DNA of 64,000 nt, taken from NCBI GenBank assembly GCA_002010305.1, contig MTND01000022.1, positions 110,128 to 174,127 on the forward strand, read 5' to 3'. The DNA is from Archaeoglobi archaeon JdFR-42 (GTDB lineage Archaea; Halobacteriota; Archaeoglobi; Archaeoglobales; JdFR-42). Position numbers and translations under genes: made by a program. Every line of letters starts with the position of its first letter. Positions within the stretch are counted from its first letter, which is position 1. The notes beneath the pieces were generated by a model, which ran no database searches, was not told the origin of the DNA, and worked only from the letters and a program-made list of their open reading frames with translations. Positions 1 to 64,000 of the stretch are shown piece by piece.

Positions 1-150
1 GAGGATGGTGGCATGCCATCTGGCAAGGTCTATCTGCATGTTTATGAATTGTTTGGTCTCATCATCACCAAAAATAATACTCATGGATAAGAACGACATG
101 CCCAGGAGAGAAACTCCGAGCGACAAATAAAGTGGTTCAGAACCACTCAT
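1..150 (-). CDS. partial CDS (first 50 codons; continues beyond window start), hydrophobic small-protein fragment
   Basis: Reverse strand has ATG at 150..148 and reads MSGSEPLYLSLGVSLLGMSFLSMSIIFGDDETKQF..., open to position 1. Absent from ORF track because no stop lies in the window. Confidence 0.3.
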   Translation of the reverse strand, partial: MSGSEPLYLSLGVSLLGMSFLSMSIIFGDDETKQFINMQIDLARWHATIL

Positions 151-307
151 TGCAAAAGATTTAAATGGACCTCATCATATAAAAAATTAGAGGGATTTTG
201 ACTTAGATATCCGTTAATTATCTTTCACAATATTACTGGAAACTTCAAAAGAATACCTTTAAACTACTATCTCAGCAACTTCAGTTCTTATATCTCCAAT
301 ATCTGCT

Positions 308-466
308 TCAATTTGAGTTTTCTATATCCATGTAGTCCTCTATCGCCTCTCTGATGTTTTCAAGGGCCTCTTCCCTGGTCTCTCCCTGGGAAACACAGCC
401 AGGGAAAGAGAACATAGACTACATACCACCTTTTTAGGCCTCTTTGAAGACGATCTTGAACCTCAC
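308..466 (-). pseudogene. HicB-like (UPF0150) antitoxin remnant with two in-frame stops
   Basis: Reverse frame reads (GTG)RFKIVFKEA*KGGM*SMFSFPGCVSQGETREEALENIREAIEDYMDIENSN*. The PGC-SQGET-EEAL-NI-EAI pattern is typical of HicB. TAA and TAG interrupt the N-terminal third. Confidence 0.45.
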
Positions 467-774
467 GGTTGCTTATTGGTTAAAGAAGTTGAAAAAGGTC
501 TCTACACTTGAGAAGATATTCTTGACTTTCCAAAAGATCTTTGATATTGAGATCGACACCCATGATTAAATCTATCCAAACACCAGAATGCTCTTTTCGA
601 AGGAAAAAACTCATCCAAGAAGTAATCCACTACATTGGTTGTAATACTCTTACAAGAAATGGTTTATGGACCTCCACTTTTCCATATCTACCTTTTGCAC
701 CACATTATTTAGTCTCTCAGAAGAACTATTTATGGAGTCTAACTTTGTCCCCATGCCTTTAACTCGGTTATTCA

Positions 775-847
775 TGCCGGGGGCGGGGTTCGAACCCGCG
801 GCCTTCAGATTATGAGTCTGACGCCCCACCAGCTAGGCCACCCCGGC
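775..847 (-). tRNA. tRNA-Met (anticodon CAT; elongator type, or tRNA-Ile2 if modified)
   Basis: Reverse complement is GCCGGGGTGGCCTAGCTGGTGGGGCGTCAGACTCATAATCTGAAGGCCGCGGGTTCGAACCCCGCCCCCGGCA. It has a cloverleaf with a 7-bp all-GC acceptor stem, a GTTCGAA T-loop and a CTCATAA anticodon loop. No CCA is encoded. Confidence 0.9.
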
Positions 848-1234
848 TCTCTCCAATGGAGGTAGGTCTCAAGCAGGTATATGTATTTTTCGGTAAAGCC
901 GTTCAGGACTTTTTTTAAGGCAATAATCTCTAATTCATGTCTGTTTCAGTGAAATCTATCGATATATGTCCAGTCAGCAATGTTTCATGACATATGACCG
1001 TTTAAAAGGGTTGAAGGGGATTAGGATTCTCAGTTATACTAGTTTAAATACTCAATGATACAAGACTTCCAGAAAGTCCATTATATTGTGGAAAAAATAC
1101 TTTGAAGGGTTTTTCACGTAATTGGATTCCTGTAGCATATTTGTTTGTATAATAAATCGAAAATAAGATAAAACAACTAAATGTACAAAAATTTATATAT
1201 TTGAAAGTATAACATAAAGTAATAGCCTGAATGA

Positions 1235-1621
1235 GTGGTGTTGGAGATGAGAGATAGACCAATAAGGATGTTTGATGAGCGGGATGAGGAACTGGTAGAG
1301 TTGCTCACAAAAACAGGTTTGAATCGTAATCTTGCGAAAGTAATCGTGTATCTTTCTAGTGTGGATGAAGCAGTTTCTCGAGAAATAGAAATGGCTGCTA
1401 ATCTCAGACAGCCAGAAGTCAGTCTCGCTATGAATGAATTAAGGCAGAAAAACTGGATTGAAGAGAAAGAGATCAAAAAGAAGGGGAAAGGCAGACCCCT
1501 CAAAAGTTATAGGTTACTAGTTGATCTAAGGGATATAGTAGAAGATCTAATAAAGAAGAAAAGAGAAGAGCTTGAGCAGATGAAAAAAGATCTTGACAGA
1601 CTTGAAGAACTTACCTCCTAA
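1235..1621 (+). CDS. winged-helix (ArsR/TrmB-like) transcriptional regulator with C-terminal coiled coil
   Basis: 128 aa. The segment LVELLTKTGLNRNLAKVIVYLSSVDEAVSREIEMAANLRQPEVSLAMNELRQKNWI looks like an HTH plus wing. The true start may be the ATG at 1247. Confidence 0.65.
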   Translation: MVLEMRDRPIRMFDERDEELVELLTKTGLNRNLAKVIVYLSSVDEAVSREIEMAANLRQPEVSLAMNELRQKNWIEEKEIKKKGKGRPLKSYRLLVDLRDIVEDLIKKKREELEQMKKDLDRLEELTS

Positions 1622-2395
1622 TCTGACTCCACAATAATTAATAATACTCATAAGAAAATTTATCAATGTTAGGGATATAAATATAGGATCCGAGTAGCTT
1701 TACCAGCGTATTTGTTATTGTTTGTATATGCTATGATAAAAATGGATGCACCGTCATCAATAATTTTGAATTTATAAATCATAGATTTTACAATGAAAAA
1801 GGTAAGAACTGAAAAAATCAAGTTGATTGGTGAACGATTGAATTATTAATCGACCAAGAAGAAAAAGTTCAGTACAAACCTTTAAGTAAAGGTAGCACTT
1901 AGAATTGTATGGTAAGTGTGCAAAGGTCCATCAAACATATTTTTTGAAAATAATAGTGAGAGAAGCTGGTGGTGTCATCAATTTCCGGATGGATGAACTT
2001 CAATTTGATCATGGAATACTCATATAAGAAAGGGGGTGTACGGGTGCGTGATATGGTGTGAGCTCCGGTTGAGAAGGGCCAAAGAATGGGAATGCAACTC
2101 TACTCTATGCCAAAATTGGCTTGGGAATGGTGGAATTTGTATGGGCAATTTCCCTTCTTCAACTACAACTATGGTTAGTATTGGATGAGGAGGAATGAAT
2201 AAAACATTCATGAAAGTTCCATTAACACTTGAAAGGCTAAATTATTCCCTCAATAAAAACAAAAATCGACGATATTTATAGCTTTGTAAGATTTTTACTT
2301 ATTCTTTAGTCTCTTTGGATTGCAATCTCTCCCCATGTTAAAAACAATGAACTAAAAAATAAAAGGGGGACAGGAATGTCACCCACGGTTATTAG

Positions 2396-2507
2396 TCCCG
2401 CCTCCCGGATTTGAACCGGGGACAACGCGGTTTCCACGCGGTATTCTTGCCTCTTGGCAAGTCTCACACTACAGCCGCGCGCTCTGGCCAGTCTGAGCTA
2501 AGGCGGG
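2396..2507 (-). tRNA. tRNA-Tyr (anticodon GTA) with a 37-nt intron at the canonical 37/38 position
   Basis: Reverse complement is CCCGCCT-TA-GCTC-AGACTGGCCA-GAGC-G-CGCGG-CTGTAG[37-nt intron]A-CCGCG-TTGTC-CCCGG-TTCAAAT-CCGGG-AGGCGGG-A. The mature tRNA is 75 nt with a C1:G72 pair and A73, typical of archaeal tRNA-Tyr. Confidence 0.85.
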
Positions 2508-2595
2508 ATAACAGTATAGAGTTAAAGCATTGGCTTAAAATTTTTTCGGTCGAATTTATCATGATTGCCAAGTCTCCATCGGACCATTGCAAGGG

Positions 2596-3150
2596 TTACT
2601 TAAATACCCTGTCAAAGAATGGATTTTTACCACTCGAAGCAATGGGTATGCCAAAGACGACATCACTCACTGTATATCCCAGCTTTCTCGCTGCCGTACC
2701 AATCCTGTACATCACTCTGTTATCTGCGTTCAAAATCCCGGCAGTTTTAACAGCAGAACCTATTGCTATCCCAAGATCCACCAGCTTAAAGGCACATGAA
2801 GGTCCTAGATAGTCTTTACCCCCCTGTCTCTCTCTCTTTTTAAATCCTTCGCAGGTAACGAATCCACATGCCCCACAGTTAAGTCCAAGGCTTTTCCCTC
2901 CTTTTACTCCAACCAAGATGACACAACTGGCTTTTTCAACTCCAATTGCATCTCTAATGAAGTTTCTCTCCTTCTCTTTAGACATGTCCTTCATTTTTTT
3001 TGCCAGCTTATCTTTCTCTTCTCCCGTTATCACAACTATCTCAATATCGTCTATCCCAGCACTTTTTGGGGCAGTTCTGGCAGAAAGGGCCATTAAATGA
3101 GCAACTATTTCCATAATGTTATCTCTAATCTCTTCCTCTTTTTTTAACAT
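2596..3150 (-). CDS. DUF2148-type ferredoxin-domain protein
   Basis: 184 aa with Cys cluster GLNCGACGFVTCEG plus GPSCAFK. Lies 5 nt downstream of the DGGGP synthase gene. Confidence 0.55.
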   Translation of the reverse strand: MLKKEEEIRDNIMEIVAHLMALSARTAPKSAGIDDIEIVVITGEEKDKLAKKMKDMSKEKERNFIRDAIGVEKASCVILVGVKGGKSLGLNCGACGFVTCEGFKKRERQGGKDYLGPSCAFKLVDLGIAIGSAVKTAGILNADNRVMYRIGTAARKLGYTVSDVVFGIPIASSGKNPFFDRVFK

Positions 3151-3155
3151 TTATA

Positions 3156-4031
3156 TCACCTTATTATAATTCCAGCAAGAAAGGCCATAAGACCCATGAA
3201 TAGACCTGTTAAGCTTACTTTTCTTAGATTTTTAATACTGTAATCCCTTTTTCTCCAGAGTGACACTGTCACATACATAAGTATGACATCGGTTATAAAA
3301 ACTAAGCCAAGATACACTAGGTTTCCATGGTAGGCCGATTCTGGATGTAAGTAGGGTATTGGAGAAAAAGCGACAGATATACCAAACAGAATTCCTGCGA
3401 TAATGCCTGCTTTTCTCTCACCCAATTCCCTAGCAATAGATCTCACATTTCTCAGTGCATCACCATGGACGTCTTCGATACCCTTCATAATCTCTCTTCC
3501 CAGACCAGCAGAAAAAGCGATAATGGAAAGCATAGCAATGTCCCAAGTAATCCATCTGGTTGCAACAACGCTCCCGTAAATGAATGGGGCTGCCATGGTA
3601 AAAGCTATGTAAGAGTTTCCACCCAGTCCAGTCTCCTTTATTTTAACATCATATAGGACACCCATTACTGTTATGATAAGAGCAAGAACAAAGGACGGAA
3701 AGTTCACAAGGGCTGCTGTAATCAGACCGAGGGGTATCATGATAAGTGATGCCCTCATGGCATCCTGTTTAGTCAGGTCCCCCCTCACAAGGGGCCTATC
3801 TCTTCGTTTGTTTGCTTTATCCACTTCAAAATCGTAGTAGTCATTGAGAGCAAAGGTACCCGCCTGAAGAAACAGGGCCGTGAGAAATCCGAAAATTATA
3901 CTGTTTATTTCGACATTAAGCCCCACAGCGATAAAGGCACCTATCCATACACCGACTCCATACATAAATCCATGTTCAAGTCTGAAAAGCTGCCATAATG
4001 CCTGTAATTTCTTCAACGTAAGTCCTCTCAT
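3156..4031 (-). CDS. UbiA-family prenyltransferase, probable digeranylgeranylglyceryl phosphate (DGGGP) synthase
   Basis: 291 aa and polytopic. Has the motif NDYYDFEVDKANKRRDRPLVRG. Adjacent to GGGP synthase. Confidence 0.8.
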   Translation of the reverse strand: MRGLTLKKLQALWQLFRLEHGFMYGVGVWIGAFIAVGLNVEINSIIFGFLTALFLQAGTFALNDYYDFEVDKANKRRDRPLVRGDLTKQDAMRASLIMIPLGLITAALVNFPSFVLALIITVMGVLYDVKIKETGLGGNSYIAFTMAAPFIYGSVVATRWITWDIAMLSIIAFSAGLGREIMKGIEDVHGDALRNVRSIARELGERKAGIIAGILFGISVAFSPIPYLHPESAYHGNLVYLGLVFITDVILMYVTVSLWRKRDYSIKNLRKVSLTGLFMGLMAFLAGIIIR

Positions 4032-4085
4032 ATTCTTCTCCTATCAGCTTTCCGGGCAGAATGTTAATGGTTGTTGTGTCATAGG

Positions 4086-4790
4086 TTATAGTATGGTCTC
4101 TACGAATTTATCCAGTCCTTTCTCATACACAACATTTCCTACAACGATGGCATCTGCATATCTACTCATTTCCAGTGCTCTTTTCCTCTCGGTTATTCCA
4201 CCACCGTAAATCAACATGGCTCTAGACAGCCTAGATTTAACCTCTCTGACCAGTTCAGGATTTCCATAAGTCCCGCTGTACTCTATGTATATTATGGGAA
4301 AAGAGAACAGCATTTCAGCAGCAACTGCGTATGAAGCAACCTCTTTAGGAGTCAATTCAGTCCTCGCTTTCGTAACTTCTCCCACAGCTGAGGCTGGGTT
4401 TAGCACGATATATGCTTCCATGACAACTTTCTCTAAAAGATCTGAAAATCCCTCAATTGCCTCATAGTGGCTGTAAACCCATTGAGCATGTTTTCCAATT
4501 ACCCATTCTACATCTGTGGCATTGATAACAGATGGAACGAATATAAAATCTACTTCAGTAACTACACCAGATGGGTCTGAGGGTTCAAGGACTACAGGGA
4601 TGTCATAATCCTTTACCATCTCAATGAGCTCCATAGCTTTATCCGCTGTCACATTCTGAGTTCCAGATATCATGATGGCATCGGTTCCTGAATCAACTAT
4701 TTTTGCCACAAGTTCCGGACTATTTGGTCTGTCAGGATCGAGTTTAGTGATATGTCTCCAGTTTCTCCATTTCATAGTTATCCCATCCAT
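4086..4790 (-). CDS. geranylgeranylglyceryl phosphate (GGGP) synthase, PcrB family
   Basis: 234 aa. Contains [11 protein letters not shown], a C-terminal IYGGGI region and a TIM-barrel-like pattern. Confidence 0.85.
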
Positions 4791-5464
4791 CCAAAGATCG
4801 CTGAAACTATAAATAATGCATAATAAACTTCATAATTTCCAGCTCCTCCAATGCTGATTACTGGACTGCCATATTCCTCTTTCGCGCTCCCCAGCATAGT
4901 TACATGGGCCAAAAAAATTCCCAATACTCCTGAAGAGAAAATAAGCGATGCAGAATATGGGTGATTTATTACCAGCCCAACAATCAGTGGTGTGAGGAAT
5001 ACGTAGGAAGGAGTGGTTATGCCAACTCCACCCTCAAAATCAGATGCAAGATACACAATCACCCATGTGATCAGAATGATTACTAGATGCTCCACCCAGA
5101 GCTTGGATGACAGCAGCATGATAGAAACAATCAACATTACAAGGATAGATAGATTCAGGGAAATGGCTGAGTGAAACAATCTAGGATTACCGGAGAGCAT
5201 ATTTTCCTTCAAGGAAACTTTGTACCGTTTTTCAAGGATATGCACAGCATCTTTGCTGAAGGGGGGTTTTCTCGTCCTCATATGGTATAGAGGTATGTCC
5301 ACTAGGCTACCGGCCCATATTATCACTCCAATTAAGGCAAGAAACATCCCTGTTATTGATCCAAAACTGATTCTGGAAAAGGCAGCCACATATACCACAG
5401 GAAAAATAAGCAACCCCTTCAGTACAAGATCCCAAGGTTCATATAAATTGATGGGGCCTCTCAT
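4778..5464 (-). CDS. polytopic membrane protein of unknown function
   Basis: 228 aa with about 6 hydrophobic segments. Its 3' end overlaps the GGGP synthase start by 13 nt. Confidence 0.5.
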
Positions 5465-5521
5465 CAGAGAGAATTATATGGTATTAATTTAAATAACTTC
5501 TGCTCTGTCTTATCTCTCCGG

Positions 5522-6067
5522 TTATTCCAGAACTTCCCAGTCAAGGGTTGCCTCCTTTAGTTCCCTTCGTTTCTTTTCCAGATATCTCAAAACTGAACTA
5601 TGGCTCGCTCCATCCATCAGCATCTCTACGGCGTGCCTGATTATTTTAATCTGAGGGGGTGATCCTATGATAGAAACAGTCTTCCCATAAATGCTGACAT
5701 ATGCCCCGATTAAATCTTCCATGGCCCTCCGGATTTTTCCATCTTTGCCTATTATTCTTCCTTTTATCCTTCTGAGAGCATCTTTAGTGGTAAAGGATCC
5801 AGATAAGTCTATTATATCCAGCATTATGAAGTCACTCTCAAACAACTTCATTGCTACTTGGGGATTAAAACCTCTACCAATTGCTTTAACCACGTCCATA
5901 CACTTCAACATGCCAAGGGGATCTCCACCCTCTTCAATCTCTACTAGTCCCGTTTCACTATCTATATTCAGTGTACATCCTGAATAACTCTCTATGGCTT
6001 TTTTTACTTCTCCATCTTTCCCTATGAGTACTCCTACCCTCTCTCTGGGAATTCGGATATGTTGCAT
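5522..6067 (-). CDS. KH-domain RNA-binding protein (Dim2/Pno1-like)
   Basis: 181 aa with two KH-like GxxG segments (IGKDGEVKK, IGKDGKIRR). Sits in the conserved aIF1A-Rio-KH arrangement. Confidence 0.8.
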   Translation of the reverse strand: MQHIRIPRERVGVLIGKDGEVKKAIESYSGCTLNIDSETGLVEIEEGGDPLGMLKCMDVVKAIGRGFNPQVAMKLFESDFIMLDIIDLSGSFTTKDALRRIKGRIIGKDGKIRRAMEDLIGAYVSIYGKTVSIIGSPPQIKIIRHAVEMLMDGASHSSVLRYLEKKRRELKEATLDWEVLE

Positions 6068-6834
6068 TATGCCATTACCTCTCTCAAAAGCTCATTGACA
6101 TCAGATTTTATGCCATATTTGGAAAAAAATCTTACGATGTTTTTCAAATCTCGTCTCAAAAATTCCATAGCGTTGGGATGATCAAGGAGAACTGATTGTC
6201 CCATGTCTATAAGGACTGGCCTTTCATCCCACAATATGTTGTATTCACTGAGGTCAGCATGGACAAGTTGGATTTCCAACAGTTTTTTCACCTCTTTCAC
6301 AATTTGATTGAACAAATCATCCACATCGGTAAGTTCTGGAAGAGCGTTTCCAATGTCTCGCAGTGTTGGGGCCGGCACACCATCTACTCCAATAAACTGC
6401 ATTATCAGGACATTGTTAAGAAAAATTATAGGTTCAGGTACTGCAACTCCAGCTTTGAAGGCTCGTTCAAGGTTTTTAAACTCTTTTTTTGCCCATGTAT
6501 AAATAAGCTGTCGTTTCGTATATTTCACTTTGGTAAAACGTGGGTCTCCTGCGATATAATCCTCCATATTGTGGAATTCAGACGTCTCTATCTTGTATAT
6601 CTTAACAGCTACCTCTCCACTCTCTCCAAGAGCGTGGAATACATTAGCCTCTTTTCCAGCGTTGATAACTCCACCAAGAGCAGTAATAATCTTTCTATTG
6701 CTAAGTTTGTATAAAGTCTTAAGAACGGATGTATCAATGACATCTGCAAAAATCTTAAAATCATCCGCATCCTTATTTTTTATTTTTAGCTTGTTAAGAT
6801 ACCATTCAATCCGGTCAAGATCTTTTACGGGCAT
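6067..6834 (-). CDS. rio1: RIO-type serine protein kinase (Rio1)
   Basis: 255 aa. Contains GKEANVF, VAVKIYK and LVHADLSEYNIL kinase motifs. Confidence 0.85.
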   Translation of the reverse strand: MPVKDLDRIEWYLNKLKIKNKDADDFKIFADVIDTSVLKTLYKLSNRKIITALGGVINAGKEANVFHALGESGEVAVKIYKIETSEFHNMEDYIAGDPRFTKVKYTKRQLIYTWAKKEFKNLERAFKAGVAVPEPIIFLNNVLIMQFIGVDGVPAPTLRDIGNALPELTDVDDLFNQIVKEVKKLLEIQLVHADLSEYNILWDERPVLIDMGQSVLLDHPNAMEFLRRDLKNIVRFFSKYGIKSDVNELLREVMA

Positions 6835-6838
6835 CTTT

Positions 6839-7123
6839 CTATAGATAACCCTTTTTCTCCAGCCATTCTACCTGTGGATTGGTATATCTCCATATCACAT
6901 CGGCCTTTTCATCCTGAAAATCCCACGGCACCACTATTACCACGTCCCCTTCTCGTATCCATATCCTTTTTTTTAGTTTCCCTGGAATTCTGGCAATCCT
7001 AGTCTTTCCATCAAGACATTTCACCCGAATATGGTTCGCTCCAAGAAGAGATTCAACAATCCCAAATACTTCTCTTTTTGATGGGTCTGGAATTCTTACT
7101 CGTACTACTTCATTTCCATTCTG
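6839..7123 (-). CDS. eif1a: translation initiation factor aIF1A (5' end uncertain)
   Basis: The frame is open from 7147 and reads ...[69 protein letters not shown]... The track ORF (GTG 7024) would truncate the OB fold. There is no in-frame ATG/GTG/TTG upstream of it. Confidence 0.8.
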
Positions 7124-7128
7124 TTTTC

Positions 7129-8097
7129 TCAGTCTGACACCCCACGTTTAAGTCTCCTTCTAGCAGGTTCGATTAACTCGTTTATATATTTTGCTGCATT
7201 TATTTTCAGATCCATGGGATGAATTTTTCCTAAGTGGTAATCCTCTTCTAAAAGAGAATAGGAATCATATACGACATCCCCTCCGAATTTATCGTCTCGT
7301 TCAAGGGTGATATGTTCATATCGTGGAAATATATGGTATCGAAACATCTGCAATACAGGGTTATTTTCGATCTCACCTAGAGGACAGAATGCTCTCTTTA
7401 TTTTTTTATTAACATCTCCCTCAGAATCATCTACTGAAATAAAATTACCCTTAGAGGAAGACATTTTTTCTCCATCAAGCCCCAGAAGGATGGGGGTATG
7501 TAGACATACAGGAGCTTTGTACCCAATTCGAGGTAGGTTCTCTCTGGCGAGCATATGTATTTTTCGCTGGTCTATTCCTCCCACTGCCAGATCCACACCA
7601 AGATATGCAATGTCCATAGCCTGCATTAAAGGATACACCATCTGAGAAATAAGGGGATCTGTTTTTCTACGACTTACTTCATCCATACTCCGCTTTGCTC
7701 TGTTCAGTGTAGTAAGTCGGGCCAATTTCAACAGATTGATAACGTAATCTCTCTCAAACTGGTAGGTAGAACCGAGAACAAACCTAGCTTTTCTCTCATC
7801 CAGGCCGAGAGCTATGAAGACCTCTCTGTTCATTTCTGCCACCTTTTCAATCTCCTCGAAGCTACCCTTCTCGTTGAGGTAAGCATGAACGTCTGCTAAT
7901 AGGATTATCACTTTAAATCCGACTTCCTGAAGATCTATAAGTTTGTTCACAGTCAACAGATGGCCGAGATGAATCTTTCCACTTGGCTCATATCCTACAT
8001 AAGTGGTGGTCTCTCTCTTTTCCAGCAAATCCTTGAGTTCGTGTTCGGTAATTATCTCTTCGGTATTCCGGAGTACTCTCTGGATTTTATCCCTCAT
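7129..8097 (-). CDS. tyrS: tyrosyl-tRNA synthetase (archaeal type)
   Basis: 322 aa with an HLGH (HIGH) motif and KMSSSKGN (KMSKS). Confidence 0.95.
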
Positions 8098-8328
8098 TCT
8101 CTCTCTCCTGTAGAAATTTATTTAAGTTCCCAACAGAGCAATAACAACATATAATTTTCGGGTCATCAGGTATATCTGCTTCTGATGTATTGGATATACA
8201 TCTATAAAATTTTCTGGAAAAATCTGACTAATCTTATTTACTTTTTATCTATGATGTGAAATAAACCCCCTTACCCTCTTTGAGTAGTGACAAACATCTT
8301 TTTAAACCATCATGTTTTACCTTCATGT

Positions 8329-9672
8329 ATGCCAGTCCATCCCATTGAATTCAGGTACGGAACCCAGGAAATGAAGTCCATCTGGGATGAGGAGAACAAG
8401 ATCCGCTTAATGATTCGGGTTGAACTTGCTCTCCTGAAATCCCTGGCCAAGCATGGATTTGTCTCCAGTAAGGAGGTTGAAGAGCTGGAAAAAAAATGTG
8501 AGACCGTAAAAGTAGATAGAATAAAGGAAATTGAGGCTGAAATTAAACATGACATAATGGCTCTTGTGAAAGCTATGTCAGAGGTGGCTGAAGGAGATGC
8601 AGGAAAATGGATTCATTTTGGTGCAACCTCTAACGATATAATTGATACTGCTACAGCTCTTCAATTAAGAGATAGTCTCACTTTGATTAAAGAGAAACTG
8701 GTTGAACTTTTGAGAGAACTGGTTAAAAAAGCTAAAGAACACATAGATACTATTTGTCTGGGAAGAACTCATGGACAAGCAGCTATTCCAACAACCTACG
8801 GTTTCAGATTTGCGGTATGGGCATCTGAAATTATGAGACATCTTGAACGTCTGAGTGAAGTGGAAAAACGAGTTGTCGTAGGCCAGATAACGGGAGCGGT
8901 AGGAACTCAGGCAGCATATGGTGATATGGGCGAATCCATTGAGGCCGAAGCTATGCAATATCTAGAGATAAAGAGTGTGGATATTGCCACCCAGATCATC
9001 CCCCGGGATTTGTATGGAGAATATGTGATGTTTCTTGCTGGAATAGCGACAACACTGGAAAAATTTGCTACTACAATTAGGGTATTGCAGAGGACTGAAG
9101 TTGGAGAATTGGAAGAAGAATTTGGAGAAAAACAAGTCGGATCCTCTACCATGCCTCATAAGAGAAATCCAATAACCGCTGAACAGATATGTGGGATTGC
9201 AAGAGTGGTAAGAGGGTTTATTGGACCAGCTTTAGAGAGCACTATTCTCTGGGAAGAAAGAGATTTAAGTAACTCTTCAGCAGAAAGAATAATCCTGCCA
9301 GAAGTGAGTGTTCTTGTAGATCACATACTGACACAAACAATTCGAGTTATCCAAAAACTGACAGTTAATGAGAAACGAGTGCGTGAAAATATGGAGCGGC
9401 TTAAAGGATTAAACATGGCAGAAAGTGTTATGATAGCGTTAACAAAAAAAGGCGCCTCAAGACAAGAAGCTCATGAAATAGTACGAAAAGCGTCCATGAG
9501 AGCATATGGGGAAGATAAAGGCCTGATTGAGGTTTTATTGGAAGACGAAGCTGTGATGAGGTATTTTAGAAAAGAAGACCTTAAGCGTATATTGTTGCCA
9601 GAGAACTACCTTGGGACTGCAAAAATGAGAGTTGAAACCATTCTGGAAAAGGCTGAAAAGTGGCTCAAATGA
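8329..9672 (+). CDS. purB: adenylosuccinate lyase
   Basis: Motifs GATSNDIIDTA and SSTMPHKRNP. The likely start is MPVHPIEFRYG at 8329, in frame with track start 8287. Confidence 0.9.
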   Translation: MPVHPIEFRYGTQEMKSIWDEENKIRLMIRVELALLKSLAKHGFVSSKEVEELEKKCETVKVDRIKEIEAEIKHDIMALVKAMSEVAEGDAGKWIHFGATSNDIIDTATALQLRDSLTLIKEKLVELLRELVKKAKEHIDTICLGRTHGQAAIPTTYGFRFAVWASEIMRHLERLSEVEKRVVVGQITGAVGTQAAYGDMGESIEAEAMQYLEIKSVDIATQIIPRDLYGEYVMFLAGIATTLEKFATTIRVLQRTEVGELEEEFGEKQVGSSTMPHKRNPITAEQICGIARVVRGFIGPALESTILWEERDLSNSSAERIILPEVSVLVDHILTQTIRVIQKLTVNEKRVRENMERLKGLNMAESVMIALTKKGASRQEAHEIVRKASMRAYGEDKGLIEVLLEDEAVMRYFRKEDLKRILLPENYLGTAKMRVETILEKAEKWLK

Positions 9673-10913
9673 TAGTGGGCGGAGAAAAATTACCGGATGT
9701 AAGGATACCGAACATTGAGAATAGATCACTCACAATTAGAAATTTTGACGGTATTTATCTTGCCTATCGTTTTCCATCATGGTCAGTAAATAATGGAGTG
9801 CATGCAGTGATCAGTGGAGAACTTGACACGGCTATTCTTCATGATCCCAAGAGCATACCCGTGAGATCTGATGGATTATTCTCAGCGGCTATGTTTGATG
9901 GAAGATGTGTGTACCTTGCCAGGGATGTTATTGGAGGACATCCGCTGTATTATGTTACAAAGCCATTAATTTTCTGTTCTTTCAGACAACCGTTAATAGA
10001 ATTTGGCGAAATAAAGGAAGTTAAACCTGGAGAAGTGATTAAAGTAGATCTGACATTAGGAAAGGTGGATAGGGAATGGTATGATTTAAAAGAACTGATT
10101 CATCCGCCAAGAAACGTGGATGAGGATCTGTTAAGGGATGATATTGTTACCAGAATCTCAGACATGGCAGGTTCAATAGAGCGTGCTGCTGTAGCTTTTT
10201 CTGGAGGCGTAGATAGTTCTTTGATTGCTTCTCTTACTCCTTTTCCCCTTATATCGATTACAGGATCGGAAAAAGACAAATCATGGCTTGAAAAAGCTGG
10301 AAAGATGCTTGAAAAAGATGTATTAATAAGAATGTTTGGTTTACATGATGTCGAAAATGTAATCCAGGATGTGGTGAGGATTGTTGAGACACCAGACCCC
10401 CTCCAAGTGTCAATTGCTCTGCCAATCTATCTTTTATCTGAGTTTGCGAAGGATATGGGTTTTGAAAATCTATTTCTAGGACAGGGAGCTGACGAGATGT
10501 TTGGGGGGTATAAAAGGTATGTGGACACCCTCCTGCAAAGTGGATACGATGAACTCAGGAAAAAAATGGATGAGGACGTATTGCATCTTGGCGAGAATAA
10601 TCTTATCAGAGATCTGAAAGTCTCTTATGCATGGGAAATTAATTTTTTGACTCCATTTCTTTCCATGGATATCATACGGATTGCTATGGGAATACCCCCT
10701 CAGTGGAAACTAAAAAAAGTTAACGATACGTATATAAGGAAGTATATATTTCGAAGGGTTGCTGATAAGATATTGCCTCGAGAAATCGCCTGGAGGGAGA
10801 AAAGGGCCATCCAGTACAGCACTCATGCTATGAAGTTTATGAGAAAAATTGCGAGGAAAGATGGTTTGAGATTGAAAGAGTACCTGGAGAGGATTTATAA
10901 TGATAACAGATGA
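9669..10913 (+). CDS. asparagine synthetase (AsnB)-like PP-loop protein lacking the N-terminal nucleophile Cys
   Basis: SGGVDSS PP-loop is present. The N-terminus is MIVGGE rather than MCG. ATGA start/stop overlap with purB. Confidence 0.65.
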   Translation: MIVGGEKLPDVRIPNIENRSLTIRNFDGIYLAYRFPSWSVNNGVHAVISGELDTAILHDPKSIPVRSDGLFSAAMFDGRCVYLARDVIGGHPLYYVTKPLIFCSFRQPLIEFGEIKEVKPGEVIKVDLTLGKVDREWYDLKELIHPPRNVDEDLLRDDIVTRISDMAGSIERAAVAFSGGVDSSLIASLTPFPLISITGSEKDKSWLEKAGKMLEKDVLIRMFGLHDVENVIQDVVRIVETPDPLQVSIALPIYLLSEFAKDMGFENLFLGQGADEMFGGYKRYVDTLLQSGYDELRKKMDEDVLHLGENNLIRDLKVSYAWEINFLTPFLSMDIIRIAMGIPPQWKLKKVNDTYIRKYIFRRVADKILPREIAWREKRAIQYSTHAMKFMRKIARKDGLRLKEYLERIYNDNR

Positions 10914-11178
10914 ACAGATCCGTCATGTGGCAAAGCTGGCGAGGATTGAATTGAAAGACGATGAAGTTGCAGTGTTCAGAGAGCATTTTGAGAAAATTCT
11001 TGATTACTTTGGAATGCTCGATAGTGTGGAGGAAAATATTGAACCAGTCTTTCACGTCTTGGATATCTGTAACGTTTTCAGAGATGATGTTCCGGGAGAG
11101 TGTCTAAATCAAGAAGAGGTCATGGCCAACGCACCGAAAACAGAAAAAGGATATTTCAGGGGGCCAAGAATTGTTTAA
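10900..11178 (+). CDS. gatC: aspartyl/glutamyl-tRNA amidotransferase subunit C
   Basis: 92 aa, MITDEQIRHVAKLARIELKDDEV. Precedes gatA and gatB. Confidence 0.85.
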   Translation: MITDEQIRHVAKLARIELKDDEVAVFREHFEKILDYFGMLDSVEENIEPVFHVLDICNVFRDDVPGECLNQEEVMANAPKTEKGYFRGPRIV

Positions 11179-12568
11179 CCCGATATCCGTTTCAGAGGTA
11201 AGGGAAAGATACAGTCAAGGAGAAAGTTGTTACGATGTGATTTCTGAGTTTCTTGAGAAAATCAAAGATAGCAGATTGAATACTTTCATATCCATTTCTG
11301 AGAATGAAGCTCTCGCTATGGCAGAAAAAATCGATAAAGGAAAGCTTTCAGGCAGGCTTAAAGGCATCCCTGTCTCCATTAAAGATGCCATCTCCACCAG
11401 AGGTATTCGAACGACTTGTGGATCGAAAATACTGGAAAACTATGTCCCCCCTTTTGACGCTCATGTTATTGAGAGGATAAAGGCTGAAGGTGGAATAATC
11501 ATAGGAAAAACCAATATGGATGAATTCTGTATGGGTACCACTACAGAAACTAGTTATTTTGGTCCTTCTAAGAATCCCTGGGATGAAAGCCGTGTTCCTG
11601 GAGGAAGTAGTGGAGGGAGTGCTGCTTCAATAGCAGAAGGCTCTTCTGTACTATCTCTTGGAAGTGATACGGGGGGAAGTGTGAGATGCCCAGCGGCTTT
11701 TTGTGGTGTTGTGGGTATTAAACCCACTTATGGCCTTGTTTCCCGATATGGTCTGATACCTTATGCAAATTCTCTAGAACAAATAGGACCCATAGCCTCA
11801 AATGTTAAAGATGCTGCCCTCCTTCTGGAAATAATTGCTGGAAAAGACTATAGAGATTCAACTTCTGTAGAAAAAACCTTCGAATTCAAACTGATGGATG
11901 TTTCAAAAGTAAGGATAGGAATCATTCGTGAAATGATTGAAAAAGTGGATGAAAAAGTTCAGAAAGAGACATGGAGAGCTATAAATAAGCTAGAAGAACT
12001 GGGGATGAATTATGAGGAAGTCTCTCTTCCCATGATGGATTACACTCTTGCAGCATATTATATCCTAGCCATGTCAGAGGCATCATCCAATCTCTCTAGG
12101 TATGATGGGGTCCGATATGGATATCACATTGAAAAAGAGATGAACTGGAACACGTATTTTTCTAAAGTTAGAGCAGAAGGTTTTGGAGATGAAGTCAAGA
12201 GGAGGATTCTGCTTGGAACTTATGCTTTATCTGCCGGATATTATGGCAAATACTATCTTAAGGCATTAAGAGTCAGAAATCTGATTATTCAGGCCTTTAA
12301 CAAACTCTTTGAGAGGTATGATGTGCTGCTGGCCCCCACCATGCCCACACTCCCTTTCAGAATAGGTGAAATTCAGGACCCCCTCTCCATGTATCTTATG
12401 GACATCAATACTGTGCCTGTAAATCTTGCAGGTCTCCCTGCTGTTTCTGTCCCTGCTGGACTGAACAACGGTCTCCCTGTGGGTCTTCAAATCATTGGAA
12501 AGCCATTTGATGAGAACATGATTCTCAATGTGGCCTTGAAGGTGGAGGAGGAAGTATGGAAGAGGTAA
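11171..12568 (+). CDS. gatA: aspartyl/glutamyl-tRNA amidotransferase subunit A
   Basis: 465 aa with amidase signature GGSSGGSAA...GSDTGGSVR. Confidence 0.9.
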
Positions 12569-13983
12569 TCATCGGTCTTGAGGTACATGTTCAGCTTAAT
12601 CTCCTGAAATCTAAACTTTTCTGCCAGTGTCCTACAGATTATCATAACTCTGAACCAAATACCCATGTGTGTCCTATCTGTCTGGGATTACCGGGAGCGA
12701 TGCCGGTCATAAATCGAAAAGCTGTGGAGGCTGGAATTGCAGTTGCGATGGCTTTGAATGCTGAAATTCAAGAGAAAACCTTATTTTACAGGAAAAATTA
12801 CTTTTACCCAGATCTTCCGAGGGGATTTCAGATATCTCAGTATGATTTTCCACTGGCTTATGGAGGGTATGTAACGATTGAAACCGATTCTGGAGAAAAA
12901 AAAGTGACGTTAAAGAGAATCCATATGGAAGAAGATCCCGGGAGATTGACATATCCTGGAACCATAGATACTGCTAGATATTCCTTAATAGATTATAACA
13001 GAAGTGGAATGCCCCTTCTGGAAATAGTGACTGAGCCAGTAATAAGCTCCCCAAAAGAAGCCAGGAGTTTCCTCAATAAATTGAGAACCATCTTGGAATA
13101 TCTGGGGGTGTTTGATGGTTCCCTTGAAGGGGCAATGAGGGTAGATGCTAACATATCTCTGAAGGGAGGGGCTAGGGCTGAAGTGAAAAACATCTCCTCC
13201 TATAAAGGTGTTGAAAAAGCCCTGAGTTTTGAGATAACCCGCCAGAAAAATCTATTGAAAAGAGGAATAATGGTGGAAATGGAGACCCGGCACTTTGATG
13301 AGGCCAGAGGTGTGACCATATCTTTAAGGACCAAGGAGGAAGAGCAGGATTACCGGTATTTCCCAGAGCCTGACCTCCCTCCGATGGAGCCACGATCGTT
13401 AATCCCAGATGTAAAGGATACCATTCCAGAACTTCCAGATGCAAAGCGCCGCAGGTTTATGGAAGAATATGGGATTTCAGATTATTTTGCAAAAGTGCTT
13501 ACCTCTGAAATTCGGATGGCGGATTATTTTGAAAAAGTTGCCAAGGTAATCGATCCAGGTTTGGCTGCGACTTGGATAGCCGATATACTGAAAGGGGAAC
13601 TGAACTATCGAGATATGGAATTCTCTGAAGTATTTGAAGCTGAAAAATTAATTCAGGTACTTAAACTCTTGGCGGTTAAGAAGATCACTGAGAAAGGGGC
13701 AGTCAAAGTTATCAGAGTTATGCTGGACGAAGGAGGAGATCCTCTAAAGATTGTAAGACGTCTGGATTTGATGGTGATGGACTTATCAGAAGTTGAAAGA
13801 CTATGTGATGAAGTAATTGAAGAAAATTCCCAAGCAGTTTCGGACTATATTTCTGGAAGAAAAGAAGCGTTGAATTATCTAGTAGGACAGGTAATGAAGA
13901 AATCAAGAGGTAAGGCAGATCCAGGAGAAACTAATAGAATCCTAATTAGAAAATTGAAAGAACGTGAAAAAGATAGTAGCTGA
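12556..13983 (+). CDS. gatB: aspartyl/glutamyl-tRNA amidotransferase subunit B
   Basis: 475 aa. Contains IGLEVHVQL and [12 protein letters not shown] plus a C-terminal YqeY-like tail. Confidence 0.9.
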
Positions 13984-13988
13984 AAGAT

Positions 13989-16007
13989 ATGTGGTTGATA
14001 ATAACTGAAAAGTATAATACGGCAAAGAGAATCGCTCACATCCTTTTTAAGAATGTAAAGGGAAAAAGAGAAAGTGGAATATCCTATTTTACCAGTGATG
14101 ATGCAGTGGTTGTAGGGTTGAAAGGACATGTTGTGCAGCTTGATTTTCCGGAAAAATACAACAACTGGACGAAGGTTCCTGTAACATCATTAATCCGTGG
14201 GGAAATCGTTAAAAAGATAACTGAAAAAAAGATCGTAAATTTGCTCAAGAAACTCGCAAAGAAAGCTGATAGGGTTACCATTGCTACTGATTACGATAGA
14301 GAAGGAGAGCTCATAGGTGTTGAAGCCTTGGAGATCATACGTTCTGTTAATCCAGATGTGTCAGTGGATAGAGTCAGGTACAGTGCTATAACGCCAAGAG
14401 ATATAAGAAAGGCTTTTGAAAGTCCAACCTCTGTGGATTTTGCTCTGGCTGATGCAGCAGAAGCTAGACAGATCATTGACCTGATCTGGGGAGCTACTCT
14501 AACGAGATTTCTGTCGAGAGCATCAAACAGACTGGGGAAGAATTTTCTGTCTGTTGGGCGTGTTCAGTCTCCCACTTTGAGACTCATTGTAGAGAGAGAA
14601 AAAGAAATAGAGAATTTCAAACCTGAACCCTACTGGGAAATTTTTGCAACCTTTGAAAAGTCAGATACTGGAGAAAGTTTTCTGGCCAAACATGTAACAA
14701 GATTTGATGATGAAATACAGGCGGTACAGGCTTATGAGAGGATTTCAGATGAAGGAATTGCAATTAAGGTAACGGAAAAAGTGGTACAGGAAAGACCCCC
14801 CTCTCCCTTTAACACTACCGAGTTTCTTTCGGCAGCAAGTCAATTCATGAGTCCGAGCAGGGCTATGAATGTTGCAGAGAATCTTTATATGAATGGACTG
14901 ATTTCTTATCCGAGGACGGATAATACCGTGTACCCCCCTTCTCTGAATTTGAAGGAGATAGTGAAACAGCTTTCCAAAGGCCCCTTCTCAAAAGAAGCTG
15001 AACTTGTCCTGAGCAGGGACAGGATTATTCCAGCAAGAGGACGAACCAAGAGTGAGGATCACCCACCCATATACCCAACGGGTGTAGCTGATAAAAGTAA
15101 ACTCAGTAATGATGAATGGAAAATATATGAGCTTGTGGTCAGGAGATTTCTTGCCACCTTGGCTGAGAACGCTGTATGGGAGCGGAGGCATGTAGTAGTA
15201 GAGAGTAATGGAGAGAGATTGGAAGCAAGAGGTTCGATAGCTGTGAAGCTTGGATGGCGGGAGATCTACACCTACTGGAAGGTTAAGGAAACGTATGTCC
15301 CCCCTGTGGTGGAAGGAGAAGTTTTGAAAGTTAAAGATAAAAGACTGGAGAAAAAGATGACCTCTCCACCTCCAAGATATTCTCCGGGACAGCTCATCAG
15401 GCTTATGGAGAAACTGGGTCTTGGAACTAAAAGCACAAGACATGAAATTCTTAAAAAACTTCTTTCAAGGACGTATATATATGGAAACCCTATTAAGCCA
15501 ACTAAAGTTGCTGTGGCGGTGGTCAATTCCCTCTCAGATTTTGCTGATGTCATAACAAAACCGGATATGACCAAGATGCTAGAAGAAGAAATGGATCAAA
15601 TTGCGGAAGGAAAATTGACCAAGGAAAAAGTTGTTGAAGATTCCAGAAAAATTCTCGAGGAGATTTTCAAGACCACAGATGTAGAAAAACTCTCTCAGTC
15701 CTTGAAACAAGAATTGAGACAAGAACTGGATGTAGGTCCATGTCCTGAATGTGAGAAAGAACTGGTGATTCGTAAAAGTAAGAAAGGCAGGTTTATTGGA
15801 TGCTCCGGGTACCCTAACTGCACTTTTACACTACCTCTTCCCAAGAATGGTAGGATCATTGTGACAGGGAGAAAATGTAAGACCCACAGTTTGAAAATGA
15901 TTCGGATTAGCTCTAAAGGATCATCATGGAGTCTTGGATGTCCTTACTGCAATTATCTTAAATGGATTGAAATGCGAGATAAAGAAGGGAAAAAAGAAAA
16001 AGAGTAA
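13989..16007 (+). CDS. topA: type IA DNA topoisomerase with C-terminal zinc ribbons
   Basis: 672 aa. N-terminal Toprim (IITEK, DYDREGE), the LISYPRTDN active-site Tyr region, and CPECEK...CSGYPNC fingers. Confidence 0.9.
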   Translation: MWLIITEKYNTAKRIAHILFKNVKGKRESGISYFTSDDAVVVGLKGHVVQLDFPEKYNNWTKVPVTSLIRGEIVKKITEKKIVNLLKKLAKKADRVTIATDYDREGELIGVEALEIIRSVNPDVSVDRVRYSAITPRDIRKAFESPTSVDFALADAAEARQIIDLIWGATLTRFLSRASNRLGKNFLSVGRVQSPTLRLIVEREKEIENFKPEPYWEIFATFEKSDTGESFLAKHVTRFDDEIQAVQAYERISDEGIAIKVTEKVVQERPPSPFNTTEFLSAASQFMSPSRAMNVAENLYMNGLISYPRTDNTVYPPSLNLKEIVKQLSKGPFSKEAELVLSRDRIIPARGRTKSEDHPPIYPTGVADKSKLSNDEWKIYELVVRRFLATLAENAVWERRHVVVESNGERLEARGSIAVKLGWREIYTYWKVKETYVPPVVEGEVLKVKDKRLEKKMTSPPPRYSPGQLIRLMEKLGLGTKSTRHEILKKLLSRTYIYGNPIKPTKVAVAVVNSLSDFADVITKPDMTKMLEEEMDQIAEGKLTKEKVVEDSRKILEEIFKTTDVEKLSQSLKQELRQELDVGPCPECEKELVIRKSKKGRFIGCSGYPNCTFTLPLPKNGRIIVTGRKCKTHSLKMIRISSKGSSWSLGCPYCNYLKWIEMRDKEGKKEKE

Positions 16008-16136
16008 ATTTTCAGGATATGGTATTACCCATCTCGGTTTATGGAAAGATAATTTATGTACATCCCCATCTAAGCAATTTTGAAAATCCTGGTGATTATA
16101 CTCTCGAGAGCAAAAAGATATTCTGATGATTACTGC

Positions 16137-16478
16137 TCAACCTTCTTTTTTAGACTCGATCTCTGTTAATTTTCTCATAACAGATGTGACTTTATCTTCC
16201 ATTTTAGAAGGTTTATCAAGCCTGTCATCGATCTTTATAGTGGAAATAATTCTTTCACATCCCATGTCAGCCAGCTTTTCATGGATTGCTTCAATGACTT
16301 TTAAGATACTGCCAAGGTCATCAGATTCAATGATACTCCCCATGGGAGTAAGCTGATGCCGTAAACCTGATCTCCGTATAACTTTCACAGCCTCCGCCAC
16401 ATATCTGCTCAAGCTTGTTCCTTTTCCAGTAACTACCACCGATATTTCTGCCATTGGCATAGTCTCTCCTCTCATCAC
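16137..16478 (-). CDS. MTH1187/YkoF-family (DUF77) thiamine-binding protein
   Basis: About 100 aa from MAEISVV. Contains the pattern LTPMGSIIE..., divergent from thiDN. Confidence 0.7.
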   Translation of the reverse strand: MMRGETMPMAEISVVVTGKGTSLSRYVAEAVKVIRRSGLRHQLTPMGSIIESDDLGSILKVIEAIHEKLADMGCERIISTIKIDDRLDKPSKMEDKVTSVMRKLTEIESKKEG

Positions 16479-16513
16479 AAACCTTATGTATTTAACCTGA
16501 AAATTCTGGGTAT

Positions 16514-17839
16514 ATGGTTAAAAAGGTTGTGCTCACTGTTGCAGGTTCAGATTCTGGAGGGGGTGCAGGAATTCAGGCTGACTTAAAAACCATTATAGCT
16601 CAGGGTTTCCATGGAGCGACTGTTATAACTTCTATAACAGCACAAAACACGATGGGAGTCAGAAAATCTTTCAATCTACCCCTAGAGATAATTGAAGATC
16701 AATGGAATACTGTCGTTGAGGATATGAATGTTGTGGCCATAAAAACTGGAATGCTCTCGACTCCAGAGATTATTTCATTGGTGAGTGAGAAGATTAGTGA
16801 GCTAATATCAGAAAAGGACATCCCGGTGGTAGTTGATCCTGTTATGAAAGCTGAAACTGGTTCCAGTTTGGTTGAAGAAAGAGCTATAGACAATCTGAAA
16901 AAGCAGTTGTTGCCATTGGCAACTGCAGTAACTCCTAACAGATTTGAAGCTGAAAAACTTTCTGGGAAGATGATTAAGGATATTGATGACGCAGAACAGG
17001 TCGCAAGACTCATCCATTCTATGGGTCCCAAAAACGTTGCTATCACTGGAGGACATCTGAATGGAGTGGACATACTCTTTGATGGAAGTACAGTTGAAAC
17101 AGCTAAAAGTGAGCTACTGAATGTGAAAAGTCACGGATCTGGATGTTCATATGCTTCTGCATTAGTGTGTAGTCTTGCATCAGGCTTAGATTTTTTTTCT
17201 GCTGCTAAAAAAGCCAAGAATTTTGTTTACTGGGCTATCATGACATCGGAACCTGTTGGTAAAGGTGTGGTACCAGTTAACCAGATTGGTGTGATAGAGC
17301 GAGACAGAGAACGATTCTACGTACTCAATTCACTCAATAGGTGTGTTAAAAAATTTACCTCACTGAAAGGATTTGAATTACTTATTCCAGAAGTTGGTAC
17401 CAATTTCGGTTACGCGATTCCATTTCCAATTTCCACCAAGGATGTGGCTGCAGTTAAAGGGCGAATTCATACTACAGGGGCATGTGGTTCTGTAGATTTC
17501 GGGTCAAGTGGGCATATTGCAAGGTTAATTCTCTCTGCCAACAAATTTGATCCATCTATAAGGTCGGCCATGAATATCAGATTTGGAGAAGAAATAGTAG
17601 AGGAAGCTTTGAAAGCTCGTATGAATGTCGTGGAGGTGAATCGAGAGAAGGAGAAAGAGGAAAAAGAAGGCACCACCATGGACTGGATTATCAGAGAAGC
17701 ATATATAGAGGCAGGTGTTATTCCAGACATTGTTTATGACAGAGGGGCAGTAGGAAAAGAGGCAATGATGAGAGTCTTTGGCAGAACTGCTGAGGATGTA
17801 TTGGCCAAGATTGAGACAATCCTTCAGGGACTAACATAG
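16514..17839 (+). CDS. thiDN: bifunctional HMP/HMP-P kinase (ThiD) plus ThiN thiamine-phosphate synthase
   Basis: 441 aa. N-terminal AGSDSGGGAGIQADLK (ThiD) with a C-terminal ThiN-like domain. Confidence 0.85.
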   Translation: MVKKVVLTVAGSDSGGGAGIQADLKTIIAQGFHGATVITSITAQNTMGVRKSFNLPLEIIEDQWNTVVEDMNVVAIKTGMLSTPEIISLVSEKISELISEKDIPVVVDPVMKAETGSSLVEERAIDNLKKQLLPLATAVTPNRFEAEKLSGKMIKDIDDAEQVARLIHSMGPKNVAITGGHLNGVDILFDGSTVETAKSELLNVKSHGSGCSYASALVCSLASGLDFFSAAKKAKNFVYWAIMTSEPVGKGVVPVNQIGVIERDRERFYVLNSLNRCVKKFTSLKGFELLIPEVGTNFGYAIPFPISTKDVAAVKGRIHTTGACGSVDFGSSGHIARLILSANKFDPSIRSAMNIRFGEEIVEEALKARMNVVEVNREKEKEEKEGTTMDWIIREAYIEAGVIPDIVYDRGAVGKEAMMRVFGRTAEDVLAKIETILQGLT

Positions 17840-17950
17840 TTTTAAATAAGTACTGGAATGTAATAAAATAAATACTGAATGTAATTTAAAATGTGGTGAA
17901 AGGTAGAAAAACTTAAAATATATCTTCAGGAATGTGAAGAGGGTGATTAT

Positions 17951-18148
17951 ATGGGAAGTGTAAAACCAACGTATATCAAGATCCTTGCTGAAGATCTGTT
18001 GACCAGATTTCCAGAAGCCTTCACTGATGTTTTTGAAGAAAATAAGAAGAAAGTAGAAGAGCTCACGACCATTACCAGCAAGGAAGTTCGGAATAGGGTG
18101 GCAGGATATATCACGAGACATAAGAATAGAGGAGGATATAATGTTTAA
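17951..18148 (+). CDS. rps17e: ribosomal protein S17e
   Basis: 65 aa, [25 protein letters not shown]...[10 protein letters not shown]. Confidence 0.85.
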
Positions 18149-19013
18149 GGGAGTAATCCCTGCTCTCATAACACCCTTTAAGGATGATGGATCAGTTGAT
18201 TTTGAAGGTCTAAAGAGGAATGTAGAATTTCTTGTGGATAGAGGTGTAGATGCAGTTGTCCCCTGTGGAAGTACCGGTGAATCAGCTACTCTGAGCCATG
18301 AAGAGCATGTGAAAGTAATAGAGGCAACAGTTGAAGCCTCTGATGTGCCCGTCATAGCTGGAACAGGATCCAATAATACACTGGAGGCCATCGAATTAAC
18401 AAAAATGGCTGAGGATGTAGGGGCTGATGCAGCCATGGTCATATGCCCCTATTATAATAAACCTACTGACGACGGTCTTATCCAGCATTTTCAGGCAATC
18501 GCTAACGCGACAAATCTCCCTATTGTTATGTATAATGTTCCAGGAAGAACTGGACGAAATATTCCGCCTAAAGTGGTCTCAACCCTTGCAAAAACTGATA
18601 ATATAGTGGGCATTAAGGAAGCTAGTGGAGATCTGATGCAGATTGCTGAGATAATACGATTAACTAAGGATGAAGAATTTGTACTGCTTTCAGGTGATGA
18701 CGGTCTTACCTTACCAATCCTCTCAATTGGTGGTATGGGAGTAATTTCTGTTGCAGCCAACGTCGCTCCGACTCATATGAAGGAAATGGTTGACTCCTTT
18801 TTTTCAGGCAATATAGACAAAGCTAAAGAGCTTCATTATACACTGATGCCACTGTTTAAAGCTCTTTTTGTAGAGACCAACCCCATACCTGTTAAAAAAG
18901 CATGTGAACTTATAGGATTAGCAGGAGGAAAACCCAGACTTCCCTTGGTGGAACTCTCGGTAAAGCATGAAGAATTACTGAGGTCTGTTTTATCAGATCT
19001 GGGAGTGCTTTGA
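18141..19013 (+). CDS. dapA: 4-hydroxy-tetrahydrodipicolinate synthase
   Basis: 290 aa. Contains [10 protein letters not shown] and the [10 protein letters not shown] active Lys region. Confidence 0.9.
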
Positions 19014-19813
19014 TGATAAGGGTTGGTGTGTGTGGAGCCCTCGGACGGATGGGATCTCTGATAATCCGAAATGTGGCTGAAGATAAGGAACTGGAGCTTG
19101 TAAAAGCTTTTGACATCCGGGACATAGGTGTAGATGCTGGGGAGAAAGCAGGAATTGGCAGAATAGCGGTTCCGGTGGAAAATGGGAACGATATAGAGAA
19201 TCTCCTCTCAAAAGCAGATGTTGATGTTCTGGTGGATTTCACCATTGCAGAGAGCGCTGTTAAAAACATAACTGTAGCGTCCAATAAGGGGATCAACCTG
19301 GTAGTTGGAACCACAGGTTTTACTGAAGATCAGTGGACAACTATCCAAAAAACAGTAGAGAAAAAAGTAGCTGCTGTAATCAGCCCCAATTTTTCAGTTG
19401 GAGTAAATCTTTTCTGGAAGATCGTGCGAGATGTAACGTATCATCTTGCTGACTATGATATAGAGATTATTGAAGCTCATCACCGTTTTAAAAAAGATGC
19501 TCCAAGTGGAACGGCGATGAAAACTGCCAGTATAATCAGAGAAATACTGGAAAAAATGGGAAAATCATCTGAATTTGTATTTGGTAGGGATGGAATGAAA
19601 GAACGAGGTAATGAGATCGGCATCCATGCTATACGGGGCGGAGATATAGTTGGAGATCATACTGTACTGTATGCAGGAAATGGTGAACGGATTGAGATAA
19701 CCCATAGAGCCCACAGCAGACAGGCCTTTGCCTCAGGAGTTATCAGAGCAATAAAATTCGTTATAGATAAAGGGCCCGGAATCTACGATATGGCTAATGT
19801 TATGGGCCTTTAA
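19010..19813 (+). CDS. dapB: 4-hydroxy-tetrahydrodipicolinate reductase
   Basis: 267 aa. Contains GALGRMG and EAHHRFKKDAPSGTA. 4-nt overlap with dapA. Confidence 0.9.
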   Translation: MMIRVGVCGALGRMGSLIIRNVAEDKELELVKAFDIRDIGVDAGEKAGIGRIAVPVENGNDIENLLSKADVDVLVDFTIAESAVKNITVASNKGINLVVGTTGFTEDQWTTIQKTVEKKVAAVISPNFSVGVNLFWKIVRDVTYHLADYDIEIIEAHHRFKKDAPSGTAMKTASIIREILEKMGKSSEFVFGRDGMKERGNEIGIHAIRGGDIVGDHTVLYAGNGERIEITHRAHSRQAFASGVIRAIKFVIDKGPGIYDMANVMGL

Positions 19814-19907
19814 ATTTCCATGAGATTGGGGATTTTAACAGTATACCAAAGGTAAATCAGATTAGTAGGGGGCACAGTGGAACGTTGGATATAAAATAAG
19901 AAGTGTA

Positions 19908-20177
19908 TTACTGTTTAGCCAGAGTAATCTCTATTGCAGATACATTGGCCTTATCATCACTCGTCTCCACAGATTCAGTGGCAATCTGAATATCTTTGAC
20001 ATCGACATCTGTCAAGAATCTCTTCCTGACAATTTCTGCAACATCGACAGCCCTAGAAATCGCTCTTCCCCTTGCCTTAACAACTACTTCTTTTGCACCA
20101 CTATTGAACTGGGTAATCACAGCCAGCACATAGTTCATTACAGGTTTGTTCCCAACAAAAACCACATGTTCTTCCAT
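19908..20177 (-). CDS. albA: Alba DNA/RNA-binding chromatin protein
   Basis: 89 aa, [20 protein letters not shown]...[20 protein letters not shown]. Confidence 0.9.
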
Positions 20178-20231
20178 GCTACACCTCCTTGCAACCTCTT
20201 GATGAAAGGTAAAGGGTATTAATCCGATAAG

Positions 20232-21272
20232 CTATATTAATTTTTCCTTGGCTGCAAGCTCCATGTTTAAGACAGAAGCGCCTGCTGCTCCCCTAATGGC
20301 GTTATGACCCAGGACGAGATACCTTATACCCTCTCTAATCCTTCCTACCGTCACACTCATTCCTTTACCTTCCTCTCTGTCCAATCTTGGCTGGGGTCTG
20401 TCCATCTCATCTCTGAGAATTATAAGTTCTTCTGGAGATGTTGGGAGATCAAGGGCTTTAAATTTTTTGAAAGCTTTTTTAACATCATCTACCGTGGGAT
20501 TCGATTCCATCAGCGCAAGCACAGACTCAAGATGACCATCCATAACATTAACTCTCGTGCATGTGGCCATAATGTCTATATCTGCCATTCGTATGTGGTC
20601 TCCGTCCAGCTCTCCAAGGAGTTTTAAGGGTTCGTTCTCTACTTTCCCCTCTTCGCCACTGATGTACGGAATTATGTTGTCGAGGATTGACATAGATGGA
20701 ACTCCAGGAAATCCTGCTCCAGAAAGGGCCTGCATGGTTGTTACCACTACTCTTTTTAGCCCAAATTGCATGAGAGGTTTAAGTGTTAGAGTTAATATGA
20801 TTGTGCTGCAATTGGGGTTAGTTATTATGCAACCATCCCATCCTCTTTTCTCCCTCTGAATCTCAATTAAGGCTAAGTGATCTGGGTTAACTTCCGGAAT
20901 AACCAGTGGCACATCTTCTTCCATTCTATAGGCACTGGCGTTGCTAGCTACAATGAAACCTTTCTCTGCAAATTTGGGCTCAACTTCTCTTGCCACATCG
21001 CTTGGCAAAGCAGAGAAAACTAGGTCTGCTTTTATTTCCTCTGGATCAAGTCGTATCATCTCCATGTTATATACTTCTTCTGGTACAGCAGGCCCAATTC
21101 TCCAGTCTACTTGTTCTCCATATTTTTTCCCTGCCCGTGTTTCAGAAGCAGCAAGAGCGGTTATCTCGAACCATGGGTGTCTAACAAGCATCTCAATAAA
21201 TCGCTGTCCTACGATCCCTGTCGCACCGAGTATTCCTACAGTGAAATGTGGCATGGTCTTGCCTTTCATCAA
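20232..21272 (-). CDS. asd: aspartate-semialdehyde dehydrogenase
   Basis: 346 aa. Contains GILGATGIVGQRF and NPNCSTI. The true start is possibly MPHF at 21254. Confidence 0.9.
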   Translation of the reverse strand: MMKGKTMPHFTVGILGATGIVGQRFIEMLVRHPWFEITALAASETRAGKKYGEQVDWRIGPAVPEEVYNMEMIRLDPEEIKADLVFSALPSDVAREVEPKFAEKGFIVASNASAYRMEEDVPLVIPEVNPDHLALIEIQREKRGWDGCIITNPNCSTIILTLTLKPLMQFGLKRVVVTTMQALSGAGFPGVPSMSILDNIIPYISGEEGKVENEPLKLLGELDGDHIRMADIDIMATCTRVNVMDGHLESVLALMESNPTVDDVKKAFKKFKALDLPTSPEELIILRDEMDRPQPRLDREEGKGMSVTVGRIREGIRYLVLGHNAIRGAAGASVLNMELAAKEKLI

Positions 21273-21555
21273 GGAATATATATTGGTTTCTCTCCGAGTT
21301 TTAATCTGGCTTTGTTTATTGCTCCATTCCGGTTTAGATAGGATGGTTGAATGAGAGCTATAAAAGTGTAAGGAAAAATTCTCTCTTTCTCAAATGGATA
21401 TCTCCTTTGAATTGCCGAAAGTAATTTTAGTATAAATCCCCTTTTAAGTTGGGCTCTGCATTCTTTAGGCTCTATTGGCACTCTTAATACTTATTTTCAG
21501 AAAATGCTGAGAATAGTTAAATATCATTAAAAAGCTGTATACAACAGGTGATTGA

Positions 21556-21966
21556 ATGGATGATAAATTTCTGGATATGCTCAACAGGGCTGTGGCACGA
21601 GAGGTTAAGGTATCCATCCAGTATATGTGGCAACATGTAATGGCCAAAGGTATTAATTCCCTCTCAGTGAAGAATACTCTACGAAGCATTGCGATTGTAG
21701 AGATGCAGCATGCAGAGGAAATTGCTAAGAGATTAAATGATCTAGGTGGTATTCCAACAACCGAGTATGGAGAGGTTAATATTGGAAAAGACATTGCTGA
21801 AATGCTTGAAATAGATGTCAAAGAGGAAGAAGAAGCCATTAACCTGTATAAAGAGATCATCTCTAGATCTGAAGAAATAAGTGATATTGGGACAAGGACA
21901 TTATTTGAGAAAATCTTGGCTGATGAGGAAAACCATTACTATACTTTCAAGAATCTTCTCGAATAA
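21556..21966 (+). CDS. ferritin-like / bacterioferritin-like four-helix protein
   Basis: 136 aa. Has the diiron-type spacing E..QY...EMQHAEE...EEEAI...DEENH. Confidence 0.65.
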   Translation: MDDKFLDMLNRAVAREVKVSIQYMWQHVMAKGINSLSVKNTLRSIAIVEMQHAEEIAKRLNDLGGIPTTEYGEVNIGKDIAEMLEIDVKEEEEAINLYKEIISRSEEISDIGTRTLFEKILADEENHYYTFKNLLE

Positions 21967-22000
21967 AAAATGTAAAAGGAATATTTTCTTTTGGAAACTT

Positions 22001-22207
22001 TTACTGGATTTCAATGGCCTCAGCGGGACATACATCTACACAAGTTCCACAATCTGTACAGGTATCTGGGTCCACAACCGCTACATCGTTCAGTTCTATA
22101 GCTCCAACAGGGCACTCATCTACACAGGTCCCGCAGGCTGTACAGACATCTGGGTCAACTACTGCTGGCAATTTAACACCTCCTGTTCCATATTTTGAGT
22201 TGAGCAA
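22001..22207 (-). CDS. 2x[4Fe-4S] ferredoxin
   Basis: 68 aa with CTACGTCVDECP and CTDCGTCVDVCP. Confidence 0.85.
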   Translation of the reverse strand: MLNSKYGTGGVKLPAVVDPDVCTACGTCVDECPVGAIELNDVAVVDPDTCTDCGTCVDVCPAEAIEIQ

Positions 22208-22262
22208 ATAGCTGATGCATTCCTGCCTATTTCTGATCAGTTATAAATAATTTTTGTAATAT

Positions 22263-22308
22263 TGTAAAGCTATGCTTTGCAAATTGTCAATGTAAATCCA
22301 CGATATTG
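22263..22308 (+). repeat. bipartite palindromic element, copy A (right arm of hairpin 2 decayed)
   Basis: TGTAAAGC-TAT-GCTTTGCA-AA-TTGTCAAT-GTAA-ATccacgata. Lies between the ferredoxin gene (-) and the 73-aa ORF (+). Confidence 0.7.
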
Positions 22309-22382
22309 TTATATTATATAGGATTTATAATTATAAATCCAATGCCAAGGTTAATATGAATATAGCTAATAGATATTAAATC

Positions 22383-22604
22383 ATGAAGCTTGAGGAGCTG
22401 GACAAGGAAATTGTGGATTTGATATCAAAAAGAATGGAAATACGCTTTAAGAATTCTCAGATAGAGTTTGATTTCAGCACAGTCGTAGATTATGCAACTG
22501 AAAAAGGTTTAGACACAGGAAAGATAAAAGAAGTATTTGAATTGCTAGAGAGGATGTTCAGGGACCGATATGATGAAATGCGTGGAAAAGGGGGCATTCC
22601 ATAG
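22383..22604 (+). CDS. small helical protein, weakly AroQ chorismate-mutase-like at both ends
   Basis: 73 aa. LEELDKEIVDLISKRMEI resembles helix 1 of AroQ, but the central part is missing. Bracketed by inverted copies of the bipartite repeat. Confidence 0.35.
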   Translation: MKLEELDKEIVDLISKRMEIRFKNSQIEFDFSTVVDYATEKGLDTGKIKEVFELLERMFRDRYDEMRGKGGIP

Positions 22605-22610
22605 GAAAAC

Positions 22611-22653
22611 ATATTGTCGGCTATGCTGACAAACAGTAAACCACTGGTTTACA
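22611..22653 (-). repeat. bipartite palindromic element, copy F (inverted relative to A)
   Basis: The + strand reads ATATTGTCGGC-TAT-GCTGACAA-ACA-GTAAACCA-C-TGGTTTAC. Starts 7 nt after the stop of the 73-aa ORF. Confidence 0.7.
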
Positions 22654-22695
22654 TTATGAAAAATTTTATATGCTATTCAGAAATCCTTTAAAATC

Positions 22696-23490
22696 ATGAA
22701 AAAGAGTACTTCCCATAAAATCCTCGCATTTATCCTCGCCTTCATTATGATTGGATCTGTACTTTCTGTATTAGCTCCATCTTCTCCATCCACTCGAGGA
22801 AGGGAGATTAAAAAGGAGGTGGCTTTTGAGAATTATAAAGATGCTTTTAGAATAATCCCCCCTAATATAGCCATATTTCAATACGTTAAAACCGATAATA
22901 TCAAGAATACTGATCTTGAATTATGGTTGATCCAGAACAAGTTGATAAGCTCCCAGGATGTCAGGGCTGCAATGGTTGTGGACTTTTACAATGGTTTGTG
23001 GGTAGAGCTGGTTAACAACAATAGAAGTGAAATTAAATATTCTTACTCTCGCGTTGTAGAGTATGGAAATTACTCCTTGAAGGACAACAATGGCATTGTT
23101 CTTGCAGATGAGGTCTCTCCTTACGTGTATGGTCCTCAACCAGTTGTGGAATACGTTCTGGATTTGATGGAAGACGGAAATCTCACGAATGCATATTCAG
23201 AGATATATGAAAAATACAATCTCTCTATTCTTGGAGATAACTATGATTACGTCCAGATACGAGCAGGAAACGTCACTAATGGATCGGACCTTTTGTTCGT
23301 GGGAATACGTTACACAGGAGATGGGCTGTATGAGAGGATTTCAGCGTATCATCTTTCAGAAGAAAATGTCATTCTGTTAGATACGGGAAACAAAACCAGA
23401 TTTCTGGAGTACAATCTTACTTACGTGGATGACTTCAGGGTAAAGAGAGTGGTTGGAGACTTTAAGTCTGTAATTGAGGACCCTCTGTAG
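22696..23490 (+). CDS. signal-anchored secreted protein rich in N-glycosylation sequons
   Basis: 264 aa. N-terminal hydrophobic anchor ILAFILAFIMIGSVLSVLA and 7 N-x-S/T sequons in the C-terminal half. Confidence 0.5.
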   Translation: MKKSTSHKILAFILAFIMIGSVLSVLAPSSPSTRGREIKKEVAFENYKDAFRIIPPNIAIFQYVKTDNIKNTDLELWLIQNKLISSQDVRAAMVVDFYNGLWVELVNNNRSEIKYSYSRVVEYGNYSLKDNNGIVLADEVSPYVYGPQPVVEYVLDLMEDGNLTNAYSEIYEKYNLSILGDNYDYVQIRAGNVTNGSDLLFVGIRYTGDGLYERISAYHLSEENVILLDTGNKTRFLEYNLTYVDDFRVKRVVGDFKSVIEDPL

Positions 23491-24726
23491 GTGGTCCCTC
23501 TGATTGTGGATGAAAATAAAGGGAACACGGTACTGGTGGAAGGACCAAACGAGTTTTATGTTAAAGAGGGTGCAGTATCGATTTATGGTTGTCCTGTAGA
23601 CACCCTCACCATTCCAGACGGGAAAGTTCTACCCTTGTATGTAGAAGAAGATGCGAAAATCGAACTGTCTCATCTAGGACACGTTATACCCATAAAAGGA
23701 AACTCAATTCCGGAGGAATGGAGTGAATTAAGTCAAAAAATTTCTCAAGGAGAATACAGGAAAATTATGTTTATAGGACATTCAGACACAGGAAAAAGCA
23801 GTTGCATAACTTATCTGGCTAATATGTGTGAAACTCAGGCAGCGGTGCTGGACTGTGATATTGGTCAGGCTGATATATCATATCCAGCATCAATCAGTCT
23901 ATCTGTAGTTGACTCAAAAATACCCAGTCTAGAATACTTGTCTCCTTTTGACTCATATTTCGTGGGGAAAACCTCTCCAGCAAAAATTGAATTACGGTGC
24001 CTTCGCGGTATCGCAAAGCTCATAAGAAAGGCAGAAAAAATAGCAGAAGTTGTTTTCATTGATACTACTGGGTGGATTTATGGTATAGGCGCCAGAGAAT
24101 ATAAGCTTGCTAAAATTAATGTGGTAAATCCCGATCTTATTGTTTGCATGAACAGGGATGTATATTACTTGGAAGGATTTGAGAAGGTTGTATTACCATC
24201 TTTTGTGGTTAAAAAGAGAGATAAAGTGGAGAGAGCAGAATACAGAGAACAAAAGTTCAAAAAAAGTCTAAATGGTGGGCGTACAATTACCATTCACTTA
24301 GATACTGTGACTGTAAGAAATTCAATGCTGTTTTGCGGAGAAGAACTTACCCAAGAAGAGACGGAAAGTCTGAAAAAGCTCATAGGGATTGACATTTTAT
24401 ATGGAGAGAAATCTGATGATTTCATCATAATGCTAACCGATGAACCCATAAATTTCAGAGAAATCTTTCAGGAGCTGAAAACAGTAAAATCTCTTTTTGA
24501 AGTAGCTGATGTGAGGATATATGCAATAGACCAGCTCAAATATCTCCTCCTAGGACTTAGAGGTGAAAATCATATAGGAATAGGTGTGATTACTGGCTTA
24601 GATCCGATGAAGAAAGAGTTGGAAATCTACACTCCCGTTCCTGAAGATGATATTAAAGTAGTTGAATTCGGCCTCATGAAAGTGAATGAAGAAGGTAAAG
24701 AGCTTGGTTTTATGGAATATTATTGA
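23491..24726 (+). CDS. Clp1/Grc3-like polynucleotide 5'-kinase
   Basis: 411 aa with P-loop GHSDTGKSS. The GTG start immediately follows the upstream stop. Confidence 0.65.
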   Translation: MVPLIVDENKGNTVLVEGPNEFYVKEGAVSIYGCPVDTLTIPDGKVLPLYVEEDAKIELSHLGHVIPIKGNSIPEEWSELSQKISQGEYRKIMFIGHSDTGKSSCITYLANMCETQAAVLDCDIGQADISYPASISLSVVDSKIPSLEYLSPFDSYFVGKTSPAKIELRCLRGIAKLIRKAEKIAEVVFIDTTGWIYGIGAREYKLAKINVVNPDLIVCMNRDVYYLEGFEKVVLPSFVVKKRDKVERAEYREQKFKKSLNGGRTITIHLDTVTVRNSMLFCGEELTQEETESLKKLIGIDILYGEKSDDFIIMLTDEPINFREIFQELKTVKSLFEVADVRIYAIDQLKYLLLGLRGENHIGIGVITGLDPMKKELEIYTPVPEDDIKVVEFGLMKVNEEGKELGFMEYY

Positions 24727-24741
24727 AAAGGCTGAGAGACT

Positions 24742-25140
24742 ATGCTGGAAGAGATCATTATATCAACTGAAAAGCGAGTTGAAATCGTGGATATCACCAA
24801 CATGGTGGATGAGCTTGTCAGAAAAAGTGGAGTTGAGAGTGGGATAGCAATCATCTGGACATTTCATACTACATCCGCCATTGTTGTCAACGAAGGAGAA
24901 CCAAGACTGATGAAAGATATTCTAAAAATGCTTGATCGAGTGATTCCTGAAGAAGGAGATTATGGTCATAATATTATAGACAGGAATGCTGACGCTCATT
25001 TGAGAGCCACCCTTCTGGGAGAATCCAGAGTTATCCCTGTAGAGAACGGAAGATTAAAGCTTGGAACATGGCAGAGGGTTCTCTTTATCGAGCTAGACGG
25101 ACCCAGAAACAGAAAAGTGGGAGTAACAGTTCTGGGATAA
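24742..25140 (+). CDS. YjbQ/UPF0047 family (secondary thiamine-phosphate synthase)
   Basis: 132 aa. Contains HTTSAIVVNE and DAHLRATLLG. Confidence 0.8.
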   Translation: MLEEIIISTEKRVEIVDITNMVDELVRKSGVESGIAIIWTFHTTSAIVVNEGEPRLMKDILKMLDRVIPEEGDYGHNIIDRNADAHLRATLLGESRVIPVENGRLKLGTWQRVLFIELDGPRNRKVGVTVLG

Positions 25141-25188
25141 AGAAGATTGAATAATTGATCACAGGTAATAGATTTTCATAGAAAATAC

Positions 25189-25231
25189 TGTAAGGCTATG
25201 CATTACAACTTGTCAATGTAAATTGACAATA
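25189..25231 (+). repeat. bipartite palindromic element, copy B (best preserved)
   Basis: TGTAAGGC-TAT-GCATTACA-AC-TTGTCAAT-GTAA-ATTGACAA-TA. Upstream of the radical SAM Ahb/NirJ-like gene. Confidence 0.75.
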
Positions 25232-25294
25232 ATGCAAAAAAAGGGATATATAGGATAGAGGAAATTGCTTAATAATATATAAGTGGTGTGGTGT

Positions 25295-26470
25295 ATGATA
25301 GGTCTTACTAAAATGGTGTGTGGAACGGCGACCGTCTCTGAAGTTCTGACATATGGAAGAGACAGTTCAAGAGTTCCTGCTAGGTTAATTCAATTTTCCA
25401 AAGATAATCGGCCTGTTACGGTATGGAATGTAACGGGTGCGTGTAATCTGGGGTGTATACACTGTTATGCCTCTGCTACGAGAAAACCAAGAAAGGGTGA
25501 ACTCACAACAGACGAAGCCAAGAAATTCATAGACGATCTTGCTGAAATGAAAGTTCCTGTTCTGCTGTTTTCTGGAGGAGAACCTCTTGTCAGAGAGGAT
25601 ATATTTGAATTGATACGGTATGCAACAGATAAAGGATTACGATGCTCTCTCTCTACTAATGGTACCTTGATAACTCCAGAAATTGCAGAAAGACTTAAAG
25701 AAAGTGGTGCTGTGTATATTGGGGTTAGTATAGACGGGCTTCCAAAAACAAACGATCGATTCAGGGGCAAGAAAGGAGCCTTTGAACTGGCTCTGAAAGG
25801 CATTGAGAACTCCAGAGAAGTTGGTCTGAACACTGGTATACGATTCACGGTAACCAAGTATAATTATAAAGAAGTGCCCGCAATAATCGATATTCTCGCT
25901 GAAAAAGATATTCCTCGATTCTGTCTGTACCATCTGGTCCCTTCAGGAAGAGCAAGTTTTGAGGATGATATCACCCCATCACAACGGCGTGAACTAGTAG
26001 ACTTTTTGTTTAACAGGACTATTGAACTCCATGATGAAGGGTATAAAACTGAGATATTAACGGTGGATAACCCGGCTGATGGTATTTATGTATATCTTAA
26101 GCTAAAGGAAATGGATGAAGATCTGGCTGAAAGCGCCTTCAAGCTTCTTGAGTTTAGAGGAGGAGACAACTCAGGTCGGAAAATTGCAGATGTTGATATG
26201 TATGGCAATGTTCATCCGAACCAGTTTTGGTGGGATTACACAGTTGGGAATATAAAGGAAAAAAGGTTCAGTGACATGTGGTTGGAGCCTGAGGATCCAC
26301 TTCTCAGACAGTTGAGAGAAAAAACCAAATACCTCAGAGGCGAAAAATGTGGGAGATGCATGTATAAAGAGATATGTGGCGGATTCAGGTTAAGAGCTCA
26401 ACGTGCTGGTGATCTATGGGGCGATGATCCTGACTGCTATCTAACTAAAAAAGAAATTGGTATTACCTGA
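25295..26470 (+). CDS. radical SAM/SPASM enzyme, AhbC/AhbD/NirJ-like (alternative heme biosynthesis family)
   Basis: [10 protein letters not shown] radical SAM cluster, a C-terminal [17 protein letters not shown]-like motif, and an N-terminal LTKMVCG...TYGRD segment like NirJ/Ahb proteins. Start chosen at the ATG after GGTG. Confidence 0.7.
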
Positions 26471-26511
26471 ACGCCAAAATAACTCGTGTCCATACACTGG
26501 GGGGATTATAT

Positions 26512-26787
26512 ATGAAAGTAAGGGCTCATTTATTCATTTCTGGTAGAGTTCAGGGAGTATTTTTCAGAGATAGTACCAGAAAAGAAGCTTTGAAGAGGGG
26601 TATTACAGGATGGGTCAGAAATCTTCCAGATGGAAGGGTAGAGGCCGTGTTCGAAGGAGATAAGGAGATGGTGGAAGATATGATTCGGTGGTGTCATAGA
26701 GGACCAGAAATGGCGAAGGTAATCTCCGTTAAAGTAATATGGGAAAATTATATAGGAGAATTCTCTAATTTTCGAATTGTTAGATGA
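26512..26787 (+). CDS. acyP: acylphosphatase
   Basis: 91 aa, [18 protein letters not shown]...[12 protein letters not shown]. Confidence 0.85.
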
Positions 26788-26852
26788 TTCAAGGCCATTA
26801 TTGTACACCTCACTTACTGCTTATCAACCAAGCTGACAACAATTTCAAAGAA

Positions 26853-28085
26853 TTAAAGAGATGGTAATATTCTGTTTATCTCTTCTTCCAGCTCTTCGAG
26901 ATCTTTTTTAACTCTGGCCACTCCGGTCTTCATGGCAGCTTCAGCAACTTTCAACGCCACTCTGGGTACAACTCTGGGGTCAGTGGGCTTGGGAATGATG
27001 TAATCCTCTCGCAACTCATCATTTTTCACTGTGCTTGCAATAGCGTATGCTGCAGCAATCTTCATCTCTTCGTTAATATTCATGGCCCTTACATCCAAGG
27101 CTCCTCGAAATATTCCAGGAAATCCGAGGACATTATTAATCTGATTTGGAAAATCTGATCTACCAGTTCCTACGATTCTTGCTCCCCCCTCTCTGGCATC
27201 ATCGGGCATAATCTCTGGATCTGGATTAGCCATCGCAAATATTATGGGATCATCAGCCATCTGTCTCACCATGTCCTTTGTGACCAGTCCGCCTACTGAA
27301 ACACCGATAAATACATCAGTTCCTTTCATAACTTCTGAAATAGATCCTGTAACTCCTTTTTTGTTAGTAATCTTGGCAATTTCCTCCTTAATGGGATTCA
27401 TATGTTCTTTTCTACCTTTGTAAATGGCTCCCAGTCTGTCACATAGAATAACATCTTTTACACCCATTGAAAGGAGTATTTTGGTAATGGCAACTCCTGC
27501 AGCTCCTGCACCACTGATCACAACTTCTATTTCGTTAAACTTCTTGCCTGTAATCTTTAAAGCGTTGATAAGCCCGGCCAGAGTAACAACCGCAGTTCCA
27601 TGCTGATCGTCATGGAAGACAGGGATGTCAAGCTCTTTTTTCAAGCGTTCCTCGATCTCAAAACATGCTGGTGCTGCAATATCTTCTAAATTAATCCCGC
27701 CAAATACAGGAGAAATGAGCTTTACTGTAGTAACTATTTCGTCCACATCCTTGCTGTTGATACAGATAGGAAAAGCATCAATACCGGCAAAATTCTTGAA
27801 AAGTATGGCTTTTCCTTCCATCACTGGAAGAGCTGCTTCCGGGCCTATATCACCGAGACCTAGCACAGCGGTACCGTTAGTAATCACTCCAACCATATTA
27901 CCTTTGATGGTATACTCATACACATCCTCGACTCGCGTAGCAATCTCTTTACATGGCTCTGCAACACCAGGTGTGTAGATCAGACTGAGATCCTCCTGGG
28001 TACTGCAGGGAACCTTACAAAAAACGCCAAGTTTCCCCCTATATTTTCTGTGCAAATCCAGTGCCTCTTCCCTCAATTTTGTCAT
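26853..28085 (-). CDS. NAD(P)-dependent malic enzyme (short form)
   Basis: 410 aa. Contains YTPGVAEPC, FHDDQHGTA and GAGAAG. Confidence 0.9.
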   Translation of the reverse strand: MTKLREEALDLHRKYRGKLGVFCKVPCSTQEDLSLIYTPGVAEPCKEIATRVEDVYEYTIKGNMVGVITNGTAVLGLGDIGPEAALPVMEGKAILFKNFAGIDAFPICINSKDVDEIVTTVKLISPVFGGINLEDIAAPACFEIEERLKKELDIPVFHDDQHGTAVVTLAGLINALKITGKKFNEIEVVISGAGAAGVAITKILLSMGVKDVILCDRLGAIYKGRKEHMNPIKEEIAKITNKKGVTGSISEVMKGTDVFIGVSVGGLVTKDMVRQMADDPIIFAMANPDPEIMPDDAREGGARIVGTGRSDFPNQINNVLGFPGIFRGALDVRAMNINEEMKIAAAYAIASTVKNDELREDYIIPKPTDPRVVPRVALKVAEAAMKTGVARVKKDLEELEEEINRILPSL

Positions 28086-28177
28086 GTTTTTCCCCCGAAA
28101 GGATAATTCTTATTATATCCTGACAACTTACTTTTCAATAGATTTTAATTTTTCGTTTTTCTACGAGGTGAAATAGA

Positions 28178-28696
28178 ATGAAAATATGCGTGCTTAGGCT
28201 GGGACACAGACCAGAAAGGGATAAAAGAATAACCACTCATGTGGCTCTGACAGCAAGGGCTTTCGGATGTACCGGGATGTTTCTGGCTGGAATGGATGAG
28301 AAAATAAGAGAGAGTATTAATAGAGTTAACGAGAACTGGGGAGGAAAATTCTTCGTTGAATTTGTAAAAGACTGGAAGACTTTGATTAGAGAGTGGGATG
28401 GTATAGTAATACATTTAACCATGTATGGGATACCACTTCTCAGGATTCAGGAGAAAATACAACCAGAGGAGCCAATACTGGTCGTGGTTGGAGCTGAAAA
28501 AGTCCCAAAAGAAGTGTATGAGATGGTGGACTACAATGTATCTATAGGGTTGCAACCACACTCTGAAGTAGCTGCACTGGCAGTATTTCTCGACAGGATA
28601 ACCGATGGAAAAGAGTTCACCATAACTTTCCCTGATGGGAAAATGAAAGTAGTACCCACCGAGAAAGGGAAAGTAGTTGAAAAATATGATGAATAG
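28178..28696 (+). CDS. trm56: tRNA (cytidine56-2'-O)-methyltransferase
   Basis: 172 aa, [26 protein letters not shown]. Confidence 0.8.
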
Positions 28697-28711
28697 AAGG
28701 AGCTTGACGAA

Positions 28712-29770
28712 ATGACAGAAATTGGATCCGTGCTTGTTATCGGAAACAACGTTAGGCACATAGTTGCATCTGCGAAAAGAGCTGGATTTTATGTTGTTGC
28801 AGCAGATAAATATAGAGATGCAGATCTATTTCTGTATGCTGATGAGGTTGCAAGTCTCAGAGAAGCGCCAGCACTAGCCAATGAAGTGGACGGAATCGTC
28901 TTGGGGAGTGGGTATGAAACATACAATATTGGTGGAAATATACTTGGGAATAATCCCTCTAGGGCAAAAGAAGTGGTTGATAAAAGGAAACTATGGAAAA
29001 AGCTAGATAATCTTGGGTTTGTCCAACCAGAAATTGTTAAAGGGCTGGAAGAGGAAGAATTAGGTGTGCTGAAACCCAGAGTGGGATCAGGAGGATCCGA
29101 TAGCCGGATTGTGTATGGAAATGTGTTTAATGGGAAAAAGCCGGGGAATGAATGGATACTACAGTCTTATGTTAAAGGAACTCCATGTAGTGTATGTGTA
29201 ATCTCAAACGAAGATTCTGTTGCAGCGGTTTCTGTTAACAGACAGCTAATCGGGGTAAAATGGCTTGGTCAGAAAAATCCTCTTGGGTATTGTGGAAATC
29301 TGTCTCCATTTCTTGAACGTCTTGATGAACTCAGTAATCTTGGAGAGGAAGTGGTCGAGAGCCTGTCTCTGGTAGGATGCAATGGAGTTGATATAATAAT
29401 GGGGGATCAATTGTATGTGGTAGAGGTCAATCCAAGGTTTCAGGGAAGTCTGGATTCCATTGAAATGGCCTATCAAACGAACCTTTTCCATCTTCATGTC
29501 AAGGCATGTCAGGGAGAAAGAATTGAAAGGCAAAATTTAAGGGATTATGTGGTGTTCTCTGCTAGAGGTATTCTATTTACAGAAAAAGGTGGAGTGGTAA
29601 AACGAGATTTTCTAGGACATCCCAACACCATGGATGTACCTTTAAAAGATAGCAAGATTGAAGCCGGAAATCCAGTTATTTCTGTAGTTGTATCGGATTA
29701 TAGTGAGAAAAAAGCAATGGATAAACTTAAGAACCTTGCCGGGTTTTTCAGAGAGACTATTTTCAAGTAG
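28712..29770 (+). CDS. ATP-grasp superfamily enzyme (COG2232-like)
   Basis: 352 aa. VLKPRVGSGG and YVVEVNPRFQGS ATP-grasp motifs. Confidence 0.6.
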   Translation: MTEIGSVLVIGNNVRHIVASAKRAGFYVVAADKYRDADLFLYADEVASLREAPALANEVDGIVLGSGYETYNIGGNILGNNPSRAKEVVDKRKLWKKLDNLGFVQPEIVKGLEEEELGVLKPRVGSGGSDSRIVYGNVFNGKKPGNEWILQSYVKGTPCSVCVISNEDSVAAVSVNRQLIGVKWLGQKNPLGYCGNLSPFLERLDELSNLGEEVVESLSLVGCNGVDIIMGDQLYVVEVNPRFQGSLDSIEMAYQTNLFHLHVKACQGERIERQNLRDYVVFSARGILFTEKGGVVKRDFLGHPNTMDVPLKDSKIEAGNPVISVVVSDYSEKKAMDKLKNLAGFFRETIFK

Positions 29771-29842
29771 TTATCTGGGCTTGGCTATCATGGATGAATT
29801 TGCACTAAGTTTAAATTGGTTGAAGTATACAATATATGTTGT

Positions 29843-29885
29843 TGCAAGTATATAACTTACAATTTGTCAACAGGAGTTGACAATA
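29843..29885 (+). repeat. bipartite palindromic element, copy C (abuts the tfe start codon)
   Basis: TGCAAGT-ATATA-ACTTACA-AT-TTGTCAAC-AGGA-GTTGACAA-TA followed directly by ATG. Confidence 0.75.
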
Positions 29886-30401
29886 ATGCAATTGGCAGAA
29901 CCGGAAGAACTGATCTTGGAAGAATTTATCAAGAGAGTTGCAGGTGAAGAAGGACTGATCATATTTCATAATGCTCTCTCGAGAGAATTCACCGATGAAG
30001 AAATATCCATCAAAACAGGGCTAGATCTCAACTCAGCTCGGAGAGCCCTATTTGCCCTTTATGAATCAGGACTTGCCGAATATAGAAGAGAGAAAGACGA
30101 GGATAGTGGATGGCTTACCTACTATTGGAAAATCATTCCTGAGAAAGGAAAAGCTGTCTTGAAAAGAGAACTGGAAAAAGCAAAAAGAAATTTTAAGCTT
30201 AAGATCGAATTTGAAAGCAGTAATATGTTCTATTACTGTAAAAATGGCTGTGGCAAGATTTTATTTGAAGACGCCATGTCCTTCAATTTTGTCTGCCCAA
30301 ACTGTGGCTCTTCTTTGGATTTTGTAGATAACACAAAACTCTTGGAATTCCTTGAAGAAGAAATACAGAAAATAGACAATATGTTAAAATCATTGATGTA
30401 A
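29886..30401 (+). CDS. tfe: transcription factor E (TFE alpha)
   Basis: Winged helix plus zinc ribbon CKNGCG...CPNCGS. The ATG at 29886 is preferred over the track TTG at 29877. Confidence 0.85.
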   Translation: MQLAEPEELILEEFIKRVAGEEGLIIFHNALSREFTDEEISIKTGLDLNSARRALFALYESGLAEYRREKDEDSGWLTYYWKIIPEKGKAVLKRELEKAKRNFKLKIEFESSNMFYYCKNGCGKILFEDAMSFNFVCPNCGSSLDFVDNTKLLEFLEEEIQKIDNMLKSLM

Positions 30402-30436
30402 GCCTGATATATCTGAGGAATGTATTTATCGGTTTA

Positions 30437-30889
30437 TTAAATTGCTACCACGAGCCATCGTATTTCATCTTTGTCGTGCAAGAGCCTCCCATTGATGTGT
30501 TCAGCAAGATATGCCATTATGTTGATTAAATCTTCTTTATCTGGAATATTTTCGTTATGTTCCAGGAGGACTTTCACTATATCACCCAATGGTTCATCAT
30601 TCAGTATCAGATGTATTTTCATAGCTTTGGTAGTAACTCCATAAAAGTCCTCTTTTCTACGATTGATTTCCCTCAAACAGAGTTGTGCAGCTCTAGTCTC
30701 GGTACTCTGTTTATCGGATACCTTGAAAGGGATATTGCCAAAGGTTTTTTTCCAGATTTCTCCCTCGTCCATATTGACACCATCTGGGTTATTTCTTTCC
30801 TGTATAATTTTTCGTCTATGTTCTGGTAGAAAATTCTTTAAAGTTAAAAATATAAATCTGTGTTGGTATGAATGAGTCCTACTGTGCAC
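30437..30889 (-). CDS. hypothetical protein (start uncertain; alternative ATG at 30772)
   Basis: 150-aa ORF with no recognisable motif. The long form overlaps the dacZ start. Confidence 0.35.
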   Translation of the reverse strand: MHSRTHSYQHRFIFLTLKNFLPEHRRKIIQERNNPDGVNMDEGEIWKKTFGNIPFKVSDKQSTETRAAQLCLREINRRKEDFYGVTTKAMKIHLILNDEPLGDIVKVLLEHNENIPDKEDLINIMAYLAEHINGRLLHDKDEIRWLVVAI

Positions 30890-31747
30890 TTTGAAAAAGA
30901 TATTCTTAATACGGGATTGGAAGTGGCGAAGAAGTTTAATGCATCTGCAGTGGTTATTATCACTGGTGAAGAATTTCAGGACTTAGAATTTCCAGATGAT
31001 ATACCTGTAATTGTTGCGCCCAAAAAATATGCTTTCTTGATTGAAAGTTCCGTAGATAATCTGGTGGAAGAAACAGATCTAGATAAACTTCTCGGTAGTG
31101 AGATCATCATCAAAACATTGCAACTACCCCCTACTGCCGAATACGTATCAACTCTGGCATATTTCAAAGAAGGAATGAGAGAAGGTTTGATTATCGGTTT
31201 AGTTATACTGGACTCCATTAAGGCGATATTGCTGGTGGATTTTGAGAAAAGTCGGATATATCGGGTGGTAGAAGAATGCAGAGAAAGAGTTCCGATTGAA
31301 ACTATAAAGGCCATTTTGAAACTGGCCATCTCAATCTCTAATCGTGGTAGAGAAGGACAGAAGGTTGGTACAGCCTTTGTGATAGGGGATGTTGATGAAG
31401 TTATGAAGAGATCCTATCAATTGATTTTAAATCCATTTGAAGGGCAATCAGAGGATGTTAAAGATATTAAAAATCCGGAAAACTGGGAAAGTATCAGAGA
31501 GTTAGCCCAGCTAGATGGAGTATTTGTGGTAGATGAAAATGGAATTATAGTGGCAGGAGGAAGATATCTGAGTGTAAGTGGTAAAGAGGTTCGAATGAAG
31601 AAGGGGCTGGGTAGCAGGCATGTAGCGTGTGCAGCTATAACTAGAGAGACTCAGGCCATTGCAGTTACAGTCTCAGAAAGTGGAGGTATTGTTAGAATCT
31701 TTAAAGATGGAGAAGAACTGATAGAAATAGAATCAGGTATGCTATAG
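30872..31747 (+). CDS. dacZ: diadenylate cyclase, archaeal DacZ type
   Basis: 291 aa. The C-terminal DAC domain has GTAFVIGD, DGVFVVDENG and GSRHVACAAIT. Confidence 0.8.
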   Translation: MSPTVHFEKDILNTGLEVAKKFNASAVVIITGEEFQDLEFPDDIPVIVAPKKYAFLIESSVDNLVEETDLDKLLGSEIIIKTLQLPPTAEYVSTLAYFKEGMREGLIIGLVILDSIKAILLVDFEKSRIYRVVEECRERVPIETIKAILKLAISISNRGREGQKVGTAFVIGDVDEVMKRSYQLILNPFEGQSEDVKDIKNPENWESIRELAQLDGVFVVDENGIIVAGGRYLSVSGKEVRMKKGLGSRHVACAAITRETQAIAVTVSESGGIVRIFKDGEELIEIESGML

Positions 31748-31771
31748 CTATCTTCGCCTTTAAATTTTTTA

Positions 31772-32410
31772 TCAAACTTTTTTCAACTCCACAGTTACAC
31801 TGTCACTGTCCATAATACCATAGTATCCCATTAAAGCAGGTCCAGGGTTAACCACAAGAGTATTGTTAATTTTTTTAATGCCAGGCTGCTCATGAATGTG
31901 GCCACAAATGATAATATCGAAGACTCCCATGTGCATTTTTATACTCCTGCTTCCTACATGGCCAGCCGGTACACGATCGAGAATTCCATGCGGAGGGGCA
32001 TGAGATATCAGGATGGATTTCCGGGTAGGATGGTCAATCAAAAACTTTTTGATCAGAATTTCTATTTCATCCTCTCTCAACTCGAAAGGTGTTTGAAAAG
32101 GTGTTGGATTTGAGCCACCAACTCCATATATATCAAATTCACCCAAGGTGGTTTTTGTTCCATGTAGATTTATTATGTTTCTGGCTCTTTTCATATATCC
32201 TACAATATCTTTTTGATCACAGTTGCCTGGTACACTGTAAGCAATACACGAATGATCAGCTAGGATCTCGTCTAGTTCTTCAATAAGAGAACTCGGACCA
32301 AAATTGGTTATATCTCCAGAAATAAATATGAGTTCCCCTTCGTAATTGTTTAAAATCTCTCTGAATTTTTTCAGGTTCCCATGGATATCAGTTATAAGTA
32401 GAATTTTCAT
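31772..32410 (-). CDS. calcineurin-like metallophosphoesterase (MJ0936/YfcE-like)
   Basis: 212 aa. Contains ITDIHGN, SGDITN, GNCD and GHIH. Confidence 0.8.
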   Translation of the reverse strand: MKILLITDIHGNLKKFREILNNYEGELIFISGDITNFGPSSLIEELDEILADHSCIAYSVPGNCDQKDIVGYMKRARNIINLHGTKTTLGEFDIYGVGGSNPTPFQTPFELREDEIEILIKKFLIDHPTRKSILISHAPPHGILDRVPAGHVGSRSIKMHMGVFDIIICGHIHEQPGIKKINNTLVVNPGPALMGYYGIMDSDSVTVELKKV

Positions 32411-32535
32411 AAATGTCTCAGCCTCCGTTAATGGGTAAATGTTTTAGGATATGATTTTCTTAAAGGTTTTTCTGTATATGTTCCAGACGTTACTCATATC
32501 CGTTCGATATGGCTATGATTTGGGTGTATAGTCTT

Positions 32536-33858
32536 TTAGCCTCCAATCATTTTGTTTGGAAGCCAAAGAGCCAATCCCGGGAAAAGATACAGTATGACTA
32601 TTTCAAGAAGAATTATGATAATGAAGGGGAGGGACCCTCTGAGAACTTTTCCCAGAGGAACATCTGGTGCAATTCCTTTAATCACGAACAGATTAAGTCC
32701 TACTGGGGGGGTTATCAGACCCGCCTCTAAATTGATGGTCATTATTACTCCAAACCAGAGAGGGTCGAAACCTAGTCCAGTCACTACAGGGTAAAGGATG
32801 GGTGATGTGATGAGGATGATAGCAACTGGTGGCATGAAACACCCCAGGACAAGCAAAAAGATGTTTATAAGAAGCATCAGTATCCATCTGGGCAAATCTA
32901 GGGAAACGATCAAATTAGCAATGGTTTGGGAAATATACAGTTTTGTTAAAACCGTTCCAAACAGAAAAGAAGTGGCAATTATAAGCATTATCATTACTGT
33001 ATCGTTGGTGGAATCTTTAATGATGGAAATATACTCTTTCAGTGAAACCCTATAAATAATTCCCACTAGGAGCATAGCTGCGATAGCTCCAACAGCCGCA
33101 GACTCACTGGGAGTTGCCCAGCCACCATATAAGGATATTATAATAATAACTATAATTAATATAAATGGTATCACTTTGGGGAGAATTATCAGTTTTTCCT
33201 TCATGGTATAGTATTCGATTTCATTGTTATCAACCTTTTGAGGCAATCTATGGGTGAAGTGGTAGACAAGCACGACCCAAACTGAAAACATAGCAGTAAG
33301 CAAAATTCCAGGAATAATTCCAGCGATAAATAACTTCCCTATGGAAGTTTCTGTGGCTATGCCGTAGACTATCATGGTAACGCTGGGAGGAATCAGAATC
33401 CCAAGTGTCCCTCCAGCTGCAATTATACCGCAGGCCAGAGAAGCTGAATATCCTCTTTTCCTCATCTCAGGAATGCCCATTTTCCCTATGGCTGCAGCTG
33501 TTGCAGGGCTAGAACCACAGAGAGCAGCAAATATGGCACAAGATATTAAATTGCTGACCCCCAACCCTCCAGGAAGTCGGTAAAGCCATCTGTGAGCTAC
33601 TTCGTAAAGGTCAGAGCTGGCTTTGGTATTGCCTATCGTTGTCCCTAGCAATATGAAAAGGGGTATGGCCAGAAGGCCAAAATTTTCTAGCCCATCAAAA
33701 AGAGTGTTGGCCACGAGATCAAACTGAGAAGGACCCATAAATATAACAATAAATATGATGGCTACAAATCCAAGAGCAAAAGCTATGGGCATTCCACTTA
33801 GAAGGAATATCAGTGATACTACTCCAACGACTATGCCTAAAGTAAGGGGATCCATCAT
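32536..33858 (-). CDS. dctM: TRAP transporter large permease
   Basis: 440 aa and polytopic. Abuts dctQ with no gap. Confidence 0.9.
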   Translation of the reverse strand: MMDPLTLGIVVGVVSLIFLLSGMPIAFALGFVAIIFIVIFMGPSQFDLVANTLFDGLENFGLLAIPLFILLGTTIGNTKASSDLYEVAHRWLYRLPGGLGVSNLISCAIFAALCGSSPATAAAIGKMGIPEMRKRGYSASLACGIIAAGGTLGILIPPSVTMIVYGIATETSIGKLFIAGIIPGILLTAMFSVWVVLVYHFTHRLPQKVDNNEIEYYTMKEKLIILPKVIPFILIIVIIIISLYGGWATPSESAAVGAIAAMLLVGIIYRVSLKEYISIIKDSTNDTVMIMLIIATSFLFGTVLTKLYISQTIANLIVSLDLPRWILMLLINIFLLVLGCFMPPVAIILITSPILYPVVTGLGFDPLWFGVIMTINLEAGLITPPVGLNLFVIKGIAPDVPLGKVLRGSLPFIIIILLEIVILYLFPGLALWLPNKMIGG

Positions 33859-34401
33859 TCACCCCCCCTCTTGAGTTTGAGATGTAATTGCTCTAAAAAT
33901 ATTGTTGATATACACGATATATTGCAAGATGAGGAGTGTCATACCAACCGGGATGAACAGATATGGTATCCAGAGAGGTGGACCCCAAAGGGATTCTGAC
34001 CTCCAGCCCATGTCGTAGGCTTTCCACCACATGATCCATCCTTTCCACGCGATTATAATCACAAAAATAAGGGACAAAACGGAAGTTATCATATCGAGAA
34101 AATTTTTAGCTCGAGGGGGCAACATTATGGTAATAACCTCAATATTAATATGGGCCTTGTGTTTCAATCCATAAGCAGATCCTACAAAAGTCACCATCAT
34201 CAATAGATATATGGAAAATTCAATTTCCCATATAGTAGGAATTCTAAAAATATATCTGACAAGGACTTCGTATGTCAGTACAATCCCTGCTCCTACGAGA
34301 GCTATACTGGTGATTAACCCAGTAAATTCACTGAGGTTTTCAATAATGGAAAAAAATGAAGATAATTTACTCTTTTCTTCCAAATTGACACCCGCTTCCA
34401 T
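33859..34401 (-). CDS. dctQ: TRAP transporter small permease
   Basis: 180 aa with 4 TM segments, between dctP and dctM. Confidence 0.8.
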   Translation of the reverse strand: MEAGVNLEEKSKLSSFFSIIENLSEFTGLITSIALVGAGIVLTYEVLVRYIFRIPTIWEIEFSIYLLMMVTFVGSAYGLKHKAHINIEVITIMLPPRAKNFLDMITSVLSLIFVIIIAWKGWIMWWKAYDMGWRSESLWGPPLWIPYLFIPVGMTLLILQYIVYINNIFRAITSQTQEGG

Positions 34402-34414
34402 TGAAAGAATGTTA

Positions 34415-35470
34415 CTATACTTGGAGTGCGAGATCGATCAGTTTCTGACCACCTTCTACATCTTGGGCAAATTTTTTCCATGCTGTGTTTCTGGCGAACT
34501 CTGCCCACACGTCCCATTCATCTTTAGTCATGTCATGAACCTCTACACCTTTCTCTGCAAATATGTCTGCAACTCTGCCATTCTCTTTTTTGGTCTCTTC
34601 TCTCATAAACTCTTGAAGTTCCTTTCCAACTTCTGAAACAATTTTTTGCTGCTCAGGTGTGAGTTTGTTCCATGTAGCCATACTCATAACCAGTGGTTCA
34701 AGCATGAACCATATGGCATAATTCCTGGGTGAGTTGTAGTATTTGAGCTGTTCGTACAGTCTGTAGGAATAAAAGGATGAGGATGAAGTGAGACATGCGT
34801 CAAGAACTCCAGTCTGGAGAGCCTGATATAGTTCTGAGGATGGCATACTGGTAATGGCAGCACCAGCCTCATGAAGCATATATTCGAACATTTTTCCAGC
34901 AGCTCTCATTTTCAGCCCTTTTACATCCTCTGGATAGGTAATCGGCTTGGGGATACTACCTATGCCCCCTCCAAACCATGCCCATGTAATCATCTTAATT
35001 CCACTTGCTTCCATGATTCTTTCTACTTCCTGTCCAATCTCAGACTCGATCCATTTCATCCCATGATCGATGCTGGTGATAATACAGGGCATTAAGGTTA
35101 TTGAAAACTGTGGAACTTTTCCTGAAGCATAGTCTAGTGGGAACACAGACATATCTAGGGCTCCTTCTACCATGGCATCAAACTGAGCTTTTGGCTTGAA
35201 AAGTGATTTGGCAGGATATATTTCAAATTTTAAAGCCCCATCAGTTTTCTTTTCCACTTTTTCGGCAAATTTTCTGCTCAACGTATCTCTGACATCTCCT
35301 TGAGCCCATTGATGTGAAATCCGCAAAGTCATTACCTCAGCTTGGGGTTTTTCCTCCTTTTTCTCTGCACACCCGAGAAAGGAAGCTCCCAGCATCAGAG
35401 CAGACCCAGCAATAGCTCCCTTAATAAACCCCCTCCTCGAAATCATGTGCAGTGTGTTAGTAACTATCAT
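34415..35470 (-). CDS. dctP: TRAP transporter substrate-binding protein with Tat signal and lipobox
   Basis: 351 aa. SRRGFIKG twin-arginine motif followed by FLGC. Confidence 0.85.
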   Translation of the reverse strand: MIVTNTLHMISRRGFIKGAIAGSALMLGASFLGCAEKKEEKPQAEVMTLRISHQWAQGDVRDTLSRKFAEKVEKKTDGALKFEIYPAKSLFKPKAQFDAMVEGALDMSVFPLDYASGKVPQFSITLMPCIITSIDHGMKWIESEIGQEVERIMEASGIKMITWAWFGGGIGSIPKPITYPEDVKGLKMRAAGKMFEYMLHEAGAAITSMPSSELYQALQTGVLDACLTSSSSFYSYRLYEQLKYYNSPRNYAIWFMLEPLVMSMATWNKLTPEQQKIVSEVGKELQEFMREETKKENGRVADIFAEKGVEVHDMTKDEWDVWAEFARNTAWKKFAQDVEGGQKLIDLALQV

Positions 35471-35639
35471 ATAAAAGAATTACGATATATCAGTTGTTTT
35501 GTTGGATTTATAACATATTAAATGTCTATTTTTTACTATAAAACCAAGTTTATTATACATTTATTGTAAAAAAACCAACTCCTCTATTACCAATTATTTT
35601 TTGTAATATTGAAACCATGACATTAGAAGGGTGGGAAAT

Positions 35640-37226
35640 ATGAAAGTGGCAGACGCTATTATTGAGCAACTATTCGAGTGGGGGGTTAAACACATTTTTG
35701 GCATACCAGGTCACACATGTCTTGGACTTGTTGAGGCGATACGTTCCCATGGAAAGGTAGATTTTGTCCGGGTGAGGCATGAAGAAGGGGCATCGTTGAT
35801 GGCCTCTGCTTATGCTAAACTCACCGGTAATATCGGGACATGTCTTACTATCGCGGGACCTGGAGCGACAAATTTAATGACCGGTCTGTATGACGCCAAG
35901 ATGGATAGAGCACCTGTCCTCGCTCTCACTGGCCAAGTAAAACTTCAGTATATTGGGCCAGGGAGCTTCCAGGAAATTGACCAGCAGGCTCTGTTTGAAT
36001 CTGTTTCTGTATTTAATGAGACTATTGTGTCTGAAGAACAAACTGTGGAACTGGTTATTTTAGCATTGAGGCATTCTTTAATTGAGAGAGGTGTTTCCCA
36101 TCTTTCCATTCCAAATGATGTCCAGACAAAGGTTTTTAACGGGAAAATATTGCCAAGAGATGGTTTTTTACCAAATATGAGAGTTGTCCCTCCTGAAGAG
36201 GAATTAAGGAAGGCTATTGAACTCATCAATAGCAGTGAGAAAATAACTATAATAGCCGGATGGGGGTGCATAGCCGGAAGGGAAAAGTTGCTGGAGTTTG
36301 CGGAAAAGATCCAGGCACCTGTTGCAACAACTTTCAGGGCAAAAGGCCTCATCCCTGAGATGCATCCTCTTAGTATAGGTGTGTTGGGAAATGTCGGATC
36401 TGGGTATGCCAGAAAAATTGTAAATAAATCTGATCTTCTTATCGTGTTAGGCTCTTCTTTTTCAGATATGACCAATATTCCCGATAAACCGATCATCCAT
36501 ATAGACATAGATCCCATTCAGATTGGACGTCGGAGGGGAGCATCAGTGGGGCTCTGGGGTGATTGTACTTCAACTCTTCCATACCTTATAGAAGGGGTGA
36601 ATGAGAGGAAAAGTAATGGCATGGTTGATGAGATAAGAAAAAAGAAGAAAGAGTGGTTTGAACGGCTGGATAGAGAAGCAGATTCCAATAAGATTCCTGT
36701 GAGACCACCTTATATTATGAAAACTCTTACTGAGCTGGTGGAAGAAGATGCAATTATAACTACTGATGTTGGGGAAAATGGGTGGTGGCTGGGGAGAAAT
36801 TTTATCGCAACCAATCAGAAAATATTGCTTTCGGGATATCTGGCCACCATGGGATTTGGGTTGCCTGCGGCCATAGCTTCAAAGCTGGCCATGCCTGATA
36901 AACAAGTGGTGTGTGTAACTGGAGATGGTGGATTTTCTCAGATCATGGGAGAGTTCATGACGGCCGTAGAAAGGGAACTACCTATAACGGTCGTTCTGAT
37001 GAACAACCATGCTCTTGGAATGATCGCCGTTGAGCAAAAGATGGAGAGATATCCAAATTTTGCCACCAAGCTGAAAAACGCTGATTTTGCTGAATTTGCT
37101 GAGAGTTCTGGGGGGGCAGGATATCATGTAAAGAGACCTGAAGACCTGGAAGATGCATTGAACTCTGCAATGAAGGAAAAAGTACCAAGTCTGGTAGACA
37201 TTGACACCGATCCTAAGAGATTTTGA
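35640..37226 (+). CDS. thiamine-pyrophosphate enzyme (PoxB / acetolactate synthase large-subunit family)
   Basis: About 528 aa. Contains GIPGHT and the GDGGF...NN TPP-binding motif. Substrate cannot be assigned. Confidence 0.8.
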   Translation: MKVADAIIEQLFEWGVKHIFGIPGHTCLGLVEAIRSHGKVDFVRVRHEEGASLMASAYAKLTGNIGTCLTIAGPGATNLMTGLYDAKMDRAPVLALTGQVKLQYIGPGSFQEIDQQALFESVSVFNETIVSEEQTVELVILALRHSLIERGVSHLSIPNDVQTKVFNGKILPRDGFLPNMRVVPPEEELRKAIELINSSEKITIIAGWGCIAGREKLLEFAEKIQAPVATTFRAKGLIPEMHPLSIGVLGNVGSGYARKIVNKSDLLIVLGSSFSDMTNIPDKPIIHIDIDPIQIGRRRGASVGLWGDCTSTLPYLIEGVNERKSNGMVDEIRKKKKEWFERLDREADSNKIPVRPPYIMKTLTELVEEDAIITTDVGENGWWLGRNFIATNQKILLSGYLATMGFGLPAAIASKLAMPDKQVVCVTGDGGFSQIMGEFMTAVERELPITVVLMNNHALGMIAVEQKMERYPNFATKLKNADFAEFAESSGGAGYHVKRPEDLEDALNSAMKEKVPSLVDIDTDPKRF

Positions 37227-37399
37227 TAGATGGCATTATTGTCTCTCTCACTTTTTTCGTTCTCTGGGCTCTTCTAAAATATGGCATTGTATTCTCAACC
37301 TGAATGACACAGTGCAATGAATCGATTCATCTTTTCAGTGGCTATTTAGTCCTAATTGTATAATCGTTTATCTCTGGAAAATAAACGTTTTACACCACA

Positions 37400-37810
37400 T
37401 CAGGAATTCAGAAGAGGATATCCCTTTTGCTTCCAGGCTATCATCCCTCCTTCAAGATCTATGATGTTTGTATATCCCAGCTCAGCCAATCTGGAAGCTG
37501 CAATAGCGCTCATACGCCCACTCATGCAGTATACCACGATTTTAGCACTCTTATCCGGCAGTTTATCTAGACTCTCATCAATTTTGTTATACGGGATAAA
37601 CAGATCAGTACCAGGAATCTCTCCTTGATAAGGTATATGGACGTTCACAAGAAGAAAGTCTTTGTTCTGCAACATTTTTGAAAGTTCGTCGGGAGAGATG
37701 GTGGCATAGGTTCCAGTAGCTCTCTCTTTATTTGAATTTAAAATCAAGGTACTAACTCCAATCCCAACGATTATCACCAGAATCAGGCCTACGGTGACAC
37801 TCTTTTTCAT
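37400..37810 (-). CDS. membrane-anchored rhodanese-domain sulfurtransferase
   Basis: 136 aa with an N-terminal TM segment and the active-site loop VVYCMSGRMS. Confidence 0.8.
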   Translation of the reverse strand: MKKSVTVGLILVIIVGIGVSTLILNSNKERATGTYATISPDELSKMLQNKDFLLVNVHIPYQGEIPGTDLFIPYNKIDESLDKLPDKSAKIVVYCMSGRMSAIAASRLAELGYTNIIDLEGGMIAWKQKGYPLLNS

Positions 37811-37909
37811 AATCGTGAGAATCCATGAATATATAAATAAACCTATCGGGGTATGATATATCGACTCAATCCCGCAAACCCTTGAAGTGAATTCTGGACC
37901 ATTTACCCC

Positions 37910-39331
37910 TCATATAGTCTTGTTAAGGGCCTCTGGTACTTTCAGAACTTTTATTGTATTAGTTGTTCCTGGGACTCCAAAGGGAAAACCGGAGATTATT
38001 ATGATATCCCCATCTTCCCTAATAATTCCTTTTCTAAGGCCCTCTTTTACTATATCAGCAACCACACTCTCAAAATTTCTATCAGCAGGTATGGATATCA
38101 GAGGTATGCATCCCCAGACAAGAGAAAATTTTCTCAGAGTGATTTCATCATGAGCTGCAATAAGAATTGGAACTGGAGGTCTATATCGAGATATCTGGAA
38201 AGCAGATGTACCGGTGCGAGTAAAAGAGATGATGGCATCTATATCCAACTCCATGGATAGAATAGCGGCTGAATATGCTATGGATTCGGTTGTGTCTTCA
38301 GGAGTATATTGTTCGAGGTACGGGAATATATTCTCTGCCTGTCTTATTGTCCTGTCCATCATCCTAACGGCTTCGACAGGATACTTACCCATAGCTGTCT
38401 CTTCTGAAAGCATCACAGCATCAGTACCATCCAGAACAGCGTTGGCTATATCAGTCACCTCTGCTCTCGTGGGATGTGGTTGAACCACCATGGATTTCAT
38501 CATCTGAGTTGCAGTAATTACGGGTTTTCCCATTTTGTTTGCCATTTTTATGGCTCTTTTTTGCACTATTGGAATATCTTCAAGAGGTATTTCTACACCC
38601 AAATCCCCTCTGGCCACCATGATACCGTCAGCAACTTTTAAAATCTCTTTCAGATTATCGACAGCCTCACTTTTCTCTATTTTGGCTATAACTGGAGCCT
38701 TCCTGGCATATTCTTCCATGATATCTTTTAACTCTTTTACATCTTTTCCAGATCTCACAAATGACATTGCTACCCAATCAACGCCTTTTTCAAGGCCAAA
38801 TTTCAAATCTTTTTTATCTTTCTCTGTTATCGGGTCAATTTCGAAAGGAATATTCGGGAGATTCACTCCTTTATAGGAAGAAAGAACACCTCCTTCAAGA
38901 ACTTCTGTTGTCACTTCTCCATCATCTGTTTCAATTACTCTCAATTTTATTGAACCATCAGCCAGATATATTACGTCTCCTTCAGTTAAATACTCTAAAA
39001 CATGTGGATGACTTATAGAGATTCTCCTTTTATCACTCTTTTTTTGGCCTGTAAGTAAAATCACATCTCCTTGATGGAGAGTTACAGGGTTTGGGAGTTT
39101 ACCTATCCGAATTTTTGGACCTGCCAGATCTTGAAGTATGGCTACTACCTTCTCCAGGTTTCTGGATATTGTTTTAACCTTTTTGATCAATGTACCATGA
39201 TATACCTCTTTCCCGTAAGAGAAATTAAGCCGAGCAACATCTATTCCGGCTATTATAAGTTTTTTTATCATTTCAGGCGATTCAGTAGCAGGTCCAAGAG
39301 TGCAAACAATTTTTGTTTTTCTCATTATCAT
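37910..39331 (-). CDS. pyk: pyruvate kinase
   Basis: 473 aa. Contains TKIVCTLGPA, MVARGDLGVEIP and MLSEETA. Confidence 0.9.
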   Translation of the reverse strand: MIMRKTKIVCTLGPATESPEMIKKLIIAGIDVARLNFSYGKEVYHGTLIKKVKTISRNLEKVVAILQDLAGPKIRIGKLPNPVTLHQGDVILLTGQKKSDKRRISISHPHVLEYLTEGDVIYLADGSIKLRVIETDDGEVTTEVLEGGVLSSYKGVNLPNIPFEIDPITEKDKKDLKFGLEKGVDWVAMSFVRSGKDVKELKDIMEEYARKAPVIAKIEKSEAVDNLKEILKVADGIMVARGDLGVEIPLEDIPIVQKRAIKMANKMGKPVITATQMMKSMVVQPHPTRAEVTDIANAVLDGTDAVMLSEETAMGKYPVEAVRMMDRTIRQAENIFPYLEQYTPEDTTESIAYSAAILSMELDIDAIISFTRTGTSAFQISRYRPPVPILIAAHDEITLRKFSLVWGCIPLISIPADRNFESVVADIVKEGLRKGIIREDGDIIIISGFPFGVPGTTNTIKVLKVPEALNKTI

Positions 39332-39480
39332 TTTATTCTTCTGTTCTTAGTATTTTATATATTTGTGTTTAGACCATGGGGTTTATACCTTTATGATTAG
39401 AAAATACGAAATATTATGTGTTTATGGGGAAAAATACAGCAGGAATGGAATCTTCAGATTTTCTAAACCGTCTAAAGAAA

Positions 39481-39522
39481 CTGTTATTGTACGCTAACAG
39501 ACTGTAAATCGGGGATTTACAA
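39481..39522 (-). repeat. bipartite palindromic element, diverged copy E
   Basis: The + strand reads CTGTTA-TTGTACGC-TAACAG-A-CTGTAAATC-GGGG-ATTTACAA. Lies between pyk (-) and the actin-fold gene (+), next to a TTTTAAATAT TATA-like box. Confidence 0.5.
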
Positions 39523-39557
39523 AACTTTTAAATATCGAGTGGTGGTATCTAAACCAG

Positions 39558-40628
39558 GTGTTTTTGATGACGGAGGGGGAAGAATTGAAAAATAAGCAGA
39601 ATGATGCTAAAAAAGATACAGGTGTTGTTCCCATAGGAATTAAACTGGGTTCTCAGCGAACTGTGGTTGTTACAGGAGATAATACTCACGTTATCCAGAC
39701 ATGTGTTAAAGAAAGTGAGAATCCGATTACTGGTGAAAAGGAATATGTGGTTGGGAATGAAGCTCTAGAGCTGTATGGCGATGAGGCCATCTACATGTTG
39801 AGAGGAGGATTGCCCGGAAATGATGAGGAAGCAGACCTTCTTAGAGTCTTCTTGGGCCATATTATAGAAGAATATGGTCTTACTGAAAACAGTTATGTTA
39901 CATATGCCGTCCCCTCTACAGAAAATGAAGCGGGAATAGATCTAATTAAAAAAGTTATAAGTCAGGTTCCTGTGGGTTGGGCTGGTAAAGAAATATGGAA
40001 TGACTCCTTCCTTGGTGCCTCAGCGTTTCCTGAGGGCATTGATATGATTGAAAAAACGTTTCTAGTGATCAATCTCGGATCAAGTACTACAGAACTGGTG
40101 GCGGTGAGAAAAGGTGAGATAATTCTAAATATGGTTACAGGAACTGTTTGCGGCGATCTTGTGGATAGATGGATCAAAAACGAAATCCAGAACGAAACTC
40201 GAGGAGCAGTAAACGTTGATCTGACTACCGCCAGAATGTACAAGGAGACGTACGCTAATCTAAAGAAATGGGAAAACGTTCAGGAGTCTGTCCATCTTTT
40301 TGAACGAGGGAAGTTCAGTTTTAGAATTGACGAATGTATTATACGACCAATAATCAGATATCTAGATAGACTTGTTGACTTTATGTGTCTGGAGTTCTTA
40401 CCAGAACTTGCGGAAAGCCACTTCTCTGTGTATAAGCAGGTTCTGAACAGGGAATTTATACTTGTAGGTGGAATGGCCGAAATTGAGGGTTTGAAAGAGC
40501 GTCTTGCAACAAAACTGGCTGAAGCTCTTGGTACAGGAATTTCAATTAAATGTCCTGAGAACCCAAGTACTGCTTCAGCACGTGGAGCATATCTAATTTC
40601 CAAATACAGGATTGAAAATAAACAGTAA
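39558..40628 (+). CDS. divergent actin/MreB/Hsp70-fold protein with degenerate phosphate-binding motifs
   Basis: 356 aa. Phosphate-1-like IGIKLGSQRTVV, phosphate-2-like LVINLGSSTTELV and adenosine-like ILVGGMAEIEGL. The usual Asp residues are replaced by Lys and Asn. An alternative ATG lies at 39567. Confidence 0.55.
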   Translation: MFLMTEGEELKNKQNDAKKDTGVVPIGIKLGSQRTVVVTGDNTHVIQTCVKESENPITGEKEYVVGNEALELYGDEAIYMLRGGLPGNDEEADLLRVFLGHIIEEYGLTENSYVTYAVPSTENEAGIDLIKKVISQVPVGWAGKEIWNDSFLGASAFPEGIDMIEKTFLVINLGSSTTELVAVRKGEIILNMVTGTVCGDLVDRWIKNEIQNETRGAVNVDLTTARMYKETYANLKKWENVQESVHLFERGKFSFRIDECIIRPIIRYLDRLVDFMCLEFLPELAESHFSVYKQVLNREFILVGGMAEIEGLKERLATKLAEALGTGISIKCPENPSTASARGAYLISKYRIENKQ

Positions 40629-40644
40629 AAAGCGGTGAGATGGG

Positions 40645-41190
40645 ATGGTGACTGACATTGAGGCTAAATTGGCAAGATGGGATGAATTATTTGAAGATTT
40701 AAATAAAATTGTTCAAGAGATCATTCCTACTATTGAGAAGACCAGAGAGGAGCTGGATAAAAGGATAACCGAAATTGAGAAGAGGTATATTCTAATAAAA
40801 AAGGATTTGGACGAACTACAAAAGAAATTCAGTGGAGTGGAAACGAAAGCTTATGAAAGTACTGAAAAGATAAAAGCCAAAGTAGAAAAAGAAACACTCC
40901 AGAAGATCGATATTGAAGCTATTAAAAAAGAACTGAATGAGGAAATAAAAAAACTACGGGATGAAGTAGATAAAGTCAGAAAAGTAGGAACCACTCTAAG
41001 GCCAGATGTCACAGAAGAGATCAGAGAAATCAAATCCATTTTATCAAACCTCAAAGAAGAAGTTAAGAAAAATAAAGAATCCATCGATAAACTCTCAGAG
41101 GACATGGAAAGTTTCATTGTGTTTTTTGAAAAGAGAGGTGTTGAAACCATCAGGAAAAAAATTGAGTTCAAGTCTCCCCGGATATTATGA
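40645..41190 (+). CDS. coiled-coil protein
   Basis: 181 aa, K/E-rich heptad-like sequence throughout. Starts 16 nt after the actin-fold gene. Confidence 0.55.
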   Translation: MVTDIEAKLARWDELFEDLNKIVQEIIPTIEKTREELDKRITEIEKRYILIKKDLDELQKKFSGVETKAYESTEKIKAKVEKETLQKIDIEAIKKELNEEIKKLRDEVDKVRKVGTTLRPDVTEEIREIKSILSNLKEEVKKNKESIDKLSEDMESFIVFFEKRGVETIRKKIEFKSPRIL

Positions 41191-41260
41191 GCTGTAAATT
41201 TACAGGCTGATACTCCACCGGTAAAGAGCATATGAACTTTCCACAACAAAAGTGGTGAAA

Positions 41261-42079
41261 ATGAAACAGCAGTTATCAGAGCTTTCTAATAAATTAAAGC
41301 GCATTATAGATAAATATCATCTTCTGAAAAAGGGTGGTGGAGAGGTTATATGCATACTTTCTGGTAAGGGTGGGGTGGGGAAGACAACTCTGGTTATCAA
41401 CATCGGTTCCAGTCTAGCGTTGAAAAATAAAAAAGTTCTTTTAATTGATCTGAACTTTGCCCTTCCAACCCTACATCTGTTTCTTGGGGAAAAGACAGAG
41501 GTTACTATGACCCATTATCTCGCCGGAATTTCTGATTTGGAGAATATCGTTCCTGGAAAGATTAAATTGAAATCAGGTGAAGAGGTATCTGTTATTCCTT
41601 CTGAATCTCTTGTTAACCTTGGTGAGAGAATAGACGTGGAGAGGCTCGGTGCAGCCATTAACCATTTCAGACTGTATTTTGACTATATATTTCTGGATGT
41701 GGGCCCCGGTATGAGCAAGTATTCCTTATATCCCATAACGGTATCCGATAGAGTGTTCATAGTGTCTGTTGATGAGTGGCCAGCTTACAAAGATGCTATG
41801 AGTGTTAAAAAAATGATCAAGTCTATGGGTTCTGATGATGATGGATTTATATTAAATATGGTAAAAACTACCAATCCATCGAAGCTAAAGCATAGGTGGG
41901 GCGATTCTATTTTTGGAGTTATCCCCTATGATAAACATCTCAAACTGGCTTTTCAGAATGGGGAACCAATTTTTAACTACAAATTGAGTTTTCTGTCTAA
42001 AGGGAAAAAGTATATTGACAGGATAGCAGAAAAAATAATTTTTACGTACTCTATTACGGAATATGATTTTAGATTGTAG
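41261..42079 (+). CDS. MinD/ParA-family P-loop ATPase
   Basis: Deviant Walker A SGKGGVGKTT and Walker B IFLDVGPG. The ATG at 41261 is preceded by GGTGA. Confidence 0.8.
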   Translation: MKQQLSELSNKLKRIIDKYHLLKKGGGEVICILSGKGGVGKTTLVINIGSSLALKNKKVLLIDLNFALPTLHLFLGEKTEVTMTHYLAGISDLENIVPGKIKLKSGEEVSVIPSESLVNLGERIDVERLGAAINHFRLYFDYIFLDVGPGMSKYSLYPITVSDRVFIVSVDEWPAYKDAMSVKKMIKSMGSDDDGFILNMVKTTNPSKLKHRWGDSIFGVIPYDKHLKLAFQNGEPIFNYKLSFLSKGKKYIDRIAEKIIFTYSITEYDFRL

Positions 42080-42738
42080 TGAGAGAAGAGTTATTTTGTA
42101 GATTTGAAAGTTTTAATTTTTGTGTGCAGGAAATATAATACTCCTTTTAAGAGTTCTTCTTTTGAAAGAACAGAAAAATCCATATCACTGATCCATCCAT
42201 CTACCATGCTTTCAGAGCATATACAGGAATTGAAGTTCTTGAAGAGACGGTTGTTGAATCCACCGTTGTTGCCCATCTATCAAGGGTTTGTGATGTTTAC
42301 TTCTGGAAAAACGCATCAGAAGTTGATGCCATATGCAATATTGATGGAAAACAGATCGGGTTTGGGGTTAAATGGGGTGTTAGGTCATGGAGACGGCCAA
42401 AACATCTTGACAGAGAGTTTCTGCTTGATAAAAGTAAAATTCCAACTTTTCTGGCCTCAGTAGCATGGTAACCCGATGTAACAAACAATGAAAAATTTAA
42501 TTCCCTGTGGTATATGGGATGGTTATCACGAATGTGGGTTTTACAGGATTTTCACATTCTTATGTCATTATAGAGCTTTCAACACAATCACATTCTGCAG
42601 AATGCTACAGTAACAAAAGTAAATCTAACTTAAAGTAAAAGCTCTATCCTCCATGAAAAGGAGCCAGAAATGAAACCAGTAAAAATATTTTAATATCTTG
42701 GTGACCATCCATTCTGTGTTTCATGGGGGACTCTGAAA

Positions 42739-43635
42739 ATGAGTGATAAATTTAAACTTGAATTAACAAAACTGAAGGCCAGACTTGTTTTCCCGAAGGG
42801 ATTTCAACTGCCATACTGGCTGGGAAACAAATTCAGAGGGGGTTTTGGTTCTGTTTTAAGAAAAGCGATATGTGGGTACCTCAACCCTGACTGCCTGGAC
42901 TGTAGACAGAGAAATGACTGTTTGTATTACGATATGTACGAGAAAGAGAAGCAAAAACGAGGGTACGGGAAACCTGTGAGACCTATTATATTCATTCCTC
43001 CATTTTTTGGAAAATCCCTCACAGTTGAGAAGGATGGTTTTCTAAACCTAGACATTCTTATGTTTGGATACTATGACAGATACCTGCCCCATCTCATTTA
43101 TGGCCTTCGCTTTCTGGGGAAACTCGGGCTGAATAAGTTCTCGAAATACTATATTGAGGTAGTGGAGTGTGTGGGTAAAAAGGTATATGATGGCGAAACG
43201 ATAATAGTTGAGAATCTGAGAAAAATCAATCTGGGGAATGTGGATTATACCAAATACAGGGGTGTAAAAAAACTAAAGATACTTTTCAGGACACCCATAG
43301 ACCTAGAAAAAGAAGAGATCTCTCTGGAATTTCTATTGAAAATGATTCGGAAAAGGCTCATTCTCTTCACTAACGAATATGGGGCGGGTAAAATCCCGGA
43401 CTTCCTATGTGAAAGCAGGACATTGACCCAAAAACTCAATTCTCACAAATTGCCCCATATCTCTAAAAGGCATGGAAAACGGACTTTCAGAGGGTACACC
43501 GGGTATTTTGAGGCGGAAGTTGAACACATGGATGATTTTGCCGTTAACTTACTGGCCATAGGCGAAGAAATAGGTGCAGGCTCAAAGTCCAGTTATGGTA
43601 TGGGATTTTTCAGGGTTGAATCAGAGAATGGTTAA
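42739..43635 (+). CDS. Cas6-like RAMP protein (DUF2276/Cas6 C-terminal type) with N-terminal 4-Cys cluster; orphan
   Basis: 298 aa. C-terminal glycine-rich loop GAGSKSSYGMGFF, N-terminal FRGGFGSVLRKAICGYLNPDCLDCRQRNDCLYYDMY. No CRISPR array or cas genes in the window. Confidence 0.55.
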   Translation: MSDKFKLELTKLKARLVFPKGFQLPYWLGNKFRGGFGSVLRKAICGYLNPDCLDCRQRNDCLYYDMYEKEKQKRGYGKPVRPIIFIPPFFGKSLTVEKDGFLNLDILMFGYYDRYLPHLIYGLRFLGKLGLNKFSKYYIEVVECVGKKVYDGETIIVENLRKINLGNVDYTKYRGVKKLKILFRTPIDLEKEEISLEFLLKMIRKRLILFTNEYGAGKIPDFLCESRTLTQKLNSHKLPHISKRHGKRTFRGYTGYFEAEVEHMDDFAVNLLAIGEEIGAGSKSSYGMGFFRVESENG

Positions 43636-43643
43636 CTGACGTA

Positions 43644-44633
43644 TTACGTGGAATGTAACTCCCTCACTATTTCTTCGGCCATCCCCATCGTAGACAGGTT
43701 CCCTCCAAGATCTGGAGTAACTTTTCCTTCAAGCAGAACATGCTCCAGAGCTTTTTCAATTTGCCCTGCTTCGTCTCTATAACCGAGATACTCCAGCATC
43801 ATAGCAGCACTCAGGATCATGGCAGATGGGTTTGCTATTCCTTTGCCAGCTATATCTGGTGCTGAGCCATGGACAGGCTCAAATATGGCATTCTCATCTC
43901 CAATATTGGCTGAAGGAAGAAGCCCTAGTCCACCTACAAGTCCAGCTGCCTCATCAGAAAGTATATCTCCAAATAAATTTGTCGTTACGATCACATCAAA
44001 TCTCTTAGGATCCAACACGAGAAACATTGCTGCCGCATCCACATAATATTCGTCATATTCAATATCCTGATATTTTTTTGCAACTTCTCTGCACGAGTCT
44101 CTGAACAACCCACATGTTTTCTTCATCACGTTGGCTTTATGAATACAGGAAACCTTCCTCCTCCCGTTATCTCTGGCGTATTTAAATGCAAATTCAGCTA
44201 TGCGCTTTGAAGCCTTCTCAGTTATGACCCTCATCGCAACACTCATTCCTGCTTCAGGTTCAAATTCAATTCCTTTATACATGCATTCTGAATTCTCTCT
44301 TACTATCACAAGATCCACGTCAGGATATAAACATTTAACACCAGGATAGGATTTTGCTGGCCTTAGATTAACATAGGTTTTGAGAGCTTGCCTTAGCTTT
44401 ATTATAACTCCAGCAGCAGTCTCTCCTGCAGCTCCAAAGAGTACTGCATCTGATTTTTTAGCCTTATCAAGAGTTTCCTCAGGCAATGCCGTACCATGCT
44501 CTTTCAGGGCATCATCTCCTGCATCTAGGGTTACCATCTCAAAATCCATACCCAAGGAGTCAATAACTCTTAAAGCAGCATCCATAACTTCTTTTCCAAT
44601 CCCATCTCCTGGAATAATTGCGATTTTTTTCAT
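43644..44633 (-). CDS. 3-isopropylmalate / homoisocitrate dehydrogenase family
   Basis: 329 aa. Contains [10 protein letters not shown] and [12 protein letters not shown]. Confidence 0.85.
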
Positions 44634-45112
44634 TGCCTCACCAACTCTTTTGCAAAATTGATGAGGCCACCTTTGTCGATTATTCTGGTAAGGAACTCAG
44701 GGAGCCTCTTGATCTCATATTCCTCGTCTTTGGTTCTGTTTATTATTTTCCCATTTACAAAGTCTACATCCACTTCGTCTCCATCGTCTATTGCATCCAC
44801 ATGATCCGTCTCAATAACACCAAGGCCAATGTTTATGGCATTTCGGAAAAATATCCTGGCAAAAGATCTGGCGATGACCCATTCAATTCCCGCTCCTTTC
44901 AGTGCAAGAGGTGCATGTTCACGACTCGAACCACTCCCGAAATTCCTTCCTGCCACTATTACATCTCCTCTCTTCACGTGCTTTGCAAAATCCTTCCTGA
45001 TATTCTCAAAGGCATGTTTTGCTAGCTCTTCAGGATCGTTGATAACCAGATACTTACCGGGAATTATAATATCTGTATCAATATCATCTCCGAATTTCCA
45101 TACTCTTCCCAT
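44630..45112 (-). CDS. 3-isopropylmalate dehydratase / homoaconitase small subunit
   Basis: 160 aa. Contains [12 protein letters not shown] and GSGSSREHA. 4-nt overlap with the downstream dehydrogenase gene. Confidence 0.85.
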
Positions 45113-45160
45113 AATGCTACCCTCCGCAGTTATACCTCCATACCACCAACGTATTAAAAA

Positions 45161-46072
45161 TTACCTGTTTACCAGATAGGCATACAGCATAGGGAGGGCA
45201 ATGGTAGCATCACAGTAAACAGTAACGGCTTTGGCCCCCTCTTTGAGCTTGCACCAAGATTTTGCCTCTTCCAAGGTTGCTCCCGAAAGCCCTCCAAATT
45301 GAGGTGTGTCAGTGGTAATCTGGATTGCATAATCAAAACCATCAGCGAGGAGCATGGACTGGAGGACAAAATTTTTCGGAACTCCTCCGCCAATTATACA
45401 CGTTCCTTTTCTCTCACTTTCAAAGCAGTGATCGATCATTTCCTTTACATCCAGAGACTGATCTATAGAAAGTTTTTCATTTCGATAGATCATGAAGTGC
45501 AATCCTGCAATGGAATCGAAGAAAGTAGGACAGTACACTGGAACACTGTTTTCGTAGGCAGTGTGGAGAATCGAATCCTTGCCTAATCTTTCCCCGATAA
45601 CTCTCAGAATGGAGGCAGTCGAATATACTCCTTCCAATTCCTCAAACAATTTCCCCAGAAATTCTTCCACTTTTTCAAAGGATTTCTGAGGGAGGAGAAC
45701 ATCATAAATTCTGTTGATGTTTCTTGTTCTCAGCTCGAGGTCATCATATGTGGCTGAGCCTTTGAGATGATAAAGGCCGAGCCCTTCAATGATGTCATGG
45801 ACGACATTGGCTCCAGTTGTTATCAGAACATGAATCATACCATTCTGTATCATGGAGGAGACTATACTACCCAATCCAGCGGGAACCATAGCTCCAGCGA
45901 GAGAAAAGAAGATTTTTGCTTTGCTATCCAGCATCTCCTCAAAGATCTCTCCCGCTTCACCCAACCTCCGTCCATTGTAAGCAGTGTCTTTCATCTGATC
46001 TACAAGCTCTTTTACAGTAATTCCTTCCCTGATGTTTAACCGTTTCACAGGGTTGTTAATAGGGTTATGCAT
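45161..46072 (-). CDS. dys: deoxyhypusine synthase
   Basis: 303 aa. Contains [20 protein letters not shown] and IGGGVPKNF. Confidence 0.9.
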
Positions 46073-46115
46073 AAAAACATAGCCTTAAATAACATTTATA
46101 ACTCTTTGGTATAAG

Positions 46116-47246
46116 ATGAAATTCAGTAACAAGGCCATCTCCTCTCTTACTTACGCCCATCTCATCAATGATCTGTATTTTATAGTCCTTCCACCATTGT
46201 TACCTCTCATCATCGAAGACTTTAACCTGTCGTATTTTATGGCAGGAATACTACTTTTCGCATCTACCATTACCACAGCCCTTCTACAACCTTTTGTGGG
46301 ATATTATGCAGATACCCATAGAGTGAGGAAAAAAGCCATCATAGCGGGACTTGCCTTTTTTATAATATCGTTGCCAATCATTGGTGCAGCAAAAAGCTTC
46401 ATCAATCTGATTCTTGCAGCCATGTTCATGGGTTTGGGAGGGACCACATACCATCCACAAGCTACGTCTCTCATCTCCAACATGTTCAGAAATCACAGAG
46501 GCAAGTATATGGGCATACACGGAGTGGGAGGCCATCTTGGAACCTCTCTTGGACCAATTGTGGTAGGTGCTCTTGCCGCCGCTATTGGCTGGAGACTTGG
46601 AATCCTGTTACTCATGCTTCCTGGTATAGTTGCTATGGTGGCTGTATGGCTGTTCACCCAGGAACCAGAGACGACAGGAGAAGGAGGTGTGTGGGGAAGT
46701 TTCACCCGGGAAATTCTGTTACTCTGCATTGCTTCACTCATTCCAGGGATAATTCTGAGAGGATTTGTGGCCTTTCTACCTCCCTATTATTACAGTTCAG
46801 GTTACAACATCTTTTATGCTGATCTGATTTCATCCATTGTGCTGGTAGCAGGTGTGATGGGCCAGCCAGCAGGTGGATGGCTTTCTGACAGAATCGGACG
46901 AAAGAGAATCTACTATATTTCATTTATTCTTCTCGGAGTCTTCATTCCAGCTTTTGTATTCATACAGACTCTATCTTCTCTCCTAGCTCTTTTCATCATA
47001 GGATTTGCAATTGCCATGACCTTTCCAGTTGGGCTTCTATTTGCCTACGAACTTGCTCCAAAAAACCAGGGAGGCTCAGCTGTGGGATTGGTATTTGGGT
47101 CCAGTATGCTTGGGACAGCTTTCATACCTCCGATAATTGGGCATATCGTGGATAATTTTGGATTCGATATAGGTTTCATATCTCTTGCCATCTTTCCGTA
47201 TCTAGGGATGGTTGTTGTTCATCTAATTCCTGAGGTGAATAGATAG
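46116..47246 (+). CDS. MFS transporter
   Basis: 376 aa with about 12 TM segments and GWLSDRIGRKR loop motifs. Confidence 0.8.
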   Translation: MKFSNKAISSLTYAHLINDLYFIVLPPLLPLIIEDFNLSYFMAGILLFASTITTALLQPFVGYYADTHRVRKKAIIAGLAFFIISLPIIGAAKSFINLILAAMFMGLGGTTYHPQATSLISNMFRNHRGKYMGIHGVGGHLGTSLGPIVVGALAAAIGWRLGILLLMLPGIVAMVAVWLFTQEPETTGEGGVWGSFTREILLLCIASLIPGIILRGFVAFLPPYYYSSGYNIFYADLISSIVLVAGVMGQPAGGWLSDRIGRKRIYYISFILLGVFIPAFVFIQTLSSLLALFIIGFAIAMTFPVGLLFAYELAPKNQGGSAVGLVFGSSMLGTAFIPPIIGHIVDNFGFDIGFISLAIFPYLGMVVVHLIPEVNR

Positions 47247-47734
47247 TGAAAAAAAGAAAAGAAAATATGAGAGTAAAGTACCGGCGTTACCAGCATCTTG
47301 AGAAAAAAAGCTATGGAGAGTTAATGAGTATTATAAAGAGATATTCCCATTTTACACCCAGAGAGCTTGTAGTGGCCCGTTTATGTTCCGAATTCAGAGA
47401 TCCAATGGGTAGAGTGGAGATGACATGGATCGGAGATAATTTTGATGAACTGGTTCCTTTTGCAATAAGTCCAGTTTCAAGACAAAATATTTCTACCACC
47501 TATGCATCTTTCAAAAAGAAGCTGGTTAAATCAGGAGTAACCTTTTTCTTTTCTCTGTATTCAGGACTGATAACCAGTGAAGAGATGCTGACAATTCTGG
47601 AAGAGGTAGTAGAAGGGGTAAAAACTCTCATTGAGATTGAAGCTGGTAGAAGTATAGAAGGAGTAGAGGAAGAGGTTATGAAAAAGGCGGTAGAGGCCTT
47701 CAGAATAATGAATGAAAGAATTGCCGGAGTGTGA
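47246..47734 (+). CDS. hypothetical protein
   Basis: 162-aa ORF abutting the MFS stop. No recognisable motif. An alternative ATG lies at 47267. Confidence 0.4.
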   Translation: MKKRKENMRVKYRRYQHLEKKSYGELMSIIKRYSHFTPRELVVARLCSEFRDPMGRVEMTWIGDNFDELVPFAISPVSRQNISTTYASFKKKLVKSGVTFFFSLYSGLITSEEMLTILEEVVEGVKTLIEIEAGRSIEGVEEEVMKKAVEAFRIMNERIAGV

Positions 47735-47737
47735 GAA

Positions 47738-48745
47738 ATGAGTAAAACAGGGAAGCTCATGTTTACTTCCATCTCTATTAGCATACTAACTCTCGCCCTT
47801 ATTCTGTTCCTGACAGTAGACAGGTCAACATATGAAGTGTTGAAGAGCTTCAATATGCTATTTCTCTTTGTTGCAATCATTTTTCATTTGCTGGCTTGGG
47901 CTTCCTGGAGTTTTAGAATCAAATATCTCAGCAGAGGAATCGGAAAAGATGTTACTGTGAAAGAGTCTTTTGAAATTCTGGTTCCAAGTCTGTTTGTTGC
48001 TGCTATCACTCCATCATCCATTGGAGGAGAACCCCTCCGGATTTACATGCTCTCAAAAAAAGGACTCTCTTACGGAGAGGCAACTGCAATCATTTTGGGT
48101 GGAAGGTTGCTAGATTTTCTGTTTGTCATATCTCTGGCTCTCGTCTCCACTTTAATTCTGGGTTTTTCTACTAAAAATGTTCTGTTTCGAAATATGCTGA
48201 TAATTGCCCTGTTTTTTGTATTTTTGGGGCTATTTTTCTTTATCCTTGGGGTTGTAAAACCAGAGTCAATTGACAGAATATTCAGAAAATTCTCATTTAT
48301 CCTCAAAAGGATGGGAAAGGATGTGAAATACTACAGTAATAAACTGATACAGGAAATGGAGAATCTTAACAAAGCCCTAAAAGTGTTATTGAAAGAAGGA
48401 AAGGGAGAGATTATGCTTGGTATCTTGGGCACAGTAGGATACTGGGTGTTTGATCTTATAGTACCATGGGTATTGCTTCTTGGCTTGGGAATTGAAGCTA
48501 GTTTGATACAGGTGATGGTCATACAGCTTTTCCTCTATATTGTGATTCTAGCTCCAATAACACCCGGGAGTAGCGGACTAGCTGAGACGAGTGCCAGTGT
48601 TATGTTCGCTTCATTAGTAAAACCCTCTCTTTTGGGTGTATTTGTGGTAATGTGGAGGTTTGTCTTGTATTATTTTAACATGCTGGCCGGTTTGGTTATG
48701 GGTATGAAGGTAGTAAAGGAAAGTGAGTGGTTTAAGACAAGGTGA
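47738..48745 (+). CDS. UPF0104 / lysylphosphatidylglycerol-synthase-TM-like (flippase-like) membrane protein
   Basis: 335 aa and polytopic. Contains TPSSIGGEPLRIYML and PITPGSSGLAE. Confidence 0.7.
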   Translation: MSKTGKLMFTSISISILTLALILFLTVDRSTYEVLKSFNMLFLFVAIIFHLLAWASWSFRIKYLSRGIGKDVTVKESFEILVPSLFVAAITPSSIGGEPLRIYMLSKKGLSYGEATAIILGGRLLDFLFVISLALVSTLILGFSTKNVLFRNMLIIALFFVFLGLFFFILGVVKPESIDRIFRKFSFILKRMGKDVKYYSNKLIQEMENLNKALKVLLKEGKGEIMLGILGTVGYWVFDLIVPWVLLLGLGIEASLIQVMVIQLFLYIVILAPITPGSSGLAETSASVMFASLVKPSLLGVFVVMWRFVLYYFNMLAGLVMGMKVVKESEWFKTR

Positions 48746-48749
48746 GAGG

Positions 48750-49403
48750 ATGGGGATTGTTAAAAATACAGGCATCATTCTAGCACTAGATGTGGTGGAT
48801 AGAGCAAAAGCTATAGAAATTGCAAAGAAAACGAGGGAATATGTGGATGCTATAAAGGTTGGATATCCTCTAGTGTTGAATACATCCATTGATGTGATAT
48901 CAGAAATAAGTAAAGTACAAAATGTAATTGCTGATTTCAAAATTGCGGATATACCATATGTCAGCAGGATAATTGCAGAAACAGCCCTTGAACATAGGGC
49001 AATGGGTGTAATAGTTCATGGATTTGTGGGTAGAGATGTGCTTCTGGCTATTAGAAATGTGACAGAAGCCTCTGATGCAGAGATGTACGTGGTAACAGAA
49101 ATGAGTCATCCTGGAGCGAGGGATTTCATAATGGAGCATACACAAGCTATGGCTGAAATGGCCGTTAAAGTTGAGGCAGATGGTGTTGTGGCTCCAGCAA
49201 CACGTCCAGAAAGAATCAAGCTCATCAGAGAAATTGTTGGAGATAGAAAGATCATCTGTCCCGGTGTTGGCGCACAGGGAGGAGAGATAAAGAAAGTTCT
49301 CTCTTACGGAGGAGATTTTGCTATTGTAGGTCGAAGAGTTTATAATTCGCCAGACCCTGCTGGTGAGGTCAGAGCGTTAATAAGAGAGATAAAAGGTAAA
49401 TGA
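48750..49403 (+). CDS. pyrF: orotidine 5'-phosphate decarboxylase
   Basis: Contains ILALDV, DAIKVG and ADFKIADIP. The ATG at 48750 follows GGTGAGAGG. Confidence 0.85.
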   Translation: MGIVKNTGIILALDVVDRAKAIEIAKKTREYVDAIKVGYPLVLNTSIDVISEISKVQNVIADFKIADIPYVSRIIAETALEHRAMGVIVHGFVGRDVLLAIRNVTEASDAEMYVVTEMSHPGARDFIMEHTQAMAEMAVKVEADGVVAPATRPERIKLIREIVGDRKIICPGVGAQGGEIKKVLSYGGDFAIVGRRVYNSPDPAGEVRALIREIKGK

Positions 49404-49594
49404 ATAAGAAAGTGGAATTTTCCAGTTTGGTGAGATATTCAGATCTTTCAATTTTTTCATGAGGAGAGATCCGCCTACACAAATCCCGGATGGATAAAAG
49501 ATTTCGAAAAAGTTCAGCAATTTTGAACTTCTCATAATGCAGGGTCAGCAGATAGGAAGAATGAGTATAAGAATGGGGATGGGAATGAATTAAC

Positions 49595-52003
49595 TCATTT
49601 TAACAACCTGTCCAGAAATACCACGAAATCCTCTGCCACACCTTCTTCTCCGGTGTTCAGATTGTTCACACAAAAAGGGCATGGAGTTATTATTTTCTCT
49701 GCTCCAACCTCTCTCGCCTGTTTAATCCTCTCTCTTGCAATGGCAGTACTCACTTTTGGATCATAAGCCCTCACTCCTCCACCAGCCCCACAGCAAAACG
49801 AGTACTCTCTGTTCCTTTCCATCTCCACAAAGTCTATATTCTGTATTTTTTTCAGTATTTCTCTGGGTTCTTCATATATCTCAGCATGTCTTCCCAAATG
49901 ACATGGATCATGATAGGTAATTCTGATATTATCGTCACTTTCCATCTCAGGGATCTCGCTGGCTAGAAATTGCACAATATGTTTAATATTGAATTCTCTA
50001 CCCGTCAGTGCTGGCAAATCCTGAGAAAGGGTTTTATAACACCCCGCACAGGATGTTACGATCAGTGGAGGATTTATATTCTCAAAAGCCTCGACGAGCT
50101 TTCTGGCATTTTTTTCGGCCACATCGTCCATACCGACTCGTAGGAGTATGGACGCACAGCATGGCTCGTTTTCGAGCATGGTGAAGTCTATACCCAGCTT
50201 TTTAAGCAATGAGATAGTAGCTTTTGCAATCTCTTTCTCCCTCAATGTTGCCATGCATCCTGCGAAATACAGTAGGGTGTTTTTTCTGTTTTTTATCACT
50301 TCAAAAGCATCATCTAGCCTCTTTTCCTCACCAAATGGGTTGTTTTTAACCAGTATGTTCTCTCCAAATCTGGTAAATTTCTCTGGAAACATAATATTCT
50401 TCCTCCAGTAATGAACCATATTTCCTATATCAATTCCGGTCAGGCAGACCTTTTCACACAGCTTGCAGGTAGAACAGTAATGGAATATATCTCTACTACC
50501 ACCATAACCGCTTGCTATGACCTTGGCCCTAGGAGTATATGCTTCATTTTTTGTCACCACATATATGGGGCATTTTCGACAGAACCCACAGAATGTGCAT
50601 TTTATTAGCTCTCCAAGTCCATCTGGAAAATCAGGAGGAGAATCGAGGATAGTCTCGACCTCATCAGGTATATCCATTTTTCCAGGATTCAGGATTCCAT
50701 CTGGATCGAAAACTTTTTTAAGAGCTTTTATAGTCTCAATTTGCTCTTTTTTGAAGTATCTTGCCCTGATCAATCCCATACCATGCTCTGCAGAGACAGT
50801 TCCTCCTATAGCTCTCACAAATTCGTGAAATTCCTCATAGAATTTTTTCATATTATTTTTCATATCTGAGTTATGAATATCGATAGAAGTGGTTACGTGG
50901 ACATTGCCATCTCCAAAATGACCGAAGGATGCATTGAATATTCCATATTTATCCGATAATTCTTTAACTTTATCCATAAGTTGGGGTATTTTTGAGATGG
51001 GCACTGCTACATCTTCTACCACAGGTACAGCTCTGTAGCCTCTGGCAATATTGGATACAGCTGGATATCCAAATCTCCGAATCTTCCATAATTCATCTCT
51101 CTCTCTTTCATTCTTAGCTACGATAAATCCATCTAGATGATCCTTTATCTTTTCAAAATCTCCATCAGAAAGTTCTAGCAGAACAAGGATCCCCTCTTCT
51201 ATCTGAAGGTTAAAGATGTCTCTAACAGCTTTCAGAAAACCTGGGTCCATCACTTCGATTATATGTGGAAGGACACCTTCTCCATACAGGGCTGTTATGA
51301 AATCAGCAATCTCTTCATAACTGTTGAAATATGATGTTGCGGTGACGATATCCATTTCTCTTGGCAATAGCCTGAGATAAGCTTTTGTTATTACGCCAAA
51401 CACACCTTCAGTGCCAACAAAGAGATGGGTTAGATCCAGACCTTCAGAGTTTTTAAGGGCCATCGAACCAGTCTGGATTATCTCCCCCTTGCCGGTAACA
51501 ACTTCCAGCCCAAGAATATAGTTTCTCGTTGTTCCGTATCTAACACCCCTCATTCCACTGGCATTGGTGGATATCATCCCTCCGATAGTACATACACTGC
51601 TACTCCCTGGATCAGGAGGAAATAGAAGATTGTAATCCTTCAAAAGGGAGTTAAGATCCTCCAGAACTACTCCAGGCTCTACTACAGCAACCAGGCTTGT
51701 TGGATCCACGGAGATAATCTTGTCCATCCTTGAAAGATCCATGATTATGCCACCTGCTACGGGAATAACTGCTCCGGTAACACTAGTACCAGCTCCTCTG
51801 GGGGTGACAGGTATTTTACGGTTTCTTGCAAATTTTATGATTCTGACCACTTCATCGGTAGATTCAGGGAATACGATGGCCTCTGGACTCCCAGTGAATA
51901 TAGAGGCATCAAAGGAATAGGGTTTGGTGTATTTAACCCCTTCATACACCCTGTCTCTTCCAAGTTCCTTTTCCAGCATTTCAATAAAATTCAAATTGGC
52001 CAT
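49595..52003 (-). CDS. fused FAD-linked oxidase (GlcD/D-lactate dehydrogenase-like) plus 2x[4Fe-4S] and CCG-domain (GlcF/HdrD-like) oxidoreductase
   Basis: About 800 aa. N-terminal FAD PCMH domain (PRGAGTS), ferredoxin motifs CTFCGFCRKCP and CSTCKLCEKVC, and CCG motifs (CCASI, FCCGAGGG). The likely start is MANLNF. Confidence 0.8.
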   Translation of the reverse strand: MANLNFIEMLEKELGRDRVYEGVKYTKPYSFDASIFTGSPEAIVFPESTDEVVRIIKFARNRKIPVTPRGAGTSVTGAVIPVAGGIIMDLSRMDKIISVDPTSLVAVVEPGVVLEDLNSLLKDYNLLFPPDPGSSSVCTIGGMISTNASGMRGVRYGTTRNYILGLEVVTGKGEIIQTGSMALKNSEGLDLTHLFVGTEGVFGVITKAYLRLLPREMDIVTATSYFNSYEEIADFITALYGEGVLPHIIEVMDPGFLKAVRDIFNLQIEEGILVLLELSDGDFEKIKDHLDGFIVAKNERERDELWKIRRFGYPAVSNIARGYRAVPVVEDVAVPISKIPQLMDKVKELSDKYGIFNASFGHFGDGNVHVTTSIDIHNSDMKNNMKKFYEEFHEFVRAIGGTVSAEHGMGLIRARYFKKEQIETIKALKKVFDPDGILNPGKMDIPDEVETILDSPPDFPDGLGELIKCTFCGFCRKCPIYVVTKNEAYTPRAKVIASGYGGSRDIFHYCSTCKLCEKVCLTGIDIGNMVHYWRKNIMFPEKFTRFGENILVKNNPFGEEKRLDDAFEVIKNRKNTLLYFAGCMATLREKEIAKATISLLKKLGIDFTMLENEPCCASILLRVGMDDVAEKNARKLVEAFENINPPLIVTSCAGCYKTLSQDLPALTGREFNIKHIVQFLASEIPEMESDDNIRITYHDPCHLGRHAEIYEEPREILKKIQNIDFVEMERNREYSFCCGAGGGVRAYDPKVSTAIARERIKQAREVGAEKIITPCPFCVNNLNTGEEGVAEDFVVFLDRLLK

Positions 52004-52322
52004 CTCTCTCAACGGTAGTTGTTGGATAAGTAAATAAGCTTTCTGGGATTGATGCGACTTAACACACATCCTATTGGCTGATATCTAGAAACATATAATG
52101 AGATTGAATTTTTGTAATTCAGGAGATATTTCAGGTAATTCTCTTTCAATATATCTATCACATCTAAACATAGTGCTGTAAAAGCTATGAATTAAAATCA
52201 GTAAATTATAAGGTAAACAAATTTTGTTTCTAAATTCCTTATTTCCAAAAACTATTTAAATCAATCATTTAGATAACTGCTTGGGATGAATAGGTCATTC
52301 GGATAACTATGGAGGTGATGGG

Positions 52323-53180
52323 TTGAATAGATTCCTGATACTGGTAGTTCTCGTTGCATCTATTGCTGTAGCTACTGCCGAGAACAGCTGTGTAGATTGC
52401 CATAAATCTGTATCTGCTTTTAAACCTGAAGAAATGAGGTTCAATGAAATAAGAAAAGAACACCTTGAGAGGGGTGTATCCTGTTCCCTTGAATGTCATG
52501 AGGACCTCCTTTCAAAATTGGCAAAGAGCAATTACATTCAATGGAGTTCGTCAAAACATGCAATCAGTGGTGTAACTTGTGATAGGTGTCATGGAGGTAA
52601 TCCTGAAACAAGGGATAAGGAAAAGGCACATACTGGGGTTCTCAGGGCCTCAGACCCCGCTAGTTCAATTTATTACATGAACATTCCCTCGACGTGTGGT
52701 GTATGCCATGAGAAAGAATTAGCGGAGTTTACTTTATCAGAGCATTATAAGAAGCTTGAGAACGTTGAATTAGCCCCAACTTGCTCTACCTGTCATCTAC
52801 CTCATGGATTTAAGATCCCAGAGACCACTAACATGGCTGAAATCTGTCAGAATTGTCACAATGGAAATATTGGAGCAGATCCTGAAGTCCCACCTAAAGC
52901 ACAGGAATTACTCAAAGAAAGTTTTGAGCTTAAATCATTGATCAACAAAATGAAAGCTGAAGGAAAAGACGGAGAGAACATTAAGAAAGCGGAGCAAATC
53001 TTGGATACTTTTCCGGTTACTTGGCATGAGTTTAACATAGAAAGACTTGAGGCCGAGATTGATGCAGTGAAGAGTCTCTTAGGGGTTGAAGAAGAGGCTA
53101 AATCAGTTCCAGGTTTTGAGCTCTCAATCATAATTGCAGCCTTTGCTACAGTTATGCTGTTAAGGAGGTTCACAAAATGA
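52323..53180 (+). CDS. multiheme c-type cytochrome (5 CxxCH plus 1 CxxxCH) with signal peptide and PGF-CTERM-like anchor
   Basis: Heme motifs CVDCH, CSLECH, CDRCH, CGVCH, CSTCH, CQNCH. The C-terminus is VPGFELSIIIAAFATVMLLRRFTK. TTG start 5 nt after GGAGGTGA. Confidence 0.85.
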   Translation: MNRFLILVVLVASIAVATAENSCVDCHKSVSAFKPEEMRFNEIRKEHLERGVSCSLECHEDLLSKLAKSNYIQWSSSKHAISGVTCDRCHGGNPETRDKEKAHTGVLRASDPASSIYYMNIPSTCGVCHEKELAEFTLSEHYKKLENVELAPTCSTCHLPHGFKIPETTNMAEICQNCHNGNIGADPEVPPKAQELLKESFELKSLINKMKAEGKDGENIKKAEQILDTFPVTWHEFNIERLEAEIDAVKSLLGVEEEAKSVPGFELSIIIAAFATVMLLRRFTK

Positions 53181-53716
53181 AGGTTTTCTTGCCCTTTCTG
53201 ATTCTTTTTCTTGTAGTCTATGTAGTTTCTGCCACTCCAGAATACGGTGCGAAAGAAAGCAGAAATTGCCCGTTCTGTCATGTGTCAGGAGATTATACTA
53301 GGCTTAATGAAAGGGGGAAATACTACCTTCAGCATAACTATTCTTTTGAGGGATTTATAGAAAAACCCAGAGAAATCAAAAGTAAAGGTGAAGAGCTTTA
53401 TGTAGAATACTGTGAAGGATGCCATGGAAAGAAAGGTGAGAATTTTAATATCGCTGGCCAGGGCAGTGCTGCAAAGGATGCTATAGAAAACGGGAGGATG
53501 CCACCTGGCACTAAGCTGGATCTGAGTGAAAACGATTTGAATGAACTTGTGGCATATATCGATTCACTGGGTGATCAAACATCGGTAAAGGAATCAAGCG
53601 AATCTGAAGTTAGTTATGAGAGTCTGGGCTTTCACATGCCCACATGGGATGTTGGTACCATGGTCGTCCTGATACTTTTTGCTACAATGTTCTTTGTTAG
53701 ATACTGGAGGCTATAG
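53177..53716 (+). CDS. diheme c-type cytochrome with C-terminal TM anchor
   Basis: 179 aa. CPFCH and CEGCH with a GRMPPG Met-ligand region. 4-nt overlap with the upstream gene. Confidence 0.75.
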   Translation: MKVFLPFLILFLVVYVVSATPEYGAKESRNCPFCHVSGDYTRLNERGKYYLQHNYSFEGFIEKPREIKSKGEELYVEYCEGCHGKKGENFNIAGQGSAAKDAIENGRMPPGTKLDLSENDLNELVAYIDSLGDQTSVKESSESEVSYESLGFHMPTWDVGTMVVLILFATMFFVRYWRL

Positions 53717-53727
53717 GGGGTGGGATT

Positions 53728-53994
53728 ATGATAGTGGAGAAAATTGAGAAAGTGGAGAGAAGCCCAAGAGCGGTGAAAATTGGAAGTATAGCTCTTATAG
53801 TTGAGGTAAGTATAGCAGCCCTTTTAAGCTTGTATCTCATTTATCTGCTTGCCCAGCCTCTGACACCTTATGAGATGAGTGTAAGAGTTGGTATGATTCT
53901 ATCTGGTATATTTTTCACAGGTGCAGCCATTGTCTACACCGTCGTGAAAGGATTACTTGATGATGAGTTTGTGACAGTTCTGGAGGAGGATTGA
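53728..53994 (+). CDS. small two-TM membrane protein
   Basis: 88 aa with two hydrophobic helices, embedded in the Rieske/cyt b operon. Confidence 0.5.
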   Translation: MIVEKIEKVERSPRAVKIGSIALIVEVSIAALLSLYLIYLLAQPLTPYEMSVRVGMILSGIFFTGAAIVYTVVKGLLDDEFVTVLEED

Positions 53995-53995
53995 G

Positions 53996-54463
53996 ATGGA
54001 ACGAAGAAACTTCTTAAAACTCATAGGAGGAATATTTGGAGCCATCCTTGCCATCGATATAACTGGAACTCTTATCAGGTTCCTCTGGCCTACAACTACT
54101 GGAAGTGTAACCTCTGGAGAAACTAAGGTCCTTGAGAAAGGAGAGAAACTCAACGTATGGGAGGCAAAACACTTCAATTTCATGGGTAAAGCTGCTATCA
54201 TCGTCAGAACCCCATCTGGTTATCATGCCTATGGAGCCATATGCACACATCTCGGGTGCATAGTCTCTCAAGAACTTACAGATGACGACCTTATGATATG
54301 TCCCTGCCACATCGGCCTCTACGATCCGGAAACAGGCGATGTGGTGGCAGGTCCACCACCGAAACCTCTTCCAGTTATAACAATTGAGGAAAGGGATGAT
54401 GGAGTTTACGCCCTTGGTTGGGAGGATCCAGAGTATCTAAAATCCCTTTCAATGTATGCTTGA
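53996..54463 (+). CDS. Rieske [2Fe-2S] protein with Tat signal
   Basis: 155 aa. Contains MERRNFLK, CTHLGC and CPCHIG. Confidence 0.85.
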   Translation: MERRNFLKLIGGIFGAILAIDITGTLIRFLWPTTTGSVTSGETKVLEKGEKLNVWEAKHFNFMGKAAIIVRTPSGYHAYGAICTHLGCIVSQELTDDDLMICPCHIGLYDPETGDVVAGPPPKPLPVITIEERDDGVYALGWEDPEYLKSLSMYA

Positions 54464-54473
54464 GGTGCCCATT

Positions 54474-55145
54474 ATGATGAAACAGCTTTACGAGTGGATT
54501 GATAAAAGGACTAAATTGAGTAAATACTGGGAACCTATCGCTAGACATCCTGTCCCATCTCATGTATCTGATGGAGTTAGAACAAATCCGGTTTATTGTC
54601 TCGGTGGAATAGCATTTTTGTGCTTCATAATACTGGTTATCACTGGAATGTTCTTGGCCATGTATTACAAACCGACACCAGATGAAGCCTATGAGAGTGT
54701 GCGGTATATCATGGAAGAAGTACCTATGGGGGCTTTCATCAGAAGTGTCCATAGTTGGGCAGCAAACATGATGATTGCAGCAGTAATGCTCCATATGATT
54801 AGAGTGTACTTTACTGGAGCCTACAAGCCTCCAAGAGAACTTAACTGGGTAATAGGAGTCGTCCTGTTCTTGATCACCACAGCGTTTGGCTTCACTGGAT
54901 ACTTGCTTCCGTGGGATCAGTTAGCGTACTGGGCGACGACGATTGGAATTCAGATAACCTCAGGCATTCCAGTAGTTGGACCTTATGTAGGAAAACTGTT
55001 GATGGGTGGAGGTGAAATTGGACCCAATACTCTTTCGCGATTCTACGCAGTCCACACCATCATATTACCCCTCACCCTTGCTCTGCTGCTGGGAATCCAC
55101 TTTTTATTGGTTAGAATACATGGGATCTCCGGGAGGTATTTGTGA
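54474..55145 (+). CDS. cytochrome b6-type (N-terminal half of cytochrome b)
   Basis: 4-TM pattern with conserved His pairs (SVHSWAANMM...MLHMIRV; FYAVHTIILP...IHFLLVRIHG). The ATG follows GAGGTG. Confidence 0.9.
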   Translation: MMKQLYEWIDKRTKLSKYWEPIARHPVPSHVSDGVRTNPVYCLGGIAFLCFIILVITGMFLAMYYKPTPDEAYESVRYIMEEVPMGAFIRSVHSWAANMMIAAVMLHMIRVYFTGAYKPPRELNWVIGVVLFLITTAFGFTGYLLPWDQLAYWATTIGIQITSGIPVVGPYVGKLLMGGGEIGPNTLSRFYAVHTIILPLTLALLLGIHFLLVRIHGISGRYL

Positions 55146-55549
55146 TGAGAGTTAGAGGTCTTTCGTTCTTTCCGAATTTTCTGCTCAGAGAAGTTGTAAT
55201 AATGTTTACTACGGCTGCGAGTATATTTCTCCTTGCATCTATTTTTCCAGCCAGTCTCCTAGATCCAGCGAACCCGTTTGAAACGCCAAAACCCATATTT
55301 CCTGAATGGTACTTCCTTTACGTTTATGGCTTTCTGAAATTCTGGACATGGGATATTGGGCCCATTAAAGCCAAGACAATGGGTATAGTGATCTCTATGG
55401 TATTTTTCCAGCTTCTGCTGATTCTTGTTCCATTTATTGACAGGAATACTGAGGTAAATCTGAAAAAGCGACCCATTGCTGTGATCCTCGGGGTGATAAC
55501 CATTGCGGCGGTGCTCTTCTTTACAATCTACGGAATCGTTTTCGAGTAA
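55142..55549 (+). CDS. cytochrome b C-terminal half / subunit IV (PetD-like)
   Basis: 135 aa with the PEWYFLYVYGFLK motif. Start overlaps the cyt b6 stop. Confidence 0.8.
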   Translation: MMRVRGLSFFPNFLLREVVIMFTTAASIFLLASIFPASLLDPANPFETPKPIFPEWYFLYVYGFLKFWTWDIGPIKAKTMGIVISMVFFQLLLILVPFIDRNTEVNLKKRPIAVILGVITIAAVLFFTIYGIVFE

Positions 55550-55801
55550 AAGCCATCTGGCAACAAAATTTTTAGCCCTTATTTTGATGACTATAGCAGT
55601 CGACAGAGCATTTTCAGCTGATATCTGGGGCTTTTTAATTCTTTTTGGTTTTTCAGGTGTATTAGCTCTTTATCCATTTATTAAAAAGTAACCTGTCCTT
55701 TGTTAGGTGACCCTGTTTTGTGTGTTGGATATATCCTAAAGTGTATCTTATAGCAGTCATGTGATGATTGTTCGTAGCATTCATCAGGATTAATTTTGGA
55801 T

Positions 55802-55843
55802 ATTGTCAGCAAAAACTGACAATTTGTAAAACATAGTTTTACA
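55802..55843 (-). repeat. bipartite palindromic element, copy D
   Basis: The + strand reads ATTGTCAG-CAAAAA-CTGACAA-TT-TGTAAAAC-ATA-GTTTTACA. Lies in the 650-bp gap between the Rieske/cyt b operon and the tetraheme-FeS-NrfD operon. Confidence 0.75.
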
Positions 55844-56205
55844 ACAGCTCTAATACAGTTCTGTGATACTTCCAGTAATTTTTAAGGCCAATTAAAGAAA
55901 TATCCATTCTCATTTTAGGTTGTGTGATCAGAGTTTGTGATTATACTTTAAGTGCTGTCTCTCTATCTTTTATATTTTACCTATCGCCCTCTGGTATGTT
56001 TTTTAGTCTTTTTTTCACCTAAGATTTATAGAATCATCGGTAAAGATATATTTTTTAAAAATCACCTGTATAGTCTGTTTGATATAGAAATTATCCTATT
56101 TAATAATGCATGAAATATTTATGTAATAAATCCATTTTCGAAAAATTAATATATGCATCGTTTAGAGTGAGCTTGGGTCTTTGTTATTTATTTGGAGGAT
56201 ATGAC

Positions 56206-56649
56206 ATGAGAAAAATCCATGTTAGGGTGGCAATGGTCTATATCGTGATTGCAATAATATTTCTGATAGTTAGGAGCTTTATTGTCCCCCCTTCATTTGG
56301 GGAATACGGCTGGTATCGTGGCGATTCGGTCAGTGAGATAATGAACCTCTCTGTCAAGCATGCCGGCTCATATTCCTGCTCGAATTGCCATCAAACGGAA
56401 TATAAGGCCTGGACTACCGGAAAACACAGCACAGTCAACTGTGAATCCTGCCACGGTCCTCTGAAATATCATGTTGATGATCCTGGAGGTAGTAAGGTTG
56501 AAGTTAATGCCACAAGGGAGTTCTGTGGTCTTTGTCATAATGAAAATCCCTCAAGACCGGAAGGTTTCCCCCAGATAAATCTTGAGAGCCATGGAAATGG
56601 TTTCACATGTGTGACCTGTCATAATCCCCATTACCCCTGGTTTGATTAA
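56206..56649 (+). CDS. membrane-anchored tetraheme c-type cytochrome
   Basis: N-terminal TM segment. Heme motifs CSNCH, CESCH, CGLCH, CVTCH. The ATG follows GGAGG. Confidence 0.8.
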   Translation: MRKIHVRVAMVYIVIAIIFLIVRSFIVPPSFGEYGWYRGDSVSEIMNLSVKHAGSYSCSNCHQTEYKAWTTGKHSTVNCESCHGPLKYHVDDPGGSKVEVNATREFCGLCHNENPSRPEGFPQINLESHGNGFTCVTCHNPHYPWFD

Positions 56650-56661
56650 GGAGAGGAGAGT

Positions 56662-57468
56662 ATGAAATCAACAAGAAGAGAATTCATAAAAAACTTTGGG
56701 AAGATAATCCCTGTGGTGTTTTTTGGTCTCTCTTTCAAAAAATTTATCGAGACTGTATCAGCAAAAGAAAATGCCTCGACTCATCATCCTGGCGGGGACT
56801 ATGACTGGAATCAGCATTATTATGCCTTTGTGGTCGATTCAACAAAATGTATTGGGTGTGGAAGATGTGTTGTAGCTTGTAAGGAAGAAAATGATGTCCC
56901 AAAAGAACCCTTTTATTTCAGAACGTGGGTAGAACGGTATGTTTGGCTGAATGGTGAGGAAGAAGTAAAAGTTGACTCTCCGAATGGAGGGTTTAATGGT
57001 TTTCCTGTGATATACGATGAAAAAGAGATACGGAAGAGTTATTATGTTCCAAAATTATGCAATCAATGTGATCGCCCTCCATGTGTGCAGGTATGTCCTG
57101 TAGGGGCCACATATAAAACCAATGATGGTGTAGTTTTGGTGGATGAGAAATACTGCATTGGATGTCGATACTGTATTCAGGCATGTCCATATGGTGCCAG
57201 GTACCTGTATCCGAAACATGGCGAAAGAGAGCCCAGAAGGAACACTGCCGATAAATGTACGTGGTGTTATCACAGGATCACCAAAGGTCTAAAACCAGCC
57301 TGTGTTGAGGTATGTCCTGTAGGGGCTAGGAAATTCGGGGATTTGAAGAATCCAGATGATGAGATTAATAGAATTCTTGATGAGAATCGAGTGGATGTCC
57401 TGAAGCCAGAAGCAGGGACAAGGCCAAAAGTGTTCTACCTTGGAATAGATGGTGCGGAGGTGAGATAG
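56662..57468 (+). CDS. NrfC/PsrB-type 4Fe-4S cluster protein with Tat signal
   Basis: 268 aa. STRREFIK plus four ferredoxin-type Cys groups (CIGCGRCVVAC, CNQCDRPPC, CIGCRYCIQAC, CTWCYHR). Confidence 0.85.
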   Translation: MKSTRREFIKNFGKIIPVVFFGLSFKKFIETVSAKENASTHHPGGDYDWNQHYYAFVVDSTKCIGCGRCVVACKEENDVPKEPFYFRTWVERYVWLNGEEEVKVDSPNGGFNGFPVIYDEKEIRKSYYVPKLCNQCDRPPCVQVCPVGATYKTNDGVVLVDEKYCIGCRYCIQACPYGARYLYPKHGEREPRRNTADKCTWCYHRITKGLKPACVEVCPVGARKFGDLKNPDDEINRILDENRVDVLKPEAGTRPKVFYLGIDGAEVR

Positions 57469-58695
57469 ATGAGTGAATTGTTGTGGCAGGCATTACAGCA
57501 GGTCCAGGGATATGTGTATCCTAATGAAATTGAGGTTAACTGGAGCATTCTTATAGTATTCTATCCTTACATTACAGGATTGGTGGCGGGTGCTTTTATT
57601 GTGGCCTCATTGGAAAGAGTATTTAAAGTTGAGGCTGTGAAACCGACATATCGGCTAGCCCTCCTTACAGCACTGGCCTTTCTCCTCGCTGCTCCCTTAC
57701 CTCTTGTTGCTCATCTTGGTCATCCAGAAAGAGCTTTGGAAATTATGTTTACTCCCCACCTCTCATCAGCTATGGCAGGTTTTGGATTTGTTTATGCATG
57801 GTATCTCCTTATAGTCCTCCTCCTCGAGATAGGATACGATTACAGAAAAGATGTTGTCAAATGGGCTCGAACTAAAAGAGGTCTGAAGGGATTCCTCTAT
57901 CGCCTTCTGACTATGGGTGATTACGATATAAGTAAGGAAGCCCTGAAAAAAGATGAGAAACTTGTAGGGATAATAACTGTTATAGGCCTTCCATCAGCAG
58001 CATTCCTTCACGGCTATGTGGGTTTCATTTTTGGTAGCGTTAAAGCAAATCCTTGGTGGAGTTCTCCCCTCATGCCAATAATCTTTCTTTTTTCCGCCAT
58101 GGTCTCAGGTATAGCCCTTGTTCTTCTTATCTATATGGCGAGCACTAAGCTCAGAGGCAAAAAGCTCGACATGAAGTGTACAGACACATTAGCAGGTTAT
58201 CTCCTGTATACTTATGTTCTGGATCTCAGCCTAGAATTCATGGAAATTGCCCATCTGGTATATGTTCAGGAAGAGGGCATAGATGCCATTCTCACTCTGA
58301 TAAACGATAGGCTTTTCCTCTCCTTTATCGTAATTCAGATATTCCTTGGGACTATAGTGCCAATTTTCCTGCTCGTTATGGCAAAAACAGGTCTTTTCAG
58401 AGCCACCATCAGAAAGATCTTCTATATTTTTGCGGCACTTCTTGCGATGATAGGCGTACTTGCGATGAGATGGAATGTGGTCATTGGCGGGCAAATGCTA
58501 TCCAAGAGTTTCAGAGGGTTTTCAACCTACATACTCCCCATCTTTGGGATCGAGGGCCTTCTGACTGCCGTAGCCATATTTATCCTTCCATTTGTGCTAT
58601 TGTTCATTTTTGTCAAGGTACTCCCCCCTTGGGAAGAACCACCAATATGGGAATCTACTGAGCATCAGGCAGTAGAAGGAAATGGTGAAGGATGA
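57469..58695 (+). CDS. NrfD/PsrC-family quinone-interacting membrane protein
   Basis: 408 aa, about 8-10 TM segments. Start abuts the FeS gene stop. Confidence 0.85.
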   Translation: MSELLWQALQQVQGYVYPNEIEVNWSILIVFYPYITGLVAGAFIVASLERVFKVEAVKPTYRLALLTALAFLLAAPLPLVAHLGHPERALEIMFTPHLSSAMAGFGFVYAWYLLIVLLLEIGYDYRKDVVKWARTKRGLKGFLYRLLTMGDYDISKEALKKDEKLVGIITVIGLPSAAFLHGYVGFIFGSVKANPWWSSPLMPIIFLFSAMVSGIALVLLIYMASTKLRGKKLDMKCTDTLAGYLLYTYVLDLSLEFMEIAHLVYVQEEGIDAILTLINDRLFLSFIVIQIFLGTIVPIFLLVMAKTGLFRATIRKIFYIFAALLAMIGVLAMRWNVVIGGQMLSKSFRGFSTYILPIFGIEGLLTAVAIFILPFVLLFIFVKVLPPWEEPPIWESTEHQAVEGNGEG

Positions 58696-58709
58696 AATTG
58701 AATAAACAA

Positions 58710-58750
58710 AGGGCATGTAATCTTACTTTTTATGCCCTCTCTTTATTTTA
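58710..58750 (+). terminator. hairpin plus T-rich tract after the NrfD-like gene
   Basis: AGGGCAT-15 nt-ATGCCCT followed by CTCTTTATTTT, 15 nt after the stop. Confidence 0.4.
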
Positions 58751-59392
58751 AATTGAGTTATTTCAGAAAAACCAATCTATTAGCATACTCTAATAACAAT
58801 TCACGCTCTCAATATGGTCCAGAAGTTGAGCAATCACAATTATATGTTCCAGAGTTCTTGTCTCTAGGCTGGTCTCTAGATTTAACAGTCTCTATTACTA
58901 TATCTACCATGTTATTTTAATGTTAATCCCTGCGTTACTGTTTTGAAATATTATATTCTCGTTCCAGAATCTTTCTTGTTCATTCTCTCCAAAGGAGTAA
59001 TATTGTGTCATTCAGAAGAATGAATTAATGTAACTAACTCTTTTCACAGTACTTTTCTTAATTTAAGTTAAAATACACTTCCTGTTAGCCTTTTTCCAGA
59101 AAATAAGGTTATATTACAGTTTGTTAGCGTAAGACATGAGTAATAAATATCTTCTCCCATTTATGTATAATTTTAGCTGTAGGTTTCCCCCTGGATTACT
59201 CTTATGAAATATTAAAATTCAAGTGAAGTGTACAAATGTGGTGAAAACTTCTCATTGCATTTTTTGTATATGTGTAGTTGGACATAATTTTAGTAAAGGA
59301 ATTTACCTATAATCCCAACAATTACTTTCAAAAAAGGTACTCTCTATGCCGTATATAGAATTACAAAAATTTGTAAAAACCTCTGTGTTGGA

Positions 59393-60250
59393 CTATTTGT
59401 GACAGGTGGTGCAGACTAATACCTCTGATTTGTGAACAGATTTGTCTACATGGCAGGTGAGGCATATCTGACGGACAGGCCTCTCTTGATGTGGGAGATG
59501 ACAAGAAGAACACGCCCCTCTATGAGCAGTGACTCCATGTAACCCTTCAATAGGCACCTCATGACACGCTGTACATGGTAATGGTTTAATGGATTCATGA
59601 GGTCTGTGACACGTCTTACAGTCTTTACCAGAGTGCGCATTTGTTGTGATACTCATGATAGGTTTATATTCTCTGTCTGTGTGGCACTTCTCACATACAG
59701 TTTTCTCTGGAAGGAGAGATGTTTTTCCATGAACTGTAAACTCATGACATGTCAGACAATGAAAGTGCATTTTTGGTGGTAAAAATTGATCATGGCATTG
59801 ATCGCATGTGCTACTGAGTGGTTTAAATACATGTATGGTAGGAGCGTGACATGTGATACATTCTACGCCCTCATCCTCAACATGCTTTTTATGGCCGGGT
59901 GTATCGGCTATATAAGGCCATTTCTCTGAATGGGAGAAATGACAGTTCTCACAGCGTTCGTTTGGAACAATGGCGTGGCGAGAAACTTCTTCAGGCCTTT
60001 CTATCACATACTTGTACAACAGATCCATGCTCTCCTTCATACTCTGCTCATGGCATTTATGACATGTCACGTTGTTATGAGGACTTTCAGACCACTTTTC
60101 CCATGCAGATTCCATTATGTGGCAAGATCTGCAAAAAGCAGGGTCATTCTGAATGTAATCATATGTCCCGTAGACACCCACCCCTATTATGATGAGGAAA
60201 ACAATTATGAAAGATACCAGCATTTTCGGTGATAATATCACTGAAACCAC
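59393..60250 (-). CDS. dodecaheme c-type cytochrome, NapC/NirT/NrfH-like N-terminus with TM anchor
   Basis: 285 aa with 12 CxxCH motifs. N-terminus FCRSCHIMESAWEKWSESPH...CHKCH. Confidence 0.85.
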   Translation of the reverse strand: MVSVILSPKMLVSFIIVFLIIIGVGVYGTYDYIQNDPAFCRSCHIMESAWEKWSESPHNNVTCHKCHEQSMKESMDLLYKYVIERPEEVSRHAIVPNERCENCHFSHSEKWPYIADTPGHKKHVEDEGVECITCHAPTIHVFKPLSSTCDQCHDQFLPPKMHFHCLTCHEFTVHGKTSLLPEKTVCEKCHTDREYKPIMSITTNAHSGKDCKTCHRPHESIKPLPCTACHEVPIEGLHGVTAHRGACSSCHLPHQERPVRQICLTCHVDKSVHKSEVLVCTTCHK

Positions 60251-60461
60251 CTTATATTATCTTCTATACCAGTACCACATTAATTAAGCTTGCGTTTTGT
60301 ATTAAATTTCATTATCTGTCGTTATATCAAATATTAACTGTTTAATGATTAGCTGAATGTTTCAACAATAAAGATAACTTAACATTCCATTTCGACTCTT
60401 AAATAACAACATATCTATATCTGGATAAAAAACAAAGTTGACACATCATGAGAGTCAAATA

Positions 60462-61445
60462 TTATCTCTCTGGATGACATATTTTACACGTATCTTTTTT
60501 TACTTCCGGTTTGTGAATTATTTCAGGATGGCATTGTATGCATTTCACTTTGTATGTGTTAACGTGGACTCCATGGACTTCGTAGAGGTTGAGAAGTTCA
60601 GTCATATTAGCATCTGGGTGGCAAATCTCACATTTCTCGTCCATTATCCCCTTCTTTATGGAGATATTGGAGTGACACATCTCACAGGGTATTTCTCGGT
60701 TAACGTGAATGCTGTGGGAGAATGTTTTTCCACCGTACATCAGATTTTCAGAGGGATATGGATGGCAGGAAGGACACCCAGAGACTGGAAAGCCAGAGGG
60801 TGTATGTTCGAAGTGGCATATCAGACAGGTGGAATTGGTAACCGCAATATGAGAACCTACCACAATTTGAGAATGGCAGCTCACACAGTTAAGCTTAATT
60901 ATTCCTCGTTTATACTCCATCAGATGTCGAGAGTGATTAAAATAGATAGTTTTCCCCCCGATCTCAGATGCCACGTCGCCAATTAAAAAAACATCTTTAT
61001 GGCACAGTATACAATTTTCATCGGATATATTAGCACCCAGGAATTTAAATGGAGTAGAACGTGGTAAGACCACAGAGAGTGAGTGAAAACTCCCTTCGAG
61101 GAAATTCTCTACCCCTTCCCCGTAGTGGCATTTGTAGCACTTCACATCCCTGTGAGTGGACTCATTCCATGCATTAAAATAAGACTCCATTACATGGCAT
61201 ACTTCACAGATCCGGGGATTTGAAGAATATTCAATAGAAATAAAAGATAAAAAAACAGCAATTATCAAGATAATAGGTAACACCATGAGAATATAACCCT
61301 TATGAACTCTTTTGACCTCAATTAGCCCTTCACCTACCCTTTTGTACTCTTTGAGACAAAGCTCGCACTTATAAATAGGACCAATCTTTTTATTTATATT
61401 TCCACAGTTAGGACATTCCCAAGATTCATACCTTTCTCTTTTCAT
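60462..61445 (-). CDS. decaheme c-type cytochrome with N-terminal zinc ribbon, TM anchor and NapC/NirT-like start
   Basis: 327 aa. CPNCGN-x12-CELC, then a TM segment, then 10 CxxCH motifs (CEVCHVMESYFNAWNESTH...). Confidence 0.85.
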   Translation of the reverse strand: MKRERYESWECPNCGNINKKIGPIYKCELCLKEYKRVGEGLIEVKRVHKGYILMVLPIILIIAVFLSFISIEYSSNPRICEVCHVMESYFNAWNESTHRDVKCYKCHYGEGVENFLEGSFHSLSVVLPRSTPFKFLGANISDENCILCHKDVFLIGDVASEIGGKTIYFNHSRHLMEYKRGIIKLNCVSCHSQIVVGSHIAVTNSTCLICHFEHTPSGFPVSGCPSCHPYPSENLMYGGKTFSHSIHVNREIPCEMCHSNISIKKGIMDEKCEICHPDANMTELLNLYEVHGVHVNTYKVKCIQCHPEIIHKPEVKKDTCKICHPER

Positions 61446-61473
61446 AATGTTAGTTACAATTTACATTTCATGT

Positions 61474-61935
61474 TTATGTTCTATGAGGAAGATGACACAG
61501 TATACAGGAGTACTCAGGATTGTGAGTTGAGAGATTGACGGTTTTTATTGCAGAAGACTCATCTCTTGGAGGGATCGATTCATGGCATATGCCACAAAAC
61601 TCCCTTGAAGTATCTATTCGTGGCATGTAGTTACCATCATATGGATTTTCAATATGTTTCATACCAATTCCATGGCAGTTTTCACACTGAATCGAGCTAT
61701 GATGTTCACTCTCAATCCATAGACTATATTGCTCAAAATGGCATTTTGAACAGAGTTCTGGTGAGCCGTATTGAGGTAGTCGACTAGCCTCGATTTCCAT
61801 CCATTTTTGCACATATGTTTTTTCAATTGGAGGAGATAGATAGAAAACGTAAAAAATTATACCTGCGGCTACAAAAACAACCAGTACAAATCCAAAGAAA
61901 ATAGCCTTTTTCTTAATGTCCCCCTCGTCATTCAT
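61474..61935 (-). CDS. membrane-anchored tetraheme c-type cytochrome (paralog of 56206..56649)
   Basis: 153 aa. Heme motifs CSKCH, CENCH, CGICH, CILCH. Shares the (T/S)REFCG(L/I)CH block with the paralog. Confidence 0.8.
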   Translation of the reverse strand: MNDEGDIKKKAIFFGFVLVVFVAAGIIFYVFYLSPPIEKTYVQKWMEIEASRLPQYGSPELCSKCHFEQYSLWIESEHHSSIQCENCHGIGMKHIENPYDGNYMPRIDTSREFCGICHESIPPRDESSAIKTVNLSTHNPEYSCILCHLPHRT

Positions 61936-62698
61936 TTATCTCCTCTCCTGTCGCAATTGAGTGCTCCACTATAAACTTGTTCTCCAATCCGATGTAAAAT
62001 GTCTTTGGATCTGTCCCTTCCTCAGGAAGAAGGACATCCACACTCCCCTCTCTAAGTATTTTAGAAACCTCAGACGAAGGATTGTTTATATCTCCAAACA
62101 CTCTTGCTCCAGTTGGACAGGCCTGTACACATGCTGGTGAGAAACCTCTTTTGATTCTATGATAACAGTATGTGCATTTATCTGTCACTTTTTGATCAGG
62201 ATGAAGATAGGTTGCACCATAAGGGCATGCAGTTACACAGTATTTACACCCTATACAACTATTTTTGTCCACCAAGACTATTCCTTCAGCAGTATAAAAT
62301 CTTGCATTTACAGGACATACTCTGACACATGGAGCTTTCTGACACTGATTGCAAAGTTTCGGTACAAAAAAATGCTCTCCATCTCCCCATTTATAAGTTA
62401 AAAAAGGATTCTTCGAGGTATTCATTACTATCTTTTTTACATCAGATTCTGAATAAGGGATTTTTATTTTGATCTCGTACCCTTCGATCCATGTCCTGGA
62501 GATGGGTTTTTCAACAGGGATTTTGTTCTCAATTTTGCAGGCTTTAACACACATTCCACACCCAATGCACTTATCCGGGATTATACACATTACGAGATTT
62601 TTTTCTTCCTCTACTCCCCTAGTTGATTTAAAAGAAATTCCAGTTCCGAGGACGATGACTATAGTTCTCGTCAACAGCTCTCTTCTTGTAATCTTCAA
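61928..62698 (-). CDS. NrfC/PsrB-type 4Fe-4S cluster protein with Tat signal
   Basis: 256 aa. Contains KITRRELL, CIGCGMCVKAC, CNQCQKAPC, CIGCKYCVTAC and CTYCYHR. Confidence 0.85.
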   Translation of the reverse strand: MKITRRELLTRTIVIVLGTGISFKSTRGVEEEKNLVMCIIPDKCIGCGMCVKACKIENKIPVEKPISRTWIEGYEIKIKIPYSESDVKKIVMNTSKNPFLTYKWGDGEHFFVPKLCNQCQKAPCVRVCPVNARFYTAEGIVLVDKNSCIGCKYCVTACPYGATYLHPDQKVTDKCTYCYHRIKRGFSPACVQACPTGARVFGDINNPSSEVSKILREGSVDVLLPEEGTDPKTFYIGLENKFIVEHSIATGEEINE

Positions 62699-63958
62699 CT
62701 ATTCTCCCCTCCCGGTCTTCTCTTCCATGGTGCCTAAAATGGGCAGGATTTTTATACCAATGGTATAAATCAGTCCTGTTAGAGCAAAAAATCCTACCAC
62801 AGCCATGATTTCAAACACGTGTGGGCTATACATTTGGTAAGTTATGCCAGAGATCGATTTTCCCAAGAGGCCACCAATAACCAGATCATATCTCAGTACG
62901 AAAATTCCAATTATTGTCATGATTGAGGCTGCAAGGTTCCATTTGACACTTCTTCCAGTTATAGGAATAGCCAAGATTAGTATTGGTATAAGTGTTCCAA
63001 TTCCAAGCTCGAACACCCAGAAGTTAATCTTAAGAGGCCCATAAAGAAATATCTCGAGAGCTTCTTTTGTGACTGGAGAAGGAAAGTAGAATTTGGACAC
63101 AAATTTCCAAGCGATGAAGAACAGATCGACTACCAAAGCAAATCCAAGTACCACTCTAAGCATCTGTATAGAATCATAAATTTTTCCTTTGATTTTAACT
63201 CCCCTTGCCCAAAAAGTAATTATGCTTGAAAACATCAGAATCGCGGCTCCTGAGATGATGGCAGAGAGTATAAAGTATATAGGCATTAGAGGTCCATGCC
63301 AGAAAGGAAGGTACGTGACTCCAAATACAGCTCCTAGGTTACTGTGTGCTATGATGGCAACGAATACTGTTATGAATCCCAATACCTTTGCAAATTCGTG
63401 TTCCAATTTTCTCCGATATTTGGGCCTGTAAGATCCTGCAACTGGTTCTAGGAATTTTAATGAAATCAGCCCGTACAGAAACCTCCCTAGTGAGGAAGGT
63501 GATCGAATTGATAGTTGTATGATATCATCTCTCAGGATGAACCACATTTCAATTATCAGAAATACCATATATAAAGCGTAAAACATGATCATCCAGAACA
63601 TAAGAGAATATGGGTTTACATGGGCTAAAAAGGCAAATGGAGCCCTAAAAGGTCTTTCAATCTCTAAACCAATAATCATGAGACCCACTAGAATTGTCAC
63701 AAGGGCAAGAAGAAGCCCCATTCTCACTACCGGCTTCAAGCGAATAAATCCGAAGACTTCTCCAAGGCTTGAAACTATACAGAGTCCTGTCGTAGAAACC
63801 ACAAAGAAAACATAAGTAGCCACAAGGAGTCTCCATGGAACGCCTGCATAGCTCTCAAATGGCTGAGTGGGCATTATTGGTTTTGTATGAATCTGAACTA
63901 TCCCGTAAGCCCCCACTTCTATTAAAACTATTAGTACAAATAGCCAGATATAAAACAA
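62699..63958 (-). CDS. NrfD/PsrC-family quinone-interacting membrane protein
   Basis: 419 aa and polytopic. Abuts the FeS gene. Confidence 0.85.
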   Translation of the reverse strand: MFYIWLFVLIVLIEVGAYGIVQIHTKPIMPTQPFESYAGVPWRLLVATYVFFVVSTTGLCIVSSLGEVFGFIRLKPVVRMGLLLALVTILVGLMIIGLEIERPFRAPFAFLAHVNPYSLMFWMIMFYALYMVFLIIEMWFILRDDIIQLSIRSPSSLGRFLYGLISLKFLEPVAGSYRPKYRRKLEHEFAKVLGFITVFVAIIAHSNLGAVFGVTYLPFWHGPLMPIYFILSAIISGAAILMFSSIITFWARGVKIKGKIYDSIQMLRVVLGFALVVDLFFIAWKFVSKFYFPSPVTKEALEIFLYGPLKINFWVFELGIGTLIPILILAIPITGRSVKWNLAASIMTIIGIFVLRYDLVIGGLLGKSISGITYQMYSPHVFEIMAVVGFFALTGLIYTIGIKILPILGTMEEKTGRGE

Positions 63959-63968
63959 AAAATTATCT

Positions 63969-63997
63969 GGCAGGGAAATCCTGCCAATCTTTTTTTT
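63969..63997. terminator. GC-rich hairpin flanked by T/A runs (possible bidirectional terminator)
   Basis: GGCAGG-GAAAT-CCTGCC followed by AATCTTTTTTTT on the + strand. On the - strand it is followed by AGATAATTTTTT. Confidence 0.3.
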
Positions 63998-64000
63998 AAA

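Follow-up and report, generated by a model that had tools for sequence, protein, structure and literature searches.

Six intergenic sites in a 64,000-nucleotide stretch of archaeal DNA (referred to throughout as the window) carry a ~45-base non-coding unit composed of two adjacent hairpin-forming palindromes, and we conclude that these sites probably represent a lineage-specific, REP/MITE-like family of ~45-bp dispersed repeats. Because the copies are scattered in the intergenic DNA of one archaeon and are absent from its relatives, we favor a REP/MITE-like family over a switch for a redox regulon. Within this one Archaeoglobi genome, the family has spread in two ways: copies inserted into AT-rich intergenic DNA, and copies were duplicated locally in tandem.

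Architecture of the repeat and its copies in the window

All six copies described in the initial annotation were found at the places given there, and all six have the same layout, consisting of a 19-nt palindrome, a 2-nt linker, and a 19–20-nt palindrome. The motif (A)TTGT[A/C]AA occurs four times in each unit, in alternating orientation, and the palindrome centers are ~21 bp, or two helical turns, apart. The conserved part reaches ~3 nt past the body on both sides (..TAT-body-TAT..), so the termini ATATTGTAAA and TTGACAATAT are themselves inverted repeats (9/10 complementary); the ends of the unit are (T)ATTGTAAA and TTGACAAT(A). The consensus contains no GTAG or CGTC tetranucleotide. No clear target-site duplication was found, as the flanks of the copies follow the common ..TAT-body-TA(T/A).. 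consensus without copy-specific direct repeats. In the window, the pattern TGTAAANC-N-GNTTTACA had 2 matches compared to 0.00 expected, and TTGTCAR-N-YTGACAA had 3 matches compared to 0.01 expected. The half-site TTGT[A/C]AA is common singly, with 54 occurrences outside the known copies, and no transposase genes lie beside these solo half-sites.

Copy A (22263–22303, + strand, model score 64.5 bits) separates a ferredoxin gene (−) from a divergently oriented 73-aa ORF (+), with TTATATTATATA ~5 nt after the copy; hairpin 1 is TGTAAAGC-TAT-GCTTTGCA with one T.G pair, and hairpin 2 retains an intact left arm, TTGTCAAT, and a decayed right arm. Copy F (22614–22653, − strand, 57.2 bits) lies 9 nt past the stop codon of the 73-aa ORF, directly abuts the AF_2048_N promoter block TTATGAAAAATTTTATATGCTAT, and consists of hairpin 1, GTAAACCA-G-TGGTTTAC, and hairpin 2, TTGTCAGC-ATA-GCCGACAA, the latter with one mismatch. 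Copy B (25189–25229, + strand, 66.7 bits; one mismatch in hairpin 1) sits between the YjbQ stop codon (25140) and the ATG of an AhbD-like radical SAM gene (25295), with GATATATA ~17 nt downstream. Copy C (29843–29883, + strand, 60.8 bits; one mismatch in hairpin 1) is located between the ancestral TATA box of the TFE gene (TTTAAAT, 29810–29816) and the TFE start codon (29886), and its hairpin-1 loop forms the sequence TATATAA (29849–29855), 37 nt before the TFE ATG. Copy E (39481–39521, − strand, 57.0 bits) occupies the space between the divergent genes for pyruvate kinase (−) and salactin (+), with TTTTAAATA 5 nt downstream of the copy; hairpin 1, TGTAAATC-CCC-GATTTACA, is perfect, and hairpin 2 has diverged (CTGTTA...TAACAG). 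Copy D (55803–55843, − strand, 63.3 bits), in which both hairpins are perfect, lies between a bc1-like operon (end of the gene for the cytochrome b C-terminal part, 55549) and the next cytochrome c operon (start, 56110). The original description of the stems is refined by the decayed hairpin 2 of copy A, the single mismatches in copies B, C, and F, and the diverged hairpin 2 of copy E.

As first described, the copies are intergenic (6/6) and occur in both orientations (A, B, and C on the + strand; D, E, and F on the − strand). Non-coding DNA makes up ~10% of the sequence, and the chance of 6/6 intergenic positions is ~1e-6. An unfiltered covariance-model scan revealed no further solid copies in the window and three weak candidates at 1762–1796, 21510–21547, and 26798–26843 (E 1.5–2).

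Complementary changes in the hairpin arms

The claim that stem changes are compensatory was borne out. Among the six window copies, 90.6% of cells pair, compared to 82.0 ± 1.8% in shuffled controls, with 0 of 500 shuffles reaching the observed value. The signal held when all 17 copies now known (see below) were aligned (91.9% compared to 84.4 ± 1.0%; again 0 of 500). A single stem position contains four pair types (GC 5, UA 5, CG 3, AU 2), and sliding the 3′ partners by 1–3 columns lowers pairing to 23–48%. Since the arms stay complementary while their sequences drift, we infer, in agreement with the original proposal, that pairing capacity or strict dyad symmetry is preserved rather than a fixed sequence. 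Tree-like subfamily structure among the copies was not significant by permutation (p 0.07–0.29), and therefore the copies alone do not demonstrate descent by copying. Apparent pairs or groups of copies (C/Q, F/H, E/L, and A/B/N) are anecdotal only.

Further copies and tandem arrays in the same genome

When a model derived from the six window copies was used as the query, as the initial annotation had proposed, copies were recovered on five other contigs, which come from the organism that the window comes from. At least 11 more loci lie on these contigs, for a total of 17 loci within ~190 kb of one genome on at least six contigs. The host is very probably Candidatus Polytropus marinifundus, an Archaeoglobi MAG of an uncultured deep-subsurface archaeon; its subsurface Archaeoglobi lineage carries MCR genes. 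Model matches in this genome reach 37–70 bits, and matches obtained without forcing by a search pattern include L099 2387–2439 (45 bits), L099 3036–3087 (37 bits), L115 3993–4038 (36 bits), and L206 5344–5396 (36 bits). The copy number is modest, at an estimated 20–40 per genome.

Two of the loci are tandem arrays. The array before argB contains 3–4 identical 45-bp units and differs by exactly one such unit between the NCBI and JGI assemblies, and a second, decaying array follows Cbf5. The 100% identity of the array units indicates recent duplication. No presence/absence polymorphism within the population was seen over the window, where all assemblies are identical. Among the called genes of the ~190 kb of this genome, we found no transposase, including no Y1 transposase, and no other partner, and no parent autonomous IS with matching ends was found in the same ~190 kb. 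A DUF772 transposase remnant to the left of the window was considered as a source and rejected, as it has no element-like ends.

Absence from relatives and empty sites

No copy turned up in ~415 kb of other Archaeoglobi: the model had no matches in 355 kb across 47 Archaeoglobi loci or in 10 further loci. It also had none in contigs of the closest relative or in viral contigs. A strict-pattern scan of 185,579 species-representative genomes gave no Archaeoglobi match, returning only chance matches and an unrelated Nostoc repeat; its single Methanosarcinales match (L056) lies inside coding sequence and was discarded.

At three orthologous sites (TFE, the radical SAM gene, and AF_2048_N), the element is missing from the closest relative and gene order is kept. 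The TFE leader of the window carries an additional 43 bases (41 nt of element and a TA) between the conserved TATA box and the ATG, whereas the leaders of two relatives, L123 (69% amino-acid identity) and L077 (64%), read TTTAAAT, 25–26 nt, ATG without the element. This alignment was made by hand, as MAFFT misplaced the insertion. In relative L208, the gene order from AF_2048_N to YjbQ and the radical SAM gene is retained and copies B and F are absent. The spacer that holds copy B is 58 nt shorter in the syntenic region of the closest relative, and the AF_2048_N promoter block TTATGAAAAATTTTATATGCTAT is conserved there without the element. These filled and empty sites (the TFE leader in two relatives, B and F in L208) compare genera rather than strains; the relatives share 64–86% protein identity, and only the TFE and AF_2048_N flanks align. 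The malic-enzyme neighborhood of the closest relative is not syntenic and gave no site comparison.

Genomic context and alternative explanations

The 17 loci include 4 divergent, 9 tandem, and 3 convergent gene arrangements and 1 undetermined case, close to the 1:2:1 ratio that untargeted intergenic insertion would give. The convergent loci are O (SLOG/wHTH), N (ORF/luciferase-like), and R (FTR/glutamate dehydrogenase), and copies G and P contain the stop codons of FBPase and of a TtuA-like gene. With respect to the downstream gene, the two orientations occur 7:5. The neighboring genes have no common function: they encode TFE, salactin/pyruvate kinase, the AhbD-like radical SAM enzyme, AF_2048_N, cytochrome c, argB, copA/thioredoxin, Cbf5/wHTH regulator, an Sm protein, FBPase, FTR/glutamate dehydrogenase, DUF362, and DUF72. 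The enrichment for redox and heme genes noted originally disappeared once all loci were counted, and a redox/heme regulon as the target set is not supported; the neighbors are functionally unrelated, and the sites are missing at orthologous promoters. Among the three roles first offered, a REP/MITE-like palindrome fits best, given the dispersal, absence in relatives, convergent and 3′-end sites, and tandem arrays; an operator for redox and heme genes is unsupported, and a leader or small RNA is unlikely.

A more general form of the operator proposal holds that a dimeric or tetrameric protein, for example of the winged-helix or Lrp-like type, binds both palindromes along one face of the duplex as an upstream activating array and controls adjacent promoters. 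We consider this explanation unlikely, although several features fit it. Like the operators of archaeal winged-helix and Lrp proteins, which are often placed just upstream of BRE/TATA, the element has dyad half-sites in two boxes about two helical turns apart. Copies A, B, F, and E and the Cbf5/wHTH array end 3–17 nt upstream of TATA-like boxes, as would suit an activator site, the 3–4-unit array is upstream of argB, and wHTH genes adjoin three loci (L205 14167–14529, L099 2457–2768, and window 1235–1621), with no homology among the wHTH proteins encoded there. Surviving insertions in a compact genome, however, tend to land just upstream of a TATA box anyway. The three convergent loci leave no room for a promoter, other copies lie on or just after stop codons, and the adjacent gene set is incoherent, all of which set the element apart from such operators. 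Moreover, the element is absent at the orthologous TFE, radical SAM, and AF_2048_N promoters despite conserved core promoters, its non-consensus stem positions co-vary across the arms, which a symmetric dimer reading the duplex would not require, and the array units are completely identical. At some promoters, a dimeric protein may use the element as an array of binding sites.

Base-pair covariation in both helices would also be expected if the hairpins functioned at the RNA level, as a 5′ leader, a 3′ stabilizer or processing site, or a small RNA, and many copies do lie inside probable 5′ or 3′ untranslated regions. Minimum-energy folds give both hairpins, with energies at 37 °C well below those of shuffled sequences. 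At 65 °C, however, the predicted energy of the whole unit is only −0.4 to −7.7 kcal/mol, making the hairpins weak at the likely growth temperature, and the element occurs in both orientations with respect to the flanking transcription units, which argues against a strand-specific leader or small RNA. The strand on which mismatches are G.U-compatible is not the same in copy A as in copies C and Q, so neither strand is consistently favored. C/D and H/ACA boxes are lacking, and the window has no Rfam match at gathering score; at E ≤ 1, positions 22000–30000 gave only a weak, unrelated sR5 match. We therefore judge a structured RNA to be quite improbable.

Chance palindromes or ordinary AT-rich promoter sequence without common origin, a reading prompted by the promoter-like AT-richness of the elements and the commonness of the half-site, are refuted by the identical geometry of every copy, by 2–3 pattern matches where 0.00–0.01 per window are expected, and by model matches of 37–70 bits in this genome compared to none in the 415 kb from relatives. 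C/D-box, H/ACA, attC, dif, ORB, and CRISPR identities were also rejected on the basis of absent boxes, wrong geometry, or dispersal in both orientations. A sigma-70-like TTGACA-18-TACAAT arrangement on the reverse strand of copies A and B is a by-product of the motif and meaningless in an archaeon.

Comparison with known repeats

The REP/MITE-like family that we favor resembles bacterial REP, REPIN, and BIME elements in being short (20–45 nt), extragenic, and hairpin-forming, with compensatory stem changes, in having tens of copies in one lineage, often at gene 3′ ends or between convergent genes, and in forming adjacent or tandem composites without target-site duplication. It differs from REPs in its archaeal host and its lack of a GTAG/CGTC tag, in its AT-rich rather than G+C-rich stems, and in its low copy number without a cognate transposase found in ~190 kb of genome. 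A REPIN, furthermore, consists of two inverted copies of one REP, whereas the archaeal unit consists of two different hairpins in tandem. Bacterial REPs are mobilized by RAYT/TnpA_REP, the gene for which is single-copy and usually REP-flanked. RAYT-type Y1 transposases have not been found in Archaea, where only the IS200 subclass occurs (PMC6006769). The archaeal "REPs" of the RepRanger paper, which counted any intergenic palindrome, include no comparable family.

With MITEs (Sulfolobus SM1–SM4, Correia, and ERIC), the element shares a non-coding, non-autonomous, and intergenic nature, terminal inverted repeats, and the potential to displace or supply promoters. Its copy number is within the range of Sulfolobus MITEs, which have 25–44 copies per genome (PMC10969869). 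MITEs, however, are ~80–350 bp in length, far longer than the ~45-bp element, and their ends flank an unrelated core, whereas the two hairpins make up the entire body of the archaeal unit; the latter also has no recognizable target-site duplication and no parent IS found in ~190 kb. The subterminal hairpins of IS200/IS605 elements, a family present in Archaea, are likewise short imperfect palindromes, recognized as single-strand hairpins with no need for terminal inverted repeats or target duplication. Unlike in that family, no TnpA or TnpB gene adjoins any copy here and no cleavage or target tetranucleotide was seen; the link is putative.

A possible copying mechanism

Since no mobilizing enzyme was found in the ~190 kb and there is no clear target-site duplication, we infer the mechanism of copying. 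A DNA enzyme with its gene elsewhere in the genome could act on the unit in trans, recognizing it as a hairpin or cruciform. The most plausible candidate for this enzyme would be a single-strand, hairpin-recognizing Y1/HUH transposase of the IS200/IS605 type, the one class of this kind known from Archaea. Template switching from arm to arm may help to keep the arms matched. Copies persist where the gene and core promoter stay unbroken, namely just upstream of TATA boxes, overlapping or shortly past stop codons, and in the gaps of convergent gene pairs. Putative side effects on genes are expected: copy C, for example, would part TFE from its old TATA box and offer the TATA-like sequence of its loop in exchange. 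A bolder proposal, which we regard as a long shot, is that this is the first archaeal REP-like system, in which a domesticated or autonomous hairpin-recognizing enzyme encoded elsewhere in the Ca. Polytropus genome would maintain and copy the bipartite AT-rich double hairpin and some copies would have been co-opted as mobile promoter modules. In that case, the TATA box in the loop of copy C would have taken the place of the TFE promoter, and copy Q would play the same part for an Sm-protein operon.

Significance

Bacteria provide the well-studied examples of very short REP-like repeats. To our knowledge, the known archaeal non-autonomous elements are larger MITEs, and the family described here looks like a new, lineage-specific, REP/MITE-like one. 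On a practical level, such repeats break short-read assemblies, alter intergenic lengths, and could serve as strain markers. Copy C indicates that TFE, an essential factor, can tolerate an insertion that separates its TATA box from its leaderless start codon. A defined 45-bp family with filled and empty sites, amplification, and covariation provides a concrete case in which to ask what copies such elements in Archaea.

Structure and arm pairing of the element

The six intergenic sites of the initial annotation were all present as described when the sequence was read and the copies were aligned in one orientation, at 22263–22303 (copy A, + strand), 22614–22653 (F, −), 25189–25229 (B, +), 29843–29883 (C, +), 39481–39521 (E, −), and 55803–55843 (D, −). 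Scans of the window with two patterns drawn from that description returned 2 matches compared to 0.00 expected and 3 compared to 0.01; hairpin 1 of copy F was located separately from these scans. The six aligned copies have a fixed layout consisting of a 19-nt palindrome (TGTAAAnC-loop-GnTTTACA), 2 nt, and a 19–20-nt palindrome (TTGTCAAn-loop-nTTGACAA). Once more copies were aligned, the conserved unit reached TAT on each side of this body. The ends of the extended unit, ATATTGTAAA and TTGACAATAT, are mutual inverted repeats, and the whole unit consists of four (A)TTGT[A/C]AA motifs in alternating orientation.

The maintenance of pairing or dyad symmetry suspected initially was borne out by shuffle tests, in which stem pairing was significantly maintained. 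Paired cells amounted to 90.6% in the six copies compared to 82.0 ± 1.8% after shuffling, a value attained in none of 500 shuffles, and to 91.9% compared to 84.4 ± 1.0% in 17 copies. Across the 17 copies, one stem position carries GC (5), UA (5), CG (3), or AU (2), and sliding the arms out of register lowered pairing to 23–48%. The predicted stability of the whole unit as RNA was −8 to −19 kcal/mol at 37 °C and −0.4 to −7.7 kcal/mol at 65 °C, so at the temperature likely in situ the hairpins would hold only weakly by themselves. It is probably while bound by protein or transiently single-stranded that the element needs to pair; alternatively, template switching between arms may keep them matched. 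The reverse strand of the element (22261–22290 and 25187–25216, − strand) also contains a near-perfect bacterial sigma-70 promoter (TTGACA–18 nt–TACAAT, 11 of 12 positions), presumably a motif coincidence because the host is an archaeon.

Source genome and distribution of the family

The window is identical to contig Ga0314848_000042 (JGI metagenome 3300037583) and to RSFX01000008.1 (assembly GCA_003935005.1), and its sequence is also found in run SRR3723048. This run yielded the Archaeoglobi MAG Candidatus Polytropus marinifundus, which originates from crustal fluid of the Juan de Fuca Ridge and is reported to have the same bc1-like and multi-haem cytochrome operons as the window (PMC6474303). 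Judging from the run and the operons, the window genome is very probably Ca. Polytropus marinifundus.

The window carries archaeal genes and a tRNA gene (2396–2507, −; Rfam 48.9 bits), missed by ARAGORN, which spans 112 nt and thus presumably holds an archaeal intron. The malic enzyme at 26853–28085 (−) is 66–71% identical to Bacillota enzymes (Tumebacillus, Effusibacillus) and has a single close archaeal relative (86% identity), a sequence pattern suggesting that the gene was acquired horizontally from a bacterial source. Immediately left of where the window begins, positions 11500–17000 of L093 hold short hypothetical ORFs, a HicB-like fragment, a faint DUF772 transposase remnant, and no element copies; this segment has the look of a small island made up of foreign genes or genes in decay.

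Within the window and 15 kb of flanking sequence, a covariance model based on the six copies returned no additional sites, and a second model, built from 17 copies and run without filters, gave only weak candidates in the window (E 1.5–2). A pattern scan of JGI metagenomes yielded seven matches on five contigs of assembly Ga0180887, which belong to the same organism because a protein of one contig is encoded on RSFX01000015.1 and in sample 3300037583. The window-derived model recovered further copies on these contigs that were not forced by the pattern, bringing the total to 17 independent loci in ~190 kb of this genome. No model matches were found in 355 kb from 47 loci of other Archaeoglobi, in ten further loci, or in 13 kb of the closest relative; viral contigs and Rfam contained no match to the element, and the strict pattern (TTACAANTTGTCAR..YTGACAA) matched no Archaeoglobi among 185,579 species-representative genomes. 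This pattern caught a palindromic repeat of Nostoc/Nostocaceae, rejected as unrelated to the archaeal family, which occurs in many genomes (loci L005, L008, L009, L018, L076, and other Nostoc loci), some with two copies 400 bp apart.

Element sites compared to those of relatives

At the protein level, the window TFE shares 69% and 64% identity with its counterparts in the two nearest relatives, where both genes have TTTAAAT, 25–26 nt, and ATG, a leaderless layout with the TATA box 32–33 nt before the ATG. By this comparison, the ancestral TFE gene was apparently leaderless. The window leader retains the TTTAAATTGGTTGAAGT...ATATATG block of the relatives, with the 41-nt element plus TA inserted after this block and before the same ATGCA(A/G) start. 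The old TATA box now lies 76 nt from the ATG (29810–29888), and the hairpin loop of copy C carries TATATAA 37 nt before it. Loss would be the usual fate of an insertion between TATA box and start codon. Copy C is the exception, and the TATATAA in its loop suggests that it may now supply the TFE promoter.

In the closest relative, the radical SAM protein is 82% identical, the gene order AF_2048_N...YjbQ–radical SAM is preserved, and sites B and F hold no element. Its YjbQ-to-radical-SAM spacer is 58 nt shorter, and copy F immediately adjoins the start of the conserved AF_2048_N promoter block. Copies A (+) and F (−), an inverted pair at 22263–22653, bracket a 310-bp segment with only a 73-aa ORF, whose chorismate-mutase-like N-terminus is weak (CM_2, below the Pfam cut-off). 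Upstream of AF_2048_N, the closest relative lacks both this ORF and the elements, and the segment may represent part of a gene, captured or in decay, that is carried with a copy on either side.

Two loci are tandem arrays. Upstream of argB, 3–4 identical 45-bp units occupy 9777–9970 of contig L120 (equivalent to L115 5175–5320, same genome). The array is one unit longer in the NCBI assembly than in two JGI assemblies, and a Logan contig breaks off within it; the difference reflects either true copy-number variation or assembly collapse. In the second array, past Cbf5, the units decay along its length. Assemblies of different samples are identical over the window, so the argB array offers the only available candidate for strain-level polymorphism. 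We saw no transposase in the loci read (~190 kb) and no copy-specific target duplication in the flanks of the aligned copies. A permutation test for linked variation among copies was not significant (p 0.07–0.29); copies C and Q have in common TGCAAGT...ACTTACA, including the same C.A mismatch, and such quirks are only suggestive.

Genomic context and interpretation

Flanking genes were taken from contig annotations and then checked with Pfam. The elements occupy divergent spacers at four loci (A, E, Q, S), tandem spacers at nine (F, B, C, D, G, the H–J array, K, L, P), and convergent spacers at three, with one (M) left unclassified. Among the convergent copies, O lies in an 82-nt spacer between a SLOG-family gene and a wHTH gene, N between an ORF and a luciferase-like gene, and R 4 nt past the FTR stop codon, facing glutamate dehydrogenase. 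Copies G and P contain the stop codons of FBPase and a TtuA-like gene, and one copy begins 8 nt past the copA stop. With respect to the downstream gene, the two orientations occur 7:5. The enrichment of redox and heme neighbours noted initially did not hold over all loci, whose neighbours have no common function, so it reflects the gene content of the window. Several copies sit just upstream of TATA boxes, as first observed, a position expected for surviving insertions given genome spacers of 100–150 nt.

Genes for small winged-helix (wHTH) regulators adjoin three element loci: one flanked by copies O and Q and sharing an operon with an Sm protein (contig L099, 2393–3081), one 30 nt downstream of the H–J array (contig L205, 14167–14700), and one 140 nt upstream of a weak, decayed element candidate at 1762–1796 (window, 1235–1800). 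This adjacency could be chance, as no similarity exists among the three proteins.

Our preferred reading, which we consider fairly probable, is that the element belongs to the REP/MITE kind of dispersed repeats, being small and non-autonomous, and that its spread through this lineage was recent. The main alternative is that a dimeric regulator binds the element as an array. This reading accounts for the half-site geometry, the copies near promoters, and the presence of wHTH genes at three loci, but is rather unlikely: convergent copies, copies at stop codons, orthologous promoters empty of the element, and the covariation of the arms are at odds with it. A strand-specific RNA role is more doubtful still, given the mixed orientation of the element and the fact that the strand on which mismatches are wobble-compatible varies from copy to copy.

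As a dispersed repeat, the element is closest to bacterial REPs/REPINs, which it resembles in size, location, covariation, and absence of target duplication; however, it lacks the GTAG/CGTC tag, and RAYT-type enzymes are unknown in Archaea (PMC6006769). Archaeal MITEs are similar in their inverted ends and copy number; they differ in their length, which is several times greater, and in generating target duplications (PMC10969869). The element thus works like a REP or mini-MITE, with membership in neither family established. Although small palindromic repeats as such are ordinary, this family is clean and undescribed.

Follow-up and report, generated by a model that had tools for sequence, protein, structure and literature searches.

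A salactin-family actin gene of Archaeoglobi lies in a conserved operon with two candidate partner genes

Three genes on the same strand of the DNA of Archaeoglobi archaeon JdFR-42 form a real operon that is conserved in Archaeoglobi. They encode an actin homologue whose profile matches place it in the Salactin family, a coiled-coil protein with conserved ends, and a MinD-like ATPase; to judge from their sequences, the last two are candidate partners of the salactin filament. Positions refer to the window, that is, the whole stretch of 64,000 nucleotides that was analysed (contig MTND01000022.1, positions 110,128 to 174,127).

In vivo data exist for very few archaeal actins, among them salactin. 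It was characterised in Halobacterium salinarum in 2023 (Zheng et al., mBio; PMC10746226), where it shows ATP-dependent polymerisation, dynamic instability and filament growth from polar foci. The same study already mentions homologues in Archaeoglobi and Methanophagales, reports poor synteny of the salactin gene and names no partners, leaving open both the anchor and a "kinetochore-like" partner. It examined the relatives of Halobacterium, a genus without even the neighbour gene that is common in haloarchaea, and judged synteny to be uninformative. We found no published description of the trio or of the partner genes in the searchable literature.

Architecture and conservation of the operon

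The open reading frames of the window include 39558-40628 (356 aa, GTG start), 40645-41190 (181 aa) and 41252-42079 (275 aa, GTG start), all on the + strand; gene callers and GGTG Shine-Dalgarno-like sites favour ATG starts at 39567 (353 aa) and 41261 (272 aa) for genes 1 and 3. This list bears out the same-strand layout and the spacing given in the original prediction, with 16 nt between genes 1 and 2 and 70 nt between genes 2 and 3 (61 nt with the GTG start). The trio is flanked in JdFR-42 by genes for pyruvate kinase and Cas6. The features of the locus are compiled in Table 1.

Table 1. Features of the operon and its surroundings, with positions in the window.
Feature	Position	Strand	Basis or remark
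Palindrome TGTAAATCGGGGATTTACA (TGTAAAT-CGGGG-ATTTACA)	39503..39521	.	Immediately upstream of the promoter; putative operator, lineage-specific
TATA-like box TTTAAATA	39527..39534	+	Some 33 nt ahead of the ATG; putative operon promoter, read from sequence
Gene 1, salactin-family actin homologue, 353 aa	39567..40628	+	Pfam/NCBIfam profiles, AF2 model, Foldseek
Phosphate-1 motif P-I-G-I-K-L-G-S-Q-R-T-V	39630..39665	+	Lys in place of the usual Asp, a family signature
Gene 2, coiled-coil adaptor of 181 aa whose ends are conserved	40645..41190	+	AF2 model, alignment
Acidic N-terminal motif of gene 2 (E6, L9, W12-D13-x-L15-F16, L19, P28)	40660..40737	+	Invariant alignment columns
C-terminal S-P-R-I-L tail of gene 2	41173..41187	+	S177, P178, R179 and L181 invariant
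Second palindrome TGTAAATTTACA	41193..41204	.	Within the 70-nt spacer of genes 2 and 3
Gene 3, MinD/FlhG-type deviant-Walker-A ATPase, 272 aa	41261..42079	+	Pfam AAA_31, CbiA, ParA
Deviant Walker A S-G-K-G-G-V-G-K-T-T with signature lysine	41360..41389	+	Residues 37-46 of the 275-aa ORF
T-rich tract past the gene 3 stop	42093..42125	+	Putative archaeal terminator or operon end, read from sequence

The gene order is repeated in about 20 other genomes, which excludes a chance arrangement and agrees with the prediction that the trio is one conserved unit. Salactin is followed by a coiled coil with the PRIL-type tail in all 21 distinct Archaeoglobi-type loci with downstream DNA, and of the 19 loci that in our judgement have space for a third gene, 17 carry a MinD-like gene there; the trio was recovered again in metagenome contigs. 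One short-contig lineage outside these 19 has a membrane protein in the third slot too. In most loci, the ATPase gene starts 4-20 nt from the adaptor stop. Since the operon has so far been seen in one order, ANME-1 and one MAG, inherited synteny adds to the signal, but the flanks vary among loci (pyruvate kinase/Cas6, PhoU/T2SSF, DUF7490/FGGY and others), which argues against inheritance alone.

The PRIL ending tracks salactin and not MinD, and it is kept in L012 (ANME-1), L023, L256 and L025, in which the ATPase is missing or replaced. The replacements are membrane proteins, namely GT2 in ANME-1, a DUF5658-like protein in L256 and a wHTH + TM protein in L025, a deeply diverged locus (salactin 39% identical) for which the metagenome scan found no other lineage resembling it. 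At least three lineages have genes 1 and 2 but not the ATPase, which is therefore not obligatory: the constant core consists of salactin and the PRIL-tailed coiled coil, with the MinD-like ATPase as the usual, replaceable third member. A resemblance of the ATPase N-terminal extension to the N-terminus of the ANME-1 GT2 was rejected, its score of 7.8 bits being at noise level.

Neither partner is present at any of 101 haloarchaeal loci, so haloarchaeal salactin function needs neither of them. An ArlD/E-domain gene lies directly upstream of salactin in 69 of these 101 loci and is missing in Halobacterium; a profile comparison of its product with the Archaeoglobi coiled coil showed no relationship (probability 0.1).

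Palindromes of the TGTAAAT/ATTTACA type were observed three times in the window, against 0.13 expected, and two of them belong to the operon. The first abuts the TATA-like box, which we call the putative promoter because it matches the archaeal TATA consensus; an (A/T)TTTAAATAT box is found at a matching distance in loci L002, L008, L009, L011 and L018. The original prediction had seen a diverged repeat copy, "copy E", on the promoter. A palindrome does adjoin the TATA-like box and has a second copy in the operon, but the repeat search of the window assigned the promoter element to no repeat family, and the palindrome is not conserved upstream of orthologous operons. The T-rich tract past gene 3 probably marks the end of the operon, and the spacers within the trio have no similar T-run. 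When the locus was scanned for Rfam families, promoters/terminators and repeats, only the palindromes turned up. A reading of the operon as a defence system was discarded, as its PADLOC matches were coiled-coil noise alone.

Sequence and predicted structure of the three proteins

Gene 1 matches the Pfam family Salactin (PF25229) with 316.3 bits (2.9e-94, gathering threshold 27.1) over residues 24-349, which cover positions 2-332 of the 335 in the model, and on this evidence we assign it to that family. With the NCBIfam salactin equivalog NF053533 it reaches 384.3 bits, under the cut-off of 400, a near miss that fits a diverged non-haloarchaeal orthologue; it is 35-38% identical to haloarchaeal salactins and scores 24.9 bits with Pfam Actin, below the cut-off of 27. 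Its AF2 model (pLDDT 87.1, pTM 0.84) has Mbl, MamK and MreB as best Foldseek matches, with TM-scores (query- and target-length normalised) of about 0.65-0.79, and a profile search against the PDB places MamK at the top (1.3e-11). These results confirm the predicted actin fold, and both profiles and Foldseek group gene 1 with the cytomotive actins Salactin/MamK/MreB, not with a sugar-kinase or Hsp70 family. Relatives in GTDB genomes were found with an alignment as query; the single-sequence search for close relatives was empty.

The description of gene 1 as an unrecognised, "degenerate" actin has to be abandoned. Throughout the family, G-[IV]-K-x-G-S (phosphate 1) and N-x-G-S (phosphate 2) replace the D-x-G motifs, and gene 1 carries both. 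G24, K26, G28, S29, T32 and V33 are invariant in the salactin alignment, in which phosphate 1 aligns to lGIDLGTSHT of MamK; K26 and N169, invariant in Archaeoglobi and haloarchaeal salactins, align to the two Asp of MamK. The family that has these Lys and Asn residues was shown in H. salinarum to hydrolyse ATP and to polymerise (PMC10746226).

For gene 2, the AF2 model is all helical, as expected for the 181-aa coiled-coil protein of the original prediction, with helices at 2-114 and 121-175 and a disordered end of 5 residues, at low confidence (pTM 0.31). Pfam, NCBIfam and PDB yielded generic coiled-coil matches alone, with no RHH, HTH or other DNA-binding family, and the FlaC_arch matches, seen in 6 of 14 adaptors, do not stand out from other coiled-coil noise. 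The family is very small: about 11 true relatives emerged when 1.84 billion representative proteins were searched exhaustively, which was more useful than a word-indexed search with the coiled-coil alignment that was saturated by generic coiled coils and gave 5 matches. All members share an invariant W-D-x-L-F start and an S-P-R-[IL]-L end around a middle whose length varies (149 to 275 aa). The ending PR[ILVMF][ILVMF] closes 23 of 4899 ORFs, and 22 of these 23 are the gene directly after salactin.

In gene 3, the deviant Walker A motif was found as predicted; S34, G35, K36, G37, G38, V39, G40, K41 and T42 are invariant in the ATPase alignment, together with D63, N65, D146 and others, so that the switch and Walker B aspartates are present. 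The best PDB matches are MinD (3.6e-18) and then FlhG. Neither the archaeal MinD model TIGR01969 (101.6 bits, cut-off 201.75) nor the bacterial MinD model (80, cut-off 212.9) reaches its threshold. Orthologues are 42-48% identical, and the next relatives align over shorter stretches with an identity of 38% or less, the score dropping from 225 to 88 bits. A salactin neighbour was found at none of 78 generic MinD loci of other taxa, and among the matches listed for a reciprocal genome scan with the ATPase alignment, which picked up the generic P-loop pattern, there were at least two trio loci; the scan is not exhaustive for lone ATPases. Gene 3 represents a subfamily of its own, dedicated and so far seen only beside salactin and the coiled coil. 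It carries a basic N-terminal helix extension (pI 9.9) and has no extension past its final core helix; among orthologues, the C-terminal 14 residues have a hydrophobic moment of between 0.45 and 2.15. Sequence analysis demonstrated neither a membrane-targeting helix nor a DNA-binding motif in it.

Proposed mechanism and alternative readings

We consider it an even prospect that the operon represents the form which the salactin cytoskeleton takes in Archaeoglobi, a positioning module made of a filament, an adaptor and an anchor or regulator. The module itself is well supported; its mechanism, from the protein-protein contacts to the surface and the cargo, is one that we infer. Gene 1 would form a MamK/MreB-like filament driven by ATP; only the haloarchaeal orthologue has been shown to polymerise and to be dynamically unstable. 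Gene 2 would serve as a spacer, a long coiled coil that is probably dimeric and carries a short conserved motif at either end. Its basic, disordered S-P-R-[IL]-L tail may dock on an acidic salactin subunit or filament end, in the manner of ParR on ParM, arcadin-2 on crenactin and PilN on PilM, while its acidic W-D-x-L-F helix may bind the basic MinD-like ATPase, possibly through the N-terminal helix extension of the latter. The charges are opposite at both suggested contacts: salactin has a pI of 4.9 and the last 25 residues of the adaptor 9.8, and the first 35 residues of the adaptor have a pI of 4.6 and the ATPase 9.4. As an ATP-dependent dimer, gene 3 could bind a surface, most likely the membrane or cell pole, with the nucleoid as an alternative, and so set the place and time of filament anchoring or nucleation. 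By pushing or pulling, the filaments would then move a cargo, for which chromosomal DNA is the sole candidate suggested so far. Archaeal MinD homologues are known to position polar machinery and to influence the tubulin-like CetZ1 (PMC11588486).

A more specific version of this reading is offered tentatively, as a possibility that we hold to be on the unlikely side. The operon would encode a hitherto undescribed hybrid positioning machine, in which a dynamically unstable actin filament is joined by a two-ended adaptor to a ParA/MinD ATPase, or to a membrane protein, that anchors or nucleates it at the membrane, pole or nucleoid. The salactin/PRIL-tail pair would predate Archaeoglobi, the operon would supply the missing anchor and "kinetochore-like" partners, and the haloarchaeal ArlD/E-domain neighbour would be a functional replacement.

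Of the rival explanations, the likeliest, which we still judge unlikely, is that salactin and the PRIL-tailed coiled coil alone cooperate, and that the ATPase, a regulator of the FleN/MinD type, acts on something else, such as type IV pili, the archaellum or the placement of chemoreceptors, and shares only the transcript. Such ATPases have been described as regulating archaeal type IV pilus systems in general and are often encoded with unrelated proteins (PMC4858521), and the ATPase is missing or replaced in the four loci named above. In 7 loci the next gene after the trio encodes a 733-aa T2SSF protein (TadC/ArlJ-like), which would fit a pilus regulator, but it is restricted to one subclade. 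The exclusive company that the ATPase subfamily has kept so far and the short distance between the adaptor stop and the ATPase start both speak against a mere shared transcript; moreover, that membrane proteins replace the ATPase in the same slot suggests a shared role within the module.

A second rival, a chromosomal ParMRC-like (type II) DNA partition system with the coiled coil as ParR-like centromere binder and the palindromes as centromere, is improbable. The order of actin and adaptor genes and the C-terminal tail of the adaptor recall parM-parR, the operon contains two palindromes, and salactin has been tied to DNA partitioning at low ploidy (PMC10746226), but the adaptor matches no DNA-binding family and the palindromes are not conserved at orthologous loci. 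Iterated repeats are absent, with no direct-repeat family in 39300-39600 and short repeats at chance level in 42050-42760. The flanks are housekeeping genes, and no plasmid or mobile replicon signal was detected, with 0 tblastn matches in 72,556 plasmids and no PADLOC or phage-type signal at the locus.

Equally improbable is a PilM-like role for gene 1, as a scaffold that has the actin fold but does not polymerise and that serves a type IV filament or a machine related to the archaellum; the coiled coil would then stand for PilN and the ATPase for TadZ/FlhG. PilM is known to bind a terminal peptide of PilN, and the T2SSF gene downstream and the haloarchaeal ArlD/E-domain gene upstream could be read in favour of this role; however, gene 1 matches Salactin/MamK/MreB, with no PilM model among its Pfam matches up to E = 1, the closest structures are filament-forming actins, and the operon has no pilin or secretion ATPase gene. 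In addition, the haloarchaeal orthologue polymerises, and its deletion leaves motility unchanged (PMC10746226).

Comparison with known systems

Gene 1 and the salactin of H. salinarum belong to the same family, with a MamK-like fold and Lys and Asn in the phosphate motifs, but gene 1 is non-halophilic and stands in an operon with two partners that haloarchaea lack. Electron microscopy of haloarchaeal salactin filaments failed in 2.9 M KCl, and it should become feasible with the Archaeoglobi proteins, since these come from non-halophilic thermophiles. Both candidate partners bear short motifs that can be mutated, which makes direct binding and localisation experiments possible.

As was originally proposed, the trio is distinct from crenactin/arcadin, MinCDE and ParABS on the features tested, and the same is true of ParMRC. 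ParMRC and Alp7AR resemble the operon in having an actin-like NTPase gene followed by an adaptor gene whose terminal peptide could engage the filament, and they share dynamic instability with haloarchaeal salactin. They differ from our locus, which is chromosomal, has a coiled-coil adaptor with no DNA-binding fold, lacks centromere iterons and adds a MinD-like ATPase. MamK is the nearest solved relative of gene 1 by sequence (E 1e-11) and fold and uses MamJ as filament-cargo adaptor, but the JdFR-42 operon has no magnetosome genes, an adaptor unrelated to MamJ and an archaeal host. The crenactin-arcadin cluster of Thermoproteales also combines an archaeal actin with small helical partners, and one of these, arcadin-2, uses a peptide at its C-terminus to bind the actin; crenactin belongs to another actin clade, whereas gene 1 fits the salactin/MamK branch, and homology between the partners is undetectable. 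The arcadin cluster is not known to include a ParA/MinD ATPase.

With respect to the ParA/MinD systems, gene 3 falls in a separate subfamily under the archaeal MinD cut-off, no MinC or MinE genes are among the neighbours at the locus, and the operon holds no ParB-type or other HTH centromere-binding partner. PomXYZ, bactofilin-PadC-ParA, TipN-ParA and the archaeal MinD2/MinD4 likewise join a deviant-Walker-A ATPase to a coiled-coil or scaffold partner with a short ATPase-contacting motif, but in none of them is an actin-family filament the partner of the ATPase. As a rule, a positioning system is either of the actin type or of the ParA type, and their dedicated pairing in a single operon would, if true, be a new arrangement.

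Composition and layout of the operon

The product of gene 1 belongs to a known actin family, to which it adds a new member. It matches the Pfam family Salactin (PF25229) with an E-value of 2.9e-94 and 316 bits, against only 36 bits for MreB_Mbl and a score under the threshold for Actin; with the NCBIfam salactin equivalog it reaches 384 bits, slightly below the cut-off of 400, and MamK comes second. When the AlphaFold2 model of the protein (16 homologues as input; pLDDT 87, pTM 0.84) was compared to the PDB using Foldseek, the top structures were Mbl, MamK, and MreB, with TM-scores of about 0.65-0.79, and actin, Arp, and Hsp70 were behind them, while a profile search of PDB sequences returned MamK (1e-11) and MreB (5e-5). 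Neither the Pfam assignment nor the structural ranking thus places gene 1 with the sugar kinases or Hsp70. The original prediction of a degenerate actin-fold protein holds for the fold, and the protein is not a degenerate orphan: the Salactin G-I-K-L-G-S and I-N-L-G-S align with G-I-D-L-G-T and V-D-I-G-A of MamK, and judging from these alignments the seemingly degenerate phosphate motifs are an invariant feature of the whole family. The salactin of Halobacterium salinarum hydrolyzes ATP and polymerizes with ATP or AMP-PNP (PMC10746226).

Gene 2, which we call the adaptor, matched only generic coiled coils in Pfam, NCBIfam, PADLOC, and the PDB, with no curated family, and its AlphaFold2 model, of moderate confidence (pLDDT 72.6), consists of two long helices (residues 2-114 and 121-175) followed by five disordered residues, in agreement with the all-coiled-coil protein first proposed. 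The alignment of 14 orthologues (149-275 aa long) shows a variable middle between two conserved ends: L9, W12, L15, F16, L19, and P28 are invariant and E6, D13, and E17 nearly so at the N-terminus, as are S177, P178, R179, and L181 (invariant) at the extreme C-terminus, the S-P-R-[IL]-L or PRIL tail. When 1.84 billion representative proteins were searched exhaustively with the profile, about eleven true relatives came up, each having the conserved termini as far as its sequence retains them, and below them only generic coiled coil.

Gene 3 encodes, as anticipated, a deviant-Walker-A ATPase of the MinD/FlhG type, with the signature lysine in SGKGGVGKTT. Its closest solved relatives are the MinD proteins of Aquifex, Pyrococcus, and Archaeoglobus; FlhG comes next. 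With 101.6 bits, it falls well short of the cut-off of the archaeal MinD model (201.75). Database matches separate into orthologues (42-48% identity, at least 225 bits) and generic MinD/FlhG proteins (at most 88 bits and 38% identity, over shorter alignments). The orthologues share an N-terminal helix extension of about 25 residues and the motifs PSGKGGVGKT and DLNFALPNLH.

The three predicted forward-strand ORFs were reproduced exactly in the ORF list of the window. Spacers of 16 and 70 nt separate the genes, and GGTG precedes both the gene 1 and gene 3 ATG. Since a TATA-like box lies upstream and a T-rich tract follows the gene 3 stop, with no comparable T-run between the three genes, the simplest reading is that the trio forms a single transcript.

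The window contains three TGTAAA...TTTACA palindromes (0.13 expected in 64 kb), two of them within the operon. A different repeat of about 50 nt, with copies 76-82% identical and palindromes of its own, precedes unrelated genes (a 264-aa ORF with no assignment, a radical SAM protein, and TFE-alpha). The repeat copy mentioned in the original prediction probably belongs to this family. A stand-alone Cas6 gene (PADLOC Cas6, 5e-98; Pfam AF_1859_N in a public gene call) lies 660 nt 3' of the operon, and in the gap no gene, repeat, or Rfam match was convincing.

Coordinates of the features in the window and in loci of other genomes (L-numbers)
Sequence	Feature	Coordinates	Strand	Remarks
Window	Gene 1, salactin	ORF 39558-40628; ATG 39567	+	353 aa; start from gene calls of a public metagenome contig, same DNA
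Window	Gene 2, adaptor	40645-41190	+	ORF list
Window	Gene 3, ATPase	ORF 41252-42079; ATG 41261	+	272 aa; start as for gene 1
Window	TATA-like TTTAAATA	39527-39534		
Window	Palindrome	39503-39521		Promoter
Window	Palindrome	41193-41204		Gene 2-gene 3 spacer
Window	Palindrome	55825-55843		Upstream of cytochrome c7/Fe-S/NrfD gene set
Window	~50-nt repeat	22258-22311; 25184-25237; 29843-29891		
Window	Cas6	42739-43635		
L012 (ANME-1 G37ANME1)	Third gene	7700-9223		507-aa membrane glycosyltransferase-2 (GT2) protein
L256	Third gene	2088-2807		239-aa membrane protein, weak DUF5658 match; also L015, L020
L025 (MAG)	Third gene	2948-3724		Weak wHTH match, C-terminal transmembrane helix
L004	PhoU plus AbrB/MazE-domain regulator gene, with adjacent pstSCAB-phoU operon	1-4826		Regulator gene also in L014, L016, L017, L019, L021, L022
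L004; L017	T2SSF gene	7546-9747; 8869-11082		Five more loci
L065; L067; L062	ArlD/E-domain gene	5387-5887; 5495-5992; 5371-5868		Examples from L027-L161
Haloarchaeal loci	Soj-type ParA gene			L042, L044, L046, L056, L058, L062, L069, L076, L078, L081, L082, L104-L106, L131, L149, L156

Conservation of the trio and variation of the third gene

Homologues of gene 1 with 61-70% identity occur in Geoglobus, Archaeoglobus, Ferroglobus, and other Archaeoglobaceae. We compiled 22 distinct Archaeoglobi-type loci, 21 with downstream DNA and 19 judged roomy enough for a third gene. The genes do co-occur elsewhere: a PRIL-tailed coiled-coil gene directly follows salactin in 21/21, and the MinD-like gene is third in 17/19, mostly with spacings of 4-20 nt. 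Metagenome contigs repeat this order, and the flanking genes change between loci. Over all loci, only 23 of 4899 ORFs end in PR[ILVMF][ILVMF], and 22 of these are the gene directly after salactin.

The exceptions are informative. In an ANME-1 form that recurs in contigs of five metagenome samples, the third gene encodes the GT2 protein; in the L015/L020/L256 lineage, the 239-aa membrane protein; and L023 has no third gene. In L025, salactin is only 39% identical, and the next gene (about 475-499 aa) has little in common with the adaptor, except that its product starts as a coiled coil and ends in T-P-R-I-L. From these cases, the C-terminal motif follows salactin and not the ATPase, and any third gene that does not encode the ATPase encodes a membrane protein. 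L015 and L020, labeled Woesearchaeota and Desulfurobacterium, are short MAG contigs whose salactin and adaptor genes are 64-65% identical to those of Archaeoglobi, and are probably mis-binned Archaeoglobi contigs.

A PhoU plus AbrB/MazE-domain regulator gene lies directly 5' of the trio in seven Archaeoglobi loci, one of them (L004) adjoined by a pstSCAB-phoU phosphate-uptake operon, and near salactin in four haloarchaeal loci, which deserves mention because the sole salactin phenotype appears in low-phosphate medium. Five loci of Aenigmatarchaeota and other archaea (DPANN MAGs; L164, L167, L175, L176, and L191) carry generic MinD-like genes followed by very long coiled-coil proteins, with no actin-like gene nearby, and may represent another recurring MinD and coiled-coil pairing.

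We found no description in the literature of the operon, of the two-motif adaptor family, or of the dedicated ATPase subfamily; the proposal that the trio is not a described archaeal system stands in this respect, apart from the actin.

Haloarchaeal salactin loci

None of the 101 distinct haloarchaeal salactin loci contains the adaptor or the gene 3 ATPase subfamily. Instead, 69 have, directly 5' of salactin and on the same strand, a gene with an Arch_fla_DE (ArlD/E) domain (PF04659, 94.6 bits), overlapping salactin by 4 nt in Halorubrum. Its product, of 160-190 aa with a conserved M-x-I-N-P-R-D-Y-D-L-D-E-L-R N-terminus, has no detectable homology to the adaptor. It connects salactin with a protein paralogous to the polar archaellum switch proteins. 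This neighborhood contradicts the published poor synteny (PMC10746226), reported because Halobacterium, the genus studied, lacks the ArlD/E-domain neighbor.

Divergent from the ArlD/E-salactin pair, mostly in Haloarculaceae and unclassified Halobacteriales MAGs, there is a Soj-type ParA gene (NAKGGTGKTT, DPQGNAT), accompanied in 15 loci by a gene whose 339-aa product has a CheW domain at its C-terminus; the pairing resembles bacterial ParC/ParP, which positions chemoreceptor arrays.

A proposed filament-adaptor-anchor module

Salactin, with a median pI of 4.9, is acidic, the ATPase is basic (pI 9.4; 9.9 for its N-terminal extension), and the adaptor has an acidic start (pI 4.6, first 35 residues) and a basic end (9.8, last 25). 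Taken together with the co-occurrence pattern, these charges suggest that the adaptor tail binds salactin and its N-terminal motif the ATPase. The trio would then be a filament-adaptor-anchor module in which the ATP-bound ATPase dimer occupies a surface. The membrane or pole is the most probable one, since the replacements of the ATPase are membrane proteins, salactin filaments in H. salinarum grow from polar foci (PMC10746226), and archaeal MinDs organize the cell pole (PMC11588486).

The ATPase may instead be an independent regulator of the FleN/MinD type (PMC4858521) that only shares the transcript. A point in favor is the gene for a TadC/ArlJ-like platform protein (733 aa, two T2SSF domains) that follows the MinD-like gene in seven loci of one subclade; neither a secretion ATPase gene nor a pilin gene is adjacent to it. 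A ParMRC-like partition locus is unlikely, given an adaptor with no DNA-binding fold, absent iterons, palindromes that are not conserved, and no plasmid homologue. It is also unlikely that gene 1 is a PilM-like scaffold, which its family, fold, and published phenotype contradict.

In the filament-adaptor-anchor module, the ATPase would recruit the adaptor N-terminus, leaving the C-terminal peptide free to cap or nucleate salactin filaments or to capture them. Among candidate cargoes, experiments support only DNA, and that in haloarchaea only (PMC10746226). The operon offers archaeal cell biology testable candidate partners for salactin, and its non-halophilic proteins could serve structural work. 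ParM, crenactin, PilM, and FtsA are all engaged by terminal peptides, and the adaptor tail would act on salactin in a similar way.

Follow-up and report, generated by a model that had tools for sequence, protein, structure and literature searches.

A stand-alone AF_1859-type Cas6 gene in the assembled genome of the Archaeoglobi archaeon JdFR-42

The gene at positions 42739..43635 on the plus strand of the window (the whole 64-kb stretch of DNA analysed here, part of contig C1 of the Archaeoglobi archaeon JdFR-42) almost certainly encodes a Cas6 of the AF_1859 type. The protein consists of 298 amino acids, its reading frame is intact, and it is an ordinary member of a known Cas6 family that does not define a new system. 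The gene stands alone within the window, and the archaeon has one assembled CRISPR-Cas system, of type I-B, on the same contig. We tentatively favour the reading that this Cas6 was left behind intact when its module was lost and is still active, acting only in trans, either on the type I-B array beside the resident Cas6b or on incoming arrays. A core processing enzyme would then have persisted, intact and at a normal evolutionary rate, after its effector module and arrays were gone, and the intact orphan together with split and truncated copies in the same order would form a visible decay series.

The ATG of the open reading frame lies in register with the N-termini of the homologues in the alignment. 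The subfamily-level Cas6 model PDLC01373 of PADLOC matches the protein from residue 5 to residue 295, effectively over its full length, with an E-value of 5e-98. Of the more general profiles, PF01881 (19.3 bits), PF10040 (18.3 bits) and TIGR01877 (28.4 bits) all score below their curated cut-offs and cover the C-terminal third only; the initial annotation had proposed a search with the latter two. The structural model that it had also proposed shows the Cas6 fold: an AlphaFold2 prediction from 27 homologues reaches a pLDDT of 91 and a pTM of 0.89, and both of its halves contain the β-α-β-β-α-β elements of an RRM (ferredoxin-like) domain, so that two such domains lie in tandem. In a Foldseek comparison with the PDB, the top 38 listed matches are all Cas6 proteins or Cas6-containing complexes, the best of them (6dd5, 4ill, 4c9d, 3pkm and others) with E-values of 1e-11 to 1e-8, a probability of 1.0 and TM-scores of about 0.5-0.6. 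The Cas6/RAMP identity first proposed from the letters alone is borne out by the PADLOC model and the fold. Almost all homologues with 50-57% full-length identity belong to Archaeoglobales; the precomputed Pfam annotation of these homologues is the pair PF27225 and PF10040, named AF_1859_N and CRISPR_Cas6, respectively. The family is also widespread in bacteria (ESM Atlas), and a deep HMMER search returned 1,130 representative clusters at E-values up to 1e-3.

All of the motifs quoted in the initial annotation are found in the protein, namely FRGGFG (residues 32-37), the four cysteines spaced CX6CX2CX5C and a C-terminal glycine-rich loop. The cysteines (C45, C52, C55 and C61; codons at 42871..42921, plus strand) form a loop in the N-terminal RRM domain, between the helices of residues 29-44 and 62-68 of the model, where the pLDDT of 78-86 is somewhat below that of the rest. 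They are invariant in the homologue alignment, including the copies within ordinary cas loci. Among 122 full-length distant representatives, 121 keep all four, and the exact spacing is kept in 100. The cluster noted earlier thus exists, but it is no peculiarity of the orphan; as judged from the alignments, it is a hallmark of the AF_1859-type family, and it is a probable metal site. In the C-terminal RRM domain, a long β-hairpin (model strands 224-242 and 246-264) carries H236, S242 and R244, whose codons lie at 43444..43470 (plus strand) and whose alignment columns are invariant, making them candidate RNA-binding or catalytic residues. The glycine-rich loop of residues 275-289 (43561..43605, plus strand), a Cas6/RAMP signature, contains the invariant residues G275, G281, S285, G287 and G289 and aligns with the G-rich loop of the solved Cas6 proteins 6fjw and 6dd5 in a profile comparison. 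The roles of these three residues and of the loop, like the chemistry and the position of cleavage, may be those known from the family.

The surroundings of the gene contain neither of the usual partners. No repeat-spacer array was detected in the 64-kb window by TRF or by a k-mer scan, and no cas homologues were detected by tblastn with the cas proteins of relatives or by family scans, in agreement with the isolation noted at first. The flanks are also as described there: a ParA/MinD ATPase (41252-42079) lies upstream, behind the genes of a Salactin-type actin and of a coiled-coil protein, and cas6 is followed by convergent leuB, leuD and deoxyhypusine synthase genes. The actin (PF25229, E 3e-94), the coiled-coil protein of 181 amino acids and the ParA/MinD ATPase form a tight three-gene cluster at 39558-42079 (plus strand), which may have a cytoskeletal or partition function, here in an archaeon that is not halophilic.

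Between the ATPase gene and cas6 lies a gap of 659 nt. Nearly half of it, 306 nt, is occupied by a stop-to-stop frame (42166..42471, plus strand) that we take as the C-terminal remnant of a DUF4143-type ATPase; the Pfam DUF4143 match (E 3.4e-5) covers profile positions 76-160 of 160 and, at 24.1 bits, is below the cut-off of 28.1 bits. Closer to the gene, an AT-rich TATA-like box is seen on inspection at 42680..42697 (plus strand), about 45-60 nt upstream of the ATG, and downstream of the box follows a G-rich, Shine-Dalgarno-like run at 42726-42731. This putative promoter and ribosome-binding site suggest that cas6 is transcribed on its own. The only Rfam matches in the window are two tRNAs, none of them in the gap, and the predicted RNA fold of the 267 nt directly upstream of cas6 is no better than that of shuffled sequences (z -1.1 for the plus strand and -1.6 for the minus strand). 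The ParA/leuB context was found in no relative among the 16 orthologue loci. Synteny with G093, the sole other genome of the same family, comprises leuB-leuD only, so that an insertion of cas6 and a deletion cannot be told apart from that genome.

The gene is isolated, but the genome is not devoid of CRISPR-Cas. The JdFR-42 assembly comprises 42 contigs and 2.15 Mb, with a completeness of 99.6% and a contamination of 2.15%, and a k-mer scan of all 42 contigs revealed two arrays. Array 1 (C1:65.3-69.8 kb) consists of 65 repeats of 30 nt with the 3' end ATTGAAAT and adjoins a complete type I-B operon of cas4, cas1, cas3, cas5b, cas7b, cas8b and a cas6b encoding 242 amino acids. This locus and its array lie on the window's own contig, 73-83 kb upstream of the orphan; the cas gene nearest to the orphan, at a distance of 73 kb, belongs to this locus with its own Cas6b. 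Array 2 lies on contig C20 beside a type III-A operon whose own AF_1859-family Cas6 is 28% identical to the window protein, and effector cassettes of I-D-like and I-A type are found on two further contigs, C36 and C37. Family scans place type III RAMP genes on C20 only and Cas1 on C1 and C20 only. The type I-A and III-B proteins of relatives have no tblastn match on the archaeal contigs beyond the type I-B locus, and the spacers of both arrays have no significant match within the assembly and no self-targets.

Contigs C20 (43.6 kb; L003, L069 and L070), C36 (7.8 kb; L048) and C37 (7.6 kb; L049) are bacterial contaminants. The tetranucleotide correlation of C20 is 0.89, compared with at least 0.98 for every other contig of at least 40 kb, and the contig is rich in integrases and defence genes and also encodes a primase-helicase. 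It carries a second tRNA-Leu(TAG) gene (20069-20151), which aligns over its full length to the tRNA-Leu of E. coli in 5,422 of 5,426 genomes and has no counterpart in 60 other genomes of the order; the tRNA-Leu gene of C1, taken as a control, has no E. coli match. C37 contains a sigma-70 gene and a Cas3 that is 61-64% identical to those of Thermodesulfovibrionales, Syntrophaceae and Saccharicenans MAGs. C36 shares its flanks with C37, and the two link only to one another. The combined length of the three contigs, 59 kb, amounts to 2.7% of the assembly and agrees with its stated contamination. We had considered a genome with four cas modules (I-B, III-A, I-A and I-D-like) in which the orphan would serve the cas6-less I-A cassette, and rejected this because C20, C36 and C37 are bacterial. 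The archaeon thus has one assembled CRISPR-Cas system; a CRISPR inventory that took this MAG at face value would wrongly count four.

The contaminants have features of their own. C36:1-7771 and C37:1-7556 form an assembly bubble, in which the same flanks (a WYL regulator and a 130-amino-acid gene, 95% identical over 1.1 kb; at the other end 84% over 0.33 kb) enclose two different type I effector cassettes, one I-D/I-B-like (Cas3d, large subunit, Cas7d and Cas5) and one I-A-like (Cas3, sigma-70, Cas8a, Cas11a, Cas7a and Cas5a). Members of a bacterial population appear to have swapped cassettes at a single locus. On C20, the 51 nt at positions 1071-1121 exactly duplicate the 3' half of the tRNA-Leu gene at C20:20069-20151, an att duplication that brackets an island of about 19 kb with a kinase, a deaminase, an Eco57I-type restriction-modification gene, an SNF2/PLD helicase and a primase-helicase. 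Elsewhere in the assembly, ARAGORN predicts a candidate tRNA-Pyl(CTA) at C7:3460-3553 (minus strand) and a candidate tRNA-SeC(TCA) at C13:13443-13529 (plus strand).

The distribution of AF_1859-type genes in relatives indicates which partners the orphan lacks. Within the order the gene is patchy, being present in 25 of 94 genomes and missing from the sole other genome of the same family. We inspected 16 orthologue loci with up to 10 kb of flanking sequence per side. Nine lie inside cas loci, five of them of type I-A, three beside type III operons and one beside Cas3; in the five type I-A loci, cas1, cas4, cas3'', cas3', cas8a, cas5a, cas7a and csa5 are followed by csa3 directly upstream of cas6. 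The orthologue of G001, which is presumably A. fulgidus DSM 4304, lies beside a III-B-like operon, 19 kb from an array of 44 repeats of 37 nt. Another two of the 16 are cut by contig ends. The remaining five stand alone. Two of these are intact, that of G091 as a csa3-cas6 pair and that of G049 as a solo copy, and three are broken, that of G078 by a split and those of G082 and G003 by truncation. An in-frame TAA in the G091 copy was considered as a disruption and rejected, as it is most likely the natural stop; the copy is counted as intact because its ORF of 288 amino acids is unbroken. The broken copies imply that stranded genes tend to decay. A related-locus search with the window Cas6 and with the Cas10 of C20 found no loci.

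The arrays beside the orthologues are built from 37-nt repeats. The 3' half of the repeat comprises a 3-bp stem enclosing a 7-nt TGAAAAY loop, followed by one base and an 8-nt ATTGAAAG handle. Repeats of this class occur in all six of the checked genomes with an intact AF_1859-type Cas6 (G001, G012, G073, G081, G084 and G088); a pattern search for the module returned 124 copies in G012, 16 in G084, 5 in G073, 73 in G081 and 16 in G088, and none in reversed controls. The stem differs between genera, being TCC/GGA in G001 (L075:9131-12400) and CCC/GGG in G081 (L034:12216-13250), while the loop and the handle stay constant despite the compensatory change. This covariation supports a real mini-hairpin that would be recognised by AF_1859-type Cas6. 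In G078, a single isolated relic repeat of the 37-nt class lies about 1 kb from the broken cas6. With up to 2 mismatches allowed, the JdFR-42 assembly contains no copy of the class, contig ends included, and a tolerance of up to 4 yields nothing but noise.

Repeats of 30 nt, the class of Array 1, follow the canonical TIGR01877 Cas6 instead: repeats and protein occur together in G001, G081 and G088 and are both missing from G012 and G073. In G084, an array of 20 such repeats lies at a contig start (G084:C5:54-1389), no canonical TIGR01877 Cas6 was found in this genome, and its sole Cas6 is of the AF_1859 type. Either a canonical cas6 lies beyond the contig start, or an AF_1859-type Cas6 can serve both repeat classes. 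For the orphan, the initial annotation had considered that it could be just a dispersed cas6 of a standard CRISPR-Cas locus with repeats to match; the standard locus is there, on the same contig, but its 30-nt repeat is not of the 37-nt stem-loop class found with this Cas6 type in relatives.

The gene appears to be old and native to the lineage. A maximum-likelihood tree places the window protein as sister (95/93) to a clade of nine Archaeoglobaceae orthologues (100/96), in agreement with the taxonomy at the level of families. Measured from the shared node, its branch is 0.45 long, against 0.52-0.68 for the others, and is thus not lengthened. The GC content of cas6 is 0.406 and its local tetranucleotide signature 0.978, which marks it as native. 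Of the 60 conserved columns, defined as at least 90% conserved among the other 26 sequences, the window protein keeps 57, compared with 50% agreement in the remaining columns; three near-invariant positions are changed (P193E, Y259A and F286Y). From the sequence comparison, these results argue for an old, vertically inherited gene that was under constraint over most of its branch, and they argue against a recent import or a long-dead pseudogene. They are silent on the date of the module loss.

We therefore give first place, as a tentative reading, to an intact Cas6 that outlived its module and still works in trans. The protein would be a bona fide AF_1859-type endoribonuclease for crRNA processing, whose gene descended vertically within the order and stayed while a type I-A or III module and the 37-nt stem-loop arrays were lost from the lineage. 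By analogy with solved Cas6 enzymes, it would bind the repeat transcript at a short stem-loop in its 3' half and cleave 8 nt upstream of the end of the repeat, so that the guide RNA would retain a 5' handle of the ATTGAAAG type. Since the frame is intact and there is no sign of relaxed constraint, it is probably an active, independently transcribed RNA endonuclease. Within the assembly, its only substrate would be Array 1, the 65 repeats of the type I-B locus 83 kb upstream, a locus that encodes a Cas6b itself. We infer the activity, the cleavage position, the loss scenario and any cross-processing of Array 1. Several points weigh against the trans-acting enzyme: the type I-B locus comes with a dedicated Cas6b, which leaves no obvious need for another processing enzyme; in relatives, repeats of 30 nt track the canonical Cas6 and not the AF_1859 type, G012 and G073 lacking both these repeats and the canonical Cas6; and the protein differs at three near-invariant positions, while the stand-alone copies of G078, G082 and G003 are broken.

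The same observations could mean that the gene is a functionless relic, recently stranded, with neither substrate nor role and bound to decay, a view that we consider rather unlikely. It would account for the lack of both the cognate repeat class and any type I-A or III effector in an assembly of 99.6% completeness, and for the three altered residues; the broken copies in relatives, that of G078 with its one isolated relic repeat, show where such a gene may be heading, and the adjacent DUF4143 remnant is a sign of local gene decay. Yet the frame of 298 codons is intact, with 57 of the 60 conserved positions retained, and despite a divergence of 43-50% from every known orthologue the protein shows no acceleration along its branch. 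The putative promoter and the putative ribosome-binding site would also speak against a relic, as do the intact stand-alone copies of G091 and G049.

Less probable still is that a partner 37-nt array, perhaps with a type I-A or III module, is present in the organism but missing from the bin, which would make the gene an ordinary dispersed cas6. The partner could reside in unassembled repeats, on contigs below a floor of about 2.5 kb, or on a viral or plasmid genome. The assembly of CRISPR arrays often fails, the smallest contig measures 2,642 bp, which suggests a length filter, and several contig ends are unlinked; in the reference genome, moreover, AF1859 lies apart from the I-A operon AF1870-AF1879 (PMC8036902). 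However, no partial repeat of the 37-nt class was found at any contig end or elsewhere in the assembly, and no type I-A or III effector gene on the archaeal contigs of an assembly that is 99.6% complete.

We give only a small chance to the proposal, made in the initial annotation, that the protein is an exapted endoribonuclease recruited to bind or cut a non-CRISPR RNA. An intact and apparently constrained gene of native composition, located among core genes and without a cognate array, would fit such a recruitment, and nothing that is present contradicts it; positive support for it is lacking, though. Stand-alone recognition-like modules outside arrays number 6, against 5 in a reversed control, and none lies in the window. 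There is no conserved new neighbour, given that the ParA/leuB context is unshared and the synteny with G093 is just leuB-leuD, and no family-specific residue changes point to a new specificity. The upstream gap, once suggested as the source of the substrate, has no Rfam family and no unusual structure, and the DUF4143 remnant fills 306 nt of it. The palindromic hairpin repeat family, suggested as a target, has AT-rich 6-bp arms, unlike the cognate 37-nt module. A role other than these four is very improbable.

A related idea is that selection has kept the Cas6 for another job, either non-CRISPR RNA processing or redox- or metal-sensing RNA binding through an Endonuclease III-like [4Fe-4S] loop. 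We regard this, too, as improbable. Such a [4Fe-4S] loop might be common to the whole AF_1859-type family, and it has apparently never been described for Cas6. The only non-Cas6 PDB profile matches of the window protein fall exactly on the Cys4 loop and pair it with the Fe-S loop of Endonuclease III, weakly and with an E-value of 0.93. A Zn ligand is at least as likely as an iron-sulfur cluster. Our literature searches found no paper describing an Fe-S or Zn site in any Cas6 and nothing relevant on the biochemistry of AF1859. Four invariant cysteines with the spacing of Endonuclease III and MutY are a family-wide lead that is cheap to test on any member.

The iron-sulfur cluster loop of Endonuclease III and MutY has the ligand spacing C-X6-C-X2-C-X5-C, and the Cys4 loop of the window protein resembles it in this spacing and in being short and rich in basic residues. 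The surrounding fold, by contrast, is unrelated to Cas6, and the profile match is not significant at the E-value given above. With the solved Cas6 enzymes, namely the Cas6 domain of the Marinomonas Cas6-RT-Cas1 protein (6dd5) and those of S. solfataricus (4ill), T. thermophilus (4c9d) and P. furiosus (3pkm), the window protein shares the tandem RRM fold and the C-terminal glycine-rich loop. Its identity to them is only 12-16%, and none of the solved chains matches its Cys4-bearing N-terminal domain by sequence profile, so catalytic residues are not transferable from them with confidence.

The closest counterpart is AF_1859 of Archaeoglobus fulgidus, which has the same two-domain architecture, Cys4 motif, glycine-rich loop and length. 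The AF_1859 group corresponds to COG5551, and the window protein is 54% identical to the orthologue of G001 and sister to the clade that holds it. AF1859 is the Cas6 of the reference type I-A locus; the standard classification, reproduced in PMC8036902, lists it together with AF1870-AF1879 as the reference system of this type. The AF_1859-type genes of relatives adjoin operons of type I-A or III, usually directly downstream of csa3, and are accompanied by 37-nt arrays; the window cas6, in contrast, has no csa3, no such operon and no 37-nt array. In the literature library searched, no systematic description of solo Cas6 copies was found. The nearest parallel to the arrangement as such is solo-Cas4 (Hudaiberdiev et al. 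2017, PMC5704561), which belongs to another protein family than Cas6 and is likewise a core cas family member located among unrelated genes, away from a cas operon.

Follow-up and report, generated by a model that had tools for sequence, protein, structure and literature searches.

A dense island of multihaem cytochrome, Rieske/cytochrome b and NrfD genes as a likely respiratory electron exit in a deep-subseafloor Archaeoglobi archaeon

Gene content of the island

The window analysed here, a 64,000-nucleotide stretch of contig MTND01000022.1 from Archaeoglobi archaeon JdFR-42, carries near one end a respiratory gene island of three quinone-linked modules and six c-type cytochromes (Table 1). 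A motif scan agrees with the 37 CxxCH motifs and single CxxxCH motif originally predicted and confines them to six open reading frames, with 5+1, 2, 4, 12, 10 and 4 motifs in gene order; the accompanying count of seven c-type cytochromes has to be lowered to six, whereas the six haem counts listed with it hold. Six-frame translation of the island yields 39 CxxCH motifs in 23,268 residues compared with 4 in 104,640 residues for the rest of the window, a density some 44-fold higher (~44x). The Rieske protein, split cytochrome b, two Tat-exported FeS proteins and two NrfD subunits named in the same prediction are all present by Pfam matches and motifs, and so, elsewhere in the window, are a GlcD-HdrD fusion (49595-52069) and an Ahb/NirJ-like gene, an AhbC/NirJ1-like radical SAM protein assigned on likeness only (25283-26470; 478 bits for a cut-off of 650).

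We confirm that genes for membrane electron transport are genuinely and densely clustered here; their arrangement, including the convergent junction between the module 1 NrfD (NrfD1) and 12-haem genes, shows no differences in contigs of two independent public runs with word depths of ~300x and ~240x. The cytochromes and NrfD subunits all score below the curated Pfam and NCBIfam family cut-offs. Every FeS or Rieske protein has a Tat motif, and each cytochrome has either a signal peptide or one anchoring helix, which places the redox chain outside the membrane. A search for RNA runs containing window sequence returned none.

Table 1. Genes of the island, with window coordinates and principal sequence evidence
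Feature	Coordinates	Strand	Evidence
Hexahaem cytochrome c, 285 aa	52323..53180	+	5 CxxCH + CSLECH; signal peptide; Pfam Cytochrome_C7 / c3_2
Dihaem cytochrome c, 179 aa	53177..53716	+	2 CxxCH; signal peptide; Cytochrome_CBB3 domain E 2e-11
Small two-helix membrane protein, 88 aa	53728..53994	+	2 TM helices; operon-conserved
Rieske [2Fe-2S] protein, Tat-exported, 155 aa	53996..54463	+	PF00355 E 2e-12; CTHLGC + CPCH boxes; RRNFL Tat motif
Cytochrome b, b6-type N-terminal half, 229 aa	54456..55145	+	PF00033 E 1.5e-56
Cytochrome b C-terminal part, subunit IV-like, 135 aa	55142..55549	+	PF00032 E 4e-15; TIGR01156 subunit IV E 1.5e-11
Tetrahaem cytochrome c, membrane-anchored, module 1	56110..56649	+	4 CxxCH; Pfam c7/c3
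Four-cluster FeS protein, Tat-exported, module 1, 268 aa	56662..57468	+	Fer4_11 E 2e-24; TRREFI Tat motif
NrfD-family integral membrane quinone-interacting subunit, module 1, 408 aa	57469..58695	+	PF03916 E 3e-39; 9 hydrophobic segments
12-haem cytochrome c, 285 aa	59393..60250	-	12 CxxCH; one N-terminal TM helix; first haem FCRSCHIM
10-haem cytochrome c, 327 aa	60462..61445	-	10 CxxCH; zinc-ribbon-like domain, one TM helix, CxxCHxM first haem
Tetrahaem cytochrome c, membrane-anchored, module 2, 153 aa	61474..61935	-	4 CxxCH; weak c7/c3 matches
Four-cluster FeS protein, Tat-exported, module 2, 256 aa	61928..62698	-	Fer4_11 E 4e-24; TRRELL Tat motif
NrfD-family membrane subunit, module 2 (NrfD2)	62699..64000	-	PF03916 E 5e-39

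Quinone-linked modules and large cytochromes

The first operon encodes a b6f-like complex, with a Rieske protein that is PetC-like by NCBIfam and an N-terminal cytochrome b half that scores 292.5 bits against the NCBIfam cytochrome b6 model (cut-off 325), carries His pairs at the b6-type spacing of 13 and 14 residues, and has the Cys of a YCLGG motif where the haem ci ligand sits. With the ExtP (Cbc6) model from Geobacter the same half reaches 282.1 bits (cut-off 290), in line with the resemblance to Geobacter Cbc complexes put forward originally, and the C-terminal part comprises three TM helices with PEWY at residue 54. The dihaem cytochrome, which has a C-terminal TM helix (residues 156-174), a weak QcrC dihaem match and 65-70% identity to its counterparts at loci L174 and L175, probably replaces cytochrome f/c1. 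The 88-residue two-helix protein, for which Pfam and NCBIfam gave no family match, is syntenic at the same two loci (73-77% identity) and 33% identical in L004. Finally, the CxxxCH site of the hexahaem protein (CSLECH, residue 54) is invariant in seven of seven homologues, and its C-terminal tail consists of PGF followed by hydrophobic and basic segments; a PGF-like tail recurs in most homologues, and that of the island protein matches archaeal CTERM sorting models, though under their cut-offs (21.4 bits vs 24).

In NrfD module 1, the true start of the tetrahaem cytochrome is probably the ATG at 56206, giving 147 residues, because homologues start with MRKIH. Its FeS protein is NrfC/DsrO/TtrB-like, with 200.9 bits against DsrO (cut-off 200) and 218 bits against TtrB (cut-off 416). 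In NrfD module 2, the NrfD2 gene crosses the window end: the metagenome's gene call gives 439 residues with a start at ~64018 (in-window reading frame 62699-63958), and next to it, beyond the window, lie a 96-residue three-helix reading frame and then gyrA. NrfD2 homologues in Archaeoglobaceae MAGs are 55-63% identical and keep the order NrfD-FeS-tetrahaem; the FeS protein is 59-62% identical to those of L171 and L172, and the tetrahaem cytochrome 43% identical to the same-position gene of L171.

Both large cytochromes share an NrfH-type CxxCHxM first haem. The NapC/NirT likeness originally assigned to them stands for the N-terminal anchor and first haems and fails for the rest, and PF03264 scores of 23.3 and 22.3 bits remain below the cut-off of 24.1. 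For the 12-haem protein, the FCxxCHxM region aligns with NrfH (2J7A chain C, E 8e-5), and all 12 haem sites together with M46 are invariant among 21 homologues; comparison of its AF2 model (mean pLDDT 75) with PDB folds gave no significant match. The 10-haem protein is laid out as an N-terminal cytoplasmic four-Cys zinc-ribbon-like domain, a TM helix, the NrfH-type CxxCHxM and the other haems. Its zinc-ribbon motif, WxCPxC...CExC, is kept in every family member and in none of 149 representatives of the wider family, and residues 8-45 are modelled as short strands with pLDDT 81-85.

Homologous loci and the published counterpart

Comparative genomics reveals homologous clusters in Archaeoglobi and parts of the island in Geoglobus and in Methanosarcinales MAGs. 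In Archaeoglobus sp. JdFR-37, two contigs with a 62-nt overlap join into one co-directional 16-gene island in which every module type is represented alongside the 10-haem, 12-haem and hexahaem genes; it is rearranged relative to the window, and its module 1 tetrahaem and NrfD proteins are 60% and 82% identical to ours. A rearranged homologous island is also found in another archaeal MAG, and locus L174 keeps the JdFR-37 order as far as the Rieske gene. The likeness to Geoglobus-type archaea anticipated originally is borne out by Geoglobus acetivorans (L165), which encodes tetrahaem, FeS, NrfD and 12-haem proteins in that order at 48%, 70%, 74% and 46% identity, and G. ahangari is listed with GAH_00283 (4 haems) to GAH_00286 (12 haems) and with GAH_01253 (4 haems) to GAH_01256 (10 haems, NapC/NirT) (PMC4600277). 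The anticipated likeness to ANME-2d machinery finds its match in the Methanosarcinales MAGs L004 and L005, where a hexahaem-dihaem-Rieske-cytochrome b cluster adjoins a tetrahaem-FeS-NrfD module. Homologous cluster types, namely a bc1/b6f complex combined with 6-haem cytochromes and operons of NrfD, FeS and cytochrome genes, showed high expression while Methanoperedens oxidised methane with Mn(IV) (PMC7082337), and they are assigned to the menaquinone:cytochrome c oxidoreductases (PMC7327174).

These loci also show that a single line from NrfD through FeS and tetrahaem proteins to the 10- and 12-haem proteins, as first envisaged, is too simple. The Geoglobus 12-haem gene sits behind a module-1-type NrfD, and elsewhere among archaea a cassette of 10-haem, 12-haem and hexahaem genes follows either NrfD type: at L170 the trio follows a module-1-like NrfD, and at L171 NrfD2-type, FeS, tetrahaem, 10-haem, 12-haem and hexahaem genes occur in order.

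The window is almost certainly the locus of Ca. Polytropus marinifundus or of a near-identical strain, as judged from synteny and annotation tables rather than alignment. Numbering and top Pfam/TIGRFAM hits agree with scaffold8 gene for gene over ~75 genes; scaffold8_137, 151, 157, 177, 187, 189, 202, 206, 207, 208, 211 and 212 match by order, spacing and top hits, the last being the 10-haem gene by order and annotation ('ORF 212' of Boyd et al.). Furthermore, 100% of the window's 31-mers are present in one 2016 subsurface metagenome. Boyd et al. 2019 (PMC6474303, Fig. 3d, Supplementary Table 1) report "three contiguous operons" at this locus, encoding a bc1-like Rieske/cytochrome b complex and two membrane complexes with multihaem cytochromes. 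The island and its interpretation were thus almost certainly described in 2019, with the same functional reading and not a different one; our additions are the conserved CxxxCH site, the PGF-CTERM-like hexahaem tail, the NrfH-type CxxCHxM in both large cytochromes and the conserved cytoplasmic zinc ribbon of the 10-haem protein.

Proposed electron route and its alternatives

Judging from gene content and conserved clustering, we consider it likely that the island serves a basal, deep-subseafloor Archaeoglobi archaeon as its respiratory 'electron exit', with three parallel menaquinol:cytochrome c oxidoreductase modules that share membrane-anchored cytochromes. Each module would by itself link the membrane pool of menaquinone, the presumed quinone, to c-type cytochromes at the external surface of the cytoplasmic membrane. 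A b6f-type module (Tat-Rieske, split cytochrome b and the small two-helix subunit, with the dihaem and hexahaem proteins in the place of cytochrome f/c1) would oxidise menaquinol by a Q-cycle; a Geoglobus-type module (anchored tetrahaem, Tat four-cluster FeS protein and NrfD) and an Archaeoglobaceae-type module (NrfD, FeS and tetrahaem, then the 10- and 12-haem cytochromes in the same transcription direction) would do so at NrfD quinol sites and possibly also at the NrfH-like heads. Electrons may then meet in a shared tethered pool of hexahaem, 10-haem and 12-haem proteins, which would dock with the modules and pass the electrons on through the pseudo-periplasm to an acceptor outside; candidates are a partner cell and Fe(III)/Mn(IV) minerals, and possibly an outward-facing reductase too. 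The island itself holds no terminal reductase, S-layer-spanning cytochrome or cytochrome with more than 12 haems, so the last step to such an acceptor is not encoded here.

As the published genome also encodes narGHJIK and sulfur-reductase-like operons (PMC6474303), metals are not the sole candidate acceptor, and the island could instead serve mainly the respiration of nitrate or another soluble N or S oxyanion, its cytochromes passing menaquinol electrons to an outward-facing nitrate reductase-like enzyme encoded elsewhere, as proposed likewise for haloarchaeal NarBC and Methanoperedens. Dozens of haloarchaeal cytochrome b genes at 40-43% identity, and a 12-haem homologue amid molybdopterin oxidoreductase, NrfD and Rieske/cytochrome b genes at the bacterial locus L167, are consistent with such a role. 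We nonetheless regard it as unlikely: the 10 kb flanking the island on each side encode neither a molybdopterin subunit nor any other catalytic one, module 1 and the 12-haem protein have their closest orthologues in obligate or facultative Fe(III) reducers, and the cytochrome trio is kept without any reductase gene at L170, L171, L174 and L175.

An improbable variant reverses the island wholly or partly for electron uptake: cytochromes on the outer face would take electrons from a partner cell, from Fe(II), or from a periplasmic hydrogenase or formate dehydrogenase, the NrfD2 module would reduce menaquinone like Qrc/Hmc, and its re-oxidation would fall to module 1 or the Rieske/cytochrome b complex. 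NrfD2 is most like the HmcC/HybB/QrcD branch in NCBIfam, in which the characterised proteins transfer electrons to quinone instead of taking them from quinol, so that one module or more may work in reverse; the sole PDB sequence match of NrfD2 is ACIII ActC (6F0K_C, E 1e-4), HdrD/CCG proteins border the NrfD2-type module of an Archaeoglobus MAG (L172) in the manner of Hmc/Tmc-type transmembrane complexes, and the relative Ferroglobus oxidises Fe(II) with nitrate (PMC4429474). However, the likeness scores lie far under their cut-offs (HmcC, 47 vs 550 bits), no hydrogenase or formate dehydrogenase gene lies near the island, and direction is not derivable from sequence alone.

Poorer still are the prospects of three functionally unrelated neighbours, brought together by co-transfer or drift, with the 10- and 12-haem proteins as NrfH/CymA-like quinol dehydrogenases in their own right, independent of any NrfD partner: their TM helix and CxxCHxM head would suit such a role, module order and orientation vary between the window and L175, L171 and L165, an NrfD2-type module stands alone at L173 and Leu et al. 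infer that modules of this kind have moved laterally (PMC7327174), but the genes of the set, though rearranged, have remained neighbours in at least three Archaeoglobi lineages, and the 10-haem family lies directly downstream of an NrfD gene at every locus examined.

Gene content and boundaries of the island

Translation of the 15 open reading frames (ORFs) between 52323 and 63958 reproduces the 38 c-type haem motifs of the original prediction, with 37 CxxCH and one CxxxCH (CSLECH) distributed over six proteins as 5+1, 2, 4, 12, 10 and 4 sites; seven cytochromes had been announced, but the accompanying list itself held six counts, and six are present. The Rieske protein, split cytochrome b, two FeS proteins and two NrfD subunits that had also been claimed are all detected by Pfam/NCBIfam searches and motif inspection, and the island is a genuine feature that had been described well. 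In six-frame translation, CxxCH occurs 39 times in the 23,268 residues of the island versus 4 times in the 104,640 residues of the other 52 kb, and the motif density is therefore not a composition effect. Nor is the arrangement an assembly artefact, because the contigs of two independent public runs contain the island, including the convergent NrfD1/12-haem junction, without a single difference (word depth ~300x and ~240x).

Coordinates of the island modules and of individual features in and around them
Feature	Position	Strand	Content or remark
AhbC/NirJ1-like gene	25283-26470	+	radical SAM/SPASM protein
GlcD-HdrD-type gene	49595-52069	-	GlcD-type FAD dehydrogenase fused to an HdrD-like part (2x[4Fe-4S] and two CCG domains)
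Module A	52323-55549	+	hexahaem, dihaem, 88-aa two-helix protein, Tat-Rieske, cytochrome b, subunit-IV-like protein
Module B	56110-58695	+	anchored tetrahaem, Tat FeS protein, NrfD1
Tetrahaem 1 call	56110-56649	+	probably over-extended by 32 codons; start most likely at 56206
Spacer	58696-59392		~700 bp between NrfD1 and the 12-haem gene
Module C	64018-59393	-	NrfD2, FeS2, tetrahaem 2, 10-haem, 212-bp gap, 12-haem
12-haem gene	59393-60250	-	full 285-aa ORF
10-haem gene	60462-61445	-	one TM helix
NrfD2, part within the window	62699-64000	-	start beyond the window end

Module C extends past the window, where a 96-aa three-helix ORF precedes NrfD2. For the 12-haem gene, the metagenome annotation calls only 208 aa, which loses the transmembrane (TM) helix and the first three haems; we prefer the full ORF because the helix and an invariant FCxxCHxM motif sit in that N-terminal part. 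The spacer between the convergent genes contains no credible ORF and no Rfam match, an Rfam scan of 49000-64000 returned nothing meaningful (a single chance-level match, E 0.08), and a repeat search found only FeS-motif-derived similarity between the two FeS genes.

Public metagenome runs add two side observations. A relative at 90-95% identity in a hydrothermal-vent metagenome (run X9) lacks 111 bp of the spacer 55697-55809 and 385+242 bp of spacer within 58683-59339, and does not cover 60982-63151 at that identity threshold. Separately, assembler word depth in public runs X1 and X2 rises from ~310 to 450-650 across 54221-54467, and the assembly graph forks at the Rieske 3' end/cytochrome b 5' end; this suggests that ~250 bp recur in near-identical form elsewhere in the genome or the community, perhaps within another Rieske/cytochrome b locus.

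The Rieske/cytochrome b complex and the two NrfD modules

The Rieske protein of module A (PF00355, E 2e-12) carries a Tat motif (RRNFL at residue 3) and the cluster-binding motifs CTHLGC and CPCH at residues 83 and 102, and its partner cytochrome b is split into an N-terminal half (PF00033, E 1.5e-56) and a C-terminal half (PF00032) with PEWY in a separate 135-aa subunit. Histidine pairs are found at H99/H113 (13 residues between) and H200/H215 (14 between), and a cysteine at residue 47 lies within YCLGG. A split cytochrome b, a 14-residue spacing in helix D and a cysteine for haem ci define the b6 type, and, from established knowledge of b6f complexes, we take the YCLGG cysteine to be that residue. 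NCBIfam scores fall just under the cut-offs for both cytochrome b6 (292.5 versus 325 bits) and ExtP (282.1 versus 290 bits). The island encodes no canonical cytochrome c1 or cytochrome f; their place is occupied by the dihaem cytochrome, which has a Cytochrome_CBB3 domain and a C-terminal anchor helix, and by the hexahaem cytochrome, whose CxxxCH site is invariant in all seven aligned homologues. The hexahaem protein ends in PGF, a hydrophobic stretch and RR..K (tail ...SVPGFELSIIIAAFATVMLLRRFTK), a motif kept in most homologues that resembles archaeal CTERM sorting signals at the sequence level, although the scores stay below the cut-offs (Heimdall-CTERM 21.4 versus 24, Loki-CTERM 17.0 versus 19.9, and, for the tail of one homologue, PGF_CTERM 19.0 versus 24.5).

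Modules B and C bear out the prediction of two NrfCD-type units, each pairing an NrfD protein (PF03916, 135.8 and 135.3 bits versus a cut-off of 25.8) with a Tat-exported four-cluster FeS protein (Fer4_11 at 86 and 85 bits; Tat motifs TRREFI and TRRELL; four Cys groups). A search for NrfA found no CxxCK in any island cytochrome, the sole CxxCK being an FeS motif in FeS2; no Cytochrom_C552 match in the island exceeds the cut-off, and NrfC/NrfD equivalog scores are far under theirs.

The description of the two large cytochromes as NapC/NirT-like holds for their heads and fails for their overall architecture. Both begin with one TM helix (residues 4-22 in the 12-haem and 52-70 in the 10-haem protein) followed at once by CxxCHxM (FCRSCHIM and ICEVCHVM), a motif that 141 of the 153 proteins in the wider family share; alignment of the 12-haem protein with the quinol dehydrogenase NrfH (2J7A chain C) places it in register with haem 1. 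They carry 12 and 10 haems rather than four, however, and miss the cut-offs of PF03264 (23.3 and 22.3 versus 24.1 bits) and TIGR03153 (41.8 and 46.1 versus 134.2 bits). An AF2 model of the 12-haem protein (pLDDT 75) has no significant fold match in the PDB (best E 6.7).

Ahead of its TM helix, on the cytoplasmic side, the 10-haem protein has a zinc-ribbon-like segment with the pattern WxCPxC...CExC (residues 1-48). It is kept in every close homologue and confined to a few Archaeoglobi homologues; none of 149 proteins representing the wider NrfH-like multihaem family has it. The AF2 model of this protein is unreliable (mean pLDDT 38.6) except at residues 8-45, its only confident part, which lies in that segment. 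The subfamily is small, with four clusters in a search of 5.8 billion proteins and four genomes among species representatives.

Related loci and the published Ca. Polytropus marinifundus operons

Comparative genomics, which the original prediction had called for, recovered related islands in Archaeoglobus sp. JdFR-37, in further archaeal loci (L170, L171 and L174), in Geoglobus and in Methanosarcinales. Two JdFR-37 contigs, L175 (MTMY01000013) and L003 (MTMY01000042), share an identical 62-nt overlap within the Rieske gene and join into a co-directional 16-gene island with 44 haem motifs and all three module types, whose genes are 36% to 89% identical to those of the window. The joined order runs from a small membrane ORF through tetrahaem, FeS, NrfD, 10-haem, 12-haem and a hexahaem paralogue to hexahaem, dihaem, the 88-aa ORF, Rieske, b6, subunit IV, tetrahaem 1, FeS1 and NrfD1, and is kept up to the contig end in a second archaeal MAG (L174). 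A sister-sample contig (L171) has the module C order plus hexahaem (NrfD2-type, FeS, tetrahaem, 10-haem, 12-haem, hexahaem), L170 places the 10-haem/12-haem/hexahaem trio behind a module-B-like NrfD, and the NrfD2-type module stands alone in one Archaeoglobaceae MAG (L173) and beside HdrD/CCG genes in another (L172). From these comparisons it follows that in several Archaeoglobi the three types of module have remained neighbours through rearrangement, that the 10-haem, 12-haem and hexahaem genes behave as a cassette, and that the NrfD module ahead of this cassette is interchangeable. It would go considerably further, and in our estimate is improbable, to propose that the 10-haem proteins are a small Archaeoglobi-only subfamily in which a cytoplasmic zinc-ribbon/rubredoxin-like domain couples an NrfH-like haem wire to the cell interior, and which with the swappable cassette makes up a modular electron-export supercomplex. 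If the putative domain does bind metal and contact a cytoplasmic partner, such coupling would be undescribed for NapC/NirT/NrfH proteins, with the neighbouring GlcD-HdrD-type dehydrogenase, a regulator or assembly machinery as candidate partners.

In a bacterial-looking contig (L167, JGI 3300038380), a 12-haem homologue of 40% identity lies between a two-component regulator and genes for FeS, NrfD and molybdopterin oxidoreductase proteins, and Rieske, cytochrome b and cytochrome c genes form a cluster at a distance of 7 kb. Outside Archaea, these same parts thus occur alongside a catalytic molybdoenzyme.

The closest counterpart is already in the literature. Ca. [quoted passage not shown] 2019, ISME J, Fig. 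3d; PMC6474303). The twelve scaffold8 genes listed below agree with the window genes in order, numerical spacing and top Pfam/TIGRFAM families.

Scaffold8 genes of Ca. P. marinifundus (Supplementary Table 1, PMC6474303) and named island counterparts in the window
Gene	Assignment	Counterpart
137	PF12900	
151	PF07758	
157	asnB	
177	malic enzyme	
187	TPP enzyme	
189	pyruvate kinase	
202	MHC (PF14522 / TIGR03508)	hexahaem
206, 207	cytochrome b (PF00033, PF00032)	cytochrome b halves
208	MHC (PF14522 / TIGR03508)	tetrahaem
211	MHC/nrfH (PF14537 / TIGR03153)	12-haem
212	MHC/nrfH (PF14522 / TIGR03153)	10-haem

Intervals agree exactly from 151 to 157, 177 to 189 and 202 to 212; between 157 and 177 and between 189 and 202 they do so with one small ORF each left uncalled, and between 137 and 148 with three tiny ones. 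A PF12900 gene was predicted to lie some eleven genes upstream of the DUF2148 gene, where it was then found. All 31-mers of the island occur in a 2016 "subsurface metagenome" as well as in marine and hydrothermal metagenomes, and the habitat of Ca. P. marinifundus agrees with these matches. Judged from tables rather than from a sequence alignment, the island is very probably the published locus or that of a near-identical strain; there is probably no difference between the two, and most likely the same locus was re-assembled from later samples. Boyd et al. read the operons as we do, as a bc1-like Q-cycle complex and two membrane complexes for iron reduction or direct interspecies electron transfer (DIET), and count four multihaem cytochromes in the locus versus the six cytochromes c found here; the CxxxCH site, the sorting-signal-like tail, the NrfH-type motif and the zinc ribbon are unreported in that paper (PMC6474303). 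Both the locus with its gene content and the hypothesis have thus almost certainly been published already, and the island belongs to a known kind. Our additions are incremental and comprise corrected boundaries, b6-type details, the conserved CxxxCH, the hexahaem tail, the NrfH-type first haem, the 10-haem zinc ribbon, the cassette and module-swap pattern and the joined JdFR-37 island.

Beyond this locus, the class of menaquinone:cytochrome c oxidoreductases defined in Methanoperedenaceae (Leu et al. 2020, mBio and ISME J; PMC7327174) shares with the island a non-canonical bc1/b6f complex beside two hypothetical proteins and 6-haem cytochromes, as well as clusters of NrfD, a 4Fe-4S protein and a multihaem cytochrome; homologous cluster types are highly expressed during Mn(IV)-dependent methane oxidation (PMC7082337). 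Two MAG loci placed only as Methanosarcinales (L004 and L005) combine module A with a module-B homologue at 65% (cytochrome b), 42-46% (hexahaem) and 51-58% (NrfD1/FeS1) identity, but differ in host lineage, in having two or three hexahaem paralogues and in lacking 10- and 12-haem genes in the loci fetched.

In Geoglobus acetivorans, a tetrahaem-FeS-NrfD-12-haem operon shares all 12 haem sites of the large cytochrome (46% identity; tetrahaem 48%), and, as gauged by sequence identity, is clearly orthologous to module B (NrfD 74%, FeS 70%) and not to module C (27%, 42%). Its 12-haem gene comes after NrfD and is co-directional with it, whereas in the window it is convergent, at the tail of the module C operon, and no Rieske/cytochrome b complex is adjacent in the locus fetched. 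G. ahangari has comparable operons (GAH_00283-00286 and GAH_01253-01256; PMC4600277).

The Geobacter Cbc complexes follow the same logic, and the island cytochrome b comes close to the ExtP cut-off; their multihaem cytochromes are not orthologous, however, and the 10- and 12-haem proteins have no ExtM/ExtN matches. Cbc4 (CbcSTU) is a tetrahaem, FeS and NrfD-like unit. Ext/Cbc6 (ExtMNOPQS) comprises a Rieske protein (ExtO), cytochrome b (ExtP), a membrane protein (ExtQ) and 12-, 10- and 4-haem cytochromes (PMC5877670). Compared with these systems, the island has no porin or outer-membrane part because its host is an archaeon. Finally, NrfD-based respiratory complexes of solved structure, namely alternative complex III (ACIII) and relatives such as Qrc and DsrMKJOP, also combine an NrfD-type subunit with a periplasmic four-cluster FeS protein and an anchored multihaem cytochrome, but sequence similarity is marginal: NrfD2 matches ActC (6F0K_C, E 1e-4) and the cytochromes match ActA weakly. 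The island further differs in lacking the cytoplasmic DsrK/DsrM partners and in having one NrfD per module versus two NrfD-like subunits (ActC, ActF) in ACIII, and no molybdopterin-family (ActB/QrcB-like) domain is present in the island or its flanks.

Proposed electron routes and genomic setting

To our knowledge, the archaeal route of electrons from quinone to a mineral or partner without an outer membrane is known from gene inventories only, and we know of no archaeal Rieske/cytochrome b-multihaem complex or NrfD-FeS-cytochrome module that has been purified. All non-haem-b cofactors of the island reach the outer face by export or are anchored there. In the simplest model, three parallel menaquinol-oxidising entries, namely the Q-cycle complex of module A and the two NrfD/FeS/tetrahaem modules, possibly together with the NrfH-like heads, would feed a common set of tethered cytochromes; the direction of flow, quinone species, docking partners and acceptor are all inferred, with Fe(III)/Mn(IV), a syntrophic partner or nitrate reductase as candidate acceptors. 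This model matches the branched inner-membrane exits of Geobacter and the Methanoperedenaceae class (PMC7327174). A nitrate reductase is also encoded in the Ca. P. marinifundus genome (PMC6474303). A likeness of NrfD2 to HmcC, HybB and QrcD makes it a possibility that one module instead reduces the quinone pool. A search of RNA-seq runs found the locus in none of them. As a discovery, the island adds little to the literature; its host belongs to an alkane-metabolising candidate lineage without dsrAB, in which the electron sink decides the feasibility of alkane oxidation. As a compact, high-coverage example with all three module types, it is therefore well suited as a template for modelling structures and for heterologous expression.

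The window lies within a 158.6-kb contig of a JGI metagenome and is flanked by ordinary archaeal housekeeping genes, among which GatB shares only 67-68% identity with many Archaeoglobi MAGs and ~60% with ANME-1, and therefore indicates a deep Archaeoglobi branch. Best identities among relatives in protein-pattern scans reach 89% for cytochrome b and 67-68% for GatB; a scan with the 10-haem protein alone and one with an exact 60-mer matched nothing, and the source genome is therefore missing from the collection scanned or masked in it. Marker-protein peptides from the window likewise gave no match in the supplementary data of Boyd et al., which contain no sequence of this region. Lateral transfer or mis-binning was raised by the excess of cytochrome b (89%) and NrfD1 (82%) over GatB (67%) relative to JdFR-37; we dropped this reading because the G. 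acetivorans NrfD (74%) likewise exceeds the 65-68% of GatB across Geoglobus/Ferroglobus MAGs, and the NrfD1 and cytochrome b subunits may simply be slow-evolving.

Three further features of the surroundings were recorded. For the radical SAM/SPASM protein, the nearest families are AhbC (12,18-didecarboxysiroheme deacetylase; 478 bits versus a cut-off of 650) and NirJ1, consistent with a siroheme-dependent haem pathway needed for the many haems. The GlcD-HdrD gene is divergent from the hexahaem gene, 254 bp apart; in L172, an Archaeoglobus MAG, the NrfD2-type module is bordered by HdrD/CCG genes, and L004 has a distant homologue close to its cytochrome b cluster. A link between hydroxy-acid oxidation and the quinone-level chain is possible. 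At the opposite end, window positions 1-2600 and the part of the same contig upstream of them (L197, 11000-17000) form a low-GC stretch (0.37) with only tiny or unannotated ORFs, including a HicB-like fragment and a DUF772 transposase fragment, which may be a mobile-element remnant between housekeeping genes.
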